Shown here: positions 1-64,000 of the stretch, piece after piece | Layout of the letters: the number at the start of each line of letters is the position of its first letter | How positions within the stretch are numbered: position 1 is the first letter of the stretch | IMG/VR virus record: IMGVR_UViG_3300037116_000081 | Location: 1 to 64,000 of that record | Origin: a virus | Length of the DNA stretch: 64,000 nucleotides | Reading direction: 5' to 3' (one strand) | Translations under genes and position numbers: made by a program | The notes under the pieces: generated by a model | Told to the model about the DNA's origin: nothing | The model's database searches: none | What the model saw: the letters and a program-made list of their open reading frames with translations, nothing else

Positions 1-190
1 AAACCAGATCGGATATTCCTGCCCTGGAACCAACGAACTCGCCGTCGGATCGTTCTTGCCCGTCTTGTCTTTGATGTTCACCGGCCCCACGTTATCGATG
101 TTGAGCGAGCATACGCCCGTCGCGTTCGTCACATCTACTACCAGCCGGAAATGCATTCCGCGCTTATAGGCTGTCAGAGTTTGGCAGCCC
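1..190 (-). pseudogene. 3' fragment paralogous to 42153..42635 and 871..1368, running off the window edge
   Basis: First ~86 nt identical to 42180 onward; encodes GCQTLTAYKRGMHFRLVVDVTNATGVCSLNIDN. The leaderless ATG at 260 is in another frame and gives a 28-aa ORF. Confidence 0.6.
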
Positions 191-259
191 TGGCTATCAC
201 GAAAAGGCAGGCCCCAATTACCAATCCGGACGTGATTACCAAACCGTGATCGAAGGCCA

Positions 260-314
260 TGTATCAATCCTGCCTCAGCGCGCGCACGCCGTCAAGACCC
301 GGAAGTACTAGGAC
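260..314 (-). promoter_or_regulatory. Leaderless sigma70-type promoter (TTGACG-17-CAGGAT-6-ATG), repeated at 510-566 and 41366-41422
   Basis: Three near-identical ~55-bp copies, each ending 6 nt before an ATG. Confidence 0.7.
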
Positions 315-365
315 TCACACGCCAGCATCATCTTCCGTTTCGCGCTGAACTGGGGTTTCAGCGCG
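266..365. repeat. Direct repeat copy 1 (promoter, gene end and hairpin)
   Basis: 100 bp with 2 mismatches versus 41374-41473. Confidence 0.95.
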
Positions 366-512
366 TGAAGCATTTTCGCTGAATGGTGAAGGTAATATAG
401 ACCCGTCCGGAAAAACCTCAAACAATGCTCCACAATCCCGGCACTGCAAGAGCATCCACCCAGCGCGCTTCAACACGCCGCCGCAATCACATCCGGACGA
501 CCGTACATCCAT
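315..512 (-). CDS. Small Zn-ribbon-like protein
   Basis: Two Cys pairs; leaderless start; C-terminus RAETPVQRETEDDAGV is encoded across a hairpin site and is identical to that of 41423..41623. Confidence 0.55.
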   Translation of the reverse strand: MDVRSSGCDCGGVLKRAGWMLLQCRDCGALFEVFPDGSILPSPFSENASRAETPVQRETEDDAGV

Positions 513-592
513 GCGTCAATCCTGCCTCAGCGCGCGCACGCCGTCAAGACCCGGAAGTACTAGGACCGTCGAGAAAAGCGCCAACATAAAAA

Positions 593-874
593 TCAAAGAC
601 CGTAGCGCTGAGCGTGCTCCATCATCCGTGGCCACCAACTACCAGGCTGAGGACGGGGTCCGTCGTAGCCAATCATCCAGTATTCCTTTTGGGCTATGCG
701 TTCTCGCCGTTCTCGATACCGCCGCGTTATCTCTGCGCGATAGGTCAGTGGGCCAATTCGTGGTTTAGGCTGGTATGGGTTGCGCGTTCTCCATGCCCTG
801 GTTGCCGCACGCGACCTGCACTGCGCGCAGTAGTGAGAGCCGCACTGGCACACGCTGCGCTTCGCGAGTATCAT
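593..874 (-). CDS. Hypothetical protein
   Basis: C-terminus (EYWMIGYDGP..QPGSWWPRMMEHAQRYG) shared with 41625..41828. Confidence 0.6.
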   Translation of the reverse strand: MILAKRSVCQCGSHYCAQCRSRAATRAWRTRNPYQPKPRIGPLTYRAEITRRYRERRERIAQKEYWMIGYDGPRPQPGSWWPRMMEHAQRYGL

Positions 875-1368
875 TCCAACCTAAACACCGTCCCGTCAAA
901 CCAGATCGGGTATTCGCGTCCTGGTATCAGAGAAGAGGCTACCGGGTCCGTCAGACCGTCCGCTTGCTTGATGGCAACGGGATTACCGCTGACTTGGTCG
1001 ATCGCCAATGAGCAATGGCCCGCCGCGTTAGTCACGTCGGGCACTAACCTGAGATGCATCCCCTTGGCATAGATAGTCAAAGCTTGGCAACCAGCCGGCC
1101 CGAACTGGTATGTGTAGGCGAAAGTCTTGTTGCTCGACGCCACGAAGTCACAGACGCCGGATTGCGCCGTGGCCTTCGTGAGCAACGTTGCAGTGTTGGC
1201 ATCCACGAACCAGCCTTTACCTGGCGTGAAATACTGAACCAGGTTCTTACCCATCTGGAGACCCTGGAAGGGGTTGATTGCCGTGGTGCCCCGTATTTCG
1301 GTTATCACCAGCGCGCACAGCACTGTCAGCGCAACACCTTGGAGTATTCTCTCTAATGGCGATACCAT
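871..1368 (-). CDS. Exported protein with fibre/adhesin-like C-terminal domain
   Basis: N-terminal hydrophobic segment; paralogue of 42153..42635. Confidence 0.7.
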   Translation of the reverse strand: MVSPLERILQGVALTVLCALVITEIRGTTAINPFQGLQMGKNLVQYFTPGKGWFVDANTATLLTKATAQSGVCDFVASSNKTFAYTYQFGPAGCQALTIYAKGMHLRLVPDVTNAAGHCSLAIDQVSGNPVAIKQADGLTDPVASSLIPGREYPIWFDGTVFRLE

Positions 1369-1985
1369 GCGACCAATCCATCCGGCGTCGGAGTTGATTG
1401 AGGAATCGCGCCAGCAAGAAACGTGATCGTATTTCCAGACAGCGTGTAATCGATGCCCGCGGTTTGCAAAAGCCCGTTTCGGATCAGCATCAGGCTACCG
1501 GCCGGCGAAGGCGCCGCGGCAAGGACAAACGTGGCGTTGACGCCGTTGACAGTTCCGCCTGGTACTTCAGCATCCGAAAAGTTTCCGCCGCTTCCTGCTG
1601 GTCCCTGTGGCCCCGTTGCGCCGGCCGCTCCGGCTGCACCTGCGGGTCCGGTCGCGCCAATAGTGCCGGCTGGCCCCTGCGCACCTGTAGCACCGGCCGG
1701 CCCCGCGGGTCCAGCAATCGAACACCCCGTAGCAGCCGCGTTAAACGTAATAGAGCCGTGTGTCCCTGCCACTGTCGGATAGGTCACCACAATGCAAGCG
1801 GATTTATTGTCCAGCTCGACAATCGCCCCGGTTGGAGTCACGGCAATGACCGAGCCGGCCGGCACCGCTACCGTGGCTTTGATTTGCTGCTCAAGGCTCG
1901 GCTTGGTCTGGCCATGCAGGACCGCGACAAGGATGCCCCCTACTCCGATACAAAAGAGCGAGCTAACGATGAGAACTCGTTTCAT
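1353..1985 (-). CDS. Secreted collagen-like (Gly-X-Y) protein
   Basis: Signal peptide, ~14 GXY triplets and a beta-rich C-domain; paralogue of 42620..43234; TTGCGC-17-TAAGCT promoter just before the ATG at 1985. Confidence 0.85.
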   Translation of the reverse strand: MKRVLIVSSLFCIGVGGILVAVLHGQTKPSLEQQIKATVAVPAGSVIAVTPTGAIVELDNKSACIVVTYPTVAGTHGSITFNAAATGCSIAGPAGPAGATGAQGPAGTIGATGPAGAAGAAGATGPQGPAGSGGNFSDAEVPGGTVNGVNATFVLAAAPSPAGSLMLIRNGLLQTAGIDYTLSGNTITFLAGAIPQSTPTPDGLVAWYRH

Positions 1986-2023
1986 GCAGACAAGCTTACT
2001 CCAGTTCCCGAAATCGCGCAATA

Positions 2024-2254
2024 CTACGCCAGCTCCGCAAGCAACGTCAGTTTCGCTCCAAACGCCGGTTGAGTCGCCCAGGTCATCGCTATCAGGGTAG
2101 CCGAGAGCACGCCCAGGAAGACGCCGACAGCCGCAAGCGGCGCGACGACTGAAGCCAATCCTGGCATCGCGATAATCCCAAACAGCACCAGTAACATGCT
2201 GATGAAAGAGCCGAGCGCGAGCCCAGCGATAAAGCCTTTGTGTTCGTTACTCAT
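2024..2254 (-). CDS. Small 2-TM membrane protein
   Basis: Two hydrophobic helices; AAGGA RBS. Confidence 0.6.
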   Translation of the reverse strand: MSNEHKGFIAGLALGSFISMLLVLFGIIAMPGLASVVAPLAAVGVFLGVLSATLIAMTWATQPAFGAKLTLLAELA

Positions 2255-2387
2255 TTGTGTCCTTCCACGGCTTGATAGTATGGCCTGAAATTGAAGTTTG
2301 AAATGAACCAGAAGTACCGATTCACTCTTAGTACTTATGGGCTATCCTGCGTCTCGTGCTGCACTGGAGTAGCAGCACGTTGGGGCG

Positions 2388-2648
2388 TTACGCGCTTTTC
2401 CATCCGTAATTGTCTCTCGATCCGTGAATGTGTCGGGCGTGCCACTCCCGGCCCTTCGTGTCTACCAACTCGCGTGGCAAAATCAGATCGTCCTTCAATG
2501 TATCGGCGGGTGGCAGGCTCTTCAAATATTCTATCGCTTGCGCTCGAAGGTCGCGCCGAAGAAATTCAAACGGTGTGATTCCCTTGAAGTGATCCGGCAC
2601 ATCCCGGAGTGTTGAGTCACGCGGAAAGATGACAGGCTCCTGGTTCAC
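2388..2648 (-). CDS. Hypothetical protein
   Basis: Overlaps the stop of the upstream gene; ends next to hairpin 2350. Confidence 0.55.
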   Translation of the reverse strand: MNQEPVIFPRDSTLRDVPDHFKGITPFEFLRRDLRAQAIEYLKSLPPADTLKDDLILPRELVDTKGREWHARHIHGSRDNYGWKSA

Positions 2649-3025
2649 AGAATGCCTGCCTTTTCGGGATAGTTAAGAACCGCGCCAGTTTCGTTTTGCA
2701 TCCCTCGGATGCTGTCTAGATATTCCCCCACGGTGAAGCCTTCGCCGAAATTGATGGACCCCGACATCCCTTCGATTGTAGGCACGCACTCCATACAGCT
2801 TTCAGTGAGGGCGTCCGTCAACTGCCAAACGGTTTCGCCAGCGAGTAGCGTTTCGTCGATGTGAAATTCCGCCTGGTGAAGCTCTTCGTTTGCCGCGGTC
2901 AGTTTTTCTTTGCCTGGATCTTCCGGCCCCAACTCGTGGATCAGCGCTTGAAGGTCGGCGGTTAGCAGCGCTGCATTTGCTGAGATGCGGGCGAGACGGC
3001 GTACTCTGTCACGAGTCCAGTTCAT
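2645..3025 (-). CDS. Hypothetical protein
   Basis: ATG at 3025 with AAGG RBS, downstream of a TTGACT-17-CATTAT promoter. Confidence 0.6.
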   Translation of the reverse strand: MNWTRDRVRRLARISANAALLTADLQALIHELGPEDPGKEKLTAANEELHQAEFHIDETLLAGETVWQLTDALTESCMECVPTIEGMSGSINFGEGFTVGEYLDSIRGMQNETGAVLNYPEKAGIL

Positions 3026-3085
3026 TACCTTACACTTTTTTCGTCTTGGCAGGGCACTGGAGTTAGTAGCCCTGCCCCTGAGCGG

Positions 3086-3374
3086 ATAATGCCCCAACTC
3101 TGCCTGTAAGTCAAGTACTGTAGGGTACCAGTCGGGTGAAAACACTTGAGATTTTTCCAGGGCGGGTGTAAACTTTGAACCATGCCACAAACAGCAGCAG
3201 CATTCGCTTGGCTGGTTAAATCTCCAAACCTAAAAACGAAAGGCCGGATCTCCGCGTGAGAAAACCCGGCCTGACTCGAATGGTCTGCACTTCCCGGTCA
3301 CCACACCAGAAAGGTTCACAGCCTGAACAACAGCCTGAACATGCCCATTATACAACAGTCTGAACCTGCGTCAA
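3086..3374. promoter_or_regulatory. Divergent control region with leftward promoter, rightward promoter, antisense promoter, minus-strand terminator and 11-bp direct repeats
   Basis: TTGAGA-17-TAAACT (+, 3146-3174); TTGACG-16-TATAAT (-, 3347-3374); GGCCGG hairpin with T-run (-, ~3232-3272); ACAG(C/T)CTGAAC at 3318, 3330 and 3355. Confidence 0.6.
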
Positions 3375-3703
3375 GACCCAAAAGTACCAGGTTTGAGAGG
3401 TTCCCGCCTCCAAGCTTAAGGGCACCAGAATGTTTCGATGGGATGGAACTAGGCGGCCCGCTCCACGAACTCCCCCTAGAAGCGCTCGGCCTGCTTTGCC
3501 AGTTTCGGGATTACGCCTTCATCCACTTCGGCCTTCCATGCGAAGAGCGTGATTTAGAACGGGTCGCCAAGCAGTTTCGGATGACCCGGCTGAAATTCCG
3601 GCGGCATTGGCCTAGCCTGCGTAAACTTTGGACAGAGTGCGATGGGCGCTTGGTTTATCAAGCAGATGAAGTCTACATCACCGATCGGGAGCCGCGACAA
3701 TGA
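3341..3703 (+). CDS. DUF1376/YdaU-like replication-associated wHTH protein (short paralogue)
   Basis: GLP.E..L..VA..F..W..L..DG.L pattern shared with the next gene; start uncertain. Confidence 0.55.
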   Translation: MPIIQQSEPASRPKSTRFERFPPPSLRAPECFDGMELGGPLHELPLEALGLLCQFRDYAFIHFGLPCEERDLERVAKQFRMTRLKFRRHWPSLRKLWTECDGRLVYQADEVYITDREPRQ

Positions 3704-4476
3704 GATCCCTCCAGATTTTCCCGGCCGACGAACTCGCGGAGTTCATGGGCTGCACAGCAGATCAATTTTTAGCTTTGACACGGCTCCGGTGGTACGCCTG
3801 GTATCACGGCGGAATCCCTAACAACGAGGAGTTTCTCGCTCAACTTCAGAAGAACTTACTCTGTGTTTCAACGCGGAAATTTCGGAAGATGTGGCCATTT
3901 TTGATTTCATTTTTCACCGAAAACGACGGAACTTTGCGGTTTACACTGGATGAGAAGCGGCGTATAGAGTCAGAAGAAAGGATAGCTAAATCACAGGAAG
4001 CAGGTAGGTTAGGGGCTGAAAAGCGCTGGAATCATAAGCGTGGCGTATCGAAAACTGACGATAGCCACCCTATGTTTTCAAACATAGCTCCCATCCCATC
4101 CCATCCCAACCTACCCCATACAGAAGCAGCAACAGCAGACAGAACTACGGGTATTGTGGAACTCAGCCACGCGGTAGCTGCTGCTGATGCTCAAACCACT
4201 GAATCAATTGAACGCAAACCACCAACACGGCAAGATACCGAGTTCCCGGAAGCCCAAAAGCTCATAGCATCCTGCAAGAAATTCTCCGATGTTACGCCAG
4301 ACTTCGTTGAAAAACTCGCAAATCTTGCTCGGGCAGTGGACCCGGACCTTGACGACGGAAGGCTTTGTGAAGCAATCCGCGCGACGTTCAAACGGGAGAA
4401 ACAGGAAAGCGCTGGACTTTGGCTTCACACTGTCCCGGCCTGGTTACAAAATCGAAGGCGGGCGGCTTCAGCATGA
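3700..4476 (+). CDS. DUF1376/YdaU-like phage replication initiator
   Basis: W..GGIPN...LA...FF.E.DG.L followed by the AG+.GAE+RW motif typical of the family. Confidence 0.7.
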   Translation: MRSLQIFPADELAEFMGCTADQFLALTRLRWYAWYHGGIPNNEEFLAQLQKNLLCVSTRKFRKMWPFLISFFTENDGTLRFTLDEKRRIESEERIAKSQEAGRLGAEKRWNHKRGVSKTDDSHPMFSNIAPIPSHPNLPHTEAATADRTTGIVELSHAVAAADAQTTESIERKPPTRQDTEFPEAQKLIASCKKFSDVTPDFVEKLANLARAVDPDLDDGRLCEAIRATFKREKQESAGLWLHTVPAWLQNRRRAASA

Positions 4477-4868
4477 CCGATAGAGAAATAATTTCTGCCG
4501 TAACCAAACTTTTCCACCGGGCGCAAGCTGGAGAGTTCGGGCGTGTCGGAGGATTAAAGCCAGCCGTACACATCAAACTAAATCCATTCGCTGTTGAGAT
4601 TGGCAATGTATACCTGGGCCGTGTTAAAGCTGTCGCTGTAGCAGAAGGTAGGTTGACCGTTGAGGCGAGGACGCTTGGGTGGGCGTTGGTGGGCGAGGAC
4701 AAAAAAGAACGCCGTGTGGTGCCTCTAAAGAGTGGCGCGACGTTCAAAGCCTACATCGAGAAGAGAACGATCCAACGGTTGAATCGCAAGCCAGTTCAGC
4801 CATCGAGAGTGAATCAACCTCAACAGCAACGGCGGATGGAGTATCTCCGCGAAGTTGGACGCCTTTAG
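4473..4868 (+). CDS. Hypothetical basic protein
   Basis: ATGA coupling to the initiator gene. Confidence 0.6.
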   Translation: MTDREIISAVTKLFHRAQAGEFGRVGGLKPAVHIKLNPFAVEIGNVYLGRVKAVAVAEGRLTVEARTLGWALVGEDKKERRVVPLKSGATFKAYIEKRTIQRLNRKPVQPSRVNQPQQQRRMEYLREVGRL

Positions 4869-5371
4869 TTCGGTTGACCGTTTTCTGGAACCGGCTGAGG
4901 AGTTGAGTAGCGGTCCTTCTCTTCGATAGCGTCTCGCATTTCACGAAGCAGGTTTTCTACTTCCACGGCAAAGTGTGCATAGTGCGGAGTGTCGAGTCCT
5001 TGGAAAATCTGTGCCACTCGATCCCTGATCCGTTCATCGCTCGGATGCGCTTCTTTCCGTGCCGTCAACTTATGCACGTTCCACCGCGTGAAGTCCGTCC
5101 CTAACTTCTCTGCCGTTGCGTTGTCCATCTCGAAACACTTCGATACCATCAGGTAGCCTGCGAATTCCCCGCCTGACATTTGCGCCGCTTGGATTGCATC
5201 CGGATGACTTTTTTGCAAGTGCTTCATCAACGGATTTACCATCGCCGCGACTTGCTGAAGCTTCGCCTTAGGATTTGATCCGACGATAGCGGCTGAGCCG
5301 AGTAGGTCAGATTTGAAGACGTGACCACAGAGGATGCATTTGGTGGGCTGGTGAATCAAAGTTGGATTCAT
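4865..5371 (-). CDS. Zn-finger-like protein
   Basis: CxxC ... HxxxxH motifs; GAAGGA RBS. Confidence 0.65.
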   Translation of the reverse strand: MNPTLIHQPTKCILCGHVFKSDLLGSAAIVGSNPKAKLQQVAAMVNPLMKHLQKSHPDAIQAAQMSGGEFAGYLMVSKCFEMDNATAEKLGTDFTRWNVHKLTARKEAHPSDERIRDRVAQIFQGLDTPHYAHFAVEVENLLREMRDAIEEKDRYSTPQPVPENGQPN

Positions 5372-5437
5372 TTCGTTTCTTCCTTCAGGTTTCGGCGGGG
5401 CACTGGAGTAGCCCCGCCCAAAATGTTGGCCGGTCGG

Positions 5438-5878
5438 TCACTTCAGATACCATCGGCGCGTTTCATCGTCGCCTTCAATCTTCGATTCCACTACTCCTTT
5501 CGATTTGAGCCACGAACAGGCGGTATAGACTGTCTGAGCTGGAACTTTCAAAAACTGAATCAATTCCATGCTCGACATCGGGCGTTTGCGCAAAGCCTCT
5601 TGGACCCGATCTACTATGGACGGACCACCAGCGCGCGGTGCTTCACTTTCGTGTGCTGCTATTGGCGCGTGCTTAACCGGCTGCTTTCGCTGGTACGCGC
5701 GTTTTACTGGTGGCTGTTCTGGGGCTTGTTCTACGGGACTGGCTAACTGGAGTGGCCCCTCCGTTATCACGGGAGCTTCCGCAGGACGGGGAGTTCCCTG
5801 GATCGCGGAAAGCAAACTCCGGATCGTTTCTTCGTTTTCAACTTCGGCATCGATAATAACCGCGTGGATCTTCGCCAT
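5438..5878 (-). CDS. Winged-helix DNA-binding protein
   Basis: C-terminal wHTH (MSSMELIQFL..QTVYTACSWLKSKGVVES..WYL); bracketed by hairpins 5389 and 5894. Confidence 0.7.
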   Translation of the reverse strand: MAKIHAVIIDAEVENEETIRSLLSAIQGTPRPAEAPVITEGPLQLASPVEQAPEQPPVKRAYQRKQPVKHAPIAAHESEAPRAGGPSIVDRVQEALRKRPMSSMELIQFLKVPAQTVYTACSWLKSKGVVESKIEGDDETRRWYLK

Positions 5879-5924
5879 TGTTCGACCTTTCCCCGCGCTG
5901 CTATTCCAGTGCAGCGCAAGACGA

Positions 5925-7445
5925 CTAGAAATCTTTCGTTACTGCTTTACGTTCATCTTCTGTCCCTGGCTGTTCTGGATCTTCGTCTTCTTCTTCGGCT
6001 GGTTCATCCGAGAGGAACTGCAAGACAAAAGTCTGCACCTTCTCGGGCGGCTGCAATTGCATGAGCAACTGTTGAACGTTTGGCGCCGCGACTTGCTTTC
6101 GAAGTTCGAAAAGCGCGAGAACTTTCTCCGGCCCCAGCTTTTTCGTTTCCCGATATGAGAAATCTCCGTATTCATCCAGGAACCAATCGCGGAAATGCAT
6201 TCCGGTAGCTTTGTGGAACATGTCCACCATGTGTGGTGTCGCTATGTCGAGCATCGGCCCCATGGTCGCATTGATAAGTTCCAACTCCATGAACATGGTT
6301 TGTTGCTCCGATGTGAGATTGGGATTCATTTGCTGGGGCTGCGGGACGTCAGGCGCGGCCGGTTCGGGAAGGGAATGGTCAGCCTGTACGGTAACGGGCG
6401 GGCGTGGTGGCGGCTTCTGCCCAGCGCGCGCGATGGCAACCTGTGCGACGGCTCCCCCAACTTCTAAAAGCTTTTGGACAACCGGGACAAGCACTCCCGC
6501 CCAATCTGTTCCGGAGCTGGCCGCGCTATTCCCGCGGAACATGCCGGCGATTTCTTTCACGTCGCCCAACTCTTCCTTGAGTGAGCGCCGTGGCTCGGGC
6601 GTGTTGTTCTTCGCGAGCAGTTCGCGTGAGAATTTACGCTCTTCGGAAAGTTCGGATTGCATTGCGGCGAGCTGACTCATCACGAGTTGAACCACTCCCC
6701 CGCCGTCCGACTTGTTGACGCTGAGAATTTTCTCGACCAGCCCCATGAACTGAGCCGGGTTCGCCATCGCCAGCATGCGATCCGCGCTTTTTTCCATACT
6801 CTCTATCACTTTCCCGGCGAGTGAGTTTTGTTCTTCCGGTGCAGCCTCAGGACGAAGTTGCTTGACTGCGTTCACCGCGGCCTTGAACATTTCGGCGGCT
6901 TGATCCATGCCCGCACTCGTGCCGGCCACTTGCTGCTGCTGGATACGCCTCGACTCCGCGGCCTCTAGTAAAGGCTTGGCCCACGCCCAGTCTTTGTTGC
7001 GGCCGTCATTGATCCACTCACCCAGGGGAAGCTTAGGCGGGTAGTTCATGTTCATGATCCGAAAATAGTGACTGTAAGCAGACTTACCGTGGCGGGTTGT
7101 CGGATTAAATAGATTTAATACAGCAAGGTACTTTCCGCTGCCGTACTCTTCCATGACCGACTGCTGATCGATCGGCTGGGTGTACTTCATGATGAAGTTG
7201 TCATTGCCGGTGATCTTCCGGTCGGTGTAGGGCTCACATCGGTACAGGTATATGGTGTATAAGTCCTTCCAATCCTGTTCGGTGAGAGCTTTCAAGCTAT
7301 CGAAGAACGATTCTCCGACGTCCCCCGCTCCCGTGTCGGCTTTTACGTCTCTCGGAGCCCTCGGCCGGCCTGGTGGCCGCTTATCCGGCGGTTCAAGTGG
7401 TTGAGTCTGCTCTTTTTGGATCGGTTCTGCGGTGGTTTCTGCCAC
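5925..7445 (-). CDS. Large hypothetical protein (506 aa)
   Basis: Globular N-domain, helical middle and acidic tail; divergent from the structural operon. Confidence 0.8.
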   Translation of the reverse strand: MAETTAEPIQKEQTQPLEPPDKRPPGRPRAPRDVKADTGAGDVGESFFDSLKALTEQDWKDLYTIYLYRCEPYTDRKITGNDNFIMKYTQPIDQQSVMEEYGSGKYLAVLNLFNPTTRHGKSAYSHYFRIMNMNYPPKLPLGEWINDGRNKDWAWAKPLLEAAESRRIQQQQVAGTSAGMDQAAEMFKAAVNAVKQLRPEAAPEEQNSLAGKVIESMEKSADRMLAMANPAQFMGLVEKILSVNKSDGGGVVQLVMSQLAAMQSELSEERKFSRELLAKNNTPEPRRSLKEELGDVKEIAGMFRGNSAASSGTDWAGVLVPVVQKLLEVGGAVAQVAIARAGQKPPPRPPVTVQADHSLPEPAAPDVPQPQQMNPNLTSEQQTMFMELELINATMGPMLDIATPHMVDMFHKATGMHFRDWFLDEYGDFSYRETKKLGPEKVLALFELRKQVAAPNVQQLLMQLQPPEKVQTFVLQFLSDEPAEEEDEDPEQPGTEDERKAVTKDF

Positions 7446-7518
7446 GTTTCACGGCTCCGTGGGCCTATGTTCCACGTGGAACCTTCGTACTAGTCCACCT
7501 GGTGACGCCCTGGCCGTT

Positions 7519-7572
7519 AGTATACGTACCTTAGGAGCGCGGTTGCAACTGGAAAATTATTGCGGTTACACT
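7519..7572. promoter_or_regulatory. Back-to-back promoters sharing one palindromic -35 (TTGCAA)
   Basis: TATACT (-, 7519-7524) and TACACT (+, 7567-7572) are each 18 bp from TTGCAA at 7543-7548. Confidence 0.6.
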
Positions 7573-7580
7573 TACGCTTC

Positions 7581-8807
7581 GTGGACTATCTCGACAGCGG
7601 CTCTATGTACGGGTCCTTAGATAGCGCTCCCCTTGCGCCTCCGGATCCGCAATCGTCAACGCCAGCGAGCGCAGCGATCGCGAAAACTGGCCCTATCATT
7701 AAAGAGAAGATCCCCGCGGCGCCCGACACCGACACATCGACTAAGCAGACCATTGCGAAGATGTGCGAGTACATCGCGGCCGGCGCCTCCGATGACGTGT
7801 GCCAGTTATGGGCAAAGCAAGCGCGCGAACGTTGGGCTGGCCAGTTCAACCAAGTAGCGTCTGTAACCGGCCGAATGGTGCCGCAAACCTCAGGCGATTG
7901 TTGGGGCGTGTGGTGGATGGTGAAACACGCCGTCAAGTTCGCGAAGGACGAACCGCGGTTGTTTCAGATCGGTGAGCCCGATGCGCTCGATTTATTGATA
8001 GCGCCCGCGGTGCTCGTGCGTGAACAGGATCGCAAGGAAGATTGCGACGGCTTCACGATGCTGGTGTGCTGCCTACTCAAGATTCTGGGGATCTCATCGG
8101 TCATTGTGACGGTGGCGGCGGACCCATCCGATCCGGAACGCTGGTCGCACGTCTTCCCGATGGCTGAAGTGAACGGTGCGTATCTTCCAATGGACGCATC
8201 GCACGGAAAGTTCCCTGGCTGGATGGTTCCGCGCGATCACATCTCCCGATGGCAGGCTTGGGACCTCAACGGCAATCCAGTGCAGGCGTTTCCGTCACAG
8301 GCGAAGAACACGCTACACGGATATCTTCCACGCGGGGCGCCGATGCGGAAACGCGGGATGCGCGGACTCGGGCAGACGGACTATACATCAGTGGCGAGCT
8401 CCACGGGTGACTACCAAGTTTTCAGTGATGGCACAGTCTTTGATCCGAACGGCAATGTCGTTACAGATTTCAGCGCGTTGCCTAACTCGTTAACGACCCA
8501 GATTAACAGTGCCCTGAATCCGCTGGCCATCAGCACGCCCGCAACGCCAACTGCCACCAGCGCGTCCGGAACCCCTACCAACTGGACCGGCATTATCAAC
8601 AGTATCGTTTCAGGCGGATTGAAAGCAGCGCAGCTTGCGACGTTGCCTCCGGGCTATGTGATCGGCGCGAATGGCCAGCCCGTGTACACAGGGCAGTCCG
8701 CGGCGAATGCACAACTCACATCCAGCTTCGCGAGTATCCTGCCGTGGTTAGCGATTGGATTGGTTGCGGCTGTAGTGGTCATTCCACTTCTTGGGAGCAA
8801 GCAGTGA
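7581..8807 (+). CDS. Transglutaminase-like cysteine protease/acyltransferase with C-terminal membrane anchor
   Basis: EDCDG...HVFP...PMDAS Cys-His-Asp triad; RGMRGLGQ motif; PW-TM tail; start is GTG 7581 or ATG 7605. Confidence 0.8.
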   Translation: MDYLDSGSMYGSLDSAPLAPPDPQSSTPASAAIAKTGPIIKEKIPAAPDTDTSTKQTIAKMCEYIAAGASDDVCQLWAKQARERWAGQFNQVASVTGRMVPQTSGDCWGVWWMVKHAVKFAKDEPRLFQIGEPDALDLLIAPAVLVREQDRKEDCDGFTMLVCCLLKILGISSVIVTVAADPSDPERWSHVFPMAEVNGAYLPMDASHGKFPGWMVPRDHISRWQAWDLNGNPVQAFPSQAKNTLHGYLPRGAPMRKRGMRGLGQTDYTSVASSTGDYQVFSDGTVFDPNGNVVTDFSALPNSLTTQINSALNPLAISTPATPTATSASGTPTNWTGIINSIVSGGLKAAQLATLPPGYVIGANGQPVYTGQSAANAQLTSSFASILPWLAIGLVAAVVVIPLLGSKQ

Positions 8808-9557
8808 ATGTACGTCTCTTCAAGATCTTCCGTCTCGCGCTGCACTGGAGTAGCAGCGCGGGGAACAGTCTCGCGATCGCTTGGCGATATCTCCTCACCG
8901 CAGTCCATCAATCAGATAGTAACGGTTGGCGCATCGACTACTGTTGGAATTCTTGTAGCGTTAGGCACGGTTACGGGTCCGATTGGAGCGGCCATCGCTG
9001 GCTTGATCGCAGTTGGCTCGCTTATCGCCAACATGTTTCACGGCTGTGGGCAGACCTGCGTAGTCGCGACACAGGACGCGAACAAGATCGGCGCGTTGCT
9101 CGATCAGAATCAGGCAGCGTATATGAACGCCCCGGTTCACTACAAGAGCTTGCAAGCGGCGGCGCTAAACAACATCAACACGCTCGCGGCGGCATTGCAG
9201 CAAGCGTGCAGCGATCCATCTTTAGGGCAGGCTGGGCAGCGCTGCATCTCCGAAAGATTGGTCAGGCGTCCGTGTCCGAGCACGTTGAACGATTCGAATA
9301 TCGGCGGCGGGCAGATCAAGTTCTGCGATTACTGGAGCTTCTATTACGATCCGATCGCGAACGATCCGAATGTAGTTCCGGACCCCACGCCAGCTTCGTC
9401 GGGTCCAGCTTCAGCGGCGGTCTCTTCGGTGGGCTCCGCAATTTCTTCTGTGCTGCCTTCATCGGTCAGCAGTCTTTTGACCGGGAGCGTCTTTGGTCTT
9501 CCAGTGTGGCTGCTCGGCGCGGTGGCGCTCACGGCCTTGTGGGTGGCGAGCGAATGA
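8808..9557 (+). CDS. Putative virion membrane protein
   Basis: SLGD motif, Gly/Ala TM hairpin, Cys-rich domain and C-terminal PVW-TM. Confidence 0.75.
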   Translation: MYVSSRSSVSRCTGVAARGTVSRSLGDISSPQSINQIVTVGASTTVGILVALGTVTGPIGAAIAGLIAVGSLIANMFHGCGQTCVVATQDANKIGALLDQNQAAYMNAPVHYKSLQAAALNNINTLAAALQQACSDPSLGQAGQRCISERLVRRPCPSTLNDSNIGGGQIKFCDYWSFYYDPIANDPNVVPDPTPASSGPASAAVSSVGSAISSVLPSSVSSLLTGSVFGLPVWLLGAVALTALWVASE

Positions 9558-9615
9558 TCCGTTTTCCTCGCATCCTCGCATCATTTTCCTCGCATCCTCG
9601 TATTGCGGAGGCCTT

Positions 9616-10443
9616 GTGTTTCTAAAAGTACAAGCGGGGCTCTCCGGCATCGGCCAAACCGTTCTGATGCGTCAACCAGGCGGGCGCGTGATGCGCGTCC
9701 AAATGCCGATCGTGTTGGATAGGCCTCGGGGGATGCGTGGCTTAGGCGTTACGTGTCCCACGGGCTTGGTGCAGGCTGCAAACGGCGGCTGCATTGATCC
9801 TGGTTACGCTCCCAACAAAAATGTAGCGGCGGCAAGTCCCAAAGCCGTGACCTACGCATCGGCTCCCGGCTGCAACGTGGTGAACCTCGCATCGAACGAA
9901 TGCATGTTGGACGACGGGACAATCACGGGCTGCAACATCATCCAGCAGTGTGATTCGCTCACCGGCAACGCGAGATGTCAGTATGGGCCGTTCCCTGGCC
10001 AAGCTGCTGATCCAAGTTTGCCGTTCTGCTCTGGAAGCGGGCCGTCCGTTTCGTACACGCCGAATTTGAGTCTCACGAACCCGACAGGGCCGTCAACGCC
10101 GTTCACTCCCACGGCGCTTGCGCCGAATGCCGTTCCGGTAGGATCGAGCCCCACGGCGGCGCAGGTTAAAAGCCTGCTTGGGCAGACTCAGCCTACATCG
10201 TCAACGGCAGCGAGTTCGCCGGCGGCATCGCCAACACAGCCGAGTTCCCAAACGAATTTTCTCCAGCAACTCTTAGCCGGGCCGAATCCTCCAGCGGGCG
10301 GATCGACTACGGCGGTGGCGTCTTCGGATAGTTCGTTATTTAGCGGTTCGCTCGACGTGTTCGGTATGCAGATTCCATACTGGCTCATTGGTGTTGTGGT
10401 CGTCGGCGGCGGGATTCTCCTCATGAGCGGGGGCAAGAAATGA
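9616..10443 (+). CDS. Cys-rich tail-anchored virion membrane protein
   Basis: GGAGG RBS and GTG start; GLSGIGQ and RGMRGLG motifs; PYW-TM-GGKK. Confidence 0.75.
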   Translation: MFLKVQAGLSGIGQTVLMRQPGGRVMRVQMPIVLDRPRGMRGLGVTCPTGLVQAANGGCIDPGYAPNKNVAAASPKAVTYASAPGCNVVNLASNECMLDDGTITGCNIIQQCDSLTGNARCQYGPFPGQAADPSLPFCSGSGPSVSYTPNLSLTNPTGPSTPFTPTALAPNAVPVGSSPTAAQVKSLLGQTQPTSSTAASSPAASPTQPSSQTNFLQQLLAGPNPPAGGSTTAVASSDSSLFSGSLDVFGMQIPYWLIGVVVVGGGILLMSGGKK

Positions 10444-10727
10444 GACGCGGCTTTCGTGGTCTCGGTCAACCATCATCGCCTTTGCCGATGTCACCAGGTG
10501 GATTCTGTCCAACGCTCGGCGCTGTGTGTCCCTACGGCTATACGCTCGACGCGAGCAACTGTCCGAACTATCCATGTCAAGCCGCGGCGGTCGCTACGGC
10601 TACAACCGGAATCGATTTTTCGTTTCTCACAAATCCGGTGATGATTGGAACCATGTCCATTCCGACGTGGGCTATCGGGCTCGCCGTGATCGTGGGCGGC
10701 TACTTCCTGATGGGAGGCAAAAAATAA
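10440..10727 (+). CDS. Small tail-anchored virion membrane protein
   Basis: MRRGFRGLGQ leader; PTW-TM-GGKK. Confidence 0.8.
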   Translation: MRRGFRGLGQPSSPLPMSPGGFCPTLGAVCPYGYTLDASNCPNYPCQAAAVATATTGIDFSFLTNPVMIGTMSIPTWAIGLAVIVGGYFLMGGKK

Positions 10728-11335
10728 TGGCTAAGCAAGACGGCACGATGGGCGAAGTAATCAAGTGGGTTCTGATTTTGGGCGGCGGGTATCTCGCTTA
10801 CGAGTATTTCATTGCGCCGATGCTGGCCACGACTCTGGCGCCCACGACCGGCGTAACGCCAGCAGCTACAACCGTGACGGGCACACCGGTATCGAGCACG
10901 AATACGACGACGGCTACTCCGGTTACTGTGACGACGCCTCCTCCGCCTCCCGTCAATGCGTACCCACTTTCAAACACGATTCCGAATGCAACCGGGACCG
11001 CGGCTACTCTCGCATCAGCCTTGATTGCGCGAGCGACTTCAGACGGTGTTGCAAAGGGCGGATTGGTCAATGGAAGTATCGCCTACACTCCACAGCAGTG
11101 GAATTACATTTTCAACGAAATGAATCCCGGTAACACGAAGAACCTGCCTAGCTCTTCGCAGGCCATGAGCGCGGGCGATTACACACTCGCGCGGGCGACG
11201 GCGTTTGGACAAGCGGGATTGAGCGGGCTCGGACAACTGATGCGCGTCGGGCGAAATACTTTACGGACAGGCGGGCGTCAACCGATGCGAACAGGATATG
11301 TACGGGCAGGAACGCCAATGCGGAGGACCGGATGA
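10727..11335 (+). CDS. Virion membrane protein with N-terminal TM
   Basis: TAATG coupling; Thr/Pro linker; C-terminal GLSGLGQ followed by an Arg-rich tail. Confidence 0.75.
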   Translation: MAKQDGTMGEVIKWVLILGGGYLAYEYFIAPMLATTLAPTTGVTPAATTVTGTPVSSTNTTTATPVTVTTPPPPPVNAYPLSNTIPNATGTAATLASALIARATSDGVAKGGLVNGSIAYTPQQWNYIFNEMNPGNTKNLPSSSQAMSAGDYTLARATAFGQAGLSGLGQLMRVGRNTLRTGGRQPMRTGYVRAGTPMRRTG

Positions 11336-11694
11336 GACTCTATAGAACTCCGATGCGTGGCTTTCGTGGATTAGGGCAGACGTATCAGACCGTCTCGACT
11401 GCTGCTGGCGACTATCAAGTAGTTACGGCCCCGGACGGAACAGTCACCACTTTTGACCCATCAGGCAACATCGTTTCTGGCGTTGCCGTGGGGCCGCTTC
11501 AAGCTGGCCAATCAGCGCTCGCGTTTTCTGCGTCAATCAATCCATCAGGCTCGGCGGCTCCGGCTTCACTCGCGTCTCTGTTTCCAGGAATGACTGGCAA
11601 TACAACTGTTGCTGGTGTGTCGGTCCCTTCGTGGCTCGTGCCGGTTGCTCTGATAGCTGGCGCGTTTTTCGTCTATAAGGCTTTTGGGAAATGA
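11332..11694 (+). CDS. Small tail-anchored virion membrane protein
   Basis: MRGFRGLGQ; region after the motif is homologous to that of 7581..8807; PSW-TM. Confidence 0.8.
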   Translation: MRLYRTPMRGFRGLGQTYQTVSTAAGDYQVVTAPDGTVTTFDPSGNIVSGVAVGPLQAGQSALAFSASINPSGSAAPASLASLFPGMTGNTTVAGVSVPSWLVPVALIAGAFFVYKAFGK

Positions 11695-11921
11695 AGAATC
11701 CGGCTCCAACCCGTTTACGTGACGCCGATCCGCGCGGGCGCATGGACGTAGCTGCGTTTCGCTTCGCTGAGAACATGGCAGAAAAAGCAGGCGCGAAGGA
11801 ATTCTGGAATGCGGGCTTGGGTGATTTTGTCGAGACGGTGATTAACGGCACGGTGCCGGCAAAAGCAATCACAGGGCAGGATGTAGCGAAGGCGCTGGGT
11901 TTGGGAGGCAGAAAGCGGTAA
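11691..11921 (+). CDS. Small hypothetical virion protein
   Basis: Coupled on both sides; AGLGD motif. Confidence 0.65.
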   Translation: MKNPAPTRLRDADPRGRMDVAAFRFAENMAEKAGAKEFWNAGLGDFVETVINGTVPAKAITGQDVAKALGLGGRKR

Positions 11922-12436
11922 TGCCTTATTTCCGCACAGGAGCACGGATGCGGCGCGGCGTCGGCCAAATCGCTACGGCTACGCTTGGGCCGGCCGGAAC
12001 GGGCATCGCTCAATACGACGCGAGCGGCCGCTACTTGGGCGGGAGCACGATGATGGATGCGTATTGCGGTTCAAGCATCGGGCAGTTCTTCAGTCCGACT
12101 ACGTGCGCGATCCCGACTCCAGCGCAAATCACGGCTACGCAGACTGCGGAACTTGCGACTACTTCAGCTCCCCCAGCAGTGCAGGCGGCGGCGATCGCGG
12201 CGGGCAATGCGCTAGTTGCGCAAGACGCGGCAGCAAACCCGGCAAATTACCAACAGCAGATCGCGGCGTCGAATTGGCCGGAACTTTCAGCGCTGATCGG
12301 TCCCGCGGCGGTGGCTACGTTGTTTCCCGTCGATGTGACGGATCCGAATAATCCAATTCCCCAAGTCCCGTGGCTTCTGATCGGAATTGTAGTGGTGGGC
12401 TTCTCTGTCTTCTACGCATACGGAGGGAAGCATTGA
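11921..12436 (+). CDS. Tail-anchored virion membrane protein
   Basis: MRRGVGQ leader; PW-TM-GGKH. Confidence 0.8.
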   Translation: MPYFRTGARMRRGVGQIATATLGPAGTGIAQYDASGRYLGGSTMMDAYCGSSIGQFFSPTTCAIPTPAQITATQTAELATTSAPPAVQAAAIAAGNALVAQDAAANPANYQQQIAASNWPELSALIGPAAVATLFPVDVTDPNNPIPQVPWLLIGIVVVGFSVFYAYGGKH

Positions 12437-12768
12437 GCTACATCCAATACACACCGAAAGCTCCACTCTCTACGTGCGTGACGAAGGTGCGTGGGATGGG
12501 GCAGGACGCGACTTCAACTTCGACGGACACCGTAACAGGGCTCTCGATTCCGAATCCGCTTACGATCTTCAGCAATCTTTTTTCATCGACCGACTTTTCA
12601 ACGTGGGGTATAGGTGAGTGGATCGTAATCGCGGGCGTCGGGTTTCTCGCGTTGAAACTCGTTACCGGTGTGCTCTCGGCAGGCAGCGCAGTAAAGAGCA
12701 CGGTTCGTAAGCGGCAGCGGCGAGCGAAGAAGCGGCAAGGGCTGCTGGACGATCTGAGGGATCTATGA
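12433..12768 (+). CDS. Virion membrane protein with basic tail
   Basis: TTG overlapping the upstream stop; VRGMGQD; TM followed by RKRQRRAKKR. Confidence 0.7.
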   Translation: MSYIQYTPKAPLSTCVTKVRGMGQDATSTSTDTVTGLSIPNPLTIFSNLFSSTDFSTWGIGEWIVIAGVGFLALKLVTGVLSAGSAVKSTVRKRQRRAKKRQGLLDDLRDL

Positions 12769-12832
12769 GACGACTGAGGGACACCCCGAAAGCTTCAACG
12801 CGCTGCTACTCCAGTGCAGCGCGAAACGGAGA

Positions 12833-13192
12833 ATGTTCATGAGAGGATTCGGTAGCTACAGCAAAACTCCAACTCCATGGGGATGGGAATATTATCCCCC
12901 ACCGTACCGCTTTGCTTCACCGTCCACGGGGCCTAGCGGAATACGTCCGACTTACGCGAGCGCGCGATACATGGGCATGACAACACGAGCGTTGAGCAAC
13001 CAGGGCGGCGGGCTCGGATGTGCGGGGCAGTGCGGTTGCGGTGGGACGTGCGGCATGGGGCAAGTGGATCTTTCGTTTCTGACGAATACGTTCAGCTTGG
13101 CGGGCTACCAGATTCCGGTCTGGATTGGGCTCATGGTTGGGATCGGCGCGGTCGCAATGTACAGCGGGTTGAGCAATAAAAAGAGACGATGA
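12833..13192 (+). CDS. Tail-anchored virion membrane protein
   Basis: MRGFG and CGMGQ motifs; PVW-TM-KKRR. Confidence 0.75.
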   Translation: MFMRGFGSYSKTPTPWGWEYYPPPYRFASPSTGPSGIRPTYASARYMGMTTRALSNQGGGLGCAGQCGCGGTCGMGQVDLSFLTNTFSLAGYQIPVWIGLMVGIGAVAMYSGLSNKKRR

Positions 13193-13434
13193 CTTTAACG
13201 CTTTCACAAACGGCGCAACCTCAGATTTTTACCGATATGGGCTCGTATGCCCACGTCGGAGTGGGATTCATGGCCGGGTATCTTTCACCTGGCTGGGCGC
13301 TCGCGATTGCGGCGGCGTTCATCGGGTATCAATTGTCTCAGGTTTCGGCGGGCGTGCCCTGGGGACGGACGGGCGGGGAAGTGATCGAGTTTGCGTTAGG
13401 AGCTGCTATAGCGGCGCTGGTGGCAAAAAAATGA
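13189..13434 (+). CDS. Small 3-TM membrane protein
   Basis: Hydrophobic; translationally coupled. Confidence 0.7.
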   Translation: MTLTLSQTAQPQIFTDMGSYAHVGVGFMAGYLSPGWALAIAAAFIGYQLSQVSAGVPWGRTGGEVIEFALGAAIAALVAKK

Positions 13435-14369
13435 AGCGGCGAAAAACCAATTCAGCAAAGTACGGGCGGCGGAATTCAAGCGGCGATACATCAACGGATG
13501 TTCGCAGCCCAACTTCAACTGAAGTGCGAAGCCCTACCAAGACTTCGACTGAAGCTTATACGCAAGGAAACTTCACGGCCACAGTAACGGGCGGCGCAGG
13601 AGCCGGTGCAACTACCAGCGTGACAATCAAACCGAACCGGGGCAGGCGTGATGCTTTCGCGATTTGCAAACGCACGCGCGGGAATCCGTCACGGTGGAAT
13701 CCACTCGTGCCACTCGATCCAATCTCGGTACTTTCGGCGATCGAAGGGCAGCGCGAGAAGATCGCGAAGAAGCTGTTCACGAAGAACGCCAAGAAAGCGC
13801 GGAAGAATCGATTCGGCAAAAAGCGCGTAGTGCTGCACATGAAGCGCGGCAAGTCCGGGAAGTTTGCGCAGCGGAAGAACAGGGGCAATCCCGTCATGGC
13901 GGCAGAGAAGCGCTATCAATCCTTCCACGGCCGGCCTAGCGAAGACTTGGTTAACGTGCGGACCACGCTGCATTCGCATGACGTGCTCGCGGGCATCGGC
14001 GATCTCCGCAAGCTGAAAATCAAATCCGCAAACGGTCACTGGAAAGTAACAGTGAAATTCTTGAAGCCTTACCCGATTCTATCGATGAACGAAGCCGCAA
14101 CCCAGCTTTACATCGAAGGGGGTGATCAATCCGTAGACTTGAGGGACTTCGGAATCAAAACTCCACACGAAAAAGAAATACTCGGTCACGTCACGGACGT
14201 GTGGTACTTCACAACGAAAGATCACTTACGACCGGAAGACGGCGGCACGGCGATCTACCACCACAAATTCGGAAAGATCAAGCCGACGATGATTTACGAC
14301 GTACCGAACCAGCTACTCGAATTCGCGGGTGGCGGCTACACTATCCCGGATGAAGGGATCGACCAATGA
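13431..14369 (+). CDS. Basic core/nucleoprotein-like protein with globular C-domain
   Basis: K/R-rich N-half with recurring [RK]xN(P) motifs. Confidence 0.7.
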   Translation: MKRRKTNSAKYGRRNSSGDTSTDVRSPTSTEVRSPTKTSTEAYTQGNFTATVTGGAGAGATTSVTIKPNRGRRDAFAICKRTRGNPSRWNPLVPLDPISVLSAIEGQREKIAKKLFTKNAKKARKNRFGKKRVVLHMKRGKSGKFAQRKNRGNPVMAAEKRYQSFHGRPSEDLVNVRTTLHSHDVLAGIGDLRKLKIKSANGHWKVTVKFLKPYPILSMNEAATQLYIEGGDQSVDLRDFGIKTPHEKEILGHVTDVWYFTTKDHLRPEDGGTAIYHHKFGKIKPTMIYDVPNQLLEFAGGGYTIPDEGIDQ

Positions 14370-14620
14370 AAAAGGCGCGCAAGAATATCAGCTTTAGAAA
14401 GTACAAAAAAGAGTTGAACCGCAAGCACTCTCCGGCGAACGCGAGACTCTATCAGTCATTCCGAAAAGAGGAGCAACGTATCGTGAGAGCGCGACGAAAG
14501 AAGGCGGCAAAATCCAATCCGCCAAAGACCCGCAAAGGCAAGACGGGACGCTGGATCAAAGCCAAAGCTGTGAAGGTGACACGAGTCAAAGGAAAGCTTG
14601 TAGTGCAGGTGAAACGGTGA
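14366..14620 (+). CDS. Very basic small protein (DNA-condensing candidate)
   Basis: More than a third K+R; KSNPP motif. Confidence 0.7.
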   Translation: MKKARKNISFRKYKKELNRKHSPANARLYQSFRKEEQRIVRARRKKAAKSNPPKTRKGKTGRWIKAKAVKVTRVKGKLVVQVKR

Positions 14621-15981
14621 GTATCGTATCCTTCATCCCGAAAGCCCTGCGCAAGGACAAGCCACCAGTCCCGATGATTAGTCTGTGTCAAACAACGGCG
14701 CGGCTACCGGACGGCTGGAGAGCGGCGGCACAAGCCTGGAAAGACGCGGCGGACAACCCCGGCGACATCGAGCACGTTATTGTAACGGACGATCCAGCCT
14801 TCAAGGCGGAGCCCATATTCGCGGATACGAAGATCGGCGTGAACAAGGGCCGGCATTCCGCGGTTGACGGCTGGAACACTTCAGCGCAACTCTCAACGGG
14901 AAAGTTCCTCATCACGCTTGCGGATGACTGGTTCCCCTGCCCTCACTGGGATACAGAATTTCTGAAGCTCATCCCGGATCTTGACGGCGAGTACGTTTTG
15001 GAAGTGGACACGGGAGGGAATCCCGGCCTGCTGACATTCTCGCTTCTGACTCGGAAGTATTACGAGCGCTACGGGTATTTTTTCTGGCCTCAGTATCTCG
15101 GCATGTACGCTGACAACGAATTCACGATTGTGGCGCGGCGTGACGGCGTGGTGATCGACGCGAAGCATTTATTCTGCGAACATCGGCACCCGCTCTACGG
15201 CTTCGGCGAGATGGACGAGACTCACAAGCATCAACACCGGCGCGAAGCCTTCGAGGTAGGCGAAGAGGTTTATCGGCGGCGGCTTTTGCATCTCGGGTTC
15301 GCCCAGCAGTATGTTCCGCCCCGCAGTTATTCGATCGCGATTTGTATGCCGGGTGAATCGTTCAAACCGGACTGGGTAGCCAACACTCTGAAGCTCACGA
15401 ACTACATTGCGGCGGAAGCGAGTGTTTTTCCGATGCCTGGCTACGCTCCAAATCCGCACATCGTTCGGCAGGGCATGTCAAGCGAAATCCAAAAGATAGA
15501 GCCGATGCCGGATCTGGTGTTGTGGATTGACCACGATAACCTGGTCGCCCCGATTCACTTCGCGCGGCTGTACGGGGTCCTGAAGGAACATCCGGAGATC
15601 GACGGCGTAGCAGGCTGGTGTTATTGGGGGCAAGAAGAAGGGCCACTCAACATCTCGTGTGGCGTTTATGGCGATGGGCGCCGGCATTATTTCAGCGAAG
15701 CCGAATTGCGGAACGGGCCGGAACTCAGGGAGATTGATTTCACCGGCTTCCCGTGCTTTCTGATGCGCGGCGAGACGCTGAAGAAAGCCGGCAAGAATGC
15801 TTTCGCGCCGATATCGGATGAAACTTTCCCGTACGGTTTCGTTCCGGAAGACCTCGCGTTTTGCAGACGGGCGAAAGAAGCGGGATGTAGGTTCATGGTG
15901 GACCGGACGGTTTACGTCCCCCATCGGAAGGTCCAAACGTTGGAGCCCAGGGAAGGGAATAAAAAGCTTTCAGTTGCGTAG
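14617..15981 (+). CDS. Two-domain GT-A (family 2-like) glycosyltransferase
   Basis: Domain 1 has GWN..A/LADD/YADNEF; domain 2 has WIDHD/TGFPCFL/EDLAFC..G.RFMVD..VPH. Confidence 0.85.
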   Translation: MSIVSFIPKALRKDKPPVPMISLCQTTARLPDGWRAAAQAWKDAADNPGDIEHVIVTDDPAFKAEPIFADTKIGVNKGRHSAVDGWNTSAQLSTGKFLITLADDWFPCPHWDTEFLKLIPDLDGEYVLEVDTGGNPGLLTFSLLTRKYYERYGYFFWPQYLGMYADNEFTIVARRDGVVIDAKHLFCEHRHPLYGFGEMDETHKHQHRREAFEVGEEVYRRRLLHLGFAQQYVPPRSYSIAICMPGESFKPDWVANTLKLTNYIAAEASVFPMPGYAPNPHIVRQGMSSEIQKIEPMPDLVLWIDHDNLVAPIHFARLYGVLKEHPEIDGVAGWCYWGQEEGPLNISCGVYGDGRRHYFSEAELRNGPELREIDFTGFPCFLMRGETLKKAGKNAFAPISDETFPYGFVPEDLAFCRRAKEAGCRFMVDRTVYVPHRKVQTLEPREGNKKLSVA

Positions 15982-16021
15982 ATGCCCCGGTCAATCGGGA
16001 GCCCTAAAAGGAGAAAGTAGT

Positions 16022-16498
16022 ATGAAGACAAAACATCTCATCGGTTTTCTGGCGGCATTGCTAGTGCTCGCGTTCTTCAGTGTCGCCTTGGTTGTTCACG
16101 ATCAAATTTCCATCCGGACATTGGCCGTGTTTCTCGGATTCGCCTCTTTCGCGTTCGGAACCGTCACTGTGACGTATCAGGTCCCGATCCAAGGAACCAG
16201 CGCGCCCACTGCGGCACAGGTCTACGGGCTCGGACTAATCACGGCTCAAGTCAATAATGCCGACACGGACGCTTCCATCACGATCACGCATAACTTTGGT
16301 CTTGATGCAAACGAATTGGCGGCGCTCTACCCGTTTGTCATCATGAACCAGGATTCAGGCGGAACCACGTTGCCTGTCTACGAAGTTTCGAAGGCTACCA
16401 ACTCGGTGACGATCACGAAGGCGTCAACGTCCGGGACTGGTGGAACCTTCGACGTGTGTATCTGGCGCCCGCCGACGAATCAGAGGCCGCGCGTTTAA
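16022..16498 (+). CDS. Membrane-anchored beta-rich virion protein
   Basis: AGGAG RBS; two N-terminal TM segments; ITHNFG fibre-like motif. Confidence 0.7.
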   Translation: MKTKHLIGFLAALLVLAFFSVALVVHDQISIRTLAVFLGFASFAFGTVTVTYQVPIQGTSAPTAAQVYGLGLITAQVNNADTDASITITHNFGLDANELAALYPFVIMNQDSGGTTLPVYEVSKATNSVTITKASTSGTGGTFDVCIWRPPTNQRPRV

Positions 16499-16523
16499 GG
16501 CGGCCTGACGCAAGGGAAAACAC

Positions 16524-17390
16524 ATGGCGCAGACCACACGAGAAAGAATTATCGCAAACCGAGGGAAGCGGAAAATGTCTGCAAAGCAAATCCGCATCTT
16601 CGGCACGCGCGCGCAAAAGGCGCGGCTCCGCGGAACGCGGAAGCGCGCAAACTCTTCGCGGTCGAATCATCGCCGTCGATCGCGATCCAACAAGGGCGAG
16701 ATCATAGGTTACACGTTTGCTCAACCGGCAAGCAGAAAGAACAGAGGTAGGAAGATGGCAGCTACAAAGACAAAACGTAGACGCCGTGCCCGCTCCGGTG
16801 GGCATCGCGTTAACCGTCGTCGAAACACTGGGCGTCGGAGAAATTTCGTTCACCATCGCCGTCGCGGCACCATGCGGCGCATGAACCGCGGGCGTCGTCG
16901 GAATCCCGGCATGCTAGGAACGGGGCGAATCTCATCCATCGCGATCAATGCAGTATTCGTGATCGTCGGTGCGGTGGGCTCGAAGCTCCTGGCCCAAATG
17001 GTCCTCGGGACAAACAACACCGGCGTAGTCGGATACGCGGCGAATGCGATCGCGGGCGGCGCAATGTGGTTCGTGGCTGAAAAAGTCATGCACAACACAG
17101 ACGCAGCCAATGGCATCATCGCAGGTACCGCGGTCGAAATCATCCTTCGGTTGATTAACGACTACACGCCGTTCGGTTCCTACGTGGCGGGCCTCGGCAT
17201 GGGCGATTACCAGGCGCAAGCTTGGCTGACTCCCCAGGTCCTGGTTGACCCGTACAAAAACGCCAACATTCAGTGGCCTCAAGGGTTACTCTCGGCCGTA
17301 ACCCCGCCTCCCGCGGCAGTCATGCCGGCTTCGGTCGGCATTGCAAGCGGGATGGGGGATCTCTACGGCGGGAAGTCTTCGCTGTACTAA
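16524..17390 (+). CDS. Major core/membrane protein candidate (Arg-rich N-half, TM C-half)
   Basis: Protamine-like repeats ending in RRRNPG, 3 TM helices, GLGMGD and GMGD motifs; directly upstream of the capsid candidate. Confidence 0.75.
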   Translation: MAQTTRERIIANRGKRKMSAKQIRIFGTRAQKARLRGTRKRANSSRSNHRRRSRSNKGEIIGYTFAQPASRKNRGRKMAATKTKRRRRARSGGHRVNRRRNTGRRRNFVHHRRRGTMRRMNRGRRRNPGMLGTGRISSIAINAVFVIVGAVGSKLLAQMVLGTNNTGVVGYAANAIAGGAMWFVAEKVMHNTDAANGIIAGTAVEIILRLINDYTPFGSYVAGLGMGDYQAQAWLTPQVLVDPYKNANIQWPQGLLSAVTPPPAAVMPASVGIASGMGDLYGGKSSLY

Positions 17391-17489
17391 AAAGTTGAAG
17401 TAAGCGGGCGCGGCTCTTAATCCAGCGGGAGGGGCCGCGCGCGCAAAATCCCGCTGGGCAAAATCTTTACGAAAGAAGGAAAATTTCTC

Positions 17490-18173
17490 ATGGCATATGG
17501 CGCAAACGGCCAGATCCCAACTGCTGAAGAAGCTCAGGGCAGAAACACAAACTCGATCATGCAGGGCTTTGTTGATCGTGGCCCCTGGCAGTATTGGGAC
17601 GACATCTATTTCGCAAATGCGACGGTAGTTCCGCCGCAAATCCAAATCTTTCAAAACGCCATTGGGCAACAGAACCCCCAAGGCGCAGTAGGCGGTCCCA
17701 CCAACGGCGTGGCGAAAACCAAGCTCCAAACGAACTTGACTCGCCCCGCTTCGAGCGGGCTCCCGCCTCCCCGTTGTCTTTTGCTTCTGGCCATTGGGTT
17801 CGAGTTCTCCTCGAACTTCTTGAAGCCGGATATCGACGCGATTCTCAACTCCTGTTACATGGAGTTCCGCATCGACGACAAGATTTTCCACGAAGGGTGG
17901 CTCGTAACCTTTCCGGCCGGTGCGGGGCTCATGGGAGTCACGCAAAATTCGGGCGAGTCCGTGTACACGTGCGGATTCCCGGCTCCCCAGGCTCAACGGC
18001 GGTACGCTGACTGGGCCAAGTACATTGCTCCGCTTCAGCAGTTCTCCATGGTGCTGAATTTCGGCGGCGGCGGCGTGGCGGCCCCGACTATCGGAACCGG
18101 ATTGACGACCATCAACTATCCTGGCAACCTACGAGTTGTCTTGGATGGCTTGACAGATCGGTCGGTTCAGTAA
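17490..18173 (+). CDS. Putative single jelly-roll major capsid protein
   Basis: 227 aa, soluble and beta-rich; AAGGA RBS, structured leader and downstream hairpin; central position in the structural module. Fold is inferred. Confidence 0.55.
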   Translation: MAYGANGQIPTAEEAQGRNTNSIMQGFVDRGPWQYWDDIYFANATVVPPQIQIFQNAIGQQNPQGAVGGPTNGVAKTKLQTNLTRPASSGLPPPRCLLLLAIGFEFSSNFLKPDIDAILNSCYMEFRIDDKIFHEGWLVTFPAGAGLMGVTQNSGESVYTCGFPAPQAQRRYADWAKYIAPLQQFSMVLNFGGGGVAAPTIGTGLTTINYPGNLRVVLDGLTDRSVQ

Positions 18174-18222
18174 CACACTAGGGCAACGGTTCAAGCGGTC
18201 GTACTCGAATCGCAAGAGAACC

Positions 18223-18280
18223 GGGGGCTGGTGGATCTTTCGCGGACCTCATCAGCCCCGCTCACTTAAAAGTTTTATTC
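18223..18280 (+). terminator. Terminator-like hairpin after the capsid candidate
   Basis: GGGGCTGGTG...CATCAGCCCC stem followed by an A/T-rich tract. Confidence 0.45.
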
Positions 18281-18324
18281 GTCTTGCGCTGCTCTGGAAT
18301 GCAGCGCGGAGAAAGGTCGATCAA

Positions 18325-18486
18325 ATGTGTGGATGCAACAGCGCTCTTACACCGCAATGGGGCGGGGTGTCTTTGCCGACCGATCCGATGGAGCGTGCCC
18401 GCTATGTAAGTGCGCTGCTAAAGGGATACACGCAACTCCAGATTGACGAAGATCCGATCCTGAAATATTTGCAGGTACACGGATGA
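18325..18486 (+). CDS. 53-aa hypothetical protein between two inverted hairpin sites
   Basis: MCGCNSALTPQWGG...; RBS provided by the flank of site 18280. Confidence 0.5.
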   Translation: MCGCNSALTPQWGGVSLPTDPMERARYVSALLKGYTQLQIDEDPILKYLQVHG

Positions 18487-18547
18487 AACGAAATTCGAAT
18501 GCGCTGCTACTCCAGTGCAGCGCGAAACGGAAAATGGAGAGCGAGTA

Positions 18548-19204
18548 ATGTACGTCACTTCCGACATGGCATGTAACCAGCCGAACAGCGCTACTCCAAT
18601 GAGTCAAGCGCGGATCACGGCACAGAACAACCGTGTCGCGAGAGTCGGCAGTCAATTCGAAAACGGCAACGCAATCTTGAGCAACCTGGTTCAGAAACTC
18701 GGCGGGATAGGAATCGGGAACCCTCCGGGGACTTCACCACGAACCACTACCCCAACATTTGTGAATTCGCCGTCATGCTCAACCGCGGTACTCACTGGTG
18801 GCGGAATCTACGGCCGGCGTCTTCCGGTTCTTGGCGGACCAACTGGCCAGCCGATGTTGCAACCTGACGGGACGTGGGCACTCCCCGCGACTCCGGGCGC
18901 CCCTTCTCTCGCTACAGTGGGAGCCTCAACGAACGGCGCAAGTTTAGTAAGCACGGCTCCCGCGGTCCCTGCGGTTGCGAACGCGGCAACCATCGGATTA
19001 GAGAACAACGTCCCTGGTGGATCGAGCCCCGGAATAACTCCTACGACTTTAGGCGGCGGCGGACTATATGACGGAACGGGTTACTGCGCGGCAAACCGTC
19101 CGAGCATTCCAGCGCAACCGGGTGGGGCAGACGTCAATCCGATGTGGCTATTAGGTGGATTACTTTTCATCGTCGGCATAAGCGCAATGATGGGCAAAAA
19201 CTGA
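18548..19204 (+). CDS. Tail-anchored virion membrane protein
   Basis: Gly/Pro/Thr-rich; PMW-TM-GKN. Confidence 0.7.
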   Translation: MYVTSDMACNQPNSATPMSQARITAQNNRVARVGSQFENGNAILSNLVQKLGGIGIGNPPGTSPRTTTPTFVNSPSCSTAVLTGGGIYGRRLPVLGGPTGQPMLQPDGTWALPATPGAPSLATVGASTNGASLVSTAPAVPAVANAATIGLENNVPGGSSPGITPTTLGGGGLYDGTGYCAANRPSIPAQPGGADVNPMWLLGGLLFIVGISAMMGKN

Positions 19205-19636
19205 ATGAGACTCGCAAACCTCACCGATTACCAGTTGCAGGGCTGTAACCGTTGGCAACTTCCAAACGGAGCCATCAAGCTCGCTATTGCTCGAGTGATC
19301 CCGTTTTATCAGTTCATCAACGCTACCCAAGTTTTGAACGATCTCGAAGTAGGCACACCCCCAGATCACGACTTCGTGTGCAAGGTTGTCAGCTCAACCG
19401 GAGTAACACCAGGGACTTTAGTGCAGATTCAGTGGCCTGATGGCCGCTACTTGTCAAATCCGGGCGTCGATTTCTTCAGCTTTGTCGGCACCGGGCGGCG
19501 CGGAAGGTTGATTTCCCCGCATAAATTCATGCCCAAAAATTCGAAAATACGCATCAATCTGGATAATTCCCTGGTGGCGTCGAATGCCAACATGGAGATA
19601 TATTTTGAAGGCGTAATTCTGGTGGACATGGTATGA
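19205..19636 (+). CDS. Beta-rich minor capsid/penton-like protein (one domain)
   Basis: D.DF...IQWPDGRYLS...F.G pattern shared with the next two genes. Confidence 0.55.
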   Translation: MRLANLTDYQLQGCNRWQLPNGAIKLAIARVIPFYQFINATQVLNDLEVGTPPDHDFVCKVVSSTGVTPGTLVQIQWPDGRYLSNPGVDFFSFVGTGRRGRLISPHKFMPKNSKIRINLDNSLVASNANMEIYFEGVILVDMV

Positions 19637-20559
19637 CAGGGAATCCATACGCGCCGTCCTGGATGGGCTACACGCCCGTCATTGCGGGAGTCGAAGACTT
19701 CGAATTCGATCTCGACTTACAACCCGTTGCGGTCCCGGCCGGCTCGTTTGTTCTTGGGACTGCGCTCGCGGTTGACGTTGACGCGGATTATCTCGTCAGA
19801 GAGATGCAGTTTTTCGTTACCGCGGTCACGATTGACGGCGGAGCTGCGCCAGCCACGGCTTTAGCTTCTGATATCCGCGTGCGCATCCGAGATGGACAGG
19901 GCAGGCTGTTTACATCCGACTTCATTCCGATAGCGGATCTAAGCGGGCCGCTCTGTCCACCGTGGCCAGTACGGCGCGGTTCGGTGCTTCTGATCGACTA
20001 CCAGAACATCAATACGACCGCCTCAGAAATCGCCACAGTCTGGATGCTGCTGAAGGGCTGGAAACGGAATCCATGTCCCGGCACGAAGGCTTTCACCCCT
20101 CCGTACGTCCCGATGTATCGGCAATACCCGACACCGCAACCGGGGACCGAATTTGAAGACTTTGAATATCCCTTCACGTTCACCGAACCCGGCGCGATCG
20201 ATCTTCTGAAAATCCCATTGCAGACGGATAACGACGCGGATTTCTGGTGGTGCGGAATCTCAGGGGATTGGAACACGGCTAACAACGATGTCGCTGTAGT
20301 CGGAAGTGTGGGCGTCACGTTTTACGACGCGATCGGCTTGCCTATGATGCAAGCGAGACTCTTGAATCCGTGGGGCTCACTGGTTGGACCGTTGTTCCGC
20401 GAGTCCGTCTTTTCCTCAGGCGGCGGGAGACCCGCTGGCTTCTTGCCTGCGATCTTCATTCCGAGGGGCGGGGTTATCCAGGTGGATATGAGTTTCGGCC
20501 AAGCTGCGACGTTGCGGTTCTCGCTTCGCGGGAAGAAAATCTACGGAGCCTGCAAATGA
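19633..20559 (+). CDS. Minor capsid-like protein with two tandem beta domains
   Basis: Internal repeat EDFEF..DVDADY..LKGWK / EDFEY..DNDADF..LRGKK. Confidence 0.6.
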   Translation: MTGNPYAPSWMGYTPVIAGVEDFEFDLDLQPVAVPAGSFVLGTALAVDVDADYLVREMQFFVTAVTIDGGAAPATALASDIRVRIRDGQGRLFTSDFIPIADLSGPLCPPWPVRRGSVLLIDYQNINTTASEIATVWMLLKGWKRNPCPGTKAFTPPYVPMYRQYPTPQPGTEFEDFEYPFTFTEPGAIDLLKIPLQTDNDADFWWCGISGDWNTANNDVAVVGSVGVTFYDAIGLPMMQARLLNPWGSLVGPLFRESVFSSGGGRPAGFLPAIFIPRGGVIQVDMSFGQAATLRFSLRGKKIYGACK

Positions 20560-21365
20560 TCGAGCGGCCACAGTGGTACAGCTTCTCTTATGTCAACACC
20601 GCTTTGGCGGCGGGCGCGCAGCGTCTTTATCAGGAGTTGACGCTCGACACTGACGCGCCGTTCCGAATGACAGGCGTTGCGGTGTACGTCTTCAATTCAG
20701 CAGGCGTTCCGCTAGGACCGGCGGGTAACGTTGGGGTGACGTTGCGGTTCACGATGCCGGATTTATCGTGGATTCAAAAACATCTCGACTCCGCGCAACT
20801 TGTGAATACCTACGACGCGCAAGCGGTTAATGGTGCGGGTGGTCTGACGGCTCCCTACTACGCTTACTTTTCTCCGCTCGGGAAAAACCTTTTCTATCAG
20901 ACAGGCTCGCGTATCGTGATTGACTTCGCGGAACTCGCGGGAATCACAGACGCCGTGGTGATGATTGTTTTCCTCGGGACCAAACTCTACGGCGATGGTT
21001 CGGTGTGGTGGCCGATTCATGACCCGACGAAACCAGCTCGGCCTTATATCGGTTACTCAGTGCAGTTCGATCCGACCAAACTTCCGTTGTATAACATTCC
21101 GTTGAGCATCAACCCGGATGCGGATTTCGCTTGGCAGTGCGGCGCCCAAACATCGCAACCCGCGGCGGCTCTTTCGCCGGTAGGGGCAATCCGGAACATC
21201 GGGATCAAGGTCAAAGACTGGACGGGAAAGTATTACATGAACGACTACATCCCGCTCGATCTGATCTTTGGCTTCGACAATTCTCAAACGCCCGGCTTGT
21301 TGTACCCTGAAATCTACATTCCGAAAAATCAATTGCTCTACATGGATCTGGAGACCTTGGGATAA
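20556..21365 (+). CDS. Minor capsid-like protein with two tandem beta domains
   Basis: ATGA coupling; LDTDAPF..FLGTK / INPDADF..KDWTGKYYMND repeats. Confidence 0.6.
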   Translation: MIERPQWYSFSYVNTALAAGAQRLYQELTLDTDAPFRMTGVAVYVFNSAGVPLGPAGNVGVTLRFTMPDLSWIQKHLDSAQLVNTYDAQAVNGAGGLTAPYYAYFSPLGKNLFYQTGSRIVIDFAELAGITDAVVMIVFLGTKLYGDGSVWWPIHDPTKPARPYIGYSVQFDPTKLPLYNIPLSINPDADFAWQCGAQTSQPAAALSPVGAIRNIGIKVKDWTGKYYMNDYIPLDLIFGFDNSQTPGLLYPEIYIPKNQLLYMDLETLG

Positions 21366-22594
21366 TGGGCGGATTTCTATTCAATAACAAGATAATCGGC
21401 AGCGGCGGCTATCCGCAGAGCGATCAGTTTGGGATTTTCATGACGCCGATCAACGGGCCTGACGGCAGTACCTACCCACCAGGTGGAGCCGTTTTAGCTT
21501 CGCTTGCCGTGTGCGCTCCATTAAGCAGCGGGAGCGGTGCCGGATATGCCGCAGCAATAGTATTGCAACGGCAAGGTTATCCGGGCGGCTGGCTGAATCA
21601 ACTGGATTTGATTCCGGGCACGGGCGTGGACGCGACAGCAACGGCGGGTTTCCCCGGACTGAGCGGAAACACTGCCATCATCAGCTACTATGTGTCCGGC
21701 GTGTTTCCAAACGGCGCGGCATTCGCTTGCGTGAGAAATTCTGTCGGGGTGTGGAGCATTCAGCAGCAATTGGTCCCTGGCGACGGCGCTCCGCAGCAAA
21801 ATTACGGCTTCACATGCTCTATCTTTGGAAATATCGCAGTGATTGCGTCAACGGTGGGAGACGGCCCCGCTATCTATGTGTTTCTGCGAACCGGGACCAC
21901 GTGGACGCAGGTCCAGCAGTTCCAACCGGGCGACATAGGGCCGAGTGACGATCTTGCGGTAGCGGCGATGACCGCGAACCAATTGTTTCTGAGCGCGAAT
22001 GAGCAGAACACGAACACCGGCGCGGTGTACGTTTACACTCTCGTGGGCGGGCAATACCAGTTCACTCAGAAACTTGTTGGAGCTTCGGCCAATGATTTCT
22101 TCGGCGTTAATGTGAGCTGCGACGGGAACACGCTGGTAATCGGCGGCGGCTTCAGTACCACTGGCAAAGCTTACGTCTACACCAAAGCTGGATCAGCATG
22201 GGCAATTTTGCAGACGCTCGTAGGATCAGACAGCTTGAGCGGAGACAGGTTCGGCGAAGGCGTTGCGGTATCTGGAACGTTGATGGCTGTAGGGGCTCCT
22301 ATTGCTACGGTAGGCGGACATGCTATTGCCGGCGCGGCCTACGTCTTTCAATTGATCGCGGGGGTTTGGACCCAAACGCAAAAGCTCACAGCGCCCGTGC
22401 CGGCAGCCAACACCTATTTCGGTTTGTCGGCAGGAGCCATTGCCGGATCACCTTCTTGGATCGCAGTGGGCGCTCCGGCGATCGCGAACGCGGCAGTAGA
22501 AGGCGCGGCGTACTTTTTCTACGGCCCTGCAATCGCGCCTGTAGCTGATCCCTTCGTGACCCTGACATTCAAAGGACAGAAGGTGTACGCATGA
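21365..22594 (+). CDS. FG-GAP-repeat beta-propeller protein (spike candidate)
   Basis: Repeated FG.(G/S)V...VGAP...GAAYVF...W.Q.QKL units. Confidence 0.85.
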   Translation: MGGFLFNNKIIGSGGYPQSDQFGIFMTPINGPDGSTYPPGGAVLASLAVCAPLSSGSGAGYAAAIVLQRQGYPGGWLNQLDLIPGTGVDATATAGFPGLSGNTAIISYYVSGVFPNGAAFACVRNSVGVWSIQQQLVPGDGAPQQNYGFTCSIFGNIAVIASTVGDGPAIYVFLRTGTTWTQVQQFQPGDIGPSDDLAVAAMTANQLFLSANEQNTNTGAVYVYTLVGGQYQFTQKLVGASANDFFGVNVSCDGNTLVIGGGFSTTGKAYVYTKAGSAWAILQTLVGSDSLSGDRFGEGVAVSGTLMAVGAPIATVGGHAIAGAAYVFQLIAGVWTQTQKLTAPVPAANTYFGLSAGAIAGSPSWIAVGAPAIANAAVEGAAYFFYGPAIAPVADPFVTLTFKGQKVYA

Positions 22595-23217
22595 GCGCAG
22601 GCGCTTACTGCACATTCCCGGCACTGCCGCCGTTCAACCCCCTTCGGCTCGCGTCAAATTATCGCGACGGCTACGGAGATCCGCACGCACTCTTGACCGA
22701 GCTTACGGACGCGGTCATCGCATCTGGCTGCTACGTGCCGAGAATCTTTCACGCACCTGACACGTCTGTCGATAACGAGATTCTGCAAACCAACAGATTT
22801 CTCGAATACGCTTTGGCCTTACCGATCGGCTCTTTCATTCTGGCCTACCTACACGGATACACGGCGGCTCCCAGTGCGAACGTTACCGATCCTCCGGTCG
22901 CCTCAGGCTTTCGAGTTCAAATCACGGACATCAAGCCGAACTATAAGTTTTTCGGCAAGCCGGTCCCTGAAGCATTCTTTCTGAATGACATCCCGAGCGC
23001 GAATCCGAACAGCGTGCTTTCGCCAAATTTGTTGTCAGTCCAAAACCAGAGCGCGCGATTGTTGACAGCTCCATATCCCGTGACGGCGCCTGGAATTTTC
23101 AAGATCGAATTCTGGAATATCCTCACAACGGGGAATGTCTCGGCAACGTTGAACCCGAACGTCAGGCTGTCGTTTTTAGTTGCCATCCCTGACCCGGATT
23201 TGAAGGTGGGATCATAA
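22591..23217 (+). CDS. Beta-rich structural protein
   Basis: Coupled; FRVQITD strand resembles the 19205-21365 family. Confidence 0.6.
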   Translation: MSAGAYCTFPALPPFNPLRLASNYRDGYGDPHALLTELTDAVIASGCYVPRIFHAPDTSVDNEILQTNRFLEYALALPIGSFILAYLHGYTAAPSANVTDPPVASGFRVQITDIKPNYKFFGKPVPEAFFLNDIPSANPNSVLSPNLLSVQNQSARLLTAPYPVTAPGIFKIEFWNILTTGNVSATLNPNVRLSFLVAIPDPDLKVGS

Positions 23218-23220
23218 ACC

Positions 23221-23721
23221 ATGGGCGCACTCTCGTTAGCAGACATCCAAAAAGACAAGCGCGATTGGGCAACGTCCTACGTTCCGCCAGAGCGGATCAT
23301 TCCGATCCATCGTCTCCCGATCACTGCGCTCGGCTCAGTTCTATCGCCGGCGTACGGGGTGCTGAATCAAACGCTGATAGTGACTTACACAGTGCGGGCG
23401 AATTGGGCGTGCCTTATAACTCACATCGTGCTCGGCTTCGCGGGACCCGCACCGGCTCCTCTGCCTGGTGACATTATCTGGTCGATTGACATTGATCGGA
23501 ATCTAGGGAGTATGGCGGGATACTTCGAGAAGGACTACGGGAATATCAACATGCCGCTCGGGAGCTTCACGCACGGCTGGATGTGGCCCGTAGAATTTCA
23601 GCACCGGGACAATGAAATCATCCGGGTCAAGGCGTACACGAATCAGAACGTCGCGACGGGTCCGGGCGCGTTCATCACAGCCGCTCTGATCGGCTACGAA
23701 TGGCCGGAGGATTCAGACTAA
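23221..23721 (+). CDS. Beta-rich structural protein (penton-like candidate)
   Basis: Position; ends in ALIGYEW. Confidence 0.6.
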   Translation: MGALSLADIQKDKRDWATSYVPPERIIPIHRLPITALGSVLSPAYGVLNQTLIVTYTVRANWACLITHIVLGFAGPAPAPLPGDIIWSIDIDRNLGSMAGYFEKDYGNINMPLGSFTHGWMWPVEFQHRDNEIIRVKAYTNQNVATGPGAFITAALIGYEWPEDSD

Positions 23722-24584
23722 TGAAACGTTATCTTCTAGCGGCCGCTCTCGCCGTTTCTGCCTACGCACAGGTCCCCGCTCCGGATTGCATCGCCAGCTT
23801 CACTCTGAGCGCGGCGGGCTCCCAAACTGGCTTTGCGAACCAGGGCTGCATCTTTTGGAACATGACGTATCGAAACTTCGGTTTCACGGGGCTCTCTCTG
23901 ACTCTCCAGCAAGCTCCGGATGCGAACAACGCACCAGGTACGTGGAAGACTTTCGCGGGCACGGGCGAAGTGGGCTCGAATCCGTCAACGTCGATCACGG
24001 GCGCTTACTACACGATCATTGCATTGGATACCGATCTTGCGGCGTGGGTGCGAGTGACGCTCTCCGGACTAACAGGAACCGGCTTCGTTACCGGCTACGC
24101 CTTCGGGTACAAGACTTACCCCGGCGCGTCAGGCGGCGGTGGCGGCGGTGGCGGCTGTACATCTCCCTGCGTTGTCATTGGACCGGACGCTACGGGTGTG
24201 ACTCCTACTCAAGACCCGGTACAAATCGCGACTACGGACGGCTCCGGGAACGTGGTCCGTCCAATGTACTGCTCACTCAGTGCGCCGATCACGGTTACAG
24301 GGTCCGGGCTTACTCAGATCGTGGCGCTCAGTGGTGGACAGCAAATTGAGATTTGCAACATCTCCGTTTCCTTCGCGTCGGGCGTGGATTTCCAGCTCGA
24401 AACCGGCACAGGCTCAAATTGCGCGGGCGCGACTACCGCACTTACGGGCGTATACAAGACAGTGCTTACGGTCGCACTCGATTTCACCAGCGGCACACTG
24501 AACGGTGTTGTCTCTCAAGCCCTCTGCATCAACCTTGGCGCGGGCGTCACAGGCGGCGGCGTCGTAAACTACGGCCTGAGGTAA
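23721..24584 (+). CDS. Signal-peptide-bearing two-domain spike protein
   Basis: MKRYLLAAALAVSAYAQ signal; poly-Gly linker. Confidence 0.7.
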   Translation: MKRYLLAAALAVSAYAQVPAPDCIASFTLSAAGSQTGFANQGCIFWNMTYRNFGFTGLSLTLQQAPDANNAPGTWKTFAGTGEVGSNPSTSITGAYYTIIALDTDLAAWVRVTLSGLTGTGFVTGYAFGYKTYPGASGGGGGGGGCTSPCVVIGPDATGVTPTQDPVQIATTDGSGNVVRPMYCSLSAPITVTGSGLTQIVALSGGQQIEICNISVSFASGVDFQLETGTGSNCAGATTALTGVYKTVLTVALDFTSGTLNGVVSQALCINLGAGVTGGGVVNYGLR

Positions 24585-24585
24585 A

Positions 24586-25986
24586 ATGCTAAATCTGAAA
24601 TCCAAGTGGGTTAAACTGTCTGCCGGTTTGATGGCCGGAGCTGCGCTTCTGTGGGCCTCAGGGATCGCGCCGCAAGCCTACAACCTGATCGTGGGCAACG
24701 GGACACCAGCCGGAAGAGGCAGCACGCTTAGCTTTCCAAACACGGCATCGGTGAGCTGGTCCTGTTCGACTACAGGCATTGTTACCACGTGCCTTGCGAC
24801 CGCATCCGGTGGCGGTGGAGGCAGCGGCGGGGGAATCGTCACGTATTCATCAGGCGCAGCATTGACGCCAGCCGGAACGCAATTCGTAGCTATCGGCGGC
24901 GGCGGGCAAGCATCCGCGACTGAATCTGACGTTGAGATCGGCGCTCCATCAGCCGCGACGATTAGCTCGATGTTTGTCAATCTCGACCTTCCTGCGGGAA
25001 CGGGTAATTCAATCGCGTTCATCTGGCGCAAGGCCGGGGCGGATCAAACTCTTACATGTACGATCTCCGGAGTTTCCGCGACGACCTGCAGCGACACGAC
25101 CCACAGCTTCACTGTGGCGCAGGGCGATTTGATCGACATCAAATTGGTTACGACAGGCACGGTCATTGTAGCTCCCGGCCTGACCATCGCGACGGCCTAC
25201 GGAGTCTCCGGATCGGCTGGGTATTTGACCATTCAGAATAACGGTACTCCACTCGCGCAAGAGCCGGTGTTGAATCTTACGGACGGCACGAACACGACGA
25301 TGGTCTGTGCCGACAATCCAGGTGTTGCAACAAACTGCCAAGTCAACGCATCGGGCGGAGGCGGTGGCACTTTCTCCGCTCTTCCGCCGTACTTGTATGA
25401 CGGCACTAATTATTTCGCGCCTTCCTCCGCAGTTGTCAAGCCTGTGCCGGGTAACTTCACATGGCAGAATCAAGGCGGTGCTACGAACACGACCACTGCG
25501 AACGGGGCGATCTATCTGCTAGGGACAAACGGGAGCCTTGACAACCGATTCTATGAAGAAGCTTGTCCGGGAAGCACCCCTTACACAATCACGGTTGCAT
25601 TCATGCCCCAATTAACGGCTAACACTTTCGCTTGGCTGGGTTTTGGATTCCGTGATCCCGTCGCCGGGAGACTTGAATATATGGCGCTGGAAGGCAACGG
25701 GGCTCAGATCGAAGTTGCTTTATGGGGCTCGATTGCGGGTTTTGCTGGACGAAGCGCTAACAGGTCAGTAGCAGCGGTTCCTTCTGTTCTGTGGTTTAGG
25801 GTGGGGAATGACGGTACAAATCTAACTTTTTCCTGGAGCGTAGACGGTATCAATTTCTTTCAAATACTGGCCGATCCAATCTCCGGCGGTTTTCTGAACG
25901 CCACTCCTACACAATGCGGGTTCTTCTTGGTTAACAACGATTCGAGCCCTGCAATCAGCGCGATGACAGTCTTGAGTGTCCAATGA
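24586..25986 (+). CDS. Multi-domain spike/receptor-binding protein with lectin-like C-domain
   Basis: Signal-like N-terminus; poly-Gly linkers; WFRV..DG.NLTFSWS.DG.NF motif. Confidence 0.7.
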   Translation: MLNLKSKWVKLSAGLMAGAALLWASGIAPQAYNLIVGNGTPAGRGSTLSFPNTASVSWSCSTTGIVTTCLATASGGGGGSGGGIVTYSSGAALTPAGTQFVAIGGGGQASATESDVEIGAPSAATISSMFVNLDLPAGTGNSIAFIWRKAGADQTLTCTISGVSATTCSDTTHSFTVAQGDLIDIKLVTTGTVIVAPGLTIATAYGVSGSAGYLTIQNNGTPLAQEPVLNLTDGTNTTMVCADNPGVATNCQVNASGGGGGTFSALPPYLYDGTNYFAPSSAVVKPVPGNFTWQNQGGATNTTTANGAIYLLGTNGSLDNRFYEEACPGSTPYTITVAFMPQLTANTFAWLGFGFRDPVAGRLEYMALEGNGAQIEVALWGSIAGFAGRSANRSVAAVPSVLWFRVGNDGTNLTFSWSVDGINFFQILADPISGGFLNATPTQCGFFLVNNDSSPAISAMTVLSVQ

Positions 25987-26265
25987 AAATGTTCCTTTCA
26001 AACAATCCTGACGTAGCCGAACTCTTAGGCGCTGGGCTCATCGCTCTGTTCTTCATGCTGGGCGACTACTACGCTTCACGTGTGGAAGGCGGGTACACGA
26101 TCGCGCGGTCAGTGGAAACGATTCGCGATATGTCGGCTTCAGTTCAAGAGGGCACACCATGAAGTTGAGAGGCTGGATACTCATGGCTCTCTGGAGTGGT
26201 TTCTACAGAAGCATCTTGCGTTTTGTGCCGCACTGGAATTGCGGCACGGAGAAAGGTCGATCCGA

Positions 26266-26520
26266 ATGAACGATAATCCGCTAGGCCCATTGCAGGGCAC
26301 ATCGAGTCAGCAGTTCCACCTGAACACGCTGGATTTCCAGAAAGTCGGCCGCATGGTGCTAGTGCAGATCATCGGGCTCGGCCTGACGCTCGGGGTTCCG
26401 TGGTTGCTGAAGCTTTCCTACGTGTGGAAGGGCCACGATTACACGCCAGATGTCCTGATCGTGGTGAACTGCGTAGCTGAACTGGGGAGACGTTTTCTGA
26501 CCGGGGCACCGAAGACCTGA
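26266..26520 (+). CDS. Holin-like 2-TM protein
   Basis: 84 aa; close paralogue at 46593..46847. Confidence 0.55.
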   Translation: MNDNPLGPLQGTSSQQFHLNTLDFQKVGRMVLVQIIGLGLTLGVPWLLKLSYVWKGHDYTPDVLIVVNCVAELGRRFLTGAPKT

Positions 26521-26697
26521 AAGGAACCCATGAAAGATATCATTCAACGAGTGCTGCTTGAACAGACGAACCTCTCGGACGCAAAGGCGGAGTATGTGGC
26601 ACGGGAAATCGTGAACGCGTTGGGGCCTTACGCGCGGAACGATGATATCGGCAGCAGAACCGAGTACGCGGAGTCCGCAACTTAAAAGTAGAGGCGT

Positions 26698-27105
26698 GTG
26701 TTAACCTTGATGTTGAATCCGTTCGCTGATTACCACTTCATCTTTGATATCATCTCTGGCGTTGCGGTTGTCGCGGGCTCCTACTTCGGGCTCATGATAA
26801 AGAACGCGCTCGGGGCCATCCGGCTAGAGCAGGCCAACGCGAAGTCCGAACTACTCTTACAGCAATCGCACACGAAAGCAGAACTACTCGCCCATCAGAA
26901 CGAAGTCAAAGAGGAAATGCTCGAACAGCATGACGTGGTTGTCGAAGGGCAGCACGATTTAAGGGCCGAGTTTGTGGATAAACACGCTGAAAACAAACAA
27001 TCTCTTGCGGTTCACCTCAATGACGATGACCGCCGATTTGAAGCCTTGAACACAGTGCTGGCGCGGATCGATAAGACGGTCGAGAAGATAGCCAACGGGC
27101 ACTGA
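26698..27105 (+). CDS. TM plus coiled-coil protein (lysis-associated?)
   Basis: One TM followed by a heptad-like helix. Confidence 0.6.
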   Translation: MLTLMLNPFADYHFIFDIISGVAVVAGSYFGLMIKNALGAIRLEQANAKSELLLQQSHTKAELLAHQNEVKEEMLEQHDVVVEGQHDLRAEFVDKHAENKQSLAVHLNDDDRRFEALNTVLARIDKTVEKIANGH

Positions 27106-27227
27106 CGACAGCCCAACCTTTGGGCGGGGATACTCCAGATCCCCGCCGACACCTGACTGAGCACATTTGAACAGTATCAAAACCCCTGAACTGGGGTATA
27201 CTCCAATCTGAAGAGGAGAAAACGAAA

Positions 27228-27521
27228 ATGTCTACCAAGCCTGTTCCAGCAACGGATAAAAACGAGAAAACCATCTCGGTGAACGTGGAAGGAAAATCGC
27301 GCCAAGTCGTCATTCAGCGGCACGAAACCACCACACACATTCTCGATCGGCTGAACCTGAAGGGCTATCAGCTCTCCATGGGGCCGAGCACGCCACAGAA
27401 AACTAACGTGCTCAACGCCGGCGATATCGTTTTTGACAACGTAGTAGAAAACGAAGGGCTCGTCGCGACTGCGGTTCCGCCTGTCGGAAGACCTGCGCAA
27501 CCTCAGCCCGTCAAAAAGTAG
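27228..27521 (+). CDS. Hypothetical protein, possible ubiquitin-like beta-grasp fold
   Basis: Own TTGAAC-17-TATACT promoter and GAGGAG RBS; beta-beta-helix pattern. Confidence 0.6.
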   Translation: MSTKPVPATDKNEKTISVNVEGKSRQVVIQRHETTTHILDRLNLKGYQLSMGPSTPQKTNVLNAGDIVFDNVVENEGLVATAVPPVGRPAQPQPVKK

Positions 27522-27526
27522 GGACT

Positions 27527-27730
27527 ATGTTCCCTGCCTTTCTGATCCAGATTGTCATTTGCCTCATCATCGTGGGGCTCCTGCTGTACGTGGTCAACCT
27601 TCTGCCGATTGAGCCGAACATCAAGCAGATTATCCGGGTGGTGGTGATTGTGTTCGTTGTCATCTGGTTACTCTATGCTTTGATGGGTGCGGCTCCTATG
27701 GCTCCTATGAGTTTGCCCCTTAGACGTTGA
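27527..27730 (+). CDS. Thivi_2564-like small membrane protein
   Basis: IIVGLLLY.VN.LP...IK.II.VVV...V.WLL pattern. Confidence 0.7.
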   Translation: MFPAFLIQIVICLIIVGLLLYVVNLLPIEPNIKQIIRVVVIVFVVIWLLYALMGAAPMAPMSLPLRR

Positions 27731-27815
27731 ATCACAGCCGGCTTTAGGCGTATACTTCTGACATGAGCATCCTCCGTTTCGTGCGGCATTGGAGTAGCCG
27801 CACGGAGGGCTGTCG

Positions 27816-28232
27816 ATGACACCGACCTTGCAGGCGCGATCTGTACACTTCAGCTCCTCATCAGACCGTTGGGCCACCCCGCGGGCCGTTTACGATGCGC
27901 TCGACGCGGAGTTTGCTTTTGATTTTGACCCATGCCCGTTAGATGGAAGCGCAGACGGCCTAGCCAGCCTGTTTACGGAGTGGCGTGGAAGGCGGGTATT
28001 CTGCAACCCTCCGTATGGCCCCGGCCTCGGAAAGTGGCTGGAACGTGGCCTAGAAGCCGAACTAGCAGTCTTCCTCGTCCCTGCCCGCACTGATACGCGC
28101 TGGTTCCATGACATCGTGCTACCAAAAGCGGTGGAGATACGATTCCTGAAGGGCCGCCTGACATTCGGAGATGCCGTCAACCCGGCCCCGTTTCCTAGTA
28201 TGGTAGTGATATTCCAGAGGGCAGGTCGATGA
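27816..28232 (+). CDS. Phage DNA N6-adenine methyltransferase
   Basis: W.TP..LD.EF.FD.DPC, FCNPPYG, LVPARTDT.WF and IRF..GRL.F motifs. Confidence 0.9.
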   Translation: MTPTLQARSVHFSSSSDRWATPRAVYDALDAEFAFDFDPCPLDGSADGLASLFTEWRGRRVFCNPPYGPGLGKWLERGLEAELAVFLVPARTDTRWFHDIVLPKAVEIRFLKGRLTFGDAVNPAPFPSMVVIFQRAGR

Positions 28233-28542
28233 CCCGGCTGCTACTCGCGGTGTGGTGGTCTGCCGCTGGTTGGATTGCCATGTGCGCGGGTGTTAGCTGG
28301 ATTCTTTTTAACGGTTGGTTGCGGAAGACAGTTCAAACTCTTGGGCGGGGCTACTCCAAGTGCCCCGCCGAAACCCCAAAGTAGCGTATGACACTACAGG
28401 TCTGTGACGTATGCCGATTAGTAGACGGAGACTTGTCAGTGAAGTTGTGCGACTGGTGCCAATCCTGTAAAGCGTGGATATGTCAGAAGGACTGGAATAA
28501 CTGGCCCCGGCGCTCGCTCGCGGCTATTCGGAGAATGAGACA

Positions 28543-29163
28543 ATGAACCCCCTCGGCACACCAGCTTACTTACCAGGCATCGACGTTTCGCACTTCCAGG
28601 GAGTCATAGACTGGCAGCGCGTGAAAGCGGCGGGCATCGGATTCGCATTTATCAAGGCGACGGATGGGACAGGCTTTGTGGACCCGCAACTGAACTACAA
28701 TGCTCTTGCTTGCCAAGCGCTGAGTATCCCGTTCGGGCTTTACCATTTCTTCCGGCCCACCGCGGACTCTGCGTCACAGGCTCAGTTTTTCCTGGCCAAC
28801 ACCAAGCCCTATACCCCGTTGCTTCCGCCTGCGCTTGATCTGGAACTCGGCCCGGTGACAACGAGTCAAGCGGCTACATGGCTCGACATCGTAGACGTGG
28901 CGCTTGGCCGCGAATCTCTGGTGTACACTGCCCCGGCTTTCGCGGCCGAGAATTTTAACGGCGAAAACTCAGGACTGATCAGCGTCTATCCCCTCTGGAT
29001 TGCAGAGTACACAACCAAACCTGCCCCAACTGTGCCGGCCGCGTGGGAAGATTGGGAATTCTGGCAGCACACCCCGAGTGGACAAGTTGACGGAGTACCG
29101 AATGCAGTAGACTTAGATTGGTTCCATGGAACAGCCGACGATTTAAGGGCATGGGTGAAATGA
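28543..29163 (+). CDS. GH25 muramidase (endolysin)
   Basis: GIDVSHFQG.IDW, IKAT.G, GLYHF, LDLE, LWIA.Y, FWQ and VDLD motifs. Confidence 0.95.
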   Translation: MNPLGTPAYLPGIDVSHFQGVIDWQRVKAAGIGFAFIKATDGTGFVDPQLNYNALACQALSIPFGLYHFFRPTADSASQAQFFLANTKPYTPLLPPALDLELGPVTTSQAATWLDIVDVALGRESLVYTAPAFAAENFNGENSGLISVYPLWIAEYTTKPAPTVPAAWEDWEFWQHTPSGQVDGVPNAVDLDWFHGTADDLRAWVK

Positions 29164-29222
29164 CCGCGAGCATTTTGCGTTTCGTTTTGCACTGGGGTAG
29201 CAGGACGCTGGGAGATCGATGA

Positions 29223-29600
29223 ATGGCGACTAAGCGTAAACAAGTTCGACCCACGAAAGGGGAACCCGCTCAACCGTCTCCCGCTGGTTTTGAAGCATGG
29301 GCTATTATCGAAATCTTTGGCCACCAGAAATACGCGGGCAAGGTTTCGGAGTTCGCAATCGGCGGGTGTAATTTCGTGCGCGTCGATGTTCCCGAGCTGC
29401 CCACGCGCCGTCCACAGGAACCGGCCATGCCCGCGTTTACCAAGCTCTTTGGAAACGGAGCCGTGTATTCGATCACGCTTGTATCTGAGGACGTGGCCCG
29501 CGCGGTCGCTGCGACGATCCGGCCAGAGCCGCTCAACGTTTACATCCCGATAATCCCTGACCGCCAGTTGCGCTCCGGAGACGAGGACGGATTTCAGTGA
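29223..29600 (+). CDS. Conserved phage protein (WAIIEIFGH family)
   Basis: Close inverted copy at 33789..34175. Confidence 0.8.
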   Translation: MATKRKQVRPTKGEPAQPSPAGFEAWAIIEIFGHQKYAGKVSEFAIGGCNFVRVDVPELPTRRPQEPAMPAFTKLFGNGAVYSITLVSEDVARAVAATIRPEPLNVYIPIIPDRQLRSGDEDGFQ

Positions 29601-29676
29601 TGTCGCCGACCGTTCGGAATCTTGGGCAGGGCTACTTCAGTGCCCTGCCGACAGCCCCTGGAACCTGAAAAGATTC

Positions 29677-30210
29677 GTGTACCTCTACTACCAACCCCGG
29701 CGAAGAAGAGGCTTCGGTGATCTCTCAACCGTTGCGGCCGCGATTCAGCAAATTGAAGGTTGGGCGCCCGGTACACGATCTTACCGCAATAACAATCCTG
29801 GGAACCTGATGTACGCGGGGCAACCCGGCGCGACTGGCCAAGATCCTCAAGGCTTCGCAATCTTTCCGGATTATCAAACCGGGCTCACGGCGCTCGACAA
29901 TCAAATCACACTCGACGCTTCGCGCGGCCAGACCATTTCGCAGTTCACGTCCATCTATGCCCCGGCGTCAGACGGAAATAACCCCACGTCGTATGCGGCG
30001 CAAATAGCTTCAGCGGCCGGCCTCTCACCTTCAGACTCACTTTCAGCAGCAATCGCGGGCTCCAGCTCGGCGCCCGACGTTTCAAGCGGTATGGATCTCT
30101 CATCGCTGTTTCCGTCGCTCAGCCTTCCGTCAATCGACTTCACGGACCCGACGACAATTGCCGTAACGGTGGGGATCGGCCTGGCGCTGGCGTGGGCACT
30201 GAATGCGTAA
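29677..30210 (+). CDS. Virion-associated lysozyme-like protein with C-terminal TM
   Basis: I..IEG...RNNNPGNL...FA.F...G..AL...YAP..D.N.P..Y; RRRGFGD leader. Confidence 0.8.
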   Translation: MYLYYQPRRRRGFGDLSTVAAAIQQIEGWAPGTRSYRNNNPGNLMYAGQPGATGQDPQGFAIFPDYQTGLTALDNQITLDASRGQTISQFTSIYAPASDGNNPTSYAAQIASAAGLSPSDSLSAAIAGSSSAPDVSSGMDLSSLFPSLSLPSIDFTDPTTIAVTVGIGLALAWALNA

Positions 30211-30466
30211 CTCTTTTCGTTTTGTGCTGCCCTGGAGTAGCAGCACGGAGAATGGTCGGCAAAGGGGGTGATGCACTTTGCAATCTGCGCACTTTGCGGC
30301 GGCTACCATGCAATCGGATGCTGTCCAACCCCGCAGTTTTGCCCGCGCGTGGACGTGGTAGCGCTAGCGGGCCGGTAAAACCACGATCTCCCAACCTCTT
30401 GGGCGGGGCTATTCCAGTGCCCCGCCGATAGCCCCTATAGTACTTTCCAACTTGAATTAAACTGGT

Positions 30467-30667
30467 GTGTGCAGTAGACTCTTTATCGTGCCCGAAGAAC
30501 TTGACGACACCAACGAACTCTGCCCTGAATGCGGAGAGTCGATTAATGAGTGCGAGTGCGACGACGACGATATTTGCTGTGAAGAGTGCGGAGAGCTGCT
30601 GGCTGAATGCATCTGCGATCCAGACGAAGACGGCGAAGGAGACGAGGACAACGATGAAATCAGCTAA
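30467..30667 (+). CDS. Acidic Cys-rich small protein
   Basis: Two CxECGE...ECxC repeats. Confidence 0.55.
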   Translation: MCSRLFIVPEELDDTNELCPECGESINECECDDDDICCEECGELLAECICDPDEDGEGDEDNDEIS

Positions 30668-30872
30668 CCCTTACATCGAAGTGAACCTTCAGATCGACTA
30701 CGATCTACTCGAATCACAGCGCTGCTTGTGTGGCGACCACAAAACGATGGGGCAGAAGATGTGTAACGGCTGCTACGCGAGACTCCGCACGGGCCAGCAA
30801 GCCCAACTCGCGGCAATGCAGCCGGGGGACGGCGTTGCGAATGCAGTAGCAGGATTGGTGCGGCGTGGCTGA
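30654..30872 (+). CDS. Small Zn-finger protein
   Basis: CLCG...CNGC. Confidence 0.55.
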   Translation: MKSANPYIEVNLQIDYDLLESQRCLCGDHKTMGQKMCNGCYARLRTGQQAQLAAMQPGDGVANAVAGLVRRG

Positions 30873-31092
30873 TATCGTTCACATTGCCGCGATTCCCCAG
30901 GAGAAAGAGCAACGCTGCCTCCGTTGTCTGCGAAAGCTGATCGACATCGACCCGGTAACGCAAGCCAGCTTTACGCCCACAGCCTTCGTGATGCAAACAG
31001 CGGGCGGGCATTGCGAAATCCAAGAGTCGGACGCAGGGCCGGGACAGATCGCATGCAGGGGTCGGGGTAGGCCACGGGAGAAAAGCATATGA
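30865..31092 (+). CDS. Small Cys-containing protein
   Basis: Coupled; CxxC. Confidence 0.5.
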   Translation: MADIVHIAAIPQEKEQRCLRCLRKLIDIDPVTQASFTPTAFVMQTAGGHCEIQESDAGPGQIACRGRGRPREKSI

Positions 31093-31502
31093 CGTGCCCG
31101 AAGTGCGGCGCGGAAGTCCCAGAAGGAAAGATCGCCTGCCAATGTTTCCTGGTGGCTGTCGATAACGAGATTGAAACGCGCGCGCTGAAAAACTTTGCGG
31201 AGGGTCCACCACACACTTCGCGCTTGTACCTGACAAGCTCCCCCTCTAGCGGCTACCACTTAATGCCGATGCCGCGGGACTGCTTGACGCTGTGTCGCAA
31301 GAAACGCTACGGCAGACCCGAGACCCGCATAATCTTCGCCGACGAGATCCGGAAGAAAGGGCTCGATATCACAAGCGGAAAGAAACCCGATTGGTGCATG
31401 GGCTGTCTGATGAAAGCGCTTCAGAGCGCGAACGCGGGAAAGCCTCAGCCGGCGAAAGACAACTCCGAAGAGCGCCAACCCCAAAAGAGCCAATGCGAAT
31501 AG
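31089..31502 (+). CDS. Zn-ribbon protein
   Basis: CPKCG...CQC and CMGC. Confidence 0.6.
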   Translation: MTCPKCGAEVPEGKIACQCFLVAVDNEIETRALKNFAEGPPHTSRLYLTSSPSSGYHLMPMPRDCLTLCRKKRYGRPETRIIFADEIRKKGLDITSGKKPDWCMGCLMKALQSANAGKPQPAKDNSEERQPQKSQCE

Positions 31503-31894
31503 ATGTAACTCCTGGTGATGTTCAAGTAGCCTCAGTTGAGGTACGCCGGCATACTGGGGGGATCTACAGCGTCCAAATCCTGACGCCACACGAACGGCGG
31601 GCCGGATGCATCGCGCACGGATCAGTAACTGGCAAGAATGATCCGCGTTCCCAGATGGTCTACCTGTACGCCTTTGAGCCTGGTTTGGGCGTACTGAATG
31701 CCCCGACGCGAATTCTTTTCACGCCAGAATCAAACGATGAAGAAGAAGCTTTTTTACTAGGCCTCTTCGACGTACTGGACGATTGGTCGCGCTACACCGT
31801 GGCGCTCATTGCAATCCCGGCTTCAGTACTTGAAGAAGCTGAAGAAGCAGGAAGCTGGGAGCCACAAGGGCCAGTGGACTACTTGGCTACCTGA
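31493..31894 (+). CDS. Hypothetical protein
   Basis: Overlapping start at 31493. Confidence 0.55.
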   Translation: MRIDVTPGDVQVASVEVRRHTGGIYSVQILTPHERRAGCIAHGSVTGKNDPRSQMVYLYAFEPGLGVLNAPTRILFTPESNDEEEAFLLGLFDVLDDWSRYTVALIAIPASVLEEAEEAGSWEPQGPVDYLAT

Positions 31895-32540
31895 GACCCG
31901 AGATCCGTTCCAGCAATCCCATGATCCTGTCCAGCTTGTCTATTATACATTCGCGCTCCTCTGAGCTGTCTTTCGTCGGCTGTTCCTTTTCCGCGTTCGC
32001 GCGCTGAGGCGGCACGGCGAACGCGGCGCTAGCCCTGAGATTGGGCAACACGTCCCCCTGTGAGTTGCCGGGGAAGTGTGGGCCGTCGTGTCCGACGTCG
32101 TACCCACACCGAATAATCCGCGCCCAATCATTCTGAAACCCAGCAGAACCGTGAGGAGTTGAGTAGAAGTACGGGCACTGTTCACGGTGCTTGGCGCATC
32201 CAGCAACACCAGGACAGTCGGGCTGATCATTGTACATTCGCGGGCCGGCATTCCCGCAAATTCCGCATGGCGAATCCGCATATGCTGAATGGGCTCCTGA
32301 GTGGCCATTATTCAACTCGCATGAATTCCCGCCCATGGTGTCCCTCCCGCACTTTTCACGCGGCATAGCGCCCTCCTTGTTTACTAACTTGTGTGGACCG
32401 TAATGCCCTTCGACCATGACACAACCCGTCTCGTGGCACCGCACCAACGGAGTGAATATGTGCTCTCCGTCATGGCCCCGATGGACCCTACATTGCGTGG
32501 TGCCTTCGTAGACCCCGCAACGCGCTGGATCATGCGGCAT
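31887..32540 (-). CDS. Cys/His-rich repeat protein
   Basis: Four C-x4-GHxGxH units; AAGGAGG RBS duplicated internally. Confidence 0.7.
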   Translation of the reverse strand: MPHDPARCGVYEGTTQCRVHRGHDGEHIFTPLVRCHETGCVMVEGHYGPHKLVNKEGAMPREKCGRDTMGGNSCELNNGHSGAHSAYADSPCGICGNAGPRMYNDQPDCPGVAGCAKHREQCPYFYSTPHGSAGFQNDWARIIRCGYDVGHDGPHFPGNSQGDVLPNLRASAAFAVPPQRANAEKEQPTKDSSEERECIIDKLDRIMGLLERISGLR

Positions 32541-33048
32541 AGCGCCCTCCTTGCTGTCCAATATACACCGAGATCCCGAGACTCTTGATGTCCGAAGGTG
32601 CGAACCTCACAGTATAGCCGATCGACTTCCCGAAGGTCTCAGCAGCAGCGGCAGCGGCTACAGCGGTCTTTAGCGCGTCTTCGAGCCGGGTAGGAGGAAT
32701 AGACGTTGGGATACCGTCCAAGGGCTCAGATTGGTCAAGAATCGTTGCTATGGCTGTTTTAGGAGCTATCTTCGTCTCGTGCGGCAATGGAGTAGCCGCA
32801 CGTTGGGCCCCGTTGGCTATCCAGTTGAAAGTACGCCCGTTCTGGTGTTTCGTGATAGTAAACGGCTGTCCGGGCCTTACGCCCAGGTCTTCGATCTGTG
32901 GGCCTACTAACAGTGGCGTGTACAGCAAGTCACCGTTTGAGAGTATCCAGCGGAGCTGATCTCCCCAGGTGCCGGGCACTAGTTTCCCGGTCGGGTACCT
33001 CAGTGCGATGGTGTAGGGCTTGTTCGGCTCCAACTTTAGGATTGGCAT
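32530..33048 (-). CDS. Hypothetical protein, possible OB-fold ssDNA-binding protein
   Basis: Beta-rich N-domain, linker containing hairpin 32773, helical C-domain. Confidence 0.6.
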   Translation of the reverse strand: MPILKLEPNKPYTIALRYPTGKLVPGTWGDQLRWILSNGDLLYTPLLVGPQIEDLGVRPGQPFTITKHQNGRTFNWIANGAQRAATPLPHETKIAPKTAIATILDQSEPLDGIPTSIPPTRLEDALKTAVAAAAAAETFGKSIGYTVRFAPSDIKSLGISVYIGQQGGRYAA

Positions 33049-33049
33049 G

Positions 33050-33220
33050 TTAGCGGCGAGCCCTTTCGAGTTCATCTTCAGCATCGTCTTCTTCTTCGAC
33101 CGGATCGGCCGCGCGGCTTTGTGCTTGGCTGTGATCTTCAAATCGCCTCTGCTGGTCGCGTGAATAACGGTAAGCGTCCTGTGCGTCAATCGCTCTTTGT
33201 TGTTCTAACCATGTTTGCAT
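33050..33220 (-). CDS. 56-aa acidic protein
   Basis: MQTWLEQQ...EDELERARR; C-terminus resembles 44032..44250. Confidence 0.5.
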   Translation of the reverse strand: MQTWLEQQRAIDAQDAYRYSRDQQRRFEDHSQAQSRAADPVEEEDDAEDELERARR

Positions 33221-33371
33221 CATGGTTAAGTTTCGCCCGCAGACGTTGGGCGCGTCACTGGATCGAAGGTACCGAAATGAAAGGCGAAGATGCCTATGCC
33301 AAATCAGGTGTTTGTCCTAGTACCGAATCCTCAGGGCGCTGCATTCCAGAGCAGCGCGAGACGCAGAAAAA

Positions 33372-33719
33372 TCATAAGCGAGTGAACGTAATCTGATCTC
33401 CTACTTCTGTTGAAAGTGCTCCCCCAGAAGGAAGCTCAAGCACAGAATTGGAGCCGGATACTTCGGCGATTCTGAACCCAGGCGGTGCCGCAACATGCTG
33501 AAGCACGCGCCCGCGATTGTCCAGGTACAGCACGTCAATCGGAAACTTCATCCCCACCGTATGAACGCTCTGGCACTTCAAAATCAGCAAGCCTTCGCCG
33601 GCCTGCATCGACGTTCGATCGAGTAGCCCGCGCGTTCGTTCCTGATCTGATTGAGCTACTTTACAGACTGAACAGAGGAGTATTTGTTTGGTTTGATTGA
33701 ATACTCTAAGGTGGGCCAC
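33372..33719 (-). CDS. DUF192 family protein
   Basis: ER.RGLL.R...G.LI...SVHT.GM.FPIDV.YLD...VLEL..G motif. Confidence 0.9.
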   Translation of the reverse strand: MAHLRVFNQTKQILLCSVCKVAQSDQERTRGLLDRTSMQAGEGLLILKCQSVHTVGMKFPIDVLYLDNRGRVLQHVAAPPGFRIAEVSGSNSVLELPSGGALSTEVGDQITFTRL

Positions 33720-33788
33720 TTCAATTTCCAGGAGTTATCGGCAGGGCACTGGAGTAGCCCTGCCCAAGAGGTTGGACGGTCGTAGAGC

Positions 33789-34175
33789 TCACTGATAATC
33801 ATCCTCGTCTCCTGAGTGCAACTGGCGGTCAGGGATTACCGGAATGTATATATTGAGCGGTTCAGGGCGAATCGTAGCGGCAACCGTGCGCGCTACGCCT
33901 TCAGATACAAGAGTGATCGAATACACAGCGCCGTTCCCAAAAAACTTGGTAAACGCGGGCATCGCGGATTCCTCGGGACGTCGCGCTGGCAACTCCGGAA
34001 CATCGACGCGCACGAAGTTACATCCACCGATTGCGAACTCGGAAACCTTGCCGGCGTATTTTTGATGTCCAAAGATTTCGATAATCGCCCATGCTTCAAA
34101 AGCAGCGGGGGACGGTTGAGCAGGTTCGCCTACCCGTCCCCCTTTGGGGTGTTGAACTTGTTTGCGAGTGCCCAT
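33789..34175 (-). CDS. Conserved phage protein, inverted paralogue of 29223..29600
   Basis: Direct alignment. Confidence 0.8.
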   Translation of the reverse strand: MGTRKQVQHPKGGRVGEPAQPSPAAFEAWAIIEIFGHQKYAGKVSEFAIGGCNFVRVDVPELPARRPEESAMPAFTKFFGNGAVYSITLVSEGVARTVAATIRPEPLNIYIPVIPDRQLHSGDEDDYQ

Positions 34176-34387
34176 TTTTCATAACTCCCAACGTCCTGCA
34201 TTCCAGAGCAGGACGAAACGAATAAATCCCCGCGCCCGGCTCCGTTTCACCTTTTCTGATCACCCCCCGGTAATTTTCAAGGGAAGCGGAGCCAGACACG
34301 AGACGCCCCGAATCTCCGCCGCTCGGGACCACGCGGGTTGCAATCGACGCTCGCCCGGCTAAGGTTGCGGCGCCGATCCGGAACTTG

Positions 34388-34960
34388 TTAAAGCTTCTTA
34401 GCAGCCTTGGCTGTCGCTTGGGCTGCTGTGGTCGTCGCGGTGGTACTCGTAACGGGCGTCGCGACTCCGAACAAATCACCAACCGCCGTCGCTGCTGTCG
34501 GTGACACAGTAACGGTATCGGTCAACGTTTCCGCCGTCGATCCGTCCTTGTTGAGCACCGTCACTGTACAACTGATGGGGACATTCGGCTGCGCGGGAGC
34601 GGAAGGCGTCGATACCACACCGCTAAGCATGGTGAAAGTGCCAGCCGGAACCGAAGCTGTAGCATCTGCCGGCCGCACCGCTACGGGTGATGCGTCAGGC
34701 GTCAACGCGACGGTGGCAGGGTCCGCCGATACAGCGCTAATGGTTTGACCAGGGCCGAGCAACGCGCCAAGAAACGGAGCGGTGCCGAAAATGTAGAAAT
34801 TGTCTGTGTCCCCTACGGGAAGAATCAATGGCATATTTTCTCCTTTTGACTTTGAAAACAGAATGCCGATCCGACTTGGAACCGGGTTAATTAACCGTCG
34901 AAGCTCCTTGAGTATTTCTCTTTCAAGCTCAAGAATTTCTCTAAGCTCTGCGGGCCACAT
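34388..34960 (-). CDS. Ig-like beta-sandwich protein (in-frame fusion of two ORFs)
   Basis: Internal AAGGAG+ATG at 34834; paralogues 45023..45172 and 44545..45021. Confidence 0.7.
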   Translation of the reverse strand: MWPAELREILELEREILKELRRLINPVPSRIGILFSKSKGENMPLILPVGDTDNFYIFGTAPFLGALLGPGQTISAVSADPATVALTPDASPVAVRPADATASVPAGTFTMLSGVVSTPSAPAQPNVPISCTVTVLNKDGSTAETLTDTVTVSPTAATAVGDLFGVATPVTSTTATTTAAQATAKAAKKL

Positions 34961-34962
34961 TT

Positions 34963-35181
34963 CTAGGCCGTGGGTGTTGCGGGCTTCGCCGCGGCGGTTT
35001 TTGCCGCTATCGCTGCCTGAAGTCCTTGAATGGCCGTCATGGCCGCAGTGTCATTGACGTCCGCCTGGGCGAGCACCATAATGGTAGTGCTGCCGTCCGG
35101 ATGCACCAAGCTAAGAATCAGGTTCACGATCCCCGGAGCCTGACCGATCAATGTTGTGATGATTGGCAATATCAAGCCCAT
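34963..35181 (-). CDS. Small amphipathic protein
   Basis: Paralogue of 45174..45389. Confidence 0.7.
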   Translation of the reverse strand: MGLILPIITTLIGQAPGIVNLILSLVHPDGSTTIMVLAQADVNDTAAMTAIQGLQAAIAAKTAAAKPATPTA

Positions 35182-35661
35182 TTATGTCCCCACCTTTGCT
35201 TGGATTATTTGGAGCGTCACCACGAGACTGCTCAGCGCTGTCGTGATAGCCACCTTTGCGGCCGCGTTTTTGATATTGAAAACATCCCCGGAGGTGATCG
35301 ACGCCTGCGCCTCTTGAATGATTGGGGTGATAATCGCCGCTATCGAGGTATTCCCCGCAGCCGCGAGCGTACTGATGGCTTTGGTTGCCGTCACAGCGCG
35401 CACATTGGCGTTGATGATGTCCGTCAGGAGCGCCGCTACCCTAGTTCCTTCAGCCGGCGTCATAGCGCCCTGGTTCACCAACGCCGTGCTCGTGTTGGCA
35501 ACGATCGTCACGCCTTGGGGAATGGCCACTTCGGCATTGGCCACAATCTGAAGCGGTGTGAGCGCAGGCGCGCCGACCGAGCCTACTTTCGCGCATCCAG
35601 TCAACGCCACGAAAAAGATGAGCGGCAGGATCAGTGCCGCACGATGAAATTTAATAGGCAT
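35182..35661 (-). CDS. Helical lipoprotein
   Basis: Lipobox LTGC; paralogue of 45391..45882. Confidence 0.75.
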   Translation of the reverse strand: MPIKFHRAALILPLIFFVALTGCAKVGSVGAPALTPLQIVANAEVAIPQGVTIVANTSTALVNQGAMTPAEGTRVAALLTDIINANVRAVTATKAISTLAAAGNTSIAAIITPIIQEAQASITSGDVFNIKNAAAKVAITTALSSLVVTLQIIQAKVGT

Positions 35662-35662
35662 G

Positions 35663-36019
35663 TTAGCTCAGTACGTTTTGAATGCTCTCGCCGTTTGCCA
35701 CGCGCACGATGATCATTCCTGCCGCCTCGTAGTTCCCAAAGGCTTCGATCCAGATTTGCAGGTACAGCAAATCGTTCGCCGGGTCCACTCCGAGCGTGGT
35801 CAGGTCTTGGTTCGGGTCCACCCACGGGGCCGAGCCGTTATTCTGTGTGGTGTTGAGCGGGCACATGAGGTTTTGGCCCCCACCCGTTTCGTTAGCGAAG
35901 AGCGCGATCGGTTGGCCTTTGTCGATACCGGCCGCGACGATTGAAGCTATCAGGGCTTGCGCCGCGTTCACGGTCACATTCAGCGAAGCGCGCCCCGCTG
36001 TGAATCCTTGAGTGTTCAT
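35663..36019 (-). CDS. Hypothetical protein
   Basis: AAGGAG RBS; paralogue of 45885..46232. Confidence 0.75.
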   Translation of the reverse strand: MNTQGFTAGRASLNVTVNAAQALIASIVAAGIDKGQPIALFANETGGGQNLMCPLNTTQNNGSAPWVDPNQDLTTLGVDPANDLLYLQIWIEAFGNYEAAGMIIVRVANGESIQNVLS

Positions 36020-36368
36020 GTATTTCTCCTTTTTATTTTACCGCTACCAGGTTCTCAACCATCATACTGCAATTCAGATAAGAAGCAAGTACCGGAGCGT
36101 ACCAGGACCTTACTCCGTTTCGCGCTGAACTGGGGTTTCAGCGCGTGAGGATTTGCGGGCACGCCACCACAGTTCTGGATCTCCGCTGCGATTCTTGTGC
36201 CATTTACCTTTGTGCCCCTTAGGGAGCGAGCATTGAGTGCCCCCACGCTTTCCGAACTCAGTTGAACGGCAACGCCTCACGATTGACCTCCCAACGTGCT
36301 GCTACTCCAGATTGACCTCCCAACGTGCTGCTACTCCTACTCCAGTGCAGCACGAGACGAATATAACC

Positions 36369-37202
36369 TCACAGAAATCTTTGATTGACCCAGCTCTGTA
36401 CTCCATCCAGAAACTCAATTGGCCCAAAAGGCGTCTCCTGCGTTTTCCCGCATTCGTAATCCCAAACAGGCTCCCAGAGCTGAACCGATAACAGATCCCG
36501 CAAGTCCCGCTCAATCTCCGCGCTGTGCGTTGCGATGTGCAAGCGCTTCACTTTCGCGTTGAGGTCATCCAGCCCTGCGCGGATCACGAGGTATTCCTGG
36601 CCCTGTATGTCCACGTCGATCACATCGACTAACTGGTGAGGGCGCAGAAGATCGGCCAACGTGACGGTTTCAGTTGTTAGCCCTTCTTCATTGAGCGTAG
36701 CTATCCGTTGTCCGTACCACTCAGCCGGCCGGCCAGTCAGAAAGAGACATTCGCCCGGTGTGTCCGATACTGCGGCTTCGACTAATGTCGGAATGATGCA
36801 AGGCGCTATGCCGAGTCCGTTATCTCGGCAATGTTGCAACATCCATTGGTAATGCGTGGGCTCCGCCTCCACCGCTACCAATCGGGTTCGCTCTAGCCCA
36901 GCCGCAAACGCCGCCCGCACAGACCAGCGGCCATATCCGGCGCCCAGCTCCATGAACGTATAAATTTCGTTCGCGGCCTGCACGGATTCCAGTAGATCAA
37001 TCCACTCAAAGTACTCTTCGTTGAACGCAGGAAGCCCAGCTACTCCTACGGCGCCCGGCCCTTCCCTCGTTGTCTGCGCGGTGAATTCCGCCCGCGAAAC
37101 AGTTCCGAGGAAGCTGTCACTTAGAAAAACAGGATTGCCCCACATGCGTAGAGGAGCCGGCTTCCGCACGAAATGAGAGAAGACTGGGTGATGTTCAGGC
37201 AT
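36369..37202 (-). CDS. FkbM-family SAM methyltransferase
   Basis: MELGAGYG, VAVEAEP, AAVS and VD.IDVDIQG.E motifs. Confidence 0.9.
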   Translation of the reverse strand: MPEHHPVFSHFVRKPAPLRMWGNPVFLSDSFLGTVSRAEFTAQTTREGPGAVGVAGLPAFNEEYFEWIDLLESVQAANEIYTFMELGAGYGRWSVRAAFAAGLERTRLVAVEAEPTHYQWMLQHCRDNGLGIAPCIIPTLVEAAVSDTPGECLFLTGRPAEWYGQRIATLNEEGLTTETVTLADLLRPHQLVDVIDVDIQGQEYLVIRAGLDDLNAKVKRLHIATHSAEIERDLRDLLSVQLWEPVWDYECGKTQETPFGPIEFLDGVQSWVNQRFL

Positions 37203-37205
37203 TGC

Positions 37206-37529
37206 TCAAATCGATTCCCAAAACGATTCCCTTGTCTTGAATGGAGGAGACTCAACATTTTCCGTCCCGCGCTGAACTGGGGTTTCAGCGCGTTGAGCAC
37301 TCATCCACTTACTGAGGGCCTTCGATGCGCAGGGTTCGGAGCAGATGTGTTTTTCTACTGTGTCGTCACCCGCGTTTACAACCGTCGTATCCCATGGGAT
37401 TAATATAAAGACATCGGCGATCAACAAGCTCGGCGTTCGCTGTTGCGCGTACGGCCTTAACCTCCACCAGTGATTCGATTCCTGCTTTTGCTTCCCGCAC
37501 CCATCGCACGAGTAGACTTCGGATTTCAT
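37206..37529 (-). CDS. Zn-binding hypothetical protein
   Basis: CDGCG...NHWW...HICS..C. Confidence 0.65.
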   Translation of the reverse strand: MKSEVYSCDGCGKQKQESNHWWRLRPYAQQRTPSLLIADVFILIPWDTTVVNAGDDTVEKHICSEPCASKALSKWMSAQRAETPVQRGTENVESPPFKTRESFWESI

Positions 37530-37819
37530 TCCGCCATCCGTCCTTTACAGAACTCGCGATGCGCTCCCCGCTGGCCCTGAAGCAACATCACTTCCACGCA
37601 ATTACAGCACAGCCCCGCGTGTTCATCATTCGCGCCTGCGCTCAGTAGCGCGCCGCACTTCCGGCAATTGTGTGGTTCAAACAGCGGACGGAGACGCGTT
37701 CCCAGGTCCCTACAGAATCGCGCGAACTGAAACGGATCAGAAACAGCCAATCCCAAACCAAGCAACGCGAGCAGAGGGAAGAACAACACCAGGCCGACGT
37801 AATTGAATGCGCGTCTCAT
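37526..37819 (-). CDS. TM plus Zn-finger protein
   Basis: N-terminal TM; two CxxC. Confidence 0.5.
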   Translation of the reverse strand: MRRAFNYVGLVLFFPLLALLGLGLAVSDPFQFARFCRDLGTRLRPLFEPHNCRKCGALLSAGANDEHAGLCCNCVEVMLLQGQRGAHREFCKGRMAE

Positions 37820-38001
37820 ATTGGCCTCGCTATTACATCGTGGCTATAATGGTCCCACCAGAAATCATGAAAGCGACTCGCGTTCAACTCGCCGGCATCG
37901 GCTTTTAGCTGATCGAAGTCGGGCTCGAGCAACTCCTGTTCTGACGTGGCAACAAGCGAAGGGAACGCGAGCGAGCACGATTTACAGAACAGTTCGAACA
38001 T
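37816..38001 (-). CDS. Small hypothetical protein
   Basis: Coupled; CxxC ... HxxH. Confidence 0.5.
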   Translation of the reverse strand: MFELFCKSCSLAFPSLVATSEQELLEPDFDQLKADAGELNASRFHDFWWDHYSHDVIARPI

Positions 38002-38643
38002 TTACGCGGCCCTTCGGCTCTTCCCCACGCCTGCGTTCACGTGAGCCAGCGCGGTTTTGAAAAGCTCATCGAAAGATTGCCCGTCTTTGCCGGCCGCGAG
38101 TACGGCCTCCTGCGCTTCAGCAAAAGGAACTTTCAGATTGCAGAGAGCAGAGAGCACATCTTGATGAACTGAAGAAAGCATTTCGCGGTATTGTACTACA
38201 CTTCCACGTTTTGCGTTTCGCGCTGCACTGGAGTTGCAGCGCGTTGGGAGTTCTTTCCCGAAAACTTTGGCAGGACCTCCCACAGTTGCCCGGTTAGGCG
38301 ACGTACCCGACCATTTCTGGCTGTGACTTACCCGTCCCTGTTGTGCCTGGACGCCGATGGATTCAGATTTCTCTGAACGGACGGACTCGCTCATCTCAAG
38401 GTCCTGGGTCTTGCGACCGCGCTTATATGCGCCACTACTCCAGTGTGGCGCAAGACGAAAACTATCGAGATTCAAAAAGAGCCGGGCAACCTTACTGCAA
38501 CCGATTGCCCGGACAAGAAGTACATGCGAAATTACAGATACTCCAAAGCCTATCAGAAACATCCACCCAGGTAAAGAGCGAGTCGCAACCACGCAGAGGG
38601 AAACCAGGGCGACACCAGCGAGGAAGCTGTAGGCGTGTTTCAT
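38002..38643 (-). CDS. Membrane protein with RuvA C-terminal-like domain
   Basis: Two TM, a linker holding two hairpin sites, then QDVLSALCNL....EA..AV.....FDELFK.AL. Confidence 0.55.
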   Translation of the reverse strand: MKHAYSFLAGVALVSLCVVATRSLPGWMFLIGFGVSVISHVLLVRAIGCSKVARLFLNLDSFRLAPHWSSGAYKRGRKTQDLEMSESVRSEKSESIGVQAQQGRVSHSQKWSGTSPNRATVGGPAKVFGKELPTRCNSSAARNAKRGSVVQYREMLSSVHQDVLSALCNLKVPFAEAQEAVLAAGKDGQSFDELFKTALAHVNAGVGKSRRAA

Positions 38644-38945
38644 TTTAACACCTCAGCATTTTCCGTCTCGCGCTGAATTGGAGTCGGATCGTCAGGCAGA
38701 AGTTCCAGTTCGTTTAGCTCGAATGGTATCGCCCCGCCGAGCATCATCTTGGGACCGAAGACCTCAAAGATATTCCAGAGCTGAGTTTCGATCAAGCCAT
38801 CCCGCCAGCCGGAATAGACTGCGTCACAATATTTTTCCCCATCCTGGATGTGGCCGAACACCACACGCGAATAGAAATTAACGAGGATGTTTTGCCCGTG
38901 TCTGTTGAGCTTCACCCGGACTCGTCGGTTAAGGTTGATCTTCAT
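38640..38945 (-). CDS. Conserved phage hypothetical protein
   Basis: NLN..V.VKL...G...QLW.....FG pattern. Confidence 0.7.
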   Translation of the reverse strand: MKINLNRRVRVKLNRHGQNILVNFYSRVVFGHIQDGEKYCDAVYSGWRDGLIETQLWNIFEVFGPKMMLGGAIPFELNELELLPDDPTPIQRETENAEVLK

Positions 38946-39060
38946 GATTTATTTTGTCCCGAAACCAGCCACAAAACAAGTAACCAAAGTACCATTCTTG
39001 TCGTAGTACGAAATCCCTATGTGCTGCATTCCAGGGCAGCACAAGACGCAACCTGCCCAG

Positions 39061-39216
39061 TCAGCAATCGCCGAAATTAACAGTCCAGAGCGCTACAATC
39101 TTCTGCCAAAACGATCCATGGCCGGTCATCTGTATTTCACAGGTCCCGTACTTATAAGTAGTCGCCAGCAATGGCAGACCGCAGATCAGCACACCACATG
39201 CGAGAATGCGTTTCAT
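39061..39216 (-). CDS. 51-aa secreted peptide
   Basis: MKRILACGVLICGLPLLA signal; AAGGAGG RBS; copy at 51971..52126. Confidence 0.7.
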   Translation of the reverse strand: MKRILACGVLICGLPLLATTYKYGTCEIQMTGHGSFWQKIVALWTVNFGDC

Positions 39217-39279
39217 TTGCCTCCTTTCTCCCCATTTTCTTCGTCTCGCGCTGAACTGGGATTTTAGCGCGTTGAGCTT

Positions 39280-39567
39280 TCAGTCCGTGTGGCATCGAAA
39301 ATACCAGCCACCGTTTTGAGACTTGGTCCTCGGGATATCCGGGTCTTTTCCGAAGCGCGGTTTTGCGCAACGCGCCTGTTCAAGCCAATCTCCCCGATCC
39401 GTCGCCGCAATAATCACCACCGGCTGAGATAATGGCATTTCCGCAAACACGATCAAACAAGCGCCTACCTGCGGAATGATAGACCGCTCATGGAAGCCTA
39501 CGACAAGGTACCCGCGTTCCTGAATCAGGAAGCTTGCAACTTCATCACCTTTGGTCATGATGCTCAA
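39280..39567 (-). CDS. Hypothetical protein
   Basis: Bracketed by hairpins 39242 and 39576; C-terminus resembles 43662..43970. Confidence 0.6.
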   Translation of the reverse strand: MSIMTKGDEVASFLIQERGYLVVGFHERSIIPQVGACLIVFAEMPLSQPVVIIAATDRGDWLEQARCAKPRFGKDPDIPRTKSQNGGWYFRCHTD

Positions 39568-39971
39568 CCTCCCAACGTCCTGCTACTCCAGTGCAGGACG
39601 AAACGAATACCATTCCTCATAAGAATAGCGGCTATAATCACCACTCCGAACCACAACATGGACGGCTCCGGAGTAATCGTTGGCGGTGGCACGTACGGCG
39701 GCGGCACAATTGTCTGTCCTGGAGGAATCACAGGAGGCCCCGGAGGGATGACCACGGCCACATACGCAGGCGGCTCCCACGTCTCCGCTTTCGGCGCGCA
39801 CCATTGGATTGCAGGGTTCAGGACCGAATTCTCACAGATAATTTTATCCGTCCCATAACCCGGAAAGTAGACTACCGTTGTCCAGGCGTCCTGTTGCAAG
39901 GTGATCACGAGATCGCCGTAGGTAAACGGTGTCGTACCGTTCCCCATTGGCTGCTGAAGATTGACACTCAT
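39564..39971 (-). CDS. PEP-CTERM-like protein
   Basis: TPEPS-TM-basic tail; paralogue of 51522..51881. Confidence 0.7.
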   Translation of the reverse strand: MSVNLQQPMGNGTTPFTYGDLVITLQQDAWTTVVYFPGYGTDKIICENSVLNPAIQWCAPKAETWEPPAYVAVVIPPGPPVIPPGQTIVPPPYVPPPTITPEPSMLWFGVVIIAAILMRNGIRFVLHWSSRTLGG

Positions 39972-40447
39972 TAGCATTCCTCCGTCTCGCGCTGAACTGG
40001 GGTTTCAGCGCGGGGAACCTCCGACCAATCCCAGAGACTTAGCGCGCCTTTTGCAGGAATCGGAGTTTCGAACGCGCGCACATTTTTAAGTATCCAACCA
40101 AACCGATTCGGAGAATAGTCTCCGAATGCACGCTCTCTTTCCGTGTCCAGTTCAGGGTAATCGTCAAACACTCCCGAGAGGCAGCCGCGCGCCTCTGTCG
40201 GAAGAATGTCAATGAGTTCGCATGTTGCGATAATCTTCCCAATAGGAAGTTGTAACGCGGACACCACGGAAAGGGAAGAACGGAATGGCTCAATTAGAAC
40301 GTAATCGCGGCAATCGGGCGGGAAGCCCTTCGCGGCGTGTATCGCAAGCGGCCCACGGTACGCGGTGCTCCAGGAGCGTGTCTCGATTCTCTTCGCCCCG
40401 AGTGCTACAAGCGTAGCCCATGGCTGAGTGAGAGTCAGGGCTTTCAT
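39971..40447 (-). CDS. ASCH domain protein
   Basis: KALTL.QPWA.L...GAK.IETRSW...RGPLAIHA...P.KG.L.LW. Confidence 0.92.
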   Translation of the reverse strand: MKALTLTQPWATLVALGAKRIETRSWSTAYRGPLAIHAAKGFPPDCRDYVLIEPFRSSLSVVSALQLPIGKIIATCELIDILPTEARGCLSGVFDDYPELDTERERAFGDYSPNRFGWILKNVRAFETPIPAKGALSLWDWSEVPRAETPVQRETEEC

Positions 40448-40617
40448 GCGAGACCTCCCAACGTGCTGCTACTCCAGTGCAGCACGAAACGAATACTACT
40501 CCTCATTCTTTGGCCATTTCGCACGGTCAGTCTTAGGGTACTTTGCGTTCGACGTAAACACTTCGTACGCAGCCATCCCGAGCAGGCATACGATGAGGAG
40601 AAAGCATCCAAGTGCAA

Positions 40618-41058
40618 TCATGCGGCCCTCCGTTGAATCAACTGATCTCTAAGGTATTCCCCGCAGACACGGAAAGCTCTGAGAATCGCATTCTTGGCCC
40701 CATAGGCAACCGGATCTAGCAAGAATTCTTGCCCTCTGTAAAGCGCATGCCAGTAACGCAAGCCTGCTTCTTCCTCACGTGGGACGATTACCAGCCGCGG
40801 CTTCTCTCTCAACTCCCGTAAAATCTCCTGCACATCCAATTCGTAAGTCTGAATGAATCGCGGCCATCCGATCCGGTGTTGCTCTTCGTGATGCGCGGAG
40901 CACAGCGGCAACGTGTCCAGGTCAGAGCGCTTCTGTCCCATCCCGCGTGATCCCGGAGCGTGCGCCGCTTGGACTCCCCGCGTGCGGCCGCAACCTGGCA
41001 CAGCGCAAGGAAGCGTGCGGATGAAGGCGAGATGTTCGGGAGAGCGTGTGGGAGTCAT
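40618..41058 (-). CDS. DUF968/HNH-like Zn nuclease
   Basis: HLAFIR.LPC...CG...AAH...GMGQK..D...PLC..HH..QH. Confidence 0.75.
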   Translation of the reverse strand: MTPTRSPEHLAFIRTLPCAVPGCGRTRGVQAAHAPGSRGMGQKRSDLDTLPLCSAHHEEQHRIGWPRFIQTYELDVQEILRELREKPRLVIVPREEEAGLRYWHALYRGQEFLLDPVAYGAKNAILRAFRVCGEYLRDQLIQRRAA

Positions 41059-41062
41059 GTGT

Positions 41063-41368
41063 CTACAAGAACCTCTGCGCTACCCAACCGACTCCCAGGA
41101 TCATCAGCAGTCCACAAATTTCATAGATTTCCCTAAAGTGAAAGGGATATTCTCTTTCGGGTTTGGGCTTCTTGAAATTACGCCGCCTGAACATCGCGAC
41201 AAGGCAGGACACGCCAATACTTCTTGCTACACCCAACGGTCTGACGTCGGTATAGGAAACGATAAACCACAGCCAAAAAAAGCTGGTTACGTATCCGGCC
41301 AAAACAATACTGATAGGCACCAGCAATATCCCGACGCAGCCCCAAGCCGAATCTTTTGTTTCGCCCAT
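41063..41368 (-). CDS. 3-TM membrane protein
   Basis: Leaderless start after the repeated promoter. Confidence 0.65.
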   Translation of the reverse strand: MGETKDSAWGCVGILLVPISIVLAGYVTSFFWLWFIVSYTDVRPLGVARSIGVSCLVAMFRRRNFKKPKPEREYPFHFREIYEICGLLMILGVGWVAQRFL

Positions 41369-41373
41369 GCGTT

Positions 41374-41473
41374 AATCTTGCCTCAGCGCGCGCACGCCGT
41401 CAAGATCCGGAAGTACTAGGACTCACACGCCAGCATCATCTTCCGTTTCGCGCTGAACTGGGGTTTCAGCGCG
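41374..41473. repeat. Direct repeat copy 2
   Basis: Matches 266-365. Confidence 0.95.
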
Positions 41474-41623
41474 TTGAAAGTTCGCAACAAAGAATTGGCG
41501 CGAATAAAATCCCACGTCGCCTGAGTCGAACTTCACCGCGACGTAATTGCATCCCAGATTCACCTTGGTGATTTCACCAACGCTCCGTCTCGTAACTTTG
41601 TCACCCACTTTGAAATCTTCCAT
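41423..41623 (-). CDS. Small SH3/KOW-like protein
   Basis: FKVGDKV...G.I......V.F; shared C-terminus with 315..512. Confidence 0.55.
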   Translation of the reverse strand: MEDFKVGDKVTRRSVGEITKVNLGCNYVAVKFDSGDVGFYSRQFFVANFQRAETPVQRETEDDAGV

Positions 41624-41624
41624 T

Positions 41625-41828
41625 TCACCAACCGTAGCGCTGAGCGTGCTCCATCATCCGTGGCCACCAACTGCCCGGCTGTTGGCTGGGTCCGTCGTAG
41701 CCGATCATCCAGTATTCCCGCGCGCCTTCGAGAATTCGCCTTGCTCCCCCGCTACCTCCCGGCATGTACCAACCTTCACGCATCGCGAGCGCTCGGTCCT
41801 TTCGTGGCAGGCTTACGATCTGCTTCAC
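41625..41828 (-). CDS. Hypothetical protein, paralogue of 593..874
   Basis: Shared C-terminal ~28 aa. Confidence 0.6.
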   Translation of the reverse strand: MKQIVSLPRKDRALAMREGWYMPGGSGGARRILEGAREYWMIGYDGPSQQPGSWWPRMMEHAQRYGW

Positions 41829-42181
41829 TACTTTCCTTTGGCGAATGATTCACGGCAGTCCACTTGGCCGCCGTTTAAGATTGGAATTCCACCCTTGGCT
41901 ATGCACGCATCGACTATCTTGGTCTGGATTTCCAGCATTCGTTTGTTTGATTCCATGCCGAATTGCAGGTCACGTGCGCTCTGTGCAGCCTTCGTCACTT
42001 CTTCGCTAGACGCGCAACTCTTGGTCAGTTGATCCCGAAGTGGCTGGTTCAAAATCGCACCGGCCATCCAGCCGCCAATCATCGCCCCGAGAATCCCTAG
42101 CAGCAAACTGCAAAGCAGGGTGGTTCGCAAGTTCATGTTAGGCTCACTTTCATCATTCCAATCTAAAAACCGTTCCGTCAA
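41828..42181 (-). CDS. Membrane-anchored protein
   Basis: TM plus a CIAKGG.P motif; start uncertain. Confidence 0.6.
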   Translation of the reverse strand: MTERFLDWNDESEPNMNLRTTLLCSLLLGILGAMIGGWMAGAILNQPLRDQLTKSCASSEEVTKAAQSARDLQFGMESNKRMLEIQTKIVDACIAKGGIPILNGGQVDCRESFAKGK

Positions 42182-42635
42182 ACCAGATCGGATATTCCTG
42201 CCCTGGAACCAACGAACTCGCCGTCGGATCGTTCTTGCCCGTCTTGTCTTTGATGTTCACCGGCCCTACATTGTCGATGTTCAGTGAGCATACGCCCGTC
42301 GCGTTCGTCACGTCGGGCACCAGCCGCAAATGCATTCCTTTGGTGTACACCGTCAGAACTTGGCAACCGGCCGCACCGAAAGAGTACGTGTACGCTGGAG
42401 TCTTGTTGCTCGAAAACACCGCATCACAGACGCCGGATTGCGCCGTGGCCTTCGTCAGAAGCGTTGCGGTGTTGGCATCAACGAACCAGCCTTTACCTGG
42501 CGTGAAATACTGAACAAGATTCTTGCCCATCTGAAGGCCTTGCATGGGATTGATTGCCGTCGAGGCGAGCGCGGCCGCAACGCAGAAGCCGACCGCGGCG
42601 CCGCAGAGGAACCCGCGGCTCAGTGACGATACCAT
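42153..42635 (-). CDS. Exported protein, paralogue of 871..1368
   Basis: Direct alignment. Confidence 0.75.
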   Translation of the reverse strand: MVSSLSRGFLCGAAVGFCVAAALASTAINPMQGLQMGKNLVQYFTPGKGWFVDANTATLLTKATAQSGVCDAVFSSNKTPAYTYSFGAAGCQVLTVYTKGMHLRLVPDVTNATGVCSLNIDNVGPVNIKDKTGKNDPTASSLVPGQEYPIWFDGTVFRLE

Positions 42636-43234
42636 GCGACAAGTCCATCCGGAGTCGGAGTCGACTGGGGAATCGCACCGGCCAAGAACGTTATCGTGCT
42701 TCCCACCAGCGTGTAATCGATGCCCGCAGTTTGAAGTAGTCCGTTCCTGTGCAGCAAAAGGCTCCCGGCCGGCGAAGGCGCCGCGGCAAGCGTAAAGGTG
42801 GCGTTAACTCCGTTGACTGTTCCGCCTGGTACTTCACCATCCGAGTAGTTGACGCCGCTTCCTGCCGGTCCCTGTGGCCCAGCGGGTCCCGTTGCACCGA
42901 TCGCTCCGGCCGGTCCAATTGCTCCAGCGGGTCCCACTGATCCGTTTACCCCAGCAGTTCCGGTTGCTCCTTGCGGTCCAGCCGGTCCAGCGATCGAGCA
43001 TCCGGGAGCTAAAGCGTTGAATCCGATCTTGCCATGAGTTCCCGAAACAGTCGGGTAAGCCACAGTGATACAGGGTGAGCTGATGTCCAGCTCAACAATC
43101 GTGGCTGTTGGGGTAACCGCTAAAATGGAGCCCGTCGCGATCGCTACCGATGCTTTGGTTTGCTGTTCGAGGCTCGGCTTCGTTTGAGCCCCGAGAGTTG
43201 CGAGAGCCGCGAAAAACAGGAGTAAGATGCGCAT
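42620..43234 (-). CDS. Secreted collagen-like protein
   Basis: Signal peptide and GXY run; leaderless TTGCGC-17-TACACT promoter. Confidence 0.85.
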
Positions 43235-43249
43235 GGGAAAAGTGTACTC

Positions 43250-43651
43250 CTATGCCGAGATTGGCGCAACCGAAGCGATGAGCGCCACCTCGAGGCCTCG
43301 CCTTGACACCAGGCCAGGAAGAACATTGCCGTGCCGATCGTGGACAAAATTCAGCAGCTCGGATTGCCCAAGCAAAACCTGTTCCAAGGTGTGATATCCG
43401 CAGTTATAGCCAAACGAGACGTACGCCGCCGCCGCTATCATGGGTTCGGCTTCGACCAGCTTCAGCAGCGGAGCCGCGTCAGTTTGCAGCAACGAGCTGG
43501 CTGTGTCCATGGTGATCGAGTATTCCTCAACTACCTCCGGTCCGGTGTGACCGAAGCCTACAGTCCAAACTCCGCCTGTGTCCTGATAGGCGGTCAAGCG
43601 CACGCCTTCAAAGACCCGAATCAAAGCTGCTGCCAGCATCGCTACGTTCAT
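43250..43651 (-). CDS. GH24 lysozyme (endolysin)
   Basis: FEG.RL.AY.D.GGVWT.G.GHTG ... S..YN.G ... LPGLV.RR..E. Confidence 0.92.
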   Translation of the reverse strand: MNVAMLAAALIRVFEGVRLTAYQDTGGVWTVGFGHTGPEVVEEYSITMDTASSLLQTDAAPLLKLVEAEPMIAAAAYVSFGYNCGYHTLEQVLLGQSELLNFVHDRHGNVLPGLVSRRGLEVALIASVAPISA

Positions 43652-43661
43652 GGGTTTCTCC

Positions 43662-43970
43662 TCAGTCCGTGCTCACTTCGTAGAAATGGTCGTAATGATA
43701 CAACGGGGCTTCTGCCGCGAAAACATCATCTGGATGAGCCTCCAGGTAGTCCCTAAGCGTCACTTCGCGTATGATTAACAGCGGCTGCGGCGTTACTTCT
43801 CGCCCACCAAGACCGAGCCTGAAATGCTGAATCTCGACGGGAGGATGCCACACCTCGCCGACAGGTAAAGCACAATCGCAGTGAATTATCACAAGCCAAC
43901 TCCTCAATCGCTGTAATCGAACGGCCAGCCTTTGAACCGGGAATCCTTGCGCCGCCCCGCGCTCTGGCAA
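43662..43970 (-). CDS. Hypothetical protein
   Basis: QP..II...T..D.LE..FY.V.TD similar to 39280..39567; start uncertain. Confidence 0.5.
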   Translation of the reverse strand: MPERGAAQGFPVQRLAVRLQRLRSWLVIIHCDCALPVGEVWHPPVEIQHFRLGLGGREVTPQPLLIIREVTLRDYLEAHPDDVFAAEAPLYHYDHFYEVSTD

Positions 43971-44031
43971 GTTCCAAAGAAAACAACCAACGCGATCACT
44001 ATGACCGCTATTCCAAACATCGCTGCGTAAT

Positions 44032-44250
44032 TCATCGTCTTGCCCTTTCCATTTCGTCTTCCGTGAGTGATTCTAGCTGTTTTTTCGCGCAGCCCTCGAC
44101 ACCTGGGCATTCGTCCATGTCATCGTAGAGCCTGCCACCTTGGTGTCCACAGACGCCACACTCTGGCCCGTAAAACAACCGCGCCTGCTCAACTGTCCGA
44201 TAAACGACGCGTTCCCGACCCATCGCGTCTCGCTCTCTGTAGGCTTCCAT
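44032..44250 (-). CDS. Small Cys-rich protein
   Basis: Leaderless TACTAT-6-ATG; CG.CG..G.R.Y.D...CPGV.GCAK shared with 31887..32540. Confidence 0.65.
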   Translation of the reverse strand: MEAYRERDAMGRERVVYRTVEQARLFYGPECGVCGHQGGRLYDDMDECPGVEGCAKKQLESLTEDEMERARR

Positions 44251-44544
44251 GGTTTGATAGTACGCCCTGGTTTTGAAGCTGGGAATGGTACTGAAGGTTC
44301 AATTCGTCTAAGGTGAATCGCTGTAAGGTTGTGCCGGGGGTCTTCCTCTGTCCCCGGCGCCGGTGCAAACCCTGCTTCTGCTCCGTAGCGGTTTCAAGCT
44401 TTCCAGGGCGGAAATGTGCTGGGTTTATCCGGCCCGCCCAGCGTCGGGGTTAGCCGAGCCTTTCAGCTCAACCGGAAATGGTGTGGGCCACAACCTTGAC
44501 CGACAATGCTGGTTGAAGGGTGTGGCCCCGTCCGGACTATATCG

Positions 44545-45021
44545 TTAAAGCCCTGTCGGATTCGTCTTTGGCTTCGCAGCAAGCTTAGCCGCCGCAACCT
44601 GAGCCGCTGTGCCGGTAGCGGTTGTGGTCGAACTGGTTACCGCCGTAGCGACTCCGAACAGATCACCGATCGCCGTCGCCGCTGTGCTGGAAGGTGTGAC
44701 GGTATCGTTTAACGTCTCGGCTGTCGATCCATCGGCATTGAGCACCGTGGCCGTACAGGGAATTGCGACGTTCGGCTGTGCGGGAGCGTTCGGCGTGGAA
44801 ACGACAAGGCTCATTATCGTGGGGGTACCGGCCGGAACCGCAGGAGTCGCATCCGCTGCACGAACCGCTATTGGTGAAGGATCGGGCGTTAGTATGACGC
44901 TGGCCGGATCCGCCGACACCAGGCTAATGGTTTGACCAGGGCCAAGCAATGCGCCAAGAAACGGAGCAGTGCCGAAAATGTATTCGTTTGATGTATCCCC
45001 TATGGGAAGAATGAGAGGCAT
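44545..45021 (-). CDS. Ig-like protein, paralogue of 34388..34834
   Basis: Direct alignment. Confidence 0.75.
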   Translation of the reverse strand: MPLILPIGDTSNEYIFGTAPFLGALLGPGQTISLVSADPASVILTPDPSPIAVRAADATPAVPAGTPTIMSLVVSTPNAPAQPNVAIPCTATVLNADGSTAETLNDTVTPSSTAATAIGDLFGVATAVTSSTTTATGTAAQVAAAKLAAKPKTNPTGL

Positions 45022-45022
45022 G

Positions 45023-45172
45023 TTAATTTTCTCCTTTTGGTTTCGAAAACAAATCGCCGATCTCGGTCGCTGGTGCGGGTTCTTCCGGGGTCAGCAGGTG
45101 AATCAATCGACGCAACTCCTTGAGGATTTCCTTCTCGGTGTGAAGAATCTCCCCAAGGTCGTCGGGCCACAT
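45023..45172 (-). CDS. 49-aa protein, paralogue of the N-terminal part of 34388..34960
   Basis: MWP....EILKELRRLI...LFSK.KGEN then stop. Confidence 0.6.
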   Translation of the reverse strand: MWPDDLGEILHTEKEILKELRRLIHLLTPEEPAPATEIGDLFSKPKGEN

Positions 45173-45173
45173 T

Positions 45174-45389
45174 CTAAGCCGTGGGTGTTACGGGCTTCAC
45201 TGTGGCGTTCTTTGCCGCCACCGCTGCCGAAAGTCCTTGAACGGCCGTTATGGCCGTGGCATCGCCTGCGTCCGCACCGGCGAGCGTAGCCATAATCGTG
45301 GTGCTGTTGTTCGGATGCAACAGGTTAACAATCAAGCTCACGAAACTCGGCGCTTCGCTGATAAGAGTCGTAATCAGAGCTGCTGCCAT
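45174..45389 (-). CDS. Small amphipathic protein
   Basis: Paralogue of 34963..35181. Confidence 0.7.
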   Translation of the reverse strand: MAAALITTLISEAPSFVSLIVNLLHPNNSTTIMATLAGADAGDATAITAVQGLSAAVAAKNATVKPVTPTA

Positions 45390-45390
45390 G

Positions 45391-45882
45391 TTAGCCTACC
45401 TTTGCTTGGATGATTTGCAGTGTCACAACCAGGCTAGTTAGCGCCGTCGTTATCGTTACCTTGGCGGTCGCGTTCTTGATATTGAAAACGTCCCCTGAGG
45501 CGATCGAGCCCTGAATCTCTTGGATGATTGGGGTGATAACCGCCGCTATCGAGGCGTTCCCGGTAGTCGCCAATGTGCTGATGGCTCGGGTTGCCACCAC
45601 CGCGCGCGCATTGGCGTCGATAATATCCGTCAGGATCTTCGCCACTGCCGCACCTTCAGCCGGCGACATACTACCCTGGTTCACCAATGCCGTGCTGGTG
45701 TTCGCAATCTGGGCTACCACCTGAGGGATATCGTTCTCAGCGTTCGCGACGATCTGAAGCGGAGTGAGCGCCGGCGCGACGGAGCCGACTTTCGCGCATC
45801 CTGCCAGCCCCATGGAAAGCAGCAACGGTATCAGAACCAGTGCCGCACGCATTCGAGCAAGTCCAGTGTGTCCGATGGGCAT
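45391..45882 (-). CDS. Helical lipoprotein
   Basis: Lipobox LAGC; paralogue of 35182..35661. Confidence 0.75.
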   Translation of the reverse strand: MPIGHTGLARMRAALVLIPLLLSMGLAGCAKVGSVAPALTPLQIVANAENDIPQVVAQIANTSTALVNQGSMSPAEGAAVAKILTDIIDANARAVVATRAISTLATTGNASIAAVITPIIQEIQGSIASGDVFNIKNATAKVTITTALTSLVVTLQIIQAKVG

Positions 45883-45884
45883 GG

Positions 45885-46232
45885 TTACTCCAGCGCCTCG
45901 TTGACCGTCTCGCCGCGGTTCAGATCGGCAATGACGCCTGCGGCATCGTAGAAGCTTTTCTTCGCCGCTACCCAGATTTGTAGGTAGACCGGAAGCGCAG
46001 TCGGCACTCCGAGGTCCGCAAGATTCTGAGTCTTGTCTATCCATGGAACGCTCGACACGTCTTCGGTTGCGTTGACGGGAATCAGAAATGATCCGGTCCC
46101 CATGCCTCCGATGTTTTCACAGACCAGAACACCAGGCGTGTTGTTCGCCGCCAGTTTTGCGAGAACCCCCGCGGTCTGATCGAGACTGATATTCAGGCTC
46201 GCCCGCGGCGCTTGCAGATTTTCAAAGGGCAT
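45885..46232 (-). CDS. Hypothetical protein
   Basis: Paralogue of 35663..36019; TTGCGC-17-TAAGGT promoter. Confidence 0.75.
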   Translation of the reverse strand: MPFENLQAPRASLNISLDQTAGVLAKLAANNTPGVLVCENIGGMGTGSFLIPVNATEDVSSVPWIDKTQNLADLGVPTALPVYLQIWVAAKKSFYDAAGVIADLNRGETVNEALE

Positions 46233-46401
46233 GTATTTCTCCTCACTGGGAACCTTAGCACTTTCGTGCTACTTGCGCAAGTACCAAAATGCCTCACCTA
46301 TCAGAAACGCCACAAACACCCCAACAATCAGTATCGCGATCGCCCTCAATGACCCAACCAGCAGCGTCCGCAATACGTGGCCTTTCACCGTCATCAGGTC
46401 T

Positions 46402-46596
46402 TTAAGGGGCCAGCATTTTCGCGAACCGAGCCTTGGCCTCGATAAGCCGACGTTCTACTTCTTTGAGTTCGCTCCGCTTCTGGTACGCTTGCCGTTCCAA
46501 GTCCTGGATGTAGTTGAACTGCTCATGTTCGTCCGCATCGGATACCTTGGCTGGCTTGTCAGTATGTTTCGTGTGGCTCATGTTTTTCCCTTTCAT
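46402..46596 (-). CDS. Small coiled-coil protein
   Basis: Coupled to the upstream gene. Confidence 0.5.
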   Translation of the reverse strand: MKGKNMSHTKHTDKPAKVSDADEHEQFNYIQDLERQAYQKRSELKEVERRLIEAKARFAKMLAP

Positions 46597-46847
46597 GTCT
46601 TCGGCGCCCCGGTCAGAAATCGTCTCGCCAGCTCCGCGCCGGCGTTCACCACGATCAAAACTTCCGCGGTGTAATCATGGCCGTTCCAAACGTACGAGAG
46701 TTTCAGCAGCCATGGAACCCCGAGCGTCACGAAAAGTCCGATGATCTGCACCAGGACCATACGCCCGGCCTTCTGGAGATCGAGGCTATTGAGATGGAAC
46801 TGCCGACTCGAAGTACCTTGGAGTGCGCCTAGCGGGTTTTCGTTCAC
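46593..46847 (-). CDS. Holin-like 2-TM protein
   Basis: Paralogue of 26266..26520. Confidence 0.55.
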   Translation of the reverse strand: MNENPLGALQGTSSRQFHLNSLDLQKAGRMVLVQIIGLFVTLGVPWLLKLSYVWNGHDYTAEVLIVVNAGAELARRFLTGAPKT

Positions 46848-47044
46848 TTAACCGCGCTCCCAAAAACAGCGAAGCCCAGGATGCCGATCAGGATGAAAAT
46901 CAGAAGGCCGCCACCGCCCCAGCGAAACCACGGCTTTGAAGCATCGTAGCTGATCCAGTTGTAAAACAGGATCGCAATCACAAAGAAAACCCAGAACCAA
47001 ATCGCCAGCGGCATGTTAAGCCTCCTTGCGGAGAATGGTATCAC
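46844..47044 (-). CDS. Small 2-TM protein
   Basis: Hydrophobic; ILG..VFG end. Confidence 0.65.
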   Translation of the reverse strand: MIPFSARRLNMPLAIWFWVFFVIAILFYNWISYDASKPWFRWGGGGLLIFILIGILGFAVFGSAVK

Positions 47045-47205
47045 TTTTCTCGGCTAGGTATTCCGCCCGCCGTTCCTGCCAGGGTGTCGCATGGTTCTTC
47101 GCCGGCCCGCGGCGCTTGATCTCCCGCGGGGTCACGGGCGGCCCTAGCCACCATCGGAACTTGCTCTTTGGTCCCGGTCTGACGCTGTACTTTGTGCGCA
47201 TCTCG

Positions 47206-47703
47206 TCAGCGTGCGCTTTTTGCCGATCGGTCATAGCCGGTCTCCTTTGCTGGTGGCTTCCTGAGCTTGTAGGCTCGCTCAGCAGCTTCGAGCTCCGCTC
47301 CGTTGCCGGTAGGGTACCCCTCAGCGTCTGCCCACGCAAAGAGCTCCAGAACCTCGGGGCTTGGGGTTTCGGTTTCCATGGGACGCTTGCGCCATATCTC
47401 TTCAGCAGTTCCTGCAACTCTATAAGGATAGCGGCCGGAAGCTTTGCCATAGCTTTGCCGTTGCTTCGCCGTAGCTTTGCCATTTTGGTCTGGAACTACT
47501 TGATAACTGGCAGGTTGCGGACCACCCTGAGAAACAGCGACCAAACCGGCTTTTTTTAGTTCAGCAGTGTATCGATCAAGCTGCCTAAGACTGCAATTCA
47601 GGTGTTTGGCGATTGTCGATCGGTAGGGGTAGACTTCCTGAAAGTGTGCGGCGTACCACCTGAGAAGCTTCAGGTATCGCTGGGCACCACGCGAAAGAGT
47701 CAC
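47206..47703 (-). CDS. wHTH replication-initiator-like protein
   Basis: VYP...TIA..L.CS.R....Y..EL...GL pattern; GTG overlaps the upstream stop. Confidence 0.7.
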   Translation of the reverse strand: MTLSRGAQRYLKLLRWYAAHFQEVYPYRSTIAKHLNCSLRQLDRYTAELKKAGLVAVSQGGPQPASYQVVPDQNGKATAKQRQSYGKASGRYPYRVAGTAEEIWRKRPMETETPSPEVLELFAWADAEGYPTGNGAELEAAERAYKLRKPPAKETGYDRSAKSAR

Positions 47704-47927
47704 AGAAGTTTGTACCCCATGACAGCGGCGACCTTCCATCCTAGGTCGGCAATCTTTTCGATGTCTGGGTTTGGTGTGACACCCCGAGACTCCAGAGTCA
47801 CCAGTTTCGAATGACAAAGAGCCGAGTCAATCTCTCCATTCAACTCGATCAACTTAGCATCGATTAACTCTTGGATTAGCAGCAGAGCTGCTGTAGCGTC
47901 GGCCTGCTCTTGCAGGGACATTGACAT
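47700..47927 (-). CDS. Hypothetical protein
   Basis: GAGGAGG RBS. Confidence 0.65.
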   Translation of the reverse strand: MSMSLQEQADATAALLLIQELIDAKLIELNGEIDSALCHSKLVTLESRGVTPNPDIEKIADLGWKVAAVMGYKLL

Positions 47928-48019
47928 AGAGCCTCCTCGAAAGGCAGTGCAGCGTGGGCTGGAAGTTCGAGGCGACCAGCTCAGCGCTGCACGGGACTCT
48001 TACATCCGCGCCCCTTATT

Positions 48020-48418
48020 CTAACTCAGAATCTGGTGGCGCATCAACCCGGACTTCTTGTAATATTCTCGAAATCCGTCGACGTCGTCCACCTTCAGCAC
48101 CAGAGCTCCGCGATTGGTCTCGGTCACAGCCCAGAGCACCTGGTGTGGCAATGGCCCCTTTCCTGGTGCCTTGAACTCGATCCAGAGCACCTGGGCCGTG
48201 CAGGACGAAGGGGCAACTGAGCCATACCGGATGAACAGGTAATCCGGCATTCCCACTTCCCCGAAGCCTTTACCCCGTGATCGATCGCTTACCGGGTCCG
48301 TTCGTATCGCTCGCCAGCCATCGATCTCCAGCATCAGCACTACCGCTTGCTGAACGTCTGCCTCGCTTATTTTGAGTTTTGCAGTTTTGTGTACGCTTCG
48401 AGCCGGCATGTTATGCAA
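48020..48418 (-). CDS. VRR-NUC/PD-(D/E)xK nuclease (resolvase-like)
   Basis: SE..VQ...G.PD...WIEFK.PG......Q motifs. Confidence 0.85.
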   Translation of the reverse strand: MHNMPARSVHKTAKLKISEADVQQAVVLMLEIDGWRAIRTDPVSDRSRGKGFGEVGMPDYLFIRYGSVAPSSCTAQVLWIEFKAPGKGPLPHQVLWAVTETNRGALVLKVDDVDGFREYYKKSGLMRHQILS

Positions 48419-48582
48419 TACCTCTTTCTGAAGTCACAGAGCCACGCTGGAGATTTGTTGGGGCATGGGCTCCATCCAAGCAACCAGAACAGTAGCGCAC
48501 GCATCATCGCGCCGCCAATGCCGCTGCGAAGCCCAGTATCACAGCAGCCACATAGCCCAGAAAGATTCCCCACTTCTGACGA

Positions 48583-49092
48583 CTAGTCATCGCCCTCAGT
48601 GTCCTTTGCTTGGCCTTCCGAAATCAGCTTGTCCTGCTTGCCGTCGCCTTCCACTACTAGGTCGAGCATGGTCTGTTTGACGTAGCTCACGTTGAGCACA
48701 CCCTTTCCTTCACCCACCGTGGTAATGTACTCTTCGAGAAATTTGCAGGCCGTGGTGTCTGCGAACTCCACCTTGAAATGCAACTCCAGCCGGTGGCCTT
48801 TGTTCTTCTTGCCTTCGACTTCGTACCGGACGCCCTCGAAGCCAGTAACCGCCGTGGCGTCGAATTCGATCTGGTACTTGGCGAGTGGCCCCTCTTTCGG
48901 CTGGAGACTCGCGTGAGTAGCTGAGAGCCGGCCTTCGAGCTTCGCCGAGGTAACACCGTTCTCGAGTGGCCCCCAGCCCATTGCATCGGCAACGGCCTTT
49001 GAGTAGTTGGCTGAGAAGCTGGAAACGCCGCCCTTGGAAGAACGGCTGAAAGATTTCAGAACAACACCAGTGAATTGAATTGAGGTTGACAT
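48583..49092 (-). CDS. Hypothetical protein
   Basis: Leaderless TTGCGC-17-TATTCT promoter. Confidence 0.75.
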   Translation of the reverse strand: MSTSIQFTGVVLKSFSRSSKGGVSSFSANYSKAVADAMGWGPLENGVTSAKLEGRLSATHASLQPKEGPLAKYQIEFDATAVTGFEGVRYEVEGKKNKGHRLELHFKVEFADTTACKFLEEYITTVGEGKGVLNVSYVKQTMLDLVVEGDGKQDKLISEGQAKDTEGDD

Positions 49093-49138
49093 GGGTTACA
49101 GAATACTTCTTTCAGCGCAGTTGCGCAAGTACCAAACT

Positions 49139-49276
49139 ACCGCTTCCAGTGAATCACTTGGCCATGCCACGGCTTCGAGTCCCGACCGCTTCCAGTGAAT
49201 CACTTGGCCATGCCACGGCTTCGAGTCCCGACCGCTTCCAGTGAATCACTTGGCCATGCCACGGCTTCGAGTCCCG
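49139..49276. repeat. Perfect 46-bp tandem repeat, three copies
   Basis: ACCGCTTCCAGTGAATCACTTGGCCATGCCACGGCTTCGAGTCCCG three times. Confidence 0.95.
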
Positions 49277-49672
49277 CGCATCCGTCAGCCGCTTGCTCGC
49301 GATCCAGAACCGCGCCATGTCATCAAGTGACGCACGAAACACATCACCAGTGGGCATCCCGCCGATTGTCTTACCGTTCCTGAATCCGTCGCGCCAAGCG
49401 AACTGGCACGCTTCATCAAGGCTCAACGTCTGATCCGCTATCGTGACTCTCAGCGTGTACGAAATACCTATGCTGGTCAGGTCCAGCGTGATCGGTTCCA
49501 CCTTAACGCAAGGCCAGCGCCCGAGCAGCCGCATGGTCTTCTGACGCGGATCAACGTAGCAGTGGCACATCTCGCCAACCTTCGGAGGATTCTTGCGAAA
49601 GCCCCTGACCGTGTGCGTCTTCGAGCCTTCCTCAACGAACTGCGCAAACTGACGCTGGAAACCTAGCAGCAT
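49154..49672 (-). CDS. ASCH/PUA-like protein; C-terminus altered by the tandem repeat
   Basis: F...F...V..G.KTHT.R ... A.RDGF pattern. Confidence 0.7.
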   Translation of the reverse strand: MLLGFQRQFAQFVEEGSKTHTVRGFRKNPPKVGEMCHCYVDPRQKTMRLLGRWPCVKVEPITLDLTSIGISYTLRVTIADQTLSLDEACQFAWRDGFRNGKTIGGMPTGDVFRASLDDMARFWIASKRLTDARDSKPWHGQVIHWKRSGLEAVAWPSDSLEAVGTRSRGMAK

Positions 49673-50383
49673 CTATTCAACCCTCAGGCTCATCTTATCG
49701 GTCACAAGGCTGCAACCTGGTACGCCTTGGTTTACTTTGCCGGTCGCGTTGCATTTAGGGCAGCCAGGCGCATCGGAGAATGGTGTCGTGCGGCCGATTC
49801 CGTGACACGCTGCGCACGCTATCTGCTGCTTCAACGCTTCGGCTATCCGGATTTTCATGGGCTCACGCTTCGGGTTCGAGAACGGTAGCGATTCTCCCAG
49901 GCGTTGGGCTTCAGGATCTTTAGATTCGCGACATGCAGCTTTCAGCGTGATGACATCGGCCACGGTGAGCTTTAGCTCTGATGCGCAATACTCTGCGGGA
50001 ACCAATTCCGGCTGGGCTATCTCTACGCTTGCCGGACACTTCACCAGCCTCAGCGTATTCGAGTCTCCGTCCAACCGTGCTTTGCCGCTCATCAGCATGA
50101 CCGACTTCACCAGCGTCTTTAATCGTTCGTGCCGAGCTTCCCACGCATCCGCCCTAGCCTTCAGCCGTTTCGCTTCTTCCTTTGCCGCGGCCGCGCGCGC
50201 TTCGAACTCTTTCAGGTAATACGCCACGCCGTCTACTTTCTTGATTTCTCGCCCGACGTATTCGCGAATCTCGATGTCCTTCTCAATAATCGAAAGACCT
50301 TCGGCCGCCAGTTCCTCACGTTCGAACATCAGCCGCATGAGCGTGGCTTCCAGGTTATACAGTGTTAGGTTTGCTGTGCTCAT
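49673..50383 (-). CDS. Siphovirus Gp157/Gam-like protein with inserted CxxCxGxG Zn finger
   Basis: K.D......A..AK.E..RL...L+..+...VPG...L.V pattern. Confidence 0.8.
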   Translation of the reverse strand: MSTANLTLYNLEATLMRLMFEREELAAEGLSIIEKDIEIREYVGREIKKVDGVAYYLKEFEARAAAAKEEAKRLKARADAWEARHERLKTLVKSVMLMSGKARLDGDSNTLRLVKCPASVEIAQPELVPAEYCASELKLTVADVITLKAACRESKDPEAQRLGESLPFSNPKREPMKIRIAEALKQQIACAACHGIGRTTPFSDAPGCPKCNATGKVNQGVPGCSLVTDKMSLRVE

Positions 50384-50577
50384 TTCTTTGGCTCCTGTAG
50401 GTCCAGCGTTCTCGATTGGCCGGCGTCACTGCGCTTCTTGCGCTTTGGCTGCGCTTCCATTAATTCACGTACGTCGATCACGCCTTGCGCCCACCACACG
50501 AATTCCATTACCTCTTTGAGTGGAGCTGTCCGGACAAACTCTTGACAGTCCCAGATTTCAACCTTCTTGTCAGGCAT
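50380..50577 (-). CDS. Small hypothetical protein
   Basis: RKKRSDAG motif. Confidence 0.55.
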   Translation of the reverse strand: MPDKKVEIWDCQEFVRTAPLKEVMEFVWWAQGVIDVRELMEAQPKRKKRSDAGQSRTLDLQEPKK

Positions 50578-50579
50578 GT

Positions 50580-50780
50580 TTATTTCGACAGTTCCTCTCT
50601 ACGCAGTTGCTTGTCTTCGTACTCAATCGTTGCATCGTCGAGCGTTTGTTGGGTGGTCTCTCGATACCGAGCGTGAGCGATCGCGCACTCTGGTAGCCCG
50701 CAATGCTCGCTCCCAACAATCCGCTTGCAACGTCCCTTCCTGTTCGGAATAAATTCGTGCATGTGTCGCGGGTCAGCCAT
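50580..50780 (-). CDS. Small Cys/His protein
   Basis: GAGGA RBS. Confidence 0.5.
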   Translation of the reverse strand: MADPRHMHEFIPNRKGRCKRIVGSEHCGLPECAIAHARYRETTQQTLDDATIEYEDKQLRREELSK

Positions 50781-50789
50781 TCGTTCCTC

Positions 50790-51326
50790 CTAGAAAGGTA
50801 CCCAGTCGTCGCTCGGTATGTCTCCGTCCGGTTCTTGCCCTTGCGTCTGTTGTTCGGCGTCTTCCGGCTTGCGATCCTTCACACGGATGTAATCCCGAAC
50901 CTTCGGCGCTTCCATCGCTTTGGGTAGTCGCATGATCGTAGTGACGTTTGCGTACGTGTCACCTTCCTTGGTGACCTGCATCACGTTCAGCAAAGCTGGA
51001 GCACTCAGTAGCGTTTCGAGATCGAAGCCCTGAAGTTGTTCGTCGCTGAACGGTATACCACGCCACGATTCCAGATCCTTCAGCAGCGCTGCCTTCTTGT
51101 GCAGGCTTAACGTGTAGCGCTTTTGGACGATGTAAGGTTTGTTGTCCGCCATCACTTCCGCAATCTGCCAAACGATTCGAACCTTGTGCTGGCTTTTCTT
51201 TTTCCCGCCGTAGGAGACTTCAAGTACACCCATGTCCACAACGTCACAGCAAACCGCCGCATGGGCGCCGGCTGGCGCCGGGATGAAGTCTCGCCCGCCT
51301 CCAGTTGCTTTCGCCACGATAGCCAT
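50790..51326 (-). CDS. Putative phage ssDNA-binding/recombination protein
   Basis: F.P.PAG...A.C..VVD.G; acidic DDWVPF tail. Confidence 0.75.
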   Translation of the reverse strand: MAIVAKATGGGRDFIPAPAGAHAAVCCDVVDMGVLEVSYGGKKKSQHKVRIVWQIAEVMADNKPYIVQKRYTLSLHKKAALLKDLESWRGIPFSDEQLQGFDLETLLSAPALLNVMQVTKEGDTYANVTTIMRLPKAMEAPKVRDYIRVKDRKPEDAEQQTQGQEPDGDIPSDDWVPF

Positions 51327-51521
51327 TACGCACTCTCCTTTTCTTCGATCTCCGGATAGTCTTGATCGCGCTCCGCATTCGCCCAGGCTTTCGCGACTCG
51401 CTTCCGCATCGCTTGGGTAATTGCCGGCTGCGATTCTCGAAAGTCTAGATCCAGCTTTTCATCAGGTTCCATGCTTTCGATTCTGAACTGAGAACGTGTT
51501 TACAGCAATGGAACTGAGGTA

Positions 51522-51881
51522 CTAGCGCCGCTTTCGGTTACGTTTCAGCGCCATCCCGATAATCATCAAAGCTATCCCGAGTGTGAACATAAACATGGTC
51601 GGCTCCGGAGTGGTGGCAACGATCGGTGGTAGCGGTGGAGGTACGATCGTATGCCCCGGCGGAATGATCACCGCCTTGTACGCCAGCGGCACCCATGTCT
51701 CGGCCTTTGGAGCACACCACTGGATCGCTGGATTCAGCACGGAATCCGCACAGATAATCTTATTCGACCCATTGGCGAAGTACACCGTCGCGGTCCACGC
51801 ATCCTGCTGCATGGTGAGAAGAAGATCCTGGTAGGCGAACGCCCCATCGCCGTTCCCGGTAGGCTGTTGATTGATAATCAT
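51522..51881 (-). CDS. PEP-CTERM-like protein
   Basis: TPEPT-TM-KRNRKRR. Confidence 0.75.
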   Translation of the reverse strand: MIINQQPTGNGDGAFAYQDLLLTMQQDAWTATVYFANGSNKIICADSVLNPAIQWCAPKAETWVPLAYKAVIIPPGHTIVPPPLPPIVATTPEPTMFMFTLGIALMIIGMALKRNRKRR

Positions 51882-51970
51882 GCGTCAGTTGAGCCCTCGC
51901 GAATGCGCCGTGCACGTTGCCCGCGAAGTTCTCACCGGGGCAACAAGAGACTTGGCGCATTCGTCAAAGC

Positions 51971-52126
51971 TCAGCAGTCGCCGAAATTAACAGTCCAGAG
52001 CGCGACGATCTTCTGCCACAACGATCCATGGCCGGTCATCTGTATTTCACAGGTCCCGTACTTGTAAGTCGTCGCCAACAGTGGCAGACCGCAGATCAGC
52101 ACACCACATGCGAGAATGCGTTTCAT
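51971..52126 (-). CDS. 51-aa secreted peptide, copy of 39061..39216
   Basis: Differences are mostly synonymous. Confidence 0.7.
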   Translation of the reverse strand: MKRILACGVLICGLPLLATTYKYGTCEIQMTGHGSLWQKIVALWTVNFGDC

Positions 52127-52167
52127 TTTGTCTCCTTTCTCCCCATTTCTTTCGTCTTGCGCTGCTA

Positions 52168-52368
52168 CTACTCCTCATGAGAATAGCTCCCACATATCGG
52201 ACAACGGCCCTGCCTTCCGGGTGCAGCGCAACCCCAGCATTGAAGTAGCTCATTCTTTGGCCATTTCGCACGGTCAGTCTTTGGGTACTTTGTCATTGAC
52301 GTGAGCACTTCGTACGCAGCCATCCCGAACAGGCATACGATGAGGAGAAAGCAGCCAAGCGCGATCAT
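52168..52368 (-). CDS. TM plus Zn-ribbon small protein
   Basis: 5' part duplicated at ~40500-40621. Confidence 0.55.
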   Translation of the reverse strand: MIALGCFLLIVCLFGMAAYEVLTSMTKYPKTDRAKWPKNELLQCWGCAAPGRQGRCPICGSYSHEE

Positions 52369-52550
52369 CGCTTAATCCACTTCCACAGGCGTATCCACCA
52401 AGGAGCAGGTTGCGAATAAAAGACACAATTCAGGTAGATCGCCCGCGGCTCATCCAAAGACTGAACCGGAGGAAATTGAAACGCATCCCGGCCATTGCCG
52501 TAAAAGACGCAGCTAGTGAAAGCGGGGGTCTGCTGTTTTTCTGGTTCCAT
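52365..52550 (-). CDS. Small hypothetical protein
   Basis: Coupled. Confidence 0.5.
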   Translation of the reverse strand: MEPEKQQTPAFTSCVFYGNGRDAFQFPPVQSLDEPRAIYLNCVFYSQPAPWWIRLWKWIKR

Positions 52551-52885
52551 CAGTACTCGATTTCCTGATTGCTCTTGCAGCCCACTTTATGGCACGATGC
52601 TTGCCCGTTGATGATTGGCTCCGCGCATTCAGGACAGAACTCCGTCCGTGGTTTCGGCGCGGCCTCGAACGCCACGCGCGCTTCGCGTTCCTGGTCTTCG
52701 GTCTGCTCTTCGTAGCCGGAATCCGTCAACTGCTCGCGAAGATTTGCAATTGCCGCGCTCTCCGTCGCGCCTCGGCCTACATGCCATTCTTCGCGCCCGT
52801 CGAGCCACGCGGACCAATCCATGGAACGAATAGGAATCGGTGGATAGTCGAAGTTGGTTTTTACTGTGGCGTTTCCGATTCTCAT
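52550..52885 (-). CDS. Hypothetical phage protein with C-terminal Zn finger
   Basis: YPPIP.R..DW.A...GRGATE..AI pattern; CPEC. Confidence 0.7.
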   Translation of the reverse strand: MRIGNATVKTNFDYPPIPIRSMDWSAWLDGREEWHVGRGATESAAIANLREQLTDSGYEEQTEDQEREARVAFEAAPKPRTEFCPECAEPIINGQASCHKVGCKSNQEIEY

Positions 52886-53070
52886 GCAACCTCCTCAAGA
52901 TCCGGCTCGGCGTATTCCGCTTTCCAGTTCGCCTCTGCGATTTCAGAGAGGCGGTTTTGAAGTTGCTTGGCGTCTTCTGCCAAGCCGGTTTCGCGTAGCA
53001 CGACAAGCTGCTTAATTAGCGTGTCCAACGTGTCGCCCGCGTCCTGCAAGAGCTGGTAGCGCGTCTTCAT
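52882..53070 (-). CDS. Small helical protein
   Basis: Leaderless TTGCGC-17-CATAAT-6-ATG. Confidence 0.7.
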   Translation of the reverse strand: MKTRYQLLQDAGDTLDTLIKQLVVLRETGLAEDAKQLQNRLSEIAEANWKAEYAEPDLEEVA

Positions 53071-53235
53071 GAACTGATTATGCTTGAGAAACGGTAGTTG
53101 CGCAAGTAGGCAGAAAGTACCGATTGTGACTTAGTACCGAGGTTCTAAGGGCTGGCTGCCTTATTTCCAGCCCCACTGCATTTGGCGCGCCCTCCGTGAC
53201 CGAGACCGGGGTGGAAGCCCGAGCGCCAAAAAACT

Positions 53236-53412
53236 TTAAGCCCGGCGTCCGTCCATCGGCAATCCCCGCAGATGCCGTGTTGGGCTCTTTAACAGCAGCC
53301 GCACGCCCGTGGCTACCAGGACGCCGATGGTCGTTTTCTTGTCTTCTGCGAGCTTCGTAAGCTGCTGGTGATGCTCTGGAGTCACGAAGCCGGATACCTT
53401 GACGGGTTTCAC
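53236..53412 (-). CDS. Ribbon-helix-helix-like regulator
   Basis: Leaderless TTGCGC-17-TACAAT-7-GTG; beta strand (VKVSGFV) then two helices. Confidence 0.65.
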   Translation of the reverse strand: MKPVKVSGFVTPEHHQQLTKLAEDKKTTIGVLVATGVRLLLKSPTRHLRGLPMDGRRA

Positions 53413-53452
53413 AGACTTGATTGTATGGCAGGATGCAGAGTTGCGCAAGTTT

Positions 53453-53495
53453 CAAAAAGACCGGAGCGCCAGACATTCGCGAGAGCGCCCCGGTT
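53453..53495 (-). terminator. Rho-independent terminator
   Basis: ACCGGGGCGC...GCGCTCCGGT followed by CTTTTTG on the minus strand. Confidence 0.75.
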
Positions 53496-53565
53496 GGCAT
53501 GACAGTCCTCTAACGTCCTAACGCTGGAATGCTATCACAGACTCAGTACTTGCGCAAGTGCTAAC

Positions 53566-54765
53566 TTACCAGGCGTAGCTTCCGACTCCCCCGCATGTGT
53601 ACGGTTTGCTTGGATCAAGGCTCACCAGCTTCATCAGCGAAAACTGCGTACAATGGATTCCTGTCGATAACGCTTTAATCCCCCACTCCGCCGCCCCGAT
53701 GTCCCCATCATTCCACGCCTGATTGTTTGACGGGTTTTTCTCGCTCAAGAACTGGTACGCCAGATACCCGAACATTGGCGGATAACTCGGCTCAACCGTG
53801 CTTCCTGAATCGATTAGCGTGGCATTCGAGCCCATCTGAAACAACGTGACGGCCGGCCGCGTGTACCCGCCGATCTGCGCGCCACCGCCTGTTGGCCGGC
53901 AAACGAAGTTCAAGCCCAACCCGAGAATCAGCCCGTAGCAACGCGGCCGCGAAAAGCCAAACTGCTGCAAAGCTCCTACCGTATTGGGAACCATGTATGT
54001 CGTGTCACCGTCAGGGTAGTTGCCTGTCGGCCCATGCTCACTGACTGCCAGCACGTTCGTAGCGGCGCCGACAGGAGACCAGGGGTTTCCTCCGACACTC
54101 ACGTTTGGAACGAAGCTATCAATCCGTGTGGCGCCCAGGAACCCGGTGAGCCCAGGTTGGGAATCTAGGATATAGTGATTTTGGATTGCCCAATTCTGAT
54201 TCGGCGCGCGCCACACGAACGTGTCGATGAGCGTTAACGCTCCCGCACTGCCGTGCATGATCGGGTTACCCTCGTAGTGGACCAAAAAAGCTCCCGCGCC
54301 GATCTGCACTTCGAGCTTTCCCCAGATAGGCTGCTGACCAAGCGCGTAACTCGATACCGGGAACTGATTTGATGAGACGGCCAGGTCGATCGGTGCCGGC
54401 CCTCCGGTGTTCGTACCAAGTCTGAAATGCAGATAACCGCTGGTATCGATCAGCATTGAGCAGATGATTTGCCCCGTGTGTTGATTCGCCGCTTGCCAGA
54501 TTTCCGCATTGCCCTGAATGACGGTCTGGGTTCCGTCGTTAAAAAACGCGATATCCGCAGCCCAGTACCACGGCTCCTGGAGATCATTTAGAGTGATGAT
54601 GTGGTTCAGTGCGCCGAAAGAAGCGTTGAGCATCCAGTACGCGAAGCCTTGCCCGTCACGACCCACGATTGCCGTAGCCTGCGAAAACTCATTTACCTTG
54701 GTGTATTTGGTCCCTGTTCCGGGTGGATCGGTTACATTGCAGAGATCGTCAAGAAAGCGAAGCAT
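53566..54765 (-). CDS. Tail-associated beta-rich protein
   Basis: Last gene of the tail operon; lectin-like N-part, DGDTTY motif. Confidence 0.7.
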   Translation of the reverse strand: MLRFLDDLCNVTDPPGTGTKYTKVNEFSQATAIVGRDGQGFAYWMLNASFGALNHIITLNDLQEPWYWAADIAFFNDGTQTVIQGNAEIWQAANQHTGQIICSMLIDTSGYLHFRLGTNTGGPAPIDLAVSSNQFPVSSYALGQQPIWGKLEVQIGAGAFLVHYEGNPIMHGSAGALTLIDTFVWRAPNQNWAIQNHYILDSQPGLTGFLGATRIDSFVPNVSVGGNPWSPVGAATNVLAVSEHGPTGNYPDGDTTYMVPNTVGALQQFGFSRPRCYGLILGLGLNFVCRPTGGGAQIGGYTRPAVTLFQMGSNATLIDSGSTVEPSYPPMFGYLAYQFLSEKNPSNNQAWNDGDIGAAEWGIKALSTGIHCTQFSLMKLVSLDPSKPYTCGGVGSYAW

Positions 54766-54803
54766 GGAATAGAATGGCCCGGCTGTTACACCGGGCCTGT
54801 TTT

Positions 54804-54917
54804 TTACTGCGATGATTTCTTGCGAAGATCGGCCAGCTCTTTGTCTTCTGCTGGTGTCTTATTGGCTTTGTTGACAAGCTCGGTGACCCGAGCGCTTTCT
54901 TTCGCGTTGAGATTCAT
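54804..54917 (-). CDS. 37-aa peptide
   Basis: AAGGAG RBS. Confidence 0.5.
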   Translation of the reverse strand: MNLNAKESARVTELVNKANKTPAEDKELADLRKKSSQ

Positions 54918-54948
54918 GGCTGAATCTCCTTTCGACAACAAGTCTACA

Positions 54949-57333
54949 TCACATCGCTGTTCTGACTTTGAGCGTGACGCCGCTCGCTGGCGTTGGGTTC
55001 GAGCCGAAAATGTTGTAGCTTGCGCTGATGTTCGAGACGTCGCCGGCAAAGACGTAGATTGGTATCGAGGTTGGTTGGTTGAACTGGAAGAGCTGATTCG
55101 CCGCGGCCGTCGCTGGAAGCGTGATCGTCGCAATGGTCCGGTTGCCATCCGAAACCGTGAGCACCAAATCTTGTCCAGTCGGAGGAACCGAGGCCGCGAG
55201 CAGCAGTTGAACGAAAAGCCCGGTGCGTCCCCAGATGTACGGGTTAGTGATGTTGTTCGCACTCGCTACCGAAGCACCGGCGCCCAGCACAAAGACGGCT
55301 TCCTCGTATTGCAAGACAGGCAGCGGATTGACCGTGCGCCCTACCAACCGTTCGTACCATTTGATCCAGTTGCCCGGATCGAGATTTGTGGTCCCTTCCA
55401 CTGCCCATGAAAACGCGGATCCCTTGTAGAGGTTCGGTGGAATCATCGTCCCGGTAACTTGCGTGACGAGGATTTGCTTGGCGTTAATCCCCGACAGCGG
55501 AATATCGACGCTCATAATCTGGCCCGGTCGAATTCCTGGGTAGCGCGTGGTGAAGTCGATCACAGTTGGAACCCCGCCAAGCCTCAGCAGTTCCGCGCCG
55601 GCGATCGCGTTCAAGTCGTCAATGGTCGAGACGTTCTGGAGTTGCATGACGCCTTCATAGATTCCAGAACCGCAGGTGCCCAGCGGGCTCCCGGAAGGAC
55701 CGACAGGCGCAAGAGCATCACCGTACTGCGCGTTGCTCGAATTGGTTGAGCTGGCTGGCACGTAGTCGATAACGATCACAGCATCCGCTGGAGGCTGGAA
55801 GGTCCACACAACCGTTGTGGTGCCGGGTCCGAAGAACCACAAGTAGTCGGTCAGTCCCGTTCGGACCTGTCCGGAAAACTGGGTGAAGTCGATAACGCTT
55901 TGTGGAGCGCCGTTCACCGTCATACTCAGCACCGAGCCGATTCCCACACTCGTGTTGAACCCCGTCGCGATGAAAGTGTTCGTCGGCGAAAAGAATGTCT
56001 TGATGATTCCCGGCTGGCCCACTGCGAAATTCGGGTAATTATCCGTTATCCCCGTTTGTCCCGTTGTGCCGGATCCGCCTGAGCCTGAGCCTGGGAGAAT
56101 GTTGAGATTCGAAACCGCGTACAGCTTGTTGTAGTAGTTCGTTGTGGTGACGGTGTTTCGGATCGTCAGATCCTTTTCAGGTCCCCAGTAGTTCGCCGAA
56201 CTCTCAGTGAGCGAGAACGGCGCCGCGGGCAGGTTCGTCAGTGACGAGAAATGGAGCACGTAGTTTTCATCGATCCACCACACCATACCGTTATCGGTGC
56301 AGATTTGATCGAATGCCTGGGTGACGGTCGGGAAGTTCCATGTGAGGTCCGCCGCGAGGTCTCCCAGGTTTCCAGGTGCGATTTCCGGACCCGGCACGAT
56401 TCCCTCGCCGTTCAGGAAATTGTTGACAATATCGAGAATGACACCCGCCACGTCGGTCGGCAGTAACGAGATCGGATCAACCGCGGGGTAGGTGACGCCG
56501 ACTACTACCCGATGATCACAGATTCCCGACTTGTCGGTAGCCGTGACGTGGAACGTGGTGGCGTTCGAGCTCTCTGTGCTCAAGAATCGGTCGGTGATTA
56601 TCTGGGTGATGCAGCCTGAAAAGATCCGCGCGCCGAAGTCGAGCATCAAAACCGTCTGGCCGAGGACCGGAATAAGCGACTGACTCTGGCCAGGCGGCTT
56701 CATGTTCATGTCGAAGGTAGCCGTCCAGCGTCCCAGGGTTTGGCTGGTAACCTGACAAGTGCCGTCAACGAAGCTCAGATAGGCTGAAGCGTCTTGGCCG
56801 GACAGAAACAGGAAGATACCCTGATTGCCTCCGTTGAGAGTTGGGGTGTACCAGCGTTCGCCGGACGGGATCCCTACAACATTGAGCCACCGTGGGCTAC
56901 CTTCCACTATCGGGGTAGGCCAAGACTCGCCAGACGGTATCCCGGCTGACAGTGCAATCGTTTGGACGTTGGCCACTCGAGGGGGATACCAGGTCTCACC
57001 GCTCGGAATTGCCACCGTGGGAGGGCTTGCGGTACCCACCAGCACGGTTTGGCCCACCCGGATGGTAGGTGTAGGCCAAGATTCTCCTGAAGGGATGGCA
57101 GCCACCGTGATGGCTCCCGCAACCGCAGGGGTGAACCAGCGTTCCGAAGTGCCGATCGCAGGCAACGGCGGAATGACGGTATTGGCGCCCCCCGTGATGG
57201 TTGGGGTTCCCCAAGACTCACTGGAAGCGATAGCCGGCGCCGCGGGAGTGATGGTCTGCGGACCCGTTGAGGAGCTTTGCAGCGGTCCTATATCGAGGTT
57301 CGAGGTTTGAAGAGGCCCAATGTCAAGAGCCAT
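54949..57333 (-). CDS. Phage tail tip/baseplate hub-like protein
   Basis: N-terminal IPSGE.W.TP repeats; IFSG.I, WWID....LHF and PGQ motifs. Confidence 0.8.
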   Translation of the reverse strand: MALDIGPLQTSNLDIGPLQSSSTGPQTITPAAPAIASSESWGTPTITGGANTVIPPLPAIGTSERWFTPAVAGAITVAAIPSGESWPTPTIRVGQTVLVGTASPPTVAIPSGETWYPPRVANVQTIALSAGIPSGESWPTPIVEGSPRWLNVVGIPSGERWYTPTLNGGNQGIFLFLSGQDASAYLSFVDGTCQVTSQTLGRWTATFDMNMKPPGQSQSLIPVLGQTVLMLDFGARIFSGCITQIITDRFLSTESSNATTFHVTATDKSGICDHRVVVGVTYPAVDPISLLPTDVAGVILDIVNNFLNGEGIVPGPEIAPGNLGDLAADLTWNFPTVTQAFDQICTDNGMVWWIDENYVLHFSSLTNLPAAPFSLTESSANYWGPEKDLTIRNTVTTTNYYNKLYAVSNLNILPGSGSGGSGTTGQTGITDNYPNFAVGQPGIIKTFFSPTNTFIATGFNTSVGIGSVLSMTVNGAPQSVIDFTQFSGQVRTGLTDYLWFFGPGTTTVVWTFQPPADAVIVIDYVPASSTNSSNAQYGDALAPVGPSGSPLGTCGSGIYEGVMQLQNVSTIDDLNAIAGAELLRLGGVPTVIDFTTRYPGIRPGQIMSVDIPLSGINAKQILVTQVTGTMIPPNLYKGSAFSWAVEGTTNLDPGNWIKWYERLVGRTVNPLPVLQYEEAVFVLGAGASVASANNITNPYIWGRTGLFVQLLLAASVPPTGQDLVLTVSDGNRTIATITLPATAAANQLFQFNQPTSIPIYVFAGDVSNISASYNIFGSNPTPASGVTLKVRTAM

Positions 57334-57337
57334 GACG

Positions 57338-58612
57338 TTATGGGATTACCGTTGGGACGCCAGCCTGTTTGCAGGCCGCGCCTGCTCCCGACGTGTTGTT
57401 TAGCGAAAAGTCGCCACTAGATGCGTTCGTAAATGGATCGCCGGTCAAGGTCACGTCATCAACCCCAGGTCCGCATCCGCTATAGTTGCCGCCTGTGTTG
57501 GAGCCGAAAGCGTTGTTAGAAAAGAACTGTCCGGCAGCACTCCCGTTAGAGCGGATGGCAGGTGCCCCCTGTCCCCAAAAGATGCTGTTGATCACCTGAA
57601 GCGAGTTCGCGTTGTTCAGGTAAATCCCGGAGTTTGTGTTTGCGTAAAACGCGCAATTGACGATGGACGGGGTATCTGCGTTTTGTTGAAACCACAGCCC
57701 CCCGAGACTTCCGCAGCCCTTGAAGACGCACCGCTCAAAAGAAGCGACCGCCCCTAAAAACCCGCTATTCCCGATGTTCACACCCTCGGCGGTCGTATCG
57801 TGAATGAAGCAGGCGAACATGCTGATAGCTCCACAGTTCGCAATTCCGTTGATGGTCTGATTTTTGAACTCGCAGAACTGGCAGATAAGTCCCTGGATGG
57901 TGTACGGCGTGGTGTAATCTGCCCACACCCCGTAAGTGCCCCCATCGAAAAGACAATTGGTAACGGTTATTTGGCCTACGTTTCCTCCGCTAGGCCGCAC
58001 GGTGAGCAACGCTCCAGGTGTTCCTGCTGTGCACTCGAAATGAATATTGGCAAACTCAATTTGGTTGTTGTATAGGGTGACTAAATTGACAGAGTTCGTG
58101 GATGTCGTCCAGGTCACCTGTGTGCCGTCACCGCGCGTGGAGCCGTATCCGATGAATTGACAGTTGCCGGGAATGCCCGTTTGGGTAGCTGTGACGATGT
58201 AAGAACCGGAATTCTGGATATATACGTCGTTACCAGGGACCATTTCTGCTATGGCTTGCGCAACCGTCGCAAGCGCGCCGCCGATATTTAGCGTCAACCC
58301 GGTGCCGGTTGTGGTGTTGCGGTCCACCACAATCGTTGTACTGTTGGTGAGGCTCTCGACCCAATACCAATTTCCATCGAAGTAGATGATGTTATCAACG
58401 ATGGCCGAGGTGAAAGACGCCGTTACGCTGACTATCGAGGTGGAACCAACCCCCACTCCGTCTGTGGTGCTTTGATTATTTCCACTGCCTGGGTTTTTGG
58501 AGTCCTGTTGGGAATAGTCCGTACCCGAGCCACCCGAGATGAAGCCGCCGCCGTTGGTGTCATTGCCAACGGTTGGGCGAACCTCCCATACTGCTGTGGC
58601 TGGAAGCGCCAT
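57338..58612 (-). CDS. Right-handed beta-helix tail protein
   Basis: Repeated NC.F/GI strands; DP.F.N...GDFSL motif. Confidence 0.8.
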   Translation of the reverse strand: MALPATAVWEVRPTVGNDTNGGGFISGGSGTDYSQQDSKNPGSGNNQSTTDGVGVGSTSIVSVTASFTSAIVDNIIYFDGNWYWVESLTNSTTIVVDRNTTTGTGLTLNIGGALATVAQAIAEMVPGNDVYIQNSGSYIVTATQTGIPGNCQFIGYGSTRGDGTQVTWTTSTNSVNLVTLYNNQIEFANIHFECTAGTPGALLTVRPSGGNVGQITVTNCLFDGGTYGVWADYTTPYTIQGLICQFCEFKNQTINGIANCGAISMFACFIHDTTAEGVNIGNSGFLGAVASFERCVFKGCGSLGGLWFQQNADTPSIVNCAFYANTNSGIYLNNANSLQVINSIFWGQGAPAIRSNGSAAGQFFSNNAFGSNTGGNYSGCGPGVDDVTLTGDPFTNASSGDFSLNNTSGAGAACKQAGVPTVIP

Positions 58613-58615
58613 GCA

Positions 58616-59146
58616 TTACGCCAGAACGATACGCGGTTCGGGAATCCAGATCCCGCCAGGTCCGAGCTTGGCCGGTATCCCAGCGACTTCACGGAACCAC
58701 TCGAGAAGCTTTCGCGCGCGGCCTTTCTCTGATTCTGGCAATCCAGCAAAGAGAGTGAACACTTGGCCGGACGCCCACGCTACCGTGATGTCGCCACCAT
58801 TCGGCGTCACAGGCAAACCGCTCGCGGTGTCGATCAGGCCAATGAGTGGTGACGTGCTCGAAGTCCCGCTATCCACGTATAGGGGAATATAGGAAGCTGT
58901 CGATCCCGACACGGACGTGAAGATCACGTTAGCAGCCGATAGAGTTCCAGCAGATCCAGTACGGCTCGAAAGCGCCACCCCAGCAGCAACGATGTTGCCT
59001 CCGGAGATTGCCGAGTAAAATTGATCCGTGGCCAGGTTCGGCGTGTAGCCGGTCGTCACGAGCGAAATTTTCAGCGCGTCCGTGAGTGCATCCGTTCCGC
59101 CTTCGAGAAACAACTCGCGGCCGTGTGCGTAAAGGCTATTCGCCAT
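58616..59146 (-). CDS. Minor tail protein
   Basis: MAN.LY..G...FL.G...LK..LV...TPNGGDITV.W pattern. Confidence 0.8.
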   Translation of the reverse strand: MANSLYAHGRELFLEGGTDALTDALKISLVTTGYTPNLATDQFYSAISGGNIVAAGVALSSRTGSAGTLSAANVIFTSVSGSTASYIPLYVDSGTSSTSPLIGLIDTASGLPVTPNGGDITVAWASGQVFTLFAGLPESEKGRARKLLEWFREVAGIPAKLGPGGIWIPEPRIVLA

Positions 59147-59284
59147 CTTGCGGCTCCTTTGGTTGTGTCGCTATTACTTCTGCGATTATCTTCCTAGAAT
59201 CCGCCACTGCTGTTTTTGGAGTTTTCGTGCCTCCCGCGCACATCAGCGCCGCCATGATGCAAATCATTTCAGGATCGATGCGTT

Positions 59285-59500
59285 TCATTGCTTAACTCCC
59301 AGATCCAACACTCTCGCGAGACTTGGCGGCCCAGCGGTCTGTCTGAAATGCTCTGCCCACTTCTTATCTCGGTACGGCGTCATCTTTCGGTTTTCGTTCC
59401 TCAGATCGTCCATTGCCCGCCTTCGTTCCATGATGTGCGCTTCCAATTCCTTGATGCTCATCGGCTCGACGTTCGCCAAAATGTCTTGTAGGTCTCTCAT
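59285..59500 (-). CDS. Hypothetical protein
   Basis: In the tail operon. Confidence 0.55.
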   Translation of the reverse strand: MRDLQDILANVEPMSIKELEAHIMERRRAMDDLRNENRKMTPYRDKKWAEHFRQTAGPPSLARVLDLGVKQ

Positions 59501-59513
59501 CGTTCCCCCGATT

Positions 59514-62500
59514 CTACCGTATTTTCTGCCCGCCTACCTGCTGAAGTTTCGTTACCACGTTCTTCGACACCAGATCCGAGAATTGCTGGATCTGCGCATT
59601 GTTGTTCATCGCCACCACTCCCGGAGTGATATTGGTCTGAATGTTGAGAATGAGTTGCCCTGGATTCGTCAGAATGTTGTTCGACGTAAAGCTGTTCGAG
59701 CCGCCTGGCCCGCTGTTGCCGATGCCCGGAACATTCGCGGTTGGCAGGATCGGTGTGAAGCTGTTCGAGCCAGGCGAGTAAGCTACCGTAGCCGGCACAG
59801 GCGTTGCCTTGGTAATCGCGGTGAAGCTGGTCGCCACAGTGTTGGCCGCGGCTGTCACCGTAGTTCCCACAGCCGTCAGAGTCGTACCCAGCGTACTCGT
59901 AACCGTCGAGAGCGTTGCAAGACTCGTGCCTGTCGCGCTTGCCGCCGTCGCCACACCCTGCACTGACGCCCCAAGCCCGTATGGCCCGGCAAGATCCCCA
60001 TCGAGCACTTTGAGATCTGCGCCGATTTGATCGGCGAAGGATTGTAGCGCCGCGCCGCCAGATCCGCCTCCGCCGGCGCCGCCCGCCACCACAGCAGCCA
60101 GGATGTTGGTTAGCGTCTCATTCATTGACTGGGTGAGTTCCATGATGGTCACGACATCGCCATGGATGTAGCCCAGGAATTCCGCTGACTTGCCGGTGTA
60201 AAACTGGATCGAACCGGATCCTGAGTCCCCCAAGTAGATGGCCATGCGCGCGGTTTCATGCTCGATATCCGATAGCAGGGTGTTGGTGTGCATCAACTCA
60301 ATCGCGCTGAAGATGGAGGCGATTGCTGAGACGACAGACGCCACAGCCGTAAGCCCAGAAACCATCTGGCTTGCACTCTGACTTACCGAACTCGCCGCTG
60401 ACTTCATTGAACTGCTCGCGGTGTTGGAAAACGACTTGACCGCATCCCCGGCTTGGCCAAAGTAGGTAATCGAAACCTGCGAGAAATCCTGAGCCGCTTG
60501 CCCGGCCGACTGCATGGCCGGTGCAATGATTCCACCTCCAGACGGTCCACCGAAGATCGCGTTGAACATCTTCCCGAAATCGCTCACTGCGTTCGTGTTC
60601 TGAAGAAACGCATCCTTGAGCTGATTGAGAAGATACTGGGTTACAAGTTCCGCAATCTGCTGTTTCAGTGTGTCGAAAACTTTGGTCAGCGCAGCACCGA
60701 AGTTTTGACCGCTCACCATCGCATCCCCGAGCCCTTTACCGAGATCAGTCCAAGCCGTTCCGAGCGCCTTCACCATGCCGGTGTACAAATTCGATAGGCC
60801 GATGGTCTGATCCTTCAGGACGTTCATCTGGGTCTGAACGGCAGTAAGCTGCTCGGTCCATTGCAACGTCTGCTGAGCCGTCGCACCGGTGGAATCCGCG
60901 ATCTTAATTTGGAGCTGCGCTATCTGAGCCTGCACCGCTAACTGCTGCTGAAGCGGCGCGCCCATCTGTTCCATGGTTTGCAGGTTCCTCTGCATTGCCG
61001 CGAGTTGCTGTTCGTCGAGACTGACATCGTCAATCTTCAGCGTCTTGAGCATCGCGTAGACGGCCCCAACTTTAGCGCCCCAAGTGGTAACGGTAGTCGA
61101 AGAGTCGATCCAGCTTTTGTTGATCGCTTGGATGTTCGCCTCCATTTGGGTGGTGAACACTCCAGCATCCGCCAGTTGGCTAGTGAGCGATTTCCCGAAA
61201 GTGGTATCGAACGTAGCCCAGTCCTTTTGCATACTACTCGCGAGGTCATCAAAACCTTTCTGCATTGCCAGAAGGTTCTCTAAAATCTTCGCAGGGTCGT
61301 CGGTCTGTGCTGCTTGGTGTTGCGCCGCCGCAAACGCCGTCATGTCCTTAATCCATTCCTGAATGGCTGGGCTCATCTCAGCAACCTGTACGGGGAACTT
61401 ATCCGCAAGCGTTTGGATTTTGTCGCCCAACTTGGTGAGATTATCGTCCTCAATGAAACCCTGGACCGTCATCTTCAGCGCGTTGAGTTGATCGATGTAT
61501 TGCTGTATGCCCGCGATTTGCGCTGGAGTAAGACTGAAATTCGCCATGTCCTTCATGGCCAGCGCGAGAGCCTGATTGATCTGAGAAAGCATCTGGGTAG
61601 CTTTCTCGCCACCCTGCTGAAGTTGTATTAGGTAAGCATCCTCAGTAGCGGGAATGGAGTTCAGAAGACTCGCCACCGACTGGCCGAGCTTCGCAAGAGC
61701 GACCTGTATCTGCTGGCCGCTTTGGTCCGCCTTGACGCCTAACAATTTCAGCGCATCACCCACCTGGGAAGCTGAATATCCCATGGCGGCCAGCATCGTG
61801 CCGAGTTGAGTCGCCGCATAGCCTTCGTTCAGTAGCTCCTTGCCCATAGCAAAGGCGCTTGCGGTTACCCCGTCAGTGGACGTCTTCACATTGGTAGCCG
61901 TGGCGGCCCAGATTTGATCGATTATTTTTCCGTTCGCTGCCCAATCAGCAGCCATCTTTTGCCCGGTATCGTGGATATCGCTCGCCACTGCGTTCCACCC
62001 GTTCGTGATGGCGCTCCACGCGCCGGCCCAATCCTGATTCGCCGCTGCGACCGCTGCTTTGCCGACGCTCATGAACACATCGACCGCAACCTTGCCGAGC
62101 CCCACGATGATATCGACGGCTTGCTGCACGTAGCCGATCAGCGCCACAACGAAAGTTTCAATGCCTTGAAGAGCTAGCTTGAAAACACCGACGCCGCCAG
62201 GTCCACCAATCAGTGCGAGCGAATCGCCAATGTTGACGGCGGCCTCATGCACAGCGTTGGACATCTGCTGCCATGACCCGGTGACGTCGCCGGCCGTCGC
62301 TTGGGAGATTCCAGCGACTTTTTGAGTTGCGGCAACCAACACGTTCGCGCGTTCAGCGGCAGCTTCCGCATCGGTGCCGTAATTCGCGAAAGCGTTTTGA
62401 ATATCTTTAACGCTGGCATTCGTCATGCCCATGGCGTTCCCTAAATCGGTCATGCTCAAACCGGCCGCCACGAGAGACCTGGTCATCACCTTACCGGTAG

Positions 62501-63506
62501 CATCCATCCGCTCAAACGAAGATGCGACCGAATCGAAGTCATTGCCCGACGCGCGCGCCGCGTCACTAACAGCGGTGAGCAACGCCGGCATTTGTCCAAG
62601 AGTGACACCGAATAGAGCAAACTTCTGCTGCGCGGCTTCTAATGACGGGACTGCCTGGGCGAGAGAGTTGGCGAGTTCGGGTATCGCTTCGAGAGCGGCC
62701 GCGGCCCCTTCAGCATCCTTGGTTATGGCGGCCAGAGCTTCGCCCGCACGCTGGAATTCAGCGAAGGCCTCTATAGATCCCATGAGCGCTTCTTTGAGAG
62801 CTTCAAGCGTTATAGCGATCCCAGCCAGTTCCAGTCCAGTCGCGAGCATTTCCGTAAAGCCTTCGCTTACGCTGCTCGATTCGGTCTCGACTTCGTGGAG
62901 TGCCGGTGGAATCTGTTCTATGTTGCCCGCAACTTCGCCAGCGCTAGTACCCATGCCGGACATGGACTCAGCCACACCGTCGAGCCCCTGAGCGGCCGTG
63001 TTAGCCTCATCGGCGATTCCCGCAATTGCCTGCGTTGCCGCATTGGCTTCGTCTGGTATTTCACTGAGCCCGGAGGTACTACCGAACGCCTCGTTTACAG
63101 CGGTGCCAGCCTCTTCGGCCGCTTGGCTGATTTGAGCAAAGGATTGTGCAACCTCATCCCCTACACCACCAAGCGCAGCCTCAGTGGCTTGCGCGGCCTC
63201 TTCTGCAGCTACTGGAATAGCATCAAAGGCTTGCTGGGCTTGCTCGTCAATCCCGGTGAAGAGATCCGCCTGCCCAGCGAATGCATCCGCAACCTCCGCC
63301 GCGGCCGCCTGCGCAGCCTCAGGAACCGCTGCGAAAGCCTCCTGGGCTTGCGTGCCGATATCCGCGAACAGGTTGTCTTGGCCGGCAAACGCGTCTTGGA
63401 CGGCAGCGGCCGCCGCTTGCGCAGCTTCGGGGATTTGATCAAACGCGGCCTGGAGATCGGAGATGTCTCCGCCGACTGTGACGACTAAATTATCGAGATC
63501 TGCCAC
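59514..63506 (-). CDS. Tail tape measure protein
   Basis: 1330 aa, Ala-rich and helical; L.V.VGGD.S.L start; follows the chaperone genes. Confidence 0.9.
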   Translation of the reverse strand: MADLDNLVVTVGGDISDLQAAFDQIPEAAQAAAAAVQDAFAGQDNLFADIGTQAQEAFAAVPEAAQAAAAEVADAFAGQADLFTGIDEQAQQAFDAIPVAAEEAAQATEAALGGVGDEVAQSFAQISQAAEEAGTAVNEAFGSTSGLSEIPDEANAATQAIAGIADEANTAAQGLDGVAESMSGMGTSAGEVAGNIEQIPPALHEVETESSSVSEGFTEMLATGLELAGIAITLEALKEALMGSIEAFAEFQRAGEALAAITKDAEGAAAALEAIPELANSLAQAVPSLEAAQQKFALFGVTLGQMPALLTAVSDAARASGNDFDSVASSFERMDATGKVMTRSLVAAGLSMTDLGNAMGMTNASVKDIQNAFANYGTDAEAAAERANVLVAATQKVAGISQATAGDVTGSWQQMSNAVHEAAVNIGDSLALIGGPGGVGVFKLALQGIETFVVALIGYVQQAVDIIVGLGKVAVDVFMSVGKAAVAAANQDWAGAWSAITNGWNAVASDIHDTGQKMAADWAANGKIIDQIWAATATNVKTSTDGVTASAFAMGKELLNEGYAATQLGTMLAAMGYSASQVGDALKLLGVKADQSGQQIQVALAKLGQSVASLLNSIPATEDAYLIQLQQGGEKATQMLSQINQALALAMKDMANFSLTPAQIAGIQQYIDQLNALKMTVQGFIEDDNLTKLGDKIQTLADKFPVQVAEMSPAIQEWIKDMTAFAAAQHQAAQTDDPAKILENLLAMQKGFDDLASSMQKDWATFDTTFGKSLTSQLADAGVFTTQMEANIQAINKSWIDSSTTVTTWGAKVGAVYAMLKTLKIDDVSLDEQQLAAMQRNLQTMEQMGAPLQQQLAVQAQIAQLQIKIADSTGATAQQTLQWTEQLTAVQTQMNVLKDQTIGLSNLYTGMVKALGTAWTDLGKGLGDAMVSGQNFGAALTKVFDTLKQQIAELVTQYLLNQLKDAFLQNTNAVSDFGKMFNAIFGGPSGGGIIAPAMQSAGQAAQDFSQVSITYFGQAGDAVKSFSNTASSSMKSAASSVSQSASQMVSGLTAVASVVSAIASIFSAIELMHTNTLLSDIEHETARMAIYLGDSGSGSIQFYTGKSAEFLGYIHGDVVTIMELTQSMNETLTNILAAVVAGGAGGGGSGGAALQSFADQIGADLKVLDGDLAGPYGLGASVQGVATAASATGTSLATLSTVTSTLGTTLTAVGTTVTAAANTVATSFTAITKATPVPATVAYSPGSNSFTPILPTANVPGIGNSGPGGSNSFTSNNILTNPGQLILNIQTNITPGVVAMNNNAQIQQFSDLVSKNVVTKLQQVGGQKIR

Positions 63507-63816
63507 CGAATCCGCCCATGAAGTTTTGAATCATTTCTATTTGTTCTTCTGGACTCCTCAACACCTTGCCGCTGGTCACAATCCGTTCCACTCGTTTGGA
63601 GTTGCGCCGCGGGAAAAGCTCGTCCAGGCTTTGCGCCGGTGCGTGCTCGGCTCGGTGCGCGTTGTAGTACATCGTGTAGAGCATTCCGATTCGTCGATCC
63701 GCCCGCTCCTCAGCATCCAGGTATTGCTCCCACACCGCGAAAAACTCCCGCGGCGTCATTTCCCAAAACTCAGCGTCGGTCAGACCCAGTAATTTTCCCG
63801 ACGCCCACGCGCCCAA
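63490..63816 (-). CDS. Tail assembly chaperone, C-terminal (gpT-like) part
   Basis: LGL...EFW.MTP.E motif; lies in the -1 frame of the upstream ORF, with a candidate slippery CTAAAAG at 63878-63884. Confidence 0.75.
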   Translation of the reverse strand: MGAWASGKLLGLTDAEFWEMTPREFFAVWEQYLDAEERADRRIGMLYTMYYNAHRAEHAPAQSLDELFPRRNSKRVERIVTSGKVLRSPEEQIEMIQNFMGGFGGRSR

Positions 63817-63824
63817 AACCCTTT

Positions 63825-64000
63825 CTACTGGATCGAGGACTTCTCCGGTATCGGCTCCGGGTTCTCCTGGGGGGCAACTTTTAGGATCATGTTCTTGATG
63901 GCAGTTGCCACAGCGAGAGAGTCGCCGACGTCCAGTTTGTCGATCAACTGATCGGGCGTGAACTGCACGAAACCCGAAAGAGCAACGGATAATATCTTAG
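63825..64000 (-). CDS. Tail assembly chaperone (gpG-like), partial
   Basis: Open frame from the window edge to TAG at 63825; position before gpT-like and tape measure genes. Confidence 0.65.
   Translation of the reverse strand, partial: KILSVALSGFVQFTPDQLIDKLDVGDSLAVATAIKNMILKVAPQENPEPIPEKSSIQ

Follow-up and report, generated by a model that had tools for sequence, protein, structure and literature searches.

Does the IMG/VR record IMGVR_UViG_3300037116_000081 describe one viral molecule, or two viral genomes joined to each other? The window considered here comprises positions 1 to 64,000 of this 85,924-bp record, and the whole record has been examined. It is a single contig, rated by CheckV as 100% complete. 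A previous sequence-only reading had proposed that a 41.1-kb circle from a tailless virus recombined into a tailed phage, a chimeric assembly being considered equally possible. The present analysis indicates, with a probability of roughly 78%, that the 85.9-kb record is a chimeric assembly of two virus genomes, resulting from a walk through a figure-eight graph.

Comparison of the record with itself revealed that its final 316 nt match positions 41623-41938 and its initial 159 nt match 42180-42338, with exact identity over the last 127 nt (41812-41938) and the first 87 nt (42180-42266). The record therefore ends inside the X2-Y-Z module found next to both repeats (see below), an additional copy of which straddles both ends of the 85,924-bp sequence. 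Its layout is that of a figure-eight in which a hairpin-rich virus lacking tail, terminase and portal genes (virus A, 1-42179, 42,179 bp) and a siphovirus-like phage (phage B, 41939-85924, 43,986 bp) meet at a shared segment located at about 41812-42266 (no strand assigned) and defined by the end and start identities of the record; the two lengths add up to 85,924 + 241 bp. Two different entities are joined, as had been proposed, with a circle of 42.2 kb for virus A instead of 41.1 kb. The unique body of virus A (1-41811, no strand assigned), in which no head or packaging family was matched, makes up the 42,179-bp circle together with the shared segment, and the unique body of the tailed phage B (minus strand) extends from 42267 to 64000 and on to 85,924 of the record. 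The stretch common to A and B takes in X2 and X1 together with the 3' half of Y; about 455 bp of it are identical or present as a single copy, and identity is 93-96% across about 716 bp (41623-42338). Direct copies of this stretch flank phage B (41623-42338 versus 85609-85924 plus 1-159), an arrangement that is expected equally from an assembly chimera and from a Campbell-type cointegrate. Both halves have a G+C content of 0.56, and tetranucleotide usage correlates at r 0.86-0.90 between A and B and at 0.93 within each. About 10 gene families are common to both (31-98% amino acid identity), a lysozyme is present in each half separately, and a family search of the left-part and right-part ORFs recognised a DNA polymerase in neither.

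The syntenic, diverged modules that had been described near both repeats were found again, with 92% nucleotide identity between 599-686 and 41631-41718, 77% between 870-1613 and 42152-42880, and 76% between 1808-1913 and 43084-43190. All the module genes lie on the minus strand. On the A side these are a truncated Y gene, dY' (1-249), which runs off the record start, retains only the C-terminal half of Y as judged from its match to the translation of Y_B, and is 93% identical to 42180-42338 over positions 1-159; a fragment gene of X2 (593-874, 93 aa), whose final 87 nt match the record-end copy at 98.9%; Y_A (871-1368), a secreted-looking protein of 165 aa with no match to any Pfam or PHROG family; Z_A (1353-2021), a collagen-repeat protein; and a 76-aa hydrophobic protein upstream of Z_A (2024-2254), which by eye may be holin-like and was found with the same sequence in the related contig L015. 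The module copy at 41.6 kb includes X2a (41625-41828, 67 aa), 94% identical to X2b at 85611-85814, and an extra gene, X1 (41828-42136), within the shared segment, which encodes a 102-aa protein whose N-terminal part carries a hydrophobic segment and which has no family in a Pfam search. Sequence comparison identified the next two genes as the full-length Y gene of phage B, Y_B (42153-42635), and its collagen-repeat gene, Z_B (42620-43234); the A and B proteins are 72% (Y) and 76% (Z) identical.

The long direct repeats that had been regarded as the junction are real, their copies starting 41,108 bp apart (257-369 and 41365-41478; 114 nt, 94.7% identity, BLAST E 5e-44, longest exact run 68 nt), and both end, as described, at an identical hairpin with a 9-bp stem and a 7-nt loop (341-365 and 41449-41473). 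However, both lie inside virus A, at a spacing of 1,071 bp on the circle, and the join is the longer shared segment. Each repeat consists of a hairpin and a promoter-like unit belonging to A. On the minus strand, the first copy contains hairpin H1 followed by the 58-nt promoter-like unit P1 (257-314), and the second contains hairpin H3 and P3 (41365-41422), which immediately precedes the ATG of the 41063-41368 gene. A third copy of the unit, P2 (509-566, minus strand; family D14, 97%), stands in the same way just before the ATG of ORF65 (315-512), so that all three copies are within A. On the A circle the repeats flank a B-like insert in a variable region, formed by the truncated Y, X1, X2 and ORF66 (41423-41623, minus strand), a gene whose 3' end passes through H3. 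The hairpin is a member of a dispersed family with at least 13 + 7 copies between 322 and 41476, and counts of its four loop 9-mers were 18 in A, 1 in B, 14 in an A-like record (G001, hereafter G1) and 0 in a B-like one (G002, hereafter G2).

The functional analysis of phage B assigns it, from its predicted genes, to the Caudoviricetes, with large terminase (phrog_2, 1.6e-19), portal (phrog_10963, 2.7e-53), capsid protein (Phage_capsid_4, 4.2e-15) and tape measure (59514-63506; TMP_3 at 7.3e-6, below Pfam's cut-off) all present, together with a prohead protease. Its large terminase matched 188 GenBank phage records, all at less than 60% identity and at 28-33% in the 10 matches listed. The B body also contains an endolysin gene directly upstream of Z_B (43250-43651, minus strand; Phage_lysozyme, E 3.3e-18), a Gam-like gene (49673-50383) and a beta-helix spike gene (57338-58612). 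A beta-helix spike protein is also, in a relative, among the gene families shared by A-like and B-like lineages. Upstream of the large terminase gene (83407-84891), at a distance of about 0.7 kb, lies X2b; two small genes are found in between.

Virus A carries an endolysin and many small membrane-anchored proteins. Profile searches of A gave no match to terminase, portal, HK97-type capsid or FtsK/HerA families, no ATPase family was found among its 71 ORFs, and none of five Walker-A-like strings across six frames was credibly placed. The absence of a recognisable integrase, already pointed out, held for integrase and recombinase families among the 71 left-part and 54 right-part ORFs (Pfam, E<=0.001), all 9 matched families on the left and all 18 on the right having been inspected. 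The capsid candidate of A is a 308-aa protein (19633-20559, plus strand) modelled with two predicted beta-barrels (pLDDT 80.7) and followed by a weak paralog (20370-21365). Foldseek aligned this model with PRD1 P3 (E 1.4e-4, probability 0.97, but TM 0.22) and PM2 P2 (E 3.8e-4); VIA Z was 8.0 or less against capsid proteins, and non-capsid beta-sandwiches scored equally. A sequence search of the PDB with this protein gave no match (best E 0.51). Virus A resembles the tailless internal-membrane phages (PRD1, PM2; SH1 and HHIV-2 types) in this two-barrel protein, whose best fold matches include their capsid proteins, and in combining small membrane-anchored proteins with the lack of terminase, portal and HK97-type capsid matches. 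Cultured bacterial members of that group have genomes of about 10-20 kb, compared with 42 kb in A; the search of A for a packaging ATPase of the FtsK/HerA type found none, and the fold matches are only middling (TM 0.2, Z <=8).

Separate relatives of both parts were found. The A-like record G1 (44,054 bp) and the B-like record G2 (39,407 bp) have terminal repeats and are 100% complete according to CheckV. Of the 246 HSPs that G1 gives at 60 bits or more, 241 are located in A, and no large terminase was matched in G1; in G2, all 94 HSPs fall in B, none in A, and the regions of B at 48.2 kb and 85.5 kb are neighbours. The 43,412-bp contig L015, a closer relative of A, is syntenic with it at 85-96% nucleotide identity and joins Z-Y straight to a P unit and the DUF968 gene (window positions about 870 to about 40893), with no B sequence between them. 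Neither G1 nor L015 contains genes X1, X2 or dY'. The 308-aa protein has 101 relatives, the longest contig among all of them being 44,983 bp or less. No fused A-B form was found among the relatives of either lineage.

The coverage comparison that had been suggested as a check was carried out with word depths of Logan contigs (k = 31), which are not raw reads and drop rare variants. Depth differs between the parts in runs X1 and X3, and a clear step is absent in two of the four runs (X2 and X7). Run X1, which holds 0.95 of the sampled words and is the presumed source sample, gave error-free contigs with depths of 11.5, 10.2, 10.4, 10.2 and 12.4 on the A side (10-12) and of 28.2 and 27 on the B side (27-28), a 2.6-fold step located at 41.4-42.5 kb. 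The ratio is the opposite in run X3, with A (bins of 9.5-18.5) well above B (0.08-8.3 in 12 of 14 bins, one of 8.64 and one of 17). Run X2 gave A-side depths of 6.5-16 and B-side depths of 5.8-25, and in run X7 both sides swung from 0 to 2,128. Contig 6 of run X1 (781 nt, depth 31.4) agrees with the record-end copy in 6/6 listed letters, includes the 15-nt flank of that copy and continues mismatch-free from 41812 to 42453. This contig is the parental B junction, closing the B circle, and it is the only junction independently seen.

An assembly join is favoured by the depth step in run X1, by the separate complete relatives and by the final 127 nt of the record, which repeat part of the shared segment exactly; the chimeric assembly that had been given equal weight was therefore a live alternative, but not an equal one, and the cointegrate as such is most likely an artefact. 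Two viruses of one peat community, each with a circular or circularly permuted genome, would have been present; the assembler would have started just inside the common stretch, circled A, crossed the stretch into B, circled B and halted on re-entering the common stretch. Three points are inferences: that the A circle closes, what the 241 nt missing between record end and start are, and which assembler was employed. Against a clean graph reading, the exact match of the record start to the internal copy covers 87 nt, and not 127. Chimeric metagenome contigs form at repeats shared between genomes, and the present record is like them in ending in the joining repeat, in the different depth of its parts and in the occurrence of each part alone elsewhere, among relatives. 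The repeat is not a transposon or rRNA gene, but a gene piece recently exchanged between unrelated virus lineages, so that the artefact itself speaks for an interaction that is real.

The shared stretch is real, and it shows that A and B swap genes. Most likely, A acquired its B-like insert from a B-like phage during co-infection, and the acquired piece would be the homology that misled the assembler, which could also permit occasional real recombination. The lineages very probably infect the same host, and hairpin and promoter-like units appear to be the sites at which they trade cassettes. PMC12715192 reports that genes are transferred between double jelly-roll phages and phages unrelated to them, in work on Vibrio prophages and filamentous phages. 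That case is similar in that a non-tailed lineage exchanges genes with a phage lineage of other architecture, and different in that here a tailed phage is the partner and the data come from uncultured peat contigs.

Although unlikely, a true Campbell-type cointegrate of about 86.2 kb, formed by recombination across the segment of about 0.7 kb and existing alongside free A and B, is the alternative that survives best. Cointegrates of this type arise by homologous recombination of two circular replicons, and their defining evidence is equal depth plus spanning molecules. The layout is exactly as one crossover predicts, with direct segment copies flanking one partner, one of them with A and B flanks and the other split over the record ends, and no integrase is needed; an assembly chimera, however, yields the identical layout. 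The similar composition of A and B and their common gene families make real recombination between them plausible, and the sharing of those families at 31-98% identity indicates that it was repeated. On the other hand, partners in equal copy number were not found in the probable source run, where the 2.6-fold depth difference allows at most about 40% of B copies to be fused, nor in run X3; the sole independent junction is parental, neither lineage has a fused relative, and relatives complete at 39-44 kb suggest that about 86 kb would be roughly twice the capacity of either capsid. There is a slim chance that some molecules of this peat community are true cointegrates in which a tailless virus of jelly-roll type is fused with a tailed phage via the 0.7-kb piece that it captured from the phage. 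If so, such an intermediate could carry genes from one virus realm to the other, or allow one genome to be transported in the particle of the other.

It is very improbable that A is a hitchhiker of B, having copied a B segment just upstream of the terminase genes so that the B machinery packages A. The position of X2b, the near-equal lengths (42.2 and 44.0 kb) and the absence from A of a credibly placed P-loop motif in any frame and of terminase or FtsK/HerA families would fit this idea, but A has capsid candidates of its own, and both G1 (complete, with terminal repeats) and L015 lack the B-like piece. Phage satellites such as P4 and PICI borrow the capsid of their helper; A is like them in having no recognisable packaging enzyme and in sharing DNA with a complete tailed phage, and unlike them in being as long as its would-be helper, in its capsid candidates and in having relatives without the shared piece. 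Least probable of all is a single 86-kb tailed-phage genome, whose left half would be an accessory or early region with regulatory hairpins and an internally duplicated module: the single contig with its completeness rating, the equal G+C content, the lysozyme in each half and the polymerase recognisable in neither agree with it, but it conflicts with the depth step in run X1 and the opposite ratio in X3, with complete terminal-repeat relatives carrying one half each, with the direct joining of the two ends of the left half in L015, and with a 308-aa protein family never found on a contig above 45 kb.

With an assembly join as the preferred explanation, the 85.9-kb record, listed as one complete virus, should be split into genomes of 42.2 kb and 44.0 kb. 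What stays real is an uncultured 42-44 kb virus lineage without a known packaging enzyme that has about ten gene families in common with a siphovirus-like phage, the nearly identical 0.7-kb piece among them. The sole hint of a host was one binned Bryobacteraceae contig.

The 85,924-bp record, of which the window is the first 64,000 bases, has been interpreted, with a probability of about 0.78, as two complete genomes joined in assembly through a segment (about 41812-42266) that is real and was exchanged recently: a hairpin-rich virus, named A (1-42179), and a siphovirus-like tailed phage, named B (41939-85924). The sequence-only reading had proposed that a 41.1-kb circle recombined into a tailed phage through two direct repeats, a chimeric assembly being equally possible. 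The joining of a tailed phage to a second entity was retained, since terminase, portal and tape measure genes were found in B and none in A, but the 41.1-kb circle and the repeats as junction had to be abandoned, because both repeats lie inside A and the circle measures 42,179 bp. Chimeric assembly was borne out, as the more probable reading rather than an equal one, a real cointegrate being considered, as a minority form, improbable.

Self-comparison of all 85,924 bases has revealed that both ends of the record fall within the gene module that adjoins the repeats, which comprises the genes X2 (small basic protein), X1 (membrane-anchored, only in the copy at 41.8 kb), Y (secreted-looking) and Z (collagen repeats). 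Its last 316 nt are 95.6% identical to 41623-41938, the final 127 nt without a difference, and its first 159 nt are 93% identical to 42180-42338, with an exact match over the first 87 nt. The record, classed as linear in IMG/VR and 100% complete by CheckV, closes on itself if the 241 nt between the end and start matches are supplied once more. A single 86-kb genome is an unlikely reading. The same graph can alternatively be drawn as two circles, A of 42,179 bp and B of 43,986 bp, equal together to 85,924 + 241. The default largest word size of metaSPAdes is 127, and the exact 127-nt terminal overlap equals this value, which is no more than a hint, the 87-nt start overlap fitting less neatly. 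An exact scan with a 30-nt pattern from the truncated Y of A (1-249), directed to the closure of the A circle, gave no match in viral_contigs or metagenome_contigs, where near-identical records were possibly left out, and a 33-nt X2 pattern gave none in viral_contigs, where records very near the window's own were possibly left out, so that these negatives carry little weight.

Among the matches listed, 36901-46900 was present in 24 peat and permafrost runs from 22 studies. Four runs were compared over 31901-51900, with contigs built from 31-letter words and one depth figure per contig. Run X1 (not the gene of this name), probably the source of the record, contained 0.95 of the words, and its error-free contigs showed depths of 11.5, 10.2, 10.4, 10.2 and 12.4 on the A side and 28.2 and 27 on the B side, with the step between 41.4 and 42.5 kb. 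One contig of this run, 781 nt long and with a depth of 31.4, has the record-end form of X2 at each of the six listed letters by which this copy differs from the internal one, as well as 15 flanking letters of the end copy, and continues without mismatch through 41812-42453; it is the parental junction of the closed B circle, at B depth. The window's own letters at 41727-41811 were in no listed run X1 contig, but such contigs drop rare variants, so that this gap carries no weight. The ratio was reversed in run X3, with 9.5-18.5 on the A side and, among 14 B-side bins, 12 at 0.08-8.3, one at 8.64 and one at 17. No clear step was seen in run X2, and the depths of the permafrost run X7 were very uneven, with many joints, so that no reading was possible. 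Depth differing between the parts, named beforehand as one of two observations that together would speak against a joined molecule, was found in two of the four runs (X1 and X3).

The relatives of both viruses also keep A and B apart. A scan with the large terminase of B retrieved a 39,407-bp record (G002) with 72% identity, and a scan with a 506-aa protein of A retrieved a 44,054-bp record (G001) with 74% identity; each is flanked by direct terminal repeats and was rated as complete, and the large terminase had no match in G001. In the six-frame comparison of the full records, with HSPs below 60 bits dropped, 241 of the 246 G001 HSPs fell in A and all 94 G002 HSPs fell in B. The gene order of these records skips the other genome: in G002 a region like 48.2 kb adjoins a region like 85.5 kb, and in G001 the counterparts of 2.4 kb and 40.9 kb lie within 3 kb of each other, in this order (HSPs below 40 aa were dropped from one printout of these comparisons). 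The 43,412-bp contig L015 is a closer relative, with DNA 85-96% identical to A (HSPs below 55 bits were dropped in this comparison), and joins about 870 of the window directly to about 40893, without phage B, X1, X2 or truncated Y. Its gene order is a holin-like gene, Z, Y, an unrelated 190-aa gene, one unit of the 58-nt element P, a 51-aa ORF and a DUF968 gene. All 101 relatives of a conserved 308-aa protein encoded by A (19633-20559) were on contigs of at most 44,983 bp.

The direct repeats 41,108 bp apart were confirmed as a 114-nt alignment (257-369 versus 41365-41478; 94.7% identity, E 5e-44) with a longest exact run of 68 nt, and both copies belong to A, 1,071 bp apart on its circle, where on the minus strand they bracket truncated Y, gene X1, X2 and ORF66. 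Each copy ends, as had been noticed, at an identical hairpin with a 9-bp stem and a 7-nt loop (341-365 and 41449-41473). This hairpin belongs to a dispersed family, all copies of which lie between 322 and 41476, and its loop motifs number 18 in A and one in B. Shuffled sequence folds as well as the whole 124-126-nt repeat (z -1.1 and -0.5), the 9-bp hairpin alone standing out. The remainder of the repeat is the P unit, which occurs in three copies (257-314, 509-566 and 41365-41422), in one orientation and each abutting a minus-strand ATG, and could be called promoter-like solely from a TTGACG seen by eye about 30 nt upstream of the ATG in all three; a sigma-70 scan did not call it a promoter, the second hexamer being a weak match. 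In this strain of A the Y-DUF968 slot contains two P-bounded units more than in L015. An exact scan with a 26-nt P core gave no match in viral_contigs, a negative of little weight, since records very near the window's own were possibly left out. A 412-nt inverted repeat (84%; 29258-29669 and 33720-34131) was also observed in A, with paralogous genes (29223-29600 and 33789-34175) that each lie beside hairpins.

Diverged copies of the gene set do adjoin the repeats, as proposed, with 72% identity between the Y copies and 76% between the Z copies. The absence of a recognisable integrase was likewise upheld, no integrase family being found among 71 ORFs of the left part and 54 of the right part (longest non-overlapping frames of at least 50 aa plus a few alternates, sets in which short genes are missing). 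The truncated Y of A is devoid of the N-terminal half and the signal sequence, which indicates a recombination scar, and the last 87 nt of the second X2 fragment of A are 98.9% identical to the B copy. In the simplest reading, a B-like phage was the donor of the truncated Y/X1/X2 piece now in A. About ten gene families are common to A and B, with protein identities of 31-98%; a block of four genes is among them (34388-36019 versus 44545-46232). G001 encodes, at 16-1509, a 497-aa homolog of the B beta-helix spike (57338-58612) with 40% identity across 459 aa, and at this place the A of the window encodes instead an unrelated 466-aa protein; receptor-binding proteins appear to have been swapped between the A and B lineages. 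Two fragment sets in L015 (15687-16104 and 19042-19577), not present in the A of the window, share 84-93% identity with the cytosine-methylase gene of B (70828-71625 of the record). Tetranucleotide usage correlates at 0.86-0.90 between A and B and at 0.93 within each. The X2 fragment, the shared families, the spike homolog, the methylase pieces and the similar tetranucleotide usage point to a common host and repeated exchange between A and B.

The Pfam scan of the 71 ORFs of A detected only GH25 lysozyme, FG-GAP, DUF192, Dam, FkbM, collagen, DUF968/HNH and ASCH families. No head or packaging family was found in its five proteins of at least 400 aa, scanned singly, and no credible P-loop in any frame. 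The PHROG scan listed 25 of 50 matched families, so that a weak head or packaging match is possible among small ORFs; its 'tail fiber' and 'tape measure' matches were rejected as tail genes, because they arise from the collagen repeats in Z and from a transglycosylase domain encoded at 29677-30210. The 506-aa protein matched only unnamed viral clusters in the protein atlas, with a recognition value too low to be useful. A plus-strand block of 18 kb (7560-25986), with almost no known families, looks like a virion module of unknown kind. An R-G-F/M-R-G-L-G-Q-like motif is found at the start of, or within, several of its proteins; several have a C-terminal hydrophobic anchor, and two (13431-14369 and 16524-17390) have very basic, arginine-rich N-terminal regions.

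The 308-aa protein has 101 metagenome relatives, all unnamed; 50,697 phage records yielded no match. Its fold, predicted from a 40-sequence alignment, contains two beta-barrels (mean pLDDT 80.7), and Foldseek matches of this model include capsid proteins of PRD1 (E 1.4e-4, probability 0.97), PM2, PR772 and several large DNA viruses, with TM-scores of only about 0.2 and with two-barrel cell enzymes ranking equal to the capsid proteins. A second structure comparison gave no match above Z 8.0, and single barrels matched capsid proteins of SH1, HHIV-2, STIV and PRD1 at Z 6.4-7.1, with GOLD domains alongside. A is thus only plausibly a tailless virus with a jelly-roll capsid, since these middling fold matches are shared with non-capsid proteins. 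The following gene is a weak paralog (E 2e-5), and both adjacent genes lie within 19633-21365; a D-x-D-A-D-F motif recurs in both proteins, and a colinear tblastx alignment of 384 aa with G001 runs through the stop at 20557-20559, so that these ORFs may be read differently in G001. Among 185,579 species genomes, the sole relative of this capsid candidate (one of 166 pattern matches, 33% identity) was a 3,615-bp contig of a Bryobacteraceae MAG, a weak hint of an acidobacterial host.

Phage B encodes a large terminase (83407-84891), a portal (73526-75508), a tape measure (59514-63506), the beta-helix spike and a lysozyme (43250-43651), together with a prohead protease, a capsid protein, a cement protein and a Gam-like protein. 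Matches to its large terminase came from 188 GenBank phage records, each with less than 60% identity, and among the 10 matches listed the identity was 28-33%. A sigma-70-type factor with regions 2 and 4 is encoded on the minus strand between the terminase and portal genes (76633-77349 of the record), and a 46-nt unit is repeated perfectly three times in tandem (49139-49276) just upstream of the gene at 48583-49092.

Follow-up and report, generated by a model that had tools for sequence, protein, structure and literature searches.

The window analysed here, 64,000 nucleotides of IMG/VR record IMGVR_UViG_3300037116_000081, raises the question of what a family of small hairpins in alternating orientation is doing in a viral genome. 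The complete record (85,924 bp) consists of two phages joined end to end, and the sites are confined to the first, here called virus A; the last site copy, 41431..41490 (+), lies at the junction with the second phage, and the copies at 323..382 and 41430-41476 are 96% identical. A covariance model built from 30 sites (R1) finds 33 matches in the whole record, all within 323-41490 and none at 41.5-85.9 kb, two of them being weak (3029-3093, E 0.0016; 38651-38713, E 0.004). With up to one mismatch the motif ACTGGAGTA occurs 34 times (5.8 +/- 2.8 in shuffles), a count that none of 100 shuffles attains. Strand-symmetric scans for hairpins over the complete record return 23 and 30 of them, located at 349-41458 except for one at 77661 that is weak and chance-like. 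The hairpin site family first noticed in a sequence-only reading of this DNA is confirmed as real.

Each module spans about 50 nt and comprises a short T-rich flank ending in CGTYT, a G+C-rich stem of 8-9 bp, and a 7-nt loop, CTGRRKT, that is almost invariably CTGGAGT. Across the 30 sites 94.3% of the cells in the 8-bp stem are paired compared with 75.2% in shuffles, and double-sided changes occur in seven of ten tested pairs. Pairing is 98.5% in 93 sites from five records, an alignment that was fitted to the covariance model, and 98.3%, with 139 double changes, in the 68 independent sites from other records, none of which was used in building it. The stems had been described as changing freely; pairing is indeed kept through covariation, but the second and seventh pairs are nearly fixed as G-C (92/93 and 68/68 sites for the second, 90/93 and 62/65 for the seventh). 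The fold with one extrahelical base did not survive, its inner ACT/AGT pairs being formed in 24/30 and 21/30 sites with no double-sided change, and the loop is better read as 7 nt long (CTGRRKT), with A-T or A.A closing it. Four of five single sites folded as DNA have energies of -9.8 to -11.4 kcal/mol (z -2.8 to -4.4). The sites fall between one stop codon and the following start; start codons are 9-30 nt from the stem whichever way the site faces, and Shine-Dalgarno (SD)-like GGAG or GGGAGG lies 3′ of the hairpin on both strands. The R1 matches are:

323..382 (+): class III, stem CGCGCTGAA, loop CTGGGGT; E 7e-14
2337..2396 (+): class I; E 1.9e-14
3029..3093 (+): degenerate site with an insertion 3′ of the loop; weak match
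5376..5435 (+): class II, stem GGCGGGGC; left end of cassette with ORF 5438-5878, which is without homolog in G006
5877..5936 (-): class I; right end of the same cassette, 13 nt before the start at 5878; position and orientation matched in G006
8818..8877 (+): class I, amid structural genes; kept in G006
12783..12841 (-): class I, best match (E 6e-17); outer flank gives GGAG ahead of the start at 12839; missing at the corresponding place in G006
18267..18325 (+): left end of slot with a 54-aa ORF (18325-18486)
18483..18542 (-): right end of that slot; the pair is empty in G006, 43 nt apart
26206..26265 (+): left end of three-ORF cassette (26266-27105)
27107..27165 (-): class II; right end of that cassette, between convergent genes
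27762..27821 (+): left end of Dam methyltransferase cassette (27816-28232)
28327..28387 (-): class II; right end of that cassette, a slot with 2.5-kb cargo in L242
29165..29224 (+): left end of 125-aa gene cassette (29223-29600)
29608..29667 (-): class II; right end of that cassette
30205..30263 (+): left end of short slot; absent in G006; L242 homology stops at the stem foot
30385..30444 (-): class II; right end of that slot, the only partner present in G006
32760..32819 (+): class I
33318..33376 (-): class I, loop TCTGGAAT
33722..33781 (+): class II; end of inverted second copy of the 125-aa cassette
34175..34233 (-): class I; closes that copy, 13 nt ahead of the start at 34175
36103..36162 (+): class III; left end of short slot
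36308..36372 (-): class I with internal tandem duplication
37250..37309 (+): class III; alternation break
38201..38259 (+): class I; left end of short slot
38411..38470 (-): class I; right end of the slot begun at 38201
38651..38713 (+): degenerate class III, 3′ arm lost; weak match
39003..39061 (-): class I
39229..39288 (+): class III-like
39559..39618 (-): class I, 15 nt before the start at 39558
39970..40029 (+): class III; an ASCH ORF reads through
40446..40504 (-): class I, 12 nt ahead of the start of the ASCH gene (40447)
41431..41490 (+): class III, last copy; junction with the second phage

Neighbouring sites have opposite orientation in 28 of 29 pairs from 5376 to 41431, in agreement with the earlier count, the only break being at 37250..37309, where the next site is also +. 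Over all 33 sites the figure is 28/32, and 0 of 50,000 permutations reach the alternation seen. Alternation arises because unnested convergent (+,-) pairs in a row always read + - + -. In the closest relative (G006) 19 of 26 neighbours are opposite, compared with 10/21 and 8/18 in the distant carriers G009 and G010. Random orientation in relatives, which the sequence-only reading named as refuting its idea, is thus seen in the distant carriers and not in the closest relative, and the site family as a whole does not share the near-perfect alternation. Orientation is independent of transcription, as had been claimed: among the 93 sites 30 are sense and 31 antisense, the remaining 32 being unclassifiable under crude ORF calls. 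No sign of the suggested inversion switching or genome folding was seen; the read joints all have short sides of 24-51 nt and reflect repeat cross-mapping.

Comparison with relatives ties the polarity of the sites to gene content. Against L242, a close relative at 82-93% nucleotide identity, the (+,-) intervals are 32% alignable (1060/3326 nt; five of nine at 0) and the (-,+) intervals 89% (6647/7496 nt; all eight at 73% or above; Mann-Whitney p 0.0036). By tblastx against G006 the values are 42% and 70% (p 0.00036). Homology breakpoints fall within 32 nt of a site in 13 of 21 cases, although only 18% of the region is that close (binomial p 1e-5), an excess that may partly reflect that sites flank accessory genes and that mosaic boundaries in phages coincide with gene boundaries in any case. 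At six conserved sites with differing cargo, homology stops 0-14 nt past the 3′ stem foot, a pattern that ordinary homologous recombination together with selection acting on the hairpin would leave as well. Slots are kept with changed cargo in four cases relative to G006 and at least five relative to L242. One cassette is present twice in virus A:

29165..29669 (+): whole cassette (site, 125-aa gene, site), with an inverted duplicate at 33720-34234 (80% identity)

A homolog of the 125-aa gene in an unrelated provirus, G001 (4963-5325), also lies between sites, at 4547 (+) and 5338 (-). G002, G006 and G007 contain empty doublets whose sites are 70-80 bp apart, and solitary sites occur as well (8818, 12783). 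The proposed link to gene cassettes is borne out by these convergent pairs around variable cargo, by the breakpoints at sites, and by a cargo gene that travels with both hairpins.

The family extends to five or more further phage lineages from peat or soil, tailed ones included. The claim of restriction to one virus is true only within the record, as the tailed phages G001, G002, G007 and G010 share the sites; G006, G009 and G010 are also found by the site motif alone, and G007 carries 20 sites yet has no protein match to the window. All ten matches in the 7.3-Mb host MAG lie inside the prophage, with no copy in the chromosome outside it, and matches occur in 0 of 100 other genomes of the host's family. 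Among 185,579 species genomes scanned, full or multiple matches occur only in the host's prophage contig, and the family was not found in GenBank phages and plasmids.

Among the ORFs of virus A that were examined (57, plus 20 more), none was found to encode a recombinase, integrase, transposase or HUH enzyme. A candidate partner of the sites, by co-occurrence only, is a nuclease:

40618..41058 (-): HNH/DUF968 nuclease gene (Pfam DUF968, E 4e-7; PHROG HNH, E 8e-11)

It is present in 5/5 complete site-rich genomes and 0/2 site-free ones, a link that rests on about three independent lineages because G000A, G006 and G009 are one lineage; of 80 loci that carry HNH relatives, only 7 have sites within 10 kb.

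On balance we hold it probable that these are gene-boundary hairpin modules acting as junctions for cassette exchange, and we infer that the hairpins are places of DNA exchange. The modules mark the edges of exchangeable cassettes in gene-dense accessory regions, and a slot consists of two facing sites, + then -, with conserved backbone on the 5′ side of each and cargo beginning a few bases from the 3′ hairpin foot. Cargo ranges from nothing (only a 43-nt spacer) through a tiny ORF to one to three accessory genes, for example a Dam methylase or an ASCH protein, and varies between close relatives while the slot persists. Exchange may proceed by homologous recombination between co-infecting phages with the conserved module as linker, or through a phage factor that cuts at the folded hairpin, and the hairpin with its purine-rich flanks would keep the next gene translatable either way round. 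That the loop and two of the G-C pairs are fixed implies a factor reading the folded strand, for which the co-occurring HNH nuclease is a candidate; with no recombinase or similar enzyme found in virus A, an active mechanism would be without a known engine.

That the sites stand 9-30 nt ahead of starts, flanked on either side by SD-like sequence, would be expected equally of a role played only in RNA, a role that we regard as possible but doubtful. The hairpin would then be an intercistronic element, a stem-loop at the 5′ or the 3′ side or an attenuator, that stabilizes or insulates cistrons; the purine-rich flanks would bind the ribosome for the following gene, and mosaic junctions would fall there merely as gene boundaries. 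The stability of the hairpins agrees with this, as does the terminator function described for the promoter-early stem-loops (PeSLs) of T4-type phages (PMC2839356). However, with sense and antisense sites equally frequent and the loop equally fixed, an RNA reader would meet CUGGAGU or ACUCCAG, and all seven wobble pairs within the stem are G.T on the site strand, antisense sites included, with no A.C. There is no U-tract 3′ of the hairpin, terminator-like sites (24 versus 18.9 +/- 4.6) and promoter-like sites (6 versus 8.7 +/- 2.7) are not enriched, an SD-sequestering lower stem is unsupported (49.3% paired versus 51.0% in shuffles), and the polarity of the cargo is left unexplained. Because orientation is independent of transcription while the loop is equally conserved and wobbles are G.T only, there is thin support for recognition of the sites at the DNA level, which is plausible but unproven. 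Kissing between the complementary loops of the two sites around a gene, paired on one RNA strand and bridging the cistron ends, seems to us barely credible. Inverted partners yield complementary loops by construction and a few pairs deviate together (e.g., 27762 and 28327), but the loops in 31 partner pairs are no more alike than those of shuffled same-genome partners (mean difference 0.68, permutation p 0.72), an A.C mismatch would, as we read the loops, arise in the mRNA of at least 6 of the 14 pairs in the window, and the loop is kept at solitary sites; this reading is already weakly refuted.

Mobility of the sites themselves, as a selfish MITE- or REPIN-like element, is in our estimate unlikely. 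The convergent pair would form terminal inverted repeats, sometimes with passenger genes, and the putative mover would be a transposase, whether RAYT-like, HNH or host-encoded. The G002 doublets (4065/4141 and 7921/7998), about 135 bp long and themselves long imperfect palindromes, are what such an element would look like, the polarity faces inward like that of transposon ends, and the sites are confined to phages and spread over those without other common genes, such as G007. Yet the searches found neither a transposase nor a Y1 enzyme, filled and empty places show no visible target-site duplication, and partners differ at 1-6 of 8 stem positions and so are not matched ends. Many sites have orthologous counterparts in genomes at 50-90% protein identity, and these old copies keep their pairing by compensatory change, which implies selection on each copy. 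The short hairpin repeats of REP, BIME and REPIN systems are similar, but those are chromosomal, present in hundreds of copies, and have a Y1 (RAYT) transposase, with inverted doublets as the mobile unit in REPINs, whereas the sites here are prophage-only in the host MAG, have no Y1 enzyme that we found, and stand a gene apart from their partners. Alternating orientation is also described for REPs within BIMEs (PMC2817692). An integron-like system, with folded hairpins as attC-like sites for single-stranded recombination by a dedicated recombinase, is very improbable: a structure conserved over stem sequence, a conserved loop, and gene cassettes between sites recall attC/IntI, but no tyrosine recombinase or integrase was found in virus A, the sites are convergent rather than direct and flank both cassette ends, there is no attI-like primary site or array promoter, and the extrahelical-base fold is unsupported. 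In IS200/IS605, TnpA reads subterminal DNA hairpins and the junctions keep a constant short distance from the foot of the hairpin, a point of likeness, but these ends are on one strand, not inverted, and need a Y1 HUH transposase, none of which was found here. The earlier judgement that the family fits none of attC/IntI, IS200/IS605 and REP/RAYT therefore stands, on the failure to find an integrase or Y1/HUH enzyme, the non-direct sites and the prophage-only host copies.

As junction modules, the hairpin sites most resemble the PeSLs, which are described as a small repeated intergenic stem-loop plus the Shine-Dalgarno of the next gene, clustered among small non-essential genes and located at insertion, deletion and replacement junctions between close relatives (PMC2839356, PMC4122927). 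Stem-loop with SD, accessory-gene regions and junctions between relatives are common to both. PeSLs have a strong sigma-70 promoter and terminator action, whereas the hairpin sites have no conserved promoter; unlike PeSLs, they also combine a fixed loop with a covarying stem, occur in both orientations and in convergent pairs of fixed polarity, and span phages without other common genes. The SAS/ESAS repeats of Cluster K mycobacteriophages, whose function is reported as unknown, are associated with the points where translation of certain genes begins, and half of the repeats have an upstream imperfect inverted repeat (PMC3203893). Nearly all are gene-oriented with arms conserved in sequence, whereas the hairpin sites take both orientations with covarying arms, and a link to cassette exchange is not reported in the passages cited. 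These results point to a gene-cassette system in which small fixed-loop DNA hairpins in several uncultured soil phages mark where swappable accessory genes begin and end.

The site pattern in virus A, the first ~41 kb of the record, is genuine and highly non-random. With up to one mismatch allowed, ACTGGAGTA has 34 occurrences, where shuffled sequence gives 5.8 ± 2.8, and two strand-symmetric scans of the whole 85,924-bp record returned 23 and 30 loop-bearing hairpins, all within 349–41458 except one weak, chance-like match. A search of the record with R1, a covariance model built from 30 sites, gave 33 matches, every one inside 323–41490; the conserved stretch of each site, comprising a CGTYT flank, stem and loop, is only ~50 nt. 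In the 30 aligned sites 94.3% of stem cells are paired (75.2% in shuffles), with two-sided changes at 7 of 10 tested stem pairs. Pairing is 98.5% across 93 sites from five records in an alignment fitted to R1, and another 68 sites, taken from other records and kept out of model building, reach 98.3% with 139 double changes. The second stem pair is G-C in 92/93 and 68/68 of these sites and the seventh in 90/93 and 62/65, so the stem is not entirely free. The loop is best taken as 7 nt, CTGRRKT, the CTG being nearly invariant even in distant carriers. A fold with one extrahelical base, proposed in the sequence-only reading, does not hold up, as its inner ACT/AGT pairs do not covary and fail to form in 6 and 9 of 30 sites. 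Folded as DNA, four of five single sites reach −9.8 to −11.4 kcal/mol (z −2.8 to −4.4), and the fifth, an imperfect site at 29178–29217, reaches −3.8 kcal/mol. The covariance models of Rfam 15 gave no match to window positions 1–42000 at E up to 0.1. In the site at 36303–36372 the loop has GGAGTA duplicated in tandem, and a second partial copy of the 3′ arm plus Shine-Dalgarno (SD) flank lies ~35 nt away, duplications that look like slippage at a hairpin.

The record joins two phages. The first 41 kb is syntenic, at 35–92% protein identity, with G006, a complete genome of 44,054 bp with terminal repeats and 27 sites, and further relatives are stand-alone contigs of 43.4–44.4 kb. Virus A and its 43–45 kb stand-alone relatives have an endolysin, a collagen-like fibre and FG-GAP repeat and glycosyltransferase-like proteins (window 5925–25986), and virus A has an HNH gene; in neither did PHROGs or Pfam recognise a terminase, portal or capsid protein. 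From 41.5 kb onward the genes are those of a tailed phage (terminase, portal, protease, major head protein, sigma factor and Mu Gam), and the related G004, a complete genome of 39,407 bp that has terminal repeats, lacks sites. Both parts have in common a ~1.9-kb module (1–1910 and 41365–43186, 72–95% identity) and a few other genes. Cointegration, prophages in tandem or chimeric assembly could each account for the head-to-tail arrangement. At its end (85609–85924) the record returns to the opening sequence of the second phage, at 95.6% instead of 100%. In the tailed phage a 46-bp unit stands in three perfect tandem copies at 49139–49276, overlapping the start of ORF 49154–49672. Nucleotide comparison of the window with GenBank phages found no similarity.

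The near-perfect alternation of site orientation described from sequence alone was recovered, with 28 of 29 neighbours opposite from 5376 to 41431. Over all 33 sites 28 of 32 neighbouring pairs are opposite, a count reached in none of 50,000 permutations. The corresponding counts are 19/26 in G006 (p 0.012), 13/19 in G007, 9/13 in L242 (like G006 a close relative of virus A), 6/9 in G001, 10/21 in G009 and 8/18 in G010. Since alternation fades with distance, it is a property of densely packed cassette regions and not of the site itself; it arises because unnested convergent pairs must read + − + −.

The main new result is the cargo polarity of the site pairs. L242 is colinear with window 20.6–39.1 kb, at 82–93% identity across most of the cassette region. 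Intervals bounded by a plus and then a minus site are only 32% alignable to L242 (1060 of 3326 nt), five of nine being at zero, whereas intervals in the reverse order are 89% alignable (6647 of 7496 nt), with all eight at 73% or more (Mann-Whitney p 0.0036). Against G006 the same comparison by tblastx gave 42% and 70% (p 0.00036). Homology breakpoints fall within 32 nt of a site in 13 of 21 cases, although such zones make up 18% of the region (p 1e-5). Along the site strand, homology continues through the 5′ flank and the hairpin, and at the six conserved sites whose cargo differs it ends 0–14 nt beyond the 3′ stem foot. Among 12 site pairs compared, the site itself was replaced in three and both sides were conserved in three. 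In four slots, that is, convergent pairs bracketing cargo, the cargo of G006 differs from that of the window.

Slots, given by window positions of the plus and minus sites, with their contents in virus A and its relatives
18267/18483: 54-aa ORF; in G006 the same pair stands 43 nt apart
27762/28327: Dam methylase in the window; 2.5-kb cargo in L242
29165/29608: 125-aa gene; small hydrophobic ORF in G006; 255 nt and no sites in L242
30205/30385: in G006 only the partner, of site subtype class II, right after the stop of the conserved gene
36103/36308: small ORFs, unrelated between window and G006

The 125-aa cassette is duplicated in inverted form together with both of its sites (29165–29669 and 34234–33720, 80% identity), and its gene in the unrelated G001 is likewise flanked by a plus and a minus site. 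At 33713–34382 the window has site, cargo and site where L242 has one site in reversed orientation. Comparison of these genomes thus supports a reading of the sites as cassette boundaries; the mechanism of exchange we infer. At window 37816–38001 lies a 61-aa ORF that L242 has replaced and one peat contig skips; neither of its ends carries a site, and so not all exchange here goes through the hairpins. The site-free phage holds one split site at window 52140–52260 (CGTCT flank and 5′ arm, 57 nt, then the matching 3′ arm), exactly where virus A has 1.25 kb with two cassettes between homologous flanks, and a class III stem is similarly split at 9790–9940 of L242. A tandem paralog of the gene following site 26206 lies at 4872–5155 of L242, bounded by a 40-nt direct repeat covering the SD and first eight codons.

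The fixed loop, the two fixed G-C pairs and a stem otherwise conserved in pairing only imply a factor that reads the folded strand. Hairpins acting solely in RNA would fit the geometry of the sites, which lie between a stop and the following start codon, with the start 9–30 nt from the stem in either site orientation and an SD-like purine-rich stretch after the hairpin on both strands. This RNA-only role is at odds with the orientation data and the cargo polarity, and sequestration of the SD by the lower stem is unsupported (49.3% paired against 51.0% in shuffles). Three points lean slightly toward reading at the DNA level. Orientation is unrelated to transcription, 30 sites being sense and 31 antisense among the 61 whose flanking genes agree in direction (by crude ORF calls); the loop is equally fixed in sense and antisense sites; and all 7 of 7 stem wobbles are G·T on the site strand, antisense sites included, with no A·C. 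Neither promoters nor terminators account for the pattern: the conserved ~50 nt contains no −35/−10 pair, there are 6 promoter-like (sigma-70) sites where shuffles give 8.7 ± 2.7, and intrinsic terminators are not enriched. Some ORFs run through sites, such as the ASCH gene across 39970–40029; by our own reading five of six frames of the consensus site are open, and such read-through therefore carries little weight. Avoidance of a restriction site (CTGGAG or CTGRAG) was also considered and rejected, as counts are near expectation in six genomes.

Mobility of the hairpins themselves, as in MITE- or REPIN-like elements, would fit the spread of the sites and their empty doublets, which are ~135 bp long with sites 70–80 bp apart in G002, G006 and G007 and which in G002 have a central 7-bp palindrome. 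As in REPINs and BIMEs, these inverted doublets occur as units, and the alternating orientation resembles that of REPs in BIMEs (PMC2817692). Against such an element stand the lack of any enzyme found for it, filled and empty places with no target-site duplication, unmatched ends (partner stems differ at 1–6 of 8 positions), and copies that are not the near-identical, dispersed ones of Correia-like elements. Unlike REPs, which are chromosomal and accompanied by a RAYT, the sites have neither many host copies nor a Y1 (HUH) transposase, and unlike IS200/IS605, whose end hairpins lie on the same strand and come with TnpA, partner sites are inverted and no TnpA was found. Integron-like recombination at hairpins lacks a recombinase: Pfam and PHROGs searches of 57 ORFs of virus A revealed no integrase, transposase or Y1 enzyme, the IntI family of tyrosine recombinases included, and 20 further ORFs held no integrase family either. 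Integron sites all point one way, one to a cassette, but here 28/32 neighbours are opposite, and conserved extrahelical bases are missing too. Pairing between loops was rejected as well, with no partner effect in 31 pairs (p 0.72).

The closest known system is the PeSLs, repeated intergenic cassettes of promoter and stem-loop in hyperplastic regions of T4-type phages, which mark the limits of indels and replacements when close relatives are compared (PMC2839356, PMC4122927). The sites likewise act as junctions of modular exchange, sit between small accessory genes with a stem-loop next to the SD and start of the following gene, and bound indels and replacements between close relatives. They differ from PeSLs in having no defining sigma-70 promoter, in the fixed loop over a covarying stem, the convergent pairs and fixed polarity, and in crossing phage families. 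The Cluster K SAS/ESAS resemble the sites in being tied to translation starts and in having an inverted repeat upstream, but those have one orientation with the downstream gene (PMC3203893), unlike the 30 sense and 31 antisense sites here. We file the sites with the gene-boundary stem-loop linkers of phage mosaicism. A search of open-access full text found no description of such hairpins in phage or Acidobacteria phage genomes.

The sites had been thought restricted to one virus; the same family is present in the six further record entries listed here.

Carriers of the site family in other viral records
G001: 81-kb provirus with terminase, 12 site matches
G002: 10.5-kb fragment with genes common to the tailed part, 7 site matches
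G007: structural genes in common with G001, no protein match to the window, 20 site matches
G009: virus A type, 22 site matches
G010: 107 kb, 19 site matches
L242 to L245: further carriers

A 17-base core scan of one genome for each of 185,579 species returned 78 stretches, of which only three had full-length or multiple matches, all on one Bryobacteraceae MAG contig that is the G001 prophage. An origin as a host REP was rejected, because in that 7.3-Mb host MAG all 10 matches lie within the prophage (150 of 2585 candidates scored) and none of 100 other genomes of the host family has a match (54 candidates scored per genome). No site was found in GenBank phages or in PLSDB plasmids, where the single match (E 0.3) lies inside a coding gene. 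A 506-aa protein of virus A was not found in 401 sampled genomes of the host phylum, and so the host of virus A is inferred from shared modules only. Runs containing virus A are peat and permafrost metagenomes, and contigs covering the stretch come from peat and permafrost in three DNA runs and one RNA run. At every read joint located at a site the short side is 24–51 nt and is the repeat itself, and these joints are accordingly taken as cross-mapping. One joint that recurs, running from 41422 to 41631 with an insert of 32 letters, is identical to the arrangement at window 509–686. The permafrost metatranscriptome run gave 17 short virus A contigs in window 22001–42000 with no ends visible; contigs from the RNA run, some with adaptor remnants, may be DNA carry-over.

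Only two protein families are common to the five complete site-rich genomes and missing from both site-free genomes, namely an HNH/DUF968 nuclease and a lysin-like virion protein; the five genomes represent about three independent lineages, and three of them were also found by the site motif alone. The 125-aa cargo protein is not universal among carriers. In G010 the lysin-like protein forms one portion of a giant protein. An ORF of ~3150 aa spans 65158–74613 of G010, and part of that ORF matches the 177-aa backbone protein at window 29677–30210. The HNH/DUF968 gene (window 40618–41058, minus strand) always stands among sites in site-rich genomes. HNH genes are common in phages, and only 7 of 80 loci with relatives of this gene have sites, so that its link to the sites is a weak one. 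No solved structure related to it was found by sequence. We tentatively propose, as a reading that is more probably wrong than right, that the sites are recognition sites of a new structure-guided phage cassette system with this protein as candidate nuclease. The nuclease would read the folded top strand through the fixed CTG-initiated loop and the two fixed G-C pairs and would cut at the 3′ foot of both convergent hairpins, so that gene cassettes would be released or taken in with two-fold symmetry. Accessory genes could thereby spread among unrelated phages of one host group. For a dedicated structure-reading enzyme behind the sites there is a fair chance, and the system would then be new in kind.

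It has long been asked how phages swap small accessory genes precisely at gene boundaries, a question that dates from the modular theory of phage evolution and the PeSLs of T4-type phages. The sites present an unusually clean case, with a structure-defined site, a fixed loop, fixed slot polarity and homology that ends at the hairpin foot, and one site family extends across otherwise unrelated phages, with no copy found in the host chromosome. Should an enzyme read the hairpins, the cassette machinery would be of a new kind and might serve as a tool for site-directed insertion; if the proposal is true, phages would have an equivalent of integrons or REP/RAYT that uses neither a tyrosine nor an HUH enzyme. 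If no enzyme is involved, the sites would still illustrate clearly, in nature, how short structured linkers steer recombination. They would also be a practical marker for accessory genes, including defence, counter-defence and methylase genes, in uncultured soil phages.

Follow-up and report, generated by a model that had tools for sequence, protein, structure and literature searches.

The stretch of DNA analysed here (the window, 64,000 nucleotides) is the first 64 kb of the IMG/VR record IMGVR_UViG_3300037116_000081. The record is 85.9 kb long and consists of two tandem units whose boundary segments are repeated. Unit 1 (~257–41,470 of the record) contains a proposed tailless-virus module, and unit 2 (41.5–85.9 kb) is a tailed phage of the usual kind, encoding a capsid, a tail tube and a terminase. 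Past the window end, outside the view of an earlier sequence-only reading, the record runs on into the tailed-phage module with its terminase. On the + strand of unit 1, positions 7,560–26,162 form one tight operon, in which half of the 26 neighbouring gene pairs (13, counted from coordinates) share 1 or 4 bases. The features of the operon, of a gene divergent from it and of the downstream lysis and entry genes are as follows.

5925..7445, − strand: 506-aa core protein, divergent from the operon, with a conserved N-domain and a conserved C-domain
7560..8807, + strand: transglutaminase-like (papain-fold) cysteine protease candidate, membrane-anchored; opens the operon
8808..13434, + strand: about 10 small, mostly tail-anchored membrane proteins (hydropathy and motif table), at 8808..9557, 9493..10443, 10440..10727, 10730..11335, 11332..11694, 11691..11921, 11921..12436, 12493..12768, 12833..13192 and 13189..13434
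13431..14369, + strand: core gene for a 312-aa protein, basic in its N-terminal half and strongly conserved in its C-terminal domain
14366..14620, + strand: 84-aa extremely basic protein, candidate DNA-condensing (pI 12.0, 33 K+R of 84)
14617..15981, + strand: glycosyltransferase-like protein inside the structural operon (PHROG 14945, 5.1e-10)
16025..16498, + strand: protein of 157 aa with a membrane helix at the N-terminus; its C-part is beta-rich and conserved (37 loci)
16524..17390, + strand: core protein of 288 aa; the N-terminal ~130 aa are rich in Arg and the C-domain is hydrophobic
17490..18173, + strand: proposed major shell protein, a single jelly roll of 227 aa; its gene is the most conserved of all
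18545..19204, + strand: tail-anchored membrane protein of about 219 aa (hydropathy; matches in 39 loci)
19205..21365, + strand: beta-rich proteins, candidate minor capsid or vertex proteins (paralogy, 269-aa model), of 143 aa (19205..19636), 308 aa (19633..20559) and 269 aa (20556..21365), the last two with two domains
21365..22594, + strand: FG-GAP repeat (beta-propeller) protein, spike candidate (PF14312 at 1.6e-30)
22591..23721, + strand: conserved 208-aa and 166-aa proteins
23700..25986, + strand: variable Gly/Thr-rich proteins of 294 aa and 466 aa with hydrophobic N-termini
28543..29163, + strand: GH25 muramidase, endolysin (PF01183 at 8.9e-41)
29677..30210, + strand: 177-aa core protein, candidate virion-borne entry lysin

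Unit 1 is an independent genome type of 33–45 kb, with integrated relatives of ~20 kb. Direct terminal repeats are present in four of five IMG/VR relatives, which measure 35.3–45.0 kb, and one complete terminal-repeat genome of 44,054 bp is colinear with 2.3–41.1 kb of the window at about 70% amino acid identity. The source contigs of the 80 metagenome loci kept reach at most 44,983 bp; one, a 43.4-kb contig, has a 97% identical capsid gene. The core module also occurs, with gene order unchanged, in two Terriglobia contigs (4.86 Mb and 1.8 Mb), and in the larger it is flanked by 45-bp direct repeats of the tRNA-Gly 3′ end. These proviruses support Terriglobia (Acidobacteriota), soil bacteria, as the host, and with it the original suggestion of a bacterial virus. 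The further suggestion of an unclassified lineage is likewise supported: the element has no match in 50,697 GenBank phage records, and no published description of this virus group was found.

The sequence-only reading had described an ~18-kb coupled operon of membrane proteins, protamine-like proteins and beta-rich paralogues. The coupling is borne out by the gene overlaps. By a crude hydropathy scan, nine proteins end in a C-terminal membrane helix (those starting at 7560, 8808, 9493, 10440, 11332, 11921, 12833, 18545 and 29677) and several further proteins have internal helices; computed over unit 1, the tail-anchored membrane proteins number about a dozen. Several proteins of the array combine a basic N-terminal R-G-[LMFVI]-G-[QD] motif with a C-terminus of the form “P-x-W + helix + GGKK”. 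Motif and C-terminal helix occur together in seven ORFs of unit 1 and in 5, 2, 4, 4 and 3 ORFs of five relatives, and in 0 of 255 ORFs of the tailed-phage unit. Three basic proteins are indeed present, with pI values of 12.0, 12.0 and 10.2. The paralogy applies to the 308- and 269-aa proteins (hhalign probability 99.3%, E 2.5e-20) but not to the 143-, 208- and 227-aa proteins, which are not detectably related to that pair.

Several proteins of the module are candidates for organizing the genome. The 84-aa protein has BLAST matches in only 4 loci because its sequence is of low complexity. The 288-aa protein (pI 12.0, 55 K+R, with a membrane segment) has matches in 76 loci and both Terriglobia proviruses, and its gene always lies directly upstream of the 227-aa gene; it is a candidate link between DNA and membrane. 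The 312-aa protein (pI 10.2, 57 K+R), matched in 47 fetched loci and in the proviruses (E 1.8e-36 and 9.2e-21), is a candidate core or nucleoprotein component. The divergent 506-aa protein, with its AT-hook-like KRPPGRPR N-terminus, belongs to no Pfam, PHROG or Atlas family. Homologues occur in five of five fetched relatives (23–74% identity) and adjoin the module in both proviruses (E 1.8e-23 and 2.8e-11). It is a genome-binding or scaffold candidate.

What might form the shell? The 227-aa protein, which has 309 homologues and 430 clusters at 50% identity, lacks a membrane segment in the hydropathy scan and has no sequence similarity to any solved chain (0 matches at E≤10). As had been anticipated, it is modelled as a jelly roll, an eight-strand beta-sandwich (AlphaFold2, 74-row alignment, pLDDT 78, pTM 0.75). 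Among solved structures, two independent searches both rank the capsid protein of Sulfolobus polyhedral virus 1 (SPV1) highest. The matches are moderate: Foldseek against the PDB places SPV1 6oj0_A first (E 0.011, probability 0.97, TM 0.35/0.43), and VIA, which does not depend on Foldseek and covered 48,161 chains, places SPV1 6oj0_T first (Z 7.3, rmsd 3.8, 135 aligned) and HHIV-2 second (Z 6.3), values to be read knowing that a best Z of 7–8 is typical of models with no clear match and that Z<8 may mean no more than a common arrangement. Virus structural jelly rolls, led by these two, make up about half of 50 VIA rows. The jelly roll also occurs in spikes, cement proteins and lectins. Head-to-tail self-association is predicted with an ipSAE of 0.89 (runs 0.88, 0.89 and 0.90) versus 0.01 for the best control, on a mark reached in calibration by 20 of 30 solved homo-pairs and 1 of 23 single chains, although the run differed from the calibration in using three copies and a custom alignment. 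Contacts agree at ≥82%, with partner pLDDT ≥84. The 227-aa protein is proposed as the major shell protein. Alternatively, capsomers could be built from the paralogous 308- and 269-aa proteins, as happens in two-MCP viruses. The N-domain of the 269-aa model (pLDDT 81.7, pTM 0.82) is a generic jelly roll, with a best VIA Z of 5.6 and Foldseek matches to STIV, PRD1, P23-77 and SPV1 capsid proteins at E≥1.4e-3.

The FG-GAP protein is restricted to the closest relatives (4 loci), and it and the 308-aa protein are alike in their C-terminal strands. One provirus (G394) has a 208-like gene (3.6e-15). The 294- and 466-aa proteins have no family and are poorly conserved among relatives (15 and 5 loci); position and variability make them receptor-binding candidates. 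For the glycosyltransferase-like protein, Pfam GT2 families match weakly, below the cut-off, and the same position in two relatives is occupied by GT1, GT2, GT4 and methyltransferases.

In the protease candidate, the catalytic domain is followed by an RGLGQ motif (residue 269) and an S/T/P linker that leads to a membrane anchor at the C-terminus. C162, H197 and D212 are nearly invariant in 14 orthologues, 8 of which match PF01841 (best 2.3e-11) and 4 of which match DUF553; the window's own copy has no Pfam match, and the Atlas feature matches are Transglut_core clusters at 0.91–0.92. The 177-aa protein has an N-terminal RRRRGFGD motif, a C-terminal membrane helix and a muralytic domain like those found within tape-measure proteins (PHROG 2276 at 5.8e-17; 873, endolysin, 2e-13; 7182, tail injection transglycosylase, 4e-9), and has homologues in five of five relatives.

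The sequence-only reading had found no Walker A motif, terminase, portal or tail gene in 266–41473, and this is upheld. A six-frame search of the whole record with the expression [AG]x4GK[ST] gave 10 matches, of which six fall within 266–41473 and none of these is in a P-loop setting: four are in frames of 22–83 codons, the Arg-rich protein has one 10 residues before its C-terminus, and a 219-aa ORF (32530..33189) has one near its C-terminus. The sole credible Walker A is that of the unit 2 terminase, at 84717, outside the window. A Pfam search of 133 ORFs of ≥85 aa in all frames of 511–41416 (E≤0.01) matched 14 families, among which there is no P-loop ATPase, terminase, portal, capsid, tail, polymerase or integrase. 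Two complete terminal-repeat relatives (137 ORFs) likewise gave no P-loop ATPase, terminase or portal, and in the G394 provirus the sole P-loop ORF between the repeats is a Prim-Pol/DUF927 replication protein. An ATPase is missing in the sense that no recognisable motif of one is present.

Taken as a whole, the 18-kb block looks like the set of particle-building genes of a widespread, previously undescribed group of viruses that lack a tail and contain a membrane. The preferred reading, with a probability of roughly 0.6, is that 7,560–26,162, the 506-aa gene and the lysis and entry genes at 28.5–30.2 kb are the virion module of a motor-free, tailless, internal-membrane dsDNA virus of Terriglobia. 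In such a virus, the 227-aa protein would assemble into ring capsomers, and these into an icosahedral shell that encloses a lipid vesicle carrying the tail-anchored proteins; vertices and spikes would come from the remaining beta-sandwich proteins, the variable proteins and the FG-GAP protein. The genome would be condensed by basic proteins rather than pumped into a preformed shell, and the Arg-rich protein would tie it to the membrane. During maturation, the protease may trim precursors at the conserved R-G-[LMFVI]-G-[QD] sites (putative cleavage). The virion-borne muralytic protein would open the wall at entry and the GH25 endolysin at exit. This reading is built from sequence and predicted structure.

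It is also conceivable, if rather unlikely, that a tailless membrane virus of this kind does use a motor: an ATPase that has diverged beyond recognition, a translocase supplied by the host (FtsK, for instance) or the tailed neighbour's terminase. To our knowledge, all well-studied bacterial internal-membrane dsDNA phages use an ATPase. A terminase is on the same record, 42 kb downstream in the adjoining unit, a tailed prophage also adjoins the tailless G394 provirus in a Terriglobia chromosome, and stray Walker-A-like strings occur in other proteins of 6 of 25 loci of ≥15 kb. Against this stand the searches above, and the stand-alone 33–45-kb terminal-repeat relatives lack any tailed-phage genes. 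A lower probability still attaches to a pleomorphic or vesicle element without an icosahedral shell, like pleolipoviruses or the plasmid vesicle pR1SE, in which a membrane with embedded proteins encloses protein-coated DNA and the jelly rolls are spikes. The many membrane proteins, the basic proteins and the missing motor would fit, as would jelly-roll matches that are moderate only and include fibre and lectin folds. However, the protein predicted to form head-to-tail rings is the most conserved and has no membrane segment, the structures that match it best are shell proteins of icosahedral viruses with a membrane, the homologous protease links the element to an icosahedral phage, and the endolysin argues for lytic release.

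The remaining readings give the tailed phage a larger part, and both are very improbable. The block might belong to a single 86-kb tailed phage as an accessory region, serving for instance envelope remodelling or lysogenic conversion, given that it lies in a single IMG/VR record rated 100% complete by CheckV, whose halves have short intergenic repeats and several cassettes in common. However, the tandem structure with repeated boundaries, the colinearity of unit 1 alone with complete terminal-repeat genomes, the core module standing alone between att repeats in a bacterial chromosome and a search of unit 2 for homologues of module genes, which found none, all count against it. Unit 1 might otherwise be a satellite that lacks its own capsid and is mobilised in the neighbouring phage's capsids; the two adjoin in tandem twice (in the window's record and at G394), and the cassettes in common have 70–98% amino acid identity. 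Yet at 33–45 kb the element is as large as its putative helper, with an 18-kb conserved structural-looking operon and its own lysis and entry enzymes; the satellites known to us are small and have no such modules.

How does the proposed virion module compare with known systems? The sequence-only reading had proposed portoglobovirus-like assembly. The jelly roll and the lack of a recognisable ATPase agree with that proposal, and a genome condensed by basic proteins would resemble the nucleoprotein core of archaeal portogloboviruses; motor-free packaging itself is an inference. That reading overlooked the closest bacterial analogue, Salisaeta phage SSIP-1, which reviews (PMC6356626, PMC6260650, PMC4958249) describe as tailless and membrane-containing, with T=49 and a 44-kb circular genome. 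Its structural protein gp34, which matches PF01841 at 8.9e-7, is computed to be homologous to the protease in sequence and architecture: the family profile matches at E 2.9e-12, phmmer gives 4e-7, and hhalign gives a probability of 96.7% (E 3.8e-10, 131 columns). This was the only significant pair among 252 hhalign comparisons of the family with SSIP-1 proteins, and gp45 and gp46 have no sequence similarity to the 227-aa protein. Because transglutaminase-like domains are common in tailed phages, this homology alone does not prove a shared virion type. SSIP-1 carries a virion P-loop protein, gp40 (AAA_25, 5.3e-11), whereas none is recognised in unit 1; this favours a motor, but no homologue of gp40 occurs in the family at E≤0.01, and its position beside a Toprim-like gene suggests that gp40 may be a replication helicase. 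The likeness extends to layout, since gp34 has the same order of domain, motif (RARGMGE) and C-terminal helix, and SSIP-1 ORF36 combines an N-terminal QGMGD with a C-terminal helix. SSIP-1 is the closest cultured relative or analogue, itself a tailless, membrane-containing phage.

Unit 1 (about 257-41,470), the tailless element under study, is an independent genome type, and in the record it adjoins a tailed phage, unit 2 (41.5-85.9 kb). The record of 85,924 bases has the class linear and a CheckV completeness of 100%. Self-comparison resolves it into two related units in tandem, with repeated boundary segments:

Boundary repeats found by self-comparison of the record
257-366 and 41365-41474, 95%
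599-686 and 41631-41718 (92%), and again 85618-85704 (99%)
870-1910 and 42152-43186, 72%
41623-41938 and 85609-85924, 95.6%
1-159 and 42180-42338, 93%

A short module is seen in three diverged copies, one at each end of unit 1 and one where the record ends, and several of the small genes of 34-41 kb are duplicated at 44-52 kb. On the minus strand beyond the window, unit 2 encodes a tailed-phage morphogenesis module. The following unit 2 genes were recognized:

Tailed-phage genes of unit 2
capsid protein, PF25209 (Phage_capsid_4), 4.2e-15
lambda-like tail tube, PF16461 (TTP_12), 3.2e-6
59514..63506, tape measure (TMP_3)
terminase, 494 aa, with GCHASGKT as the sole well-placed Walker A motif of the record; its Terminase_6N match is weak (19.1 bits, under the cut-off)

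The stretch that joins the two units is present in 23 peat and permafrost runs from 23 studies. In contigs of sequencing run X1, word depth is 9.8-12.4 on the unit 1 side (36119-41660), save for one 109-base contig at 34.9, and 28-31 on the unit 2 side (41688-48000), while contigs of run X3 cover unit 1 and leave several unit 2 bins almost uncovered; these are contig-level figures, and cover and contig depth count as no evidence. The same contig-level data give a hint that, in most tailed-phage molecules, the ends join each other. The 15 loose letters that precede 41688 in X1 are a variant present at 641 and 85659. An apparent joint of 41422 to 41631, with 32 letters between, proved to be a left-end copy (record 509-686) placed on the right-end copy, and is uninformative on circularity.

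Relatives of unit 1 occur on their own, at a consistent size. Direct terminal repeats are present in four of the five long IMG/VR records (44,983, 44,054, 35,311 and 35,587 bases), and the window from 2.3 to 41.1 kb is colinear with one of these four, G002 (44,054 bases), at ~70% amino acid identity, junction region included. IMG/VR holds eight or nine related loci in all. Of 852 candidates, 309 are homologous at E<=1e-3 to the 227-aa proposed shell protein (17490..18173, plus strand); none of the homologues has a name, and their longest contigs cluster at 30-49 kb; at 50% identity the family forms 430 clusters, 143 at E<=1e-10 and 36 at E<=1e-30. JGI metagenomes encode a relative in 87 of 136 candidate stretches, and the 80 that were kept lie on contigs of at most 44,983 bases. 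For example, a 43,412-base JGI contig has a capsid gene that is 97% identical and, over the 16 kb compared, is colinear with 12,995-27,730. A pattern scan of 185,579 species genomes gave only two matches, both whole 41-43-kb contigs binned into metagenome-assembled genomes (MAGs). The 227-aa protein has no tblastn match in GenBank phages or PLSDB plasmids, and a literature search found no published description of the group. A single protein from a distant subfamily (P0260), used as a query, retrieved no viral contig; the alignment of that subfamily (A11) is too variable for scanning. All five long relatives share a set of core genes with unit 1:

Core genes of unit 1 present in five of five long relatives
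4865..5371, core gene
5925..7445 (-), 506-aa protein
7560..8807 (+), 415-aa protease candidate
8808..9557 (+), core gene
13431..14369 (+), 312-aa protein
C-terminal part of 16025..16498 (+), core gene
16524..17390 (+), 288-aa Arg-rich protein
17490..18173 (+), 227-aa proposed shell protein
18545..19204 (+), core gene
20556..21365 (+), 269-aa beta-rich protein
22591..23217 (+), core gene
29677..30210, 177-aa muralytic protein

The two units also have smaller elements in common. A collagen-repeat protein whose N-terminus is signal-like occurs, together with a neighbor of 160-165 aa, at 871-2021 (minus strand) and 42153-43234 (minus strand), with 72%-76% amino acid identity between units, and the unit 2 copy of the pair adjoins a lysozyme-like gene (43250..43651). 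Within unit 1, a gene of 125-128 aa is present in two inverted copies (29223-29600, plus strand, and 33789-34175, minus strand; 85% amino acid identity). In a locus from a close unit 1 relative (L028), bases 13712-14090 are a cassette 80% identical to the first unit 2 gene (record 85230-85612), in the position of window gene 26698..27105; therefore, tailless and tailed viruses exchange cassettes. Intergenic repeats of 33-54 bases, from a few families, lie at 8809-8866, 12794-12836, 18261-18324, 18487-18536 and many sites in 26-41 kb. Since they are shared by the structural operon and the accessory region, they tie the operon to the rest of unit 1. Small paralogues at 39564-39977 and 51522-51881 (both minus strand) have, by eye, a C-terminal PEP motif followed by a hydrophobic helix and basic residues. 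This PEP-CTERM-like sorting signal, for which there is no HMM match at E<=0.01, would fit a host that has an exosortase, such as Acidobacteriota.

The sequence-only reading described an ~18-kb coupled operon of membrane proteins, protamine-like proteins, a 227-aa capsid candidate, beta-rich paralogues and spikes, and this description is borne out. Bases 7560-26162 of the plus strand are a single tight operon; at 13 of its 26 junctions, the adjacent genes share 1 or 4 bases. Roughly a dozen of the products are predicted to have membrane helices, most of them right at the C-terminus, and three products are strongly basic (pI 12.0, 12.0 and 10.2). The operon also encodes beta-rich proteins, an FG-GAP propeller, two variable Gly/Thr-rich proteins and the acidic 227-aa protein, which has no membrane segment. 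Against Pfam and PHROG, the module proteins match almost nothing except a glycosyltransferase and FG-GAP repeats, and an Atlas search with the 506-aa protein returned nothing informative.

The same reading reported no Walker A motif in 266-41473 and no terminase, portal or tail gene, and wider searches agree, apart from stray Walker A strings. A Walker A regular expression matches six times in that interval (10 times in the record), never in a P-loop setting. A Pfam search of all frames of 511-41,416 (133 ORFs of at least 85 aa) recovered 14 families (GH25, FG-GAP, DUF192, Dam, FkbM methyltransferase, collagen, DUF968/HNH, ASCH, GT2 and a few weak ones), with no ATPase, terminase, portal, capsid, tail, polymerase or integrase family among them. 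In the two complete terminal-repeat genomes (G004 and G005), a search of 137 ORFs of at least 110 aa gave 18 Pfam families, including resolvase (two members), the DnaA C-terminal domain (two), glycosyltransferases, methyltransferases, an Ig domain and dockerin; P-loop, terminase, portal and capsid families are absent from these ORFs. Among 25 loci of at least 15 kb (the capsid gene with 10 kb on either side), 11 have a Walker A regular-expression match in an ORF of at least 150 aa. In five of them the match is GDLYGGKS, conserved at the C-terminus of the Arg-rich protein, and the other six are scattered in unrelated proteins. Two of the long relatives, G001 and G003, encode helicase-like proteins of 480 aa and 759 aa with the motif ADCGLGKT, which we take to be replication proteins. 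The terminase family PF03237 is absent from all five long relatives, a null that carries little weight because the terminase of unit 2 itself scores below the cut-off (19.1 versus 22 bits).

Structure prediction and fold search agree with the proposal that the 227-aa protein is a jelly-roll capsid protein, with moderate scores. The AlphaFold2 model (74-row alignment; pLDDT 78.2, pTM 0.75) shows eight strands, preceded by an N-terminal arm that is disordered. Foldseek against PDB places the capsid protein of Sulfolobus polyhedral virus 1 (SPV1, Portogloboviridae) at the top (6oj0_A, E 0.011, probability 0.97, TM 0.35/0.43), with no match at E<=1e-3; the rest of the list is mostly single-jelly-roll coat proteins, including those of SH1, HHIV-2 and P23-77 (VP17). 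VIA, which is independent of Foldseek and was run over 48,161 representative chains, also ranks SPV1 first (Z 7.3, rmsd 3.8, 135 aligned), followed by HHIV-2 (Z 6.3) and, lower down, HCIV-1, P23-77 VP17 and VP16, STIV A223, PRD1 P5, phiCjT23 and FLiP. The SPV1 match is given weight because two independent methods agree on it. In BFVD, the best match is I1ZBH9 (E 4e-4, probability 1.00, TM 0.44/0.47), an unnamed 211-aa viral protein that may be gp46 of the tailless, membrane-containing Salisaeta phage SSIP-1, and SPV1 VP4 is at rank 20. These moderate model-based scores speak to fold and not to ancestry, and a profile of the 227-aa protein (alignment A1) has no match among PDB sequences at E<=10.

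Three copies of the 227-aa protein are predicted to bind one another (ipSAE 0.89 versus 0.01 for the best of three controls). In calibration, the mark was reached by 20 of 30 solved homo-pairs and by 1 of 23 single chains; the present case departs from that calibration in its three copies and custom alignment. Three runs gave at least 82% contact agreement and a partner pLDDT of at least 84. The predicted interface is heterologous (residues 112-196 against 30-36, 62-82, 105-109, 144-168 and 212-221), as would be expected of ring capsomers.

The operon encodes other beta-rich proteins that could contribute to a shell. The 269-aa protein is modeled as two beta domains (pLDDT 81.7, pTM 0.82). Foldseek relates the model, at E values of at least 1.4e-3, to CUB domains, P23-77 VP16 (probability 0.98) and SPV1 (probability 0.99). 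A double jelly-roll reading was considered and set aside, the alignments to the double jelly rolls of STIV, PRD1 and D13 being of low TM (E 1.5e-3 to 7e-3, TM 0.16-0.25, rmsd ~20 Å). VIA aligned the N-domain alone, with a best Z of 5.6. Low TM and an N-domain-only alignment therefore mark the 269-aa protein as a jelly roll of a generic kind rather than as a proven double-jelly-roll capsomer. The 269-aa protein and its 308-aa neighbor (19633..20559) are true paralogues; pairwise comparison rejected the 143-aa (19205..19636), 208-aa and 227-aa proteins as paralogues of this pair. The 227-aa protein and the other beta proteins are candidate builders of a hexagonal lattice.

An alignment of the 415-aa protease candidate with 13 orthologues shows C162, H197 and D212 to be nearly invariant. 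Transglut_core is matched by 8 of the 14 sequences (best 2.3e-11) and DUF553 by four, with no Pfam match for the window's own copy. Past the domain, the proteins continue with R-G-[LMF]-G-[QDE], a variable linker, a C-terminal helix and basic residues. Several small tail-anchored proteins, and the 177-aa muralytic protein too, have this motif in their first 7-15 residues, with Arg or Lys in front of it. ORFs that combine the motif with a C-terminal helix number seven in unit 1 and 5, 2, 4, 4 and 3 in its five relatives, versus 0 of 255 in the tailed unit. Cysteine proteases specific for Gly-Gly and Gly-X-Gly are known. By analogy, the protease would cut the motif, which would be a processing site in virion precursors. 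Cross-linking of Gln to Lys by a transglutaminase-like enzyme was also considered and is unlikely because distant relatives (G003-G005) have D as the last residue of the motif and tails of RR rather than KK. The core 177-aa protein has a muralytic domain of the type embedded in tape measures (PHROG 2276 at 5.8e-17; also PHROG 873, endolysin, 2e-13, and PHROG 7182, injection transglycosylase, 4e-9). The position of this domain between an N-terminal motif and a C-terminal helix suggests an entry enzyme borne on the virion membrane. A GH25 muramidase (8.9e-41) fits lytic release.

Integrated copies point to the hosts. Terriglobia is the class of the MAG behind one of the loci (L024); an HMM search of 401 Terriglobia genomes gave matches in five. 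One of them, G394, is a 4.86-Mb single contig with a compact module in which family HMMs recover the gene order of the window:

Provirus of G394 (contig C1, about 4,838,480-4,859,100), genes matched by family HMMs
protease, E 2.1e-48
249-like gene, E 2.9e-26
312-like gene, E 1.8e-36
288-like gene, E 9.6e-17
227-like gene, E 2.9e-18
143/269-like gene, matched in module order
208-like gene, E 3.6e-15
divergent 506-like gene, E 1.8e-23

This provirus has tRNA-Gly(CCC) on one side and, 20.6 kb away on the other, a 45-base repeat that copies the 3' end of the tRNA perfectly. The interval also encodes an NNPGNL-type muralytic gene and a Prim-Pol/DUF927 replication protein, the sole P-loop ORF between the att repeats. 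Just past the second repeat is a tyrosine integrase (PF00589, 5.6e-13), followed by head-tail connector-like and tape-measure-like genes (read by eye) in a region that runs across the contig end; the region resembles another prophage, of the tailed kind, integrated in tandem behind the tailless provirus. The record from which the window is taken has the same tailless-beside-tailed arrangement. A second genome, G122, has the same core genes on a 1.8-Mb contig. Since the modules in G394 and G122 are chromosomal, bacteria of the class Terriglobia are the hosts, and there are temperate forms among the relatives.

How might such a particle be built? We infer the functions of the module (shell protein identity, lipid, cleavage and motor-free packaging) from sequence and from structure models. 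A single-jelly-roll icosahedral shell and a lipid layer would assemble around pre-condensed, membrane-tethered nucleoprotein, without a packaging motor, and the transglutaminase-fold protease would mature the particle by cutting R-G-x-G-[QD] sites. The unit 1 group can be read as tailless internal-membrane dsDNA viruses with jelly-roll shells, with a substantial chance of deeper novelty. We put at roughly 0.35 the probability of the full reading: these would be the first bacterial viruses on the portoglobovirus plan, with a motor-free shell and lipid around membrane-tethered nucleoprotein, matured by a protease, distantly related to SSIP-1 and forming a new high-rank lineage.

If this reading is right, the lineage is common in peat, permafrost and forest soils, infects Acidobacteriota, has SSIP-1 as a distant, ATPase-bearing cousin and connects bacteria with an orphan family of archaeal viruses. 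Few viruses have been characterized from Acidobacteriota, which rank with the most abundant bacteria of soil. Collections contain few non-tailed dsDNA phages, and virus detection that relies on markers hardly sees them. A group of 430 clusters would fill part of the gap in Acidobacteriota viruses, and would provide the first relatives for the bacterial orphan SSIP-1 and, possibly, for the archaeal Portogloboviridae. Whether a bacterial membrane-containing icosahedral dsDNA virus can assemble without a packaging ATPase becomes testable now, as the Terriglobia genomes with integrated copies offer a route to inducing and imaging particles. The conserved pairing of protease and motif is a candidate virion-maturation system.

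In its working, the module would, by analogy, most resemble SPV1, the points in common being the jelly-roll shell, the lipid, the nucleoprotein core and the lack of a recognizable motor. The SPV1 particle contains an inner layer of lipid and a core of nucleoprotein; the virus has numerous small membrane proteins and encodes a glycosyltransferase and a methyltransferase (PMC8459092), as does unit 1. It has no recognizable polymerase, and no ATPase is among its annotated functions (PMC8459092); unit 1 likewise has no recognizable polymerase or packaging ATPase. However, Portogloboviridae have circular dsDNA of ~20 kb and a hyperthermophilic archaeal host, Saccharolobus (PMC8459092), whereas unit 1 is ~41 kb, its relatives are 33-45 kb and its proviruses ~20 kb, and the hosts are Terriglobia. 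The SPV1 profile also describes no protease or processing motif (PMC8459092), and unit 1 has candidates for both. Portogloboviridae further have VP10, a second jelly-roll protein from which pentons are formed, and the nucleocapsid protein VP1; unit 1 encodes several further beta-sandwich and basic proteins.

Halopanivirales (P23-77, HHIV-2, SH1 and HCIV-1) are tailless, with an internal membrane and two single-jelly-roll capsid proteins. HHIV-2, HCIV-1 and P23-77 VP16/VP17 are among the matches of both the 227-aa and the 269-aa models, and the adjacent paralogous beta-proteins of 308 and 269 aa recall the two capsid proteins of this order. A packaging ATPase is a hallmark of Halopanivirales, where it is encoded beside the two single-jelly-roll genes; in unit 1, jelly-roll proteins are present and no ATPase is recognizable. 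Their genomes are smaller (16-30 kb) and have no sequence similarity to unit 1. PRD1-like viruses (Tectiviridae, Corticoviridae and Turriviridae) resemble unit 1 in their internal membrane, small membrane proteins and virion muralytic enzyme, features that are predicted for unit 1. Unit 1 differs from them in having no recognizable ATPase and no protein-primed polymerase, and a double jelly-roll capsomer is unsupported because the 269-aa alignments have TM of at most 0.25 and rmsd ~20 Å. The hallmarks of Caudoviricetes (terminase, portal, HK97-fold capsid and tail) are absent from 511-41416, G004 and G005 and are all present in unit 2. An analogy can also be drawn with the maturation of adenoviruses, in which a cysteine protease acts at Gly-X-Gly-type sites and the core proteins are Arg-rich. 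Adenoviruses differ in having a protease of the Ulp1/adenain clan, a packaging ATPase and no membrane.

The remaining comparison is with SSIP-1 (JN880423; 43,788 bases, circular, 57 CDS). Reviews describe it as unclassified, tailless and icosahedral, with an internal membrane, T=49, a diameter of ~100 nm and two capsid protein types, possibly single jelly rolls (PMC6356626, PMC6260650, PMC4958249). SSIP-1 comes from a hypersaline habitat and a Bacteroidota-type host, and the unit 1 family from peat and soil and Terriglobia hosts. SSIP-1 also has a structural P-loop protein, gp40 (AAA_25, 5.3e-11; Walker A GEKGSGKS), that adjoins a Toprim-like gene, and a structural giant of 2,319 aa, gp43; neither has a homologue among family ORFs at E<=0.01, and no ORF here is of a size comparable to gp43. 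The unit 1 family lacks defining features of every known group compared: the host and genome size of Portogloboviridae, gp40 and gp43 of SSIP-1, the ATPase of Halopanivirales and PRD1-like viruses, and every hallmark gene of tailed phages.

SSIP-1 nevertheless has the closest counterpart of the protease, although the descriptions excerpted from reviews make no mention of one (PMC6356626, PMC6260650, PMC4958249). The counterpart is found in one short region:

L108 21296-23201, SSIP-1 gp34/ORF36 region

The structural protein gp34 matches the family protease profile at E 2.9e-12 and family members by phmmer at 4e-7, and hhalign pairs it with the family protease at a probability of 96.7% (E 3.8e-10, 131 columns). 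It is itself a Transglut_core protein (8.9e-7), and its layout is that of the 415-aa protein of the window: the transglutaminase-like domain is followed by RARGMGE and then by a C-terminal helix that ends in K. In ORF36, QGMGD at the N-terminus is combined with a C-terminal helix, as in the tail-anchored proteins of the window, and SSIP-1 has several other tail-anchored proteins, two small ORFs of pI 12 and, as here, structural proteins of ~210 aa. The capsid candidates have no sequence similarity to SSIP-1 gp45 or gp46, and among 252 hhalign pairs of a profile with an SSIP-1 protein, gp34 alone is significant. SSIP-1 shares with the unit 1 family a bacterial host, and gp34 is, at the level of sequence, the module's sole apparent tie of ancestry.
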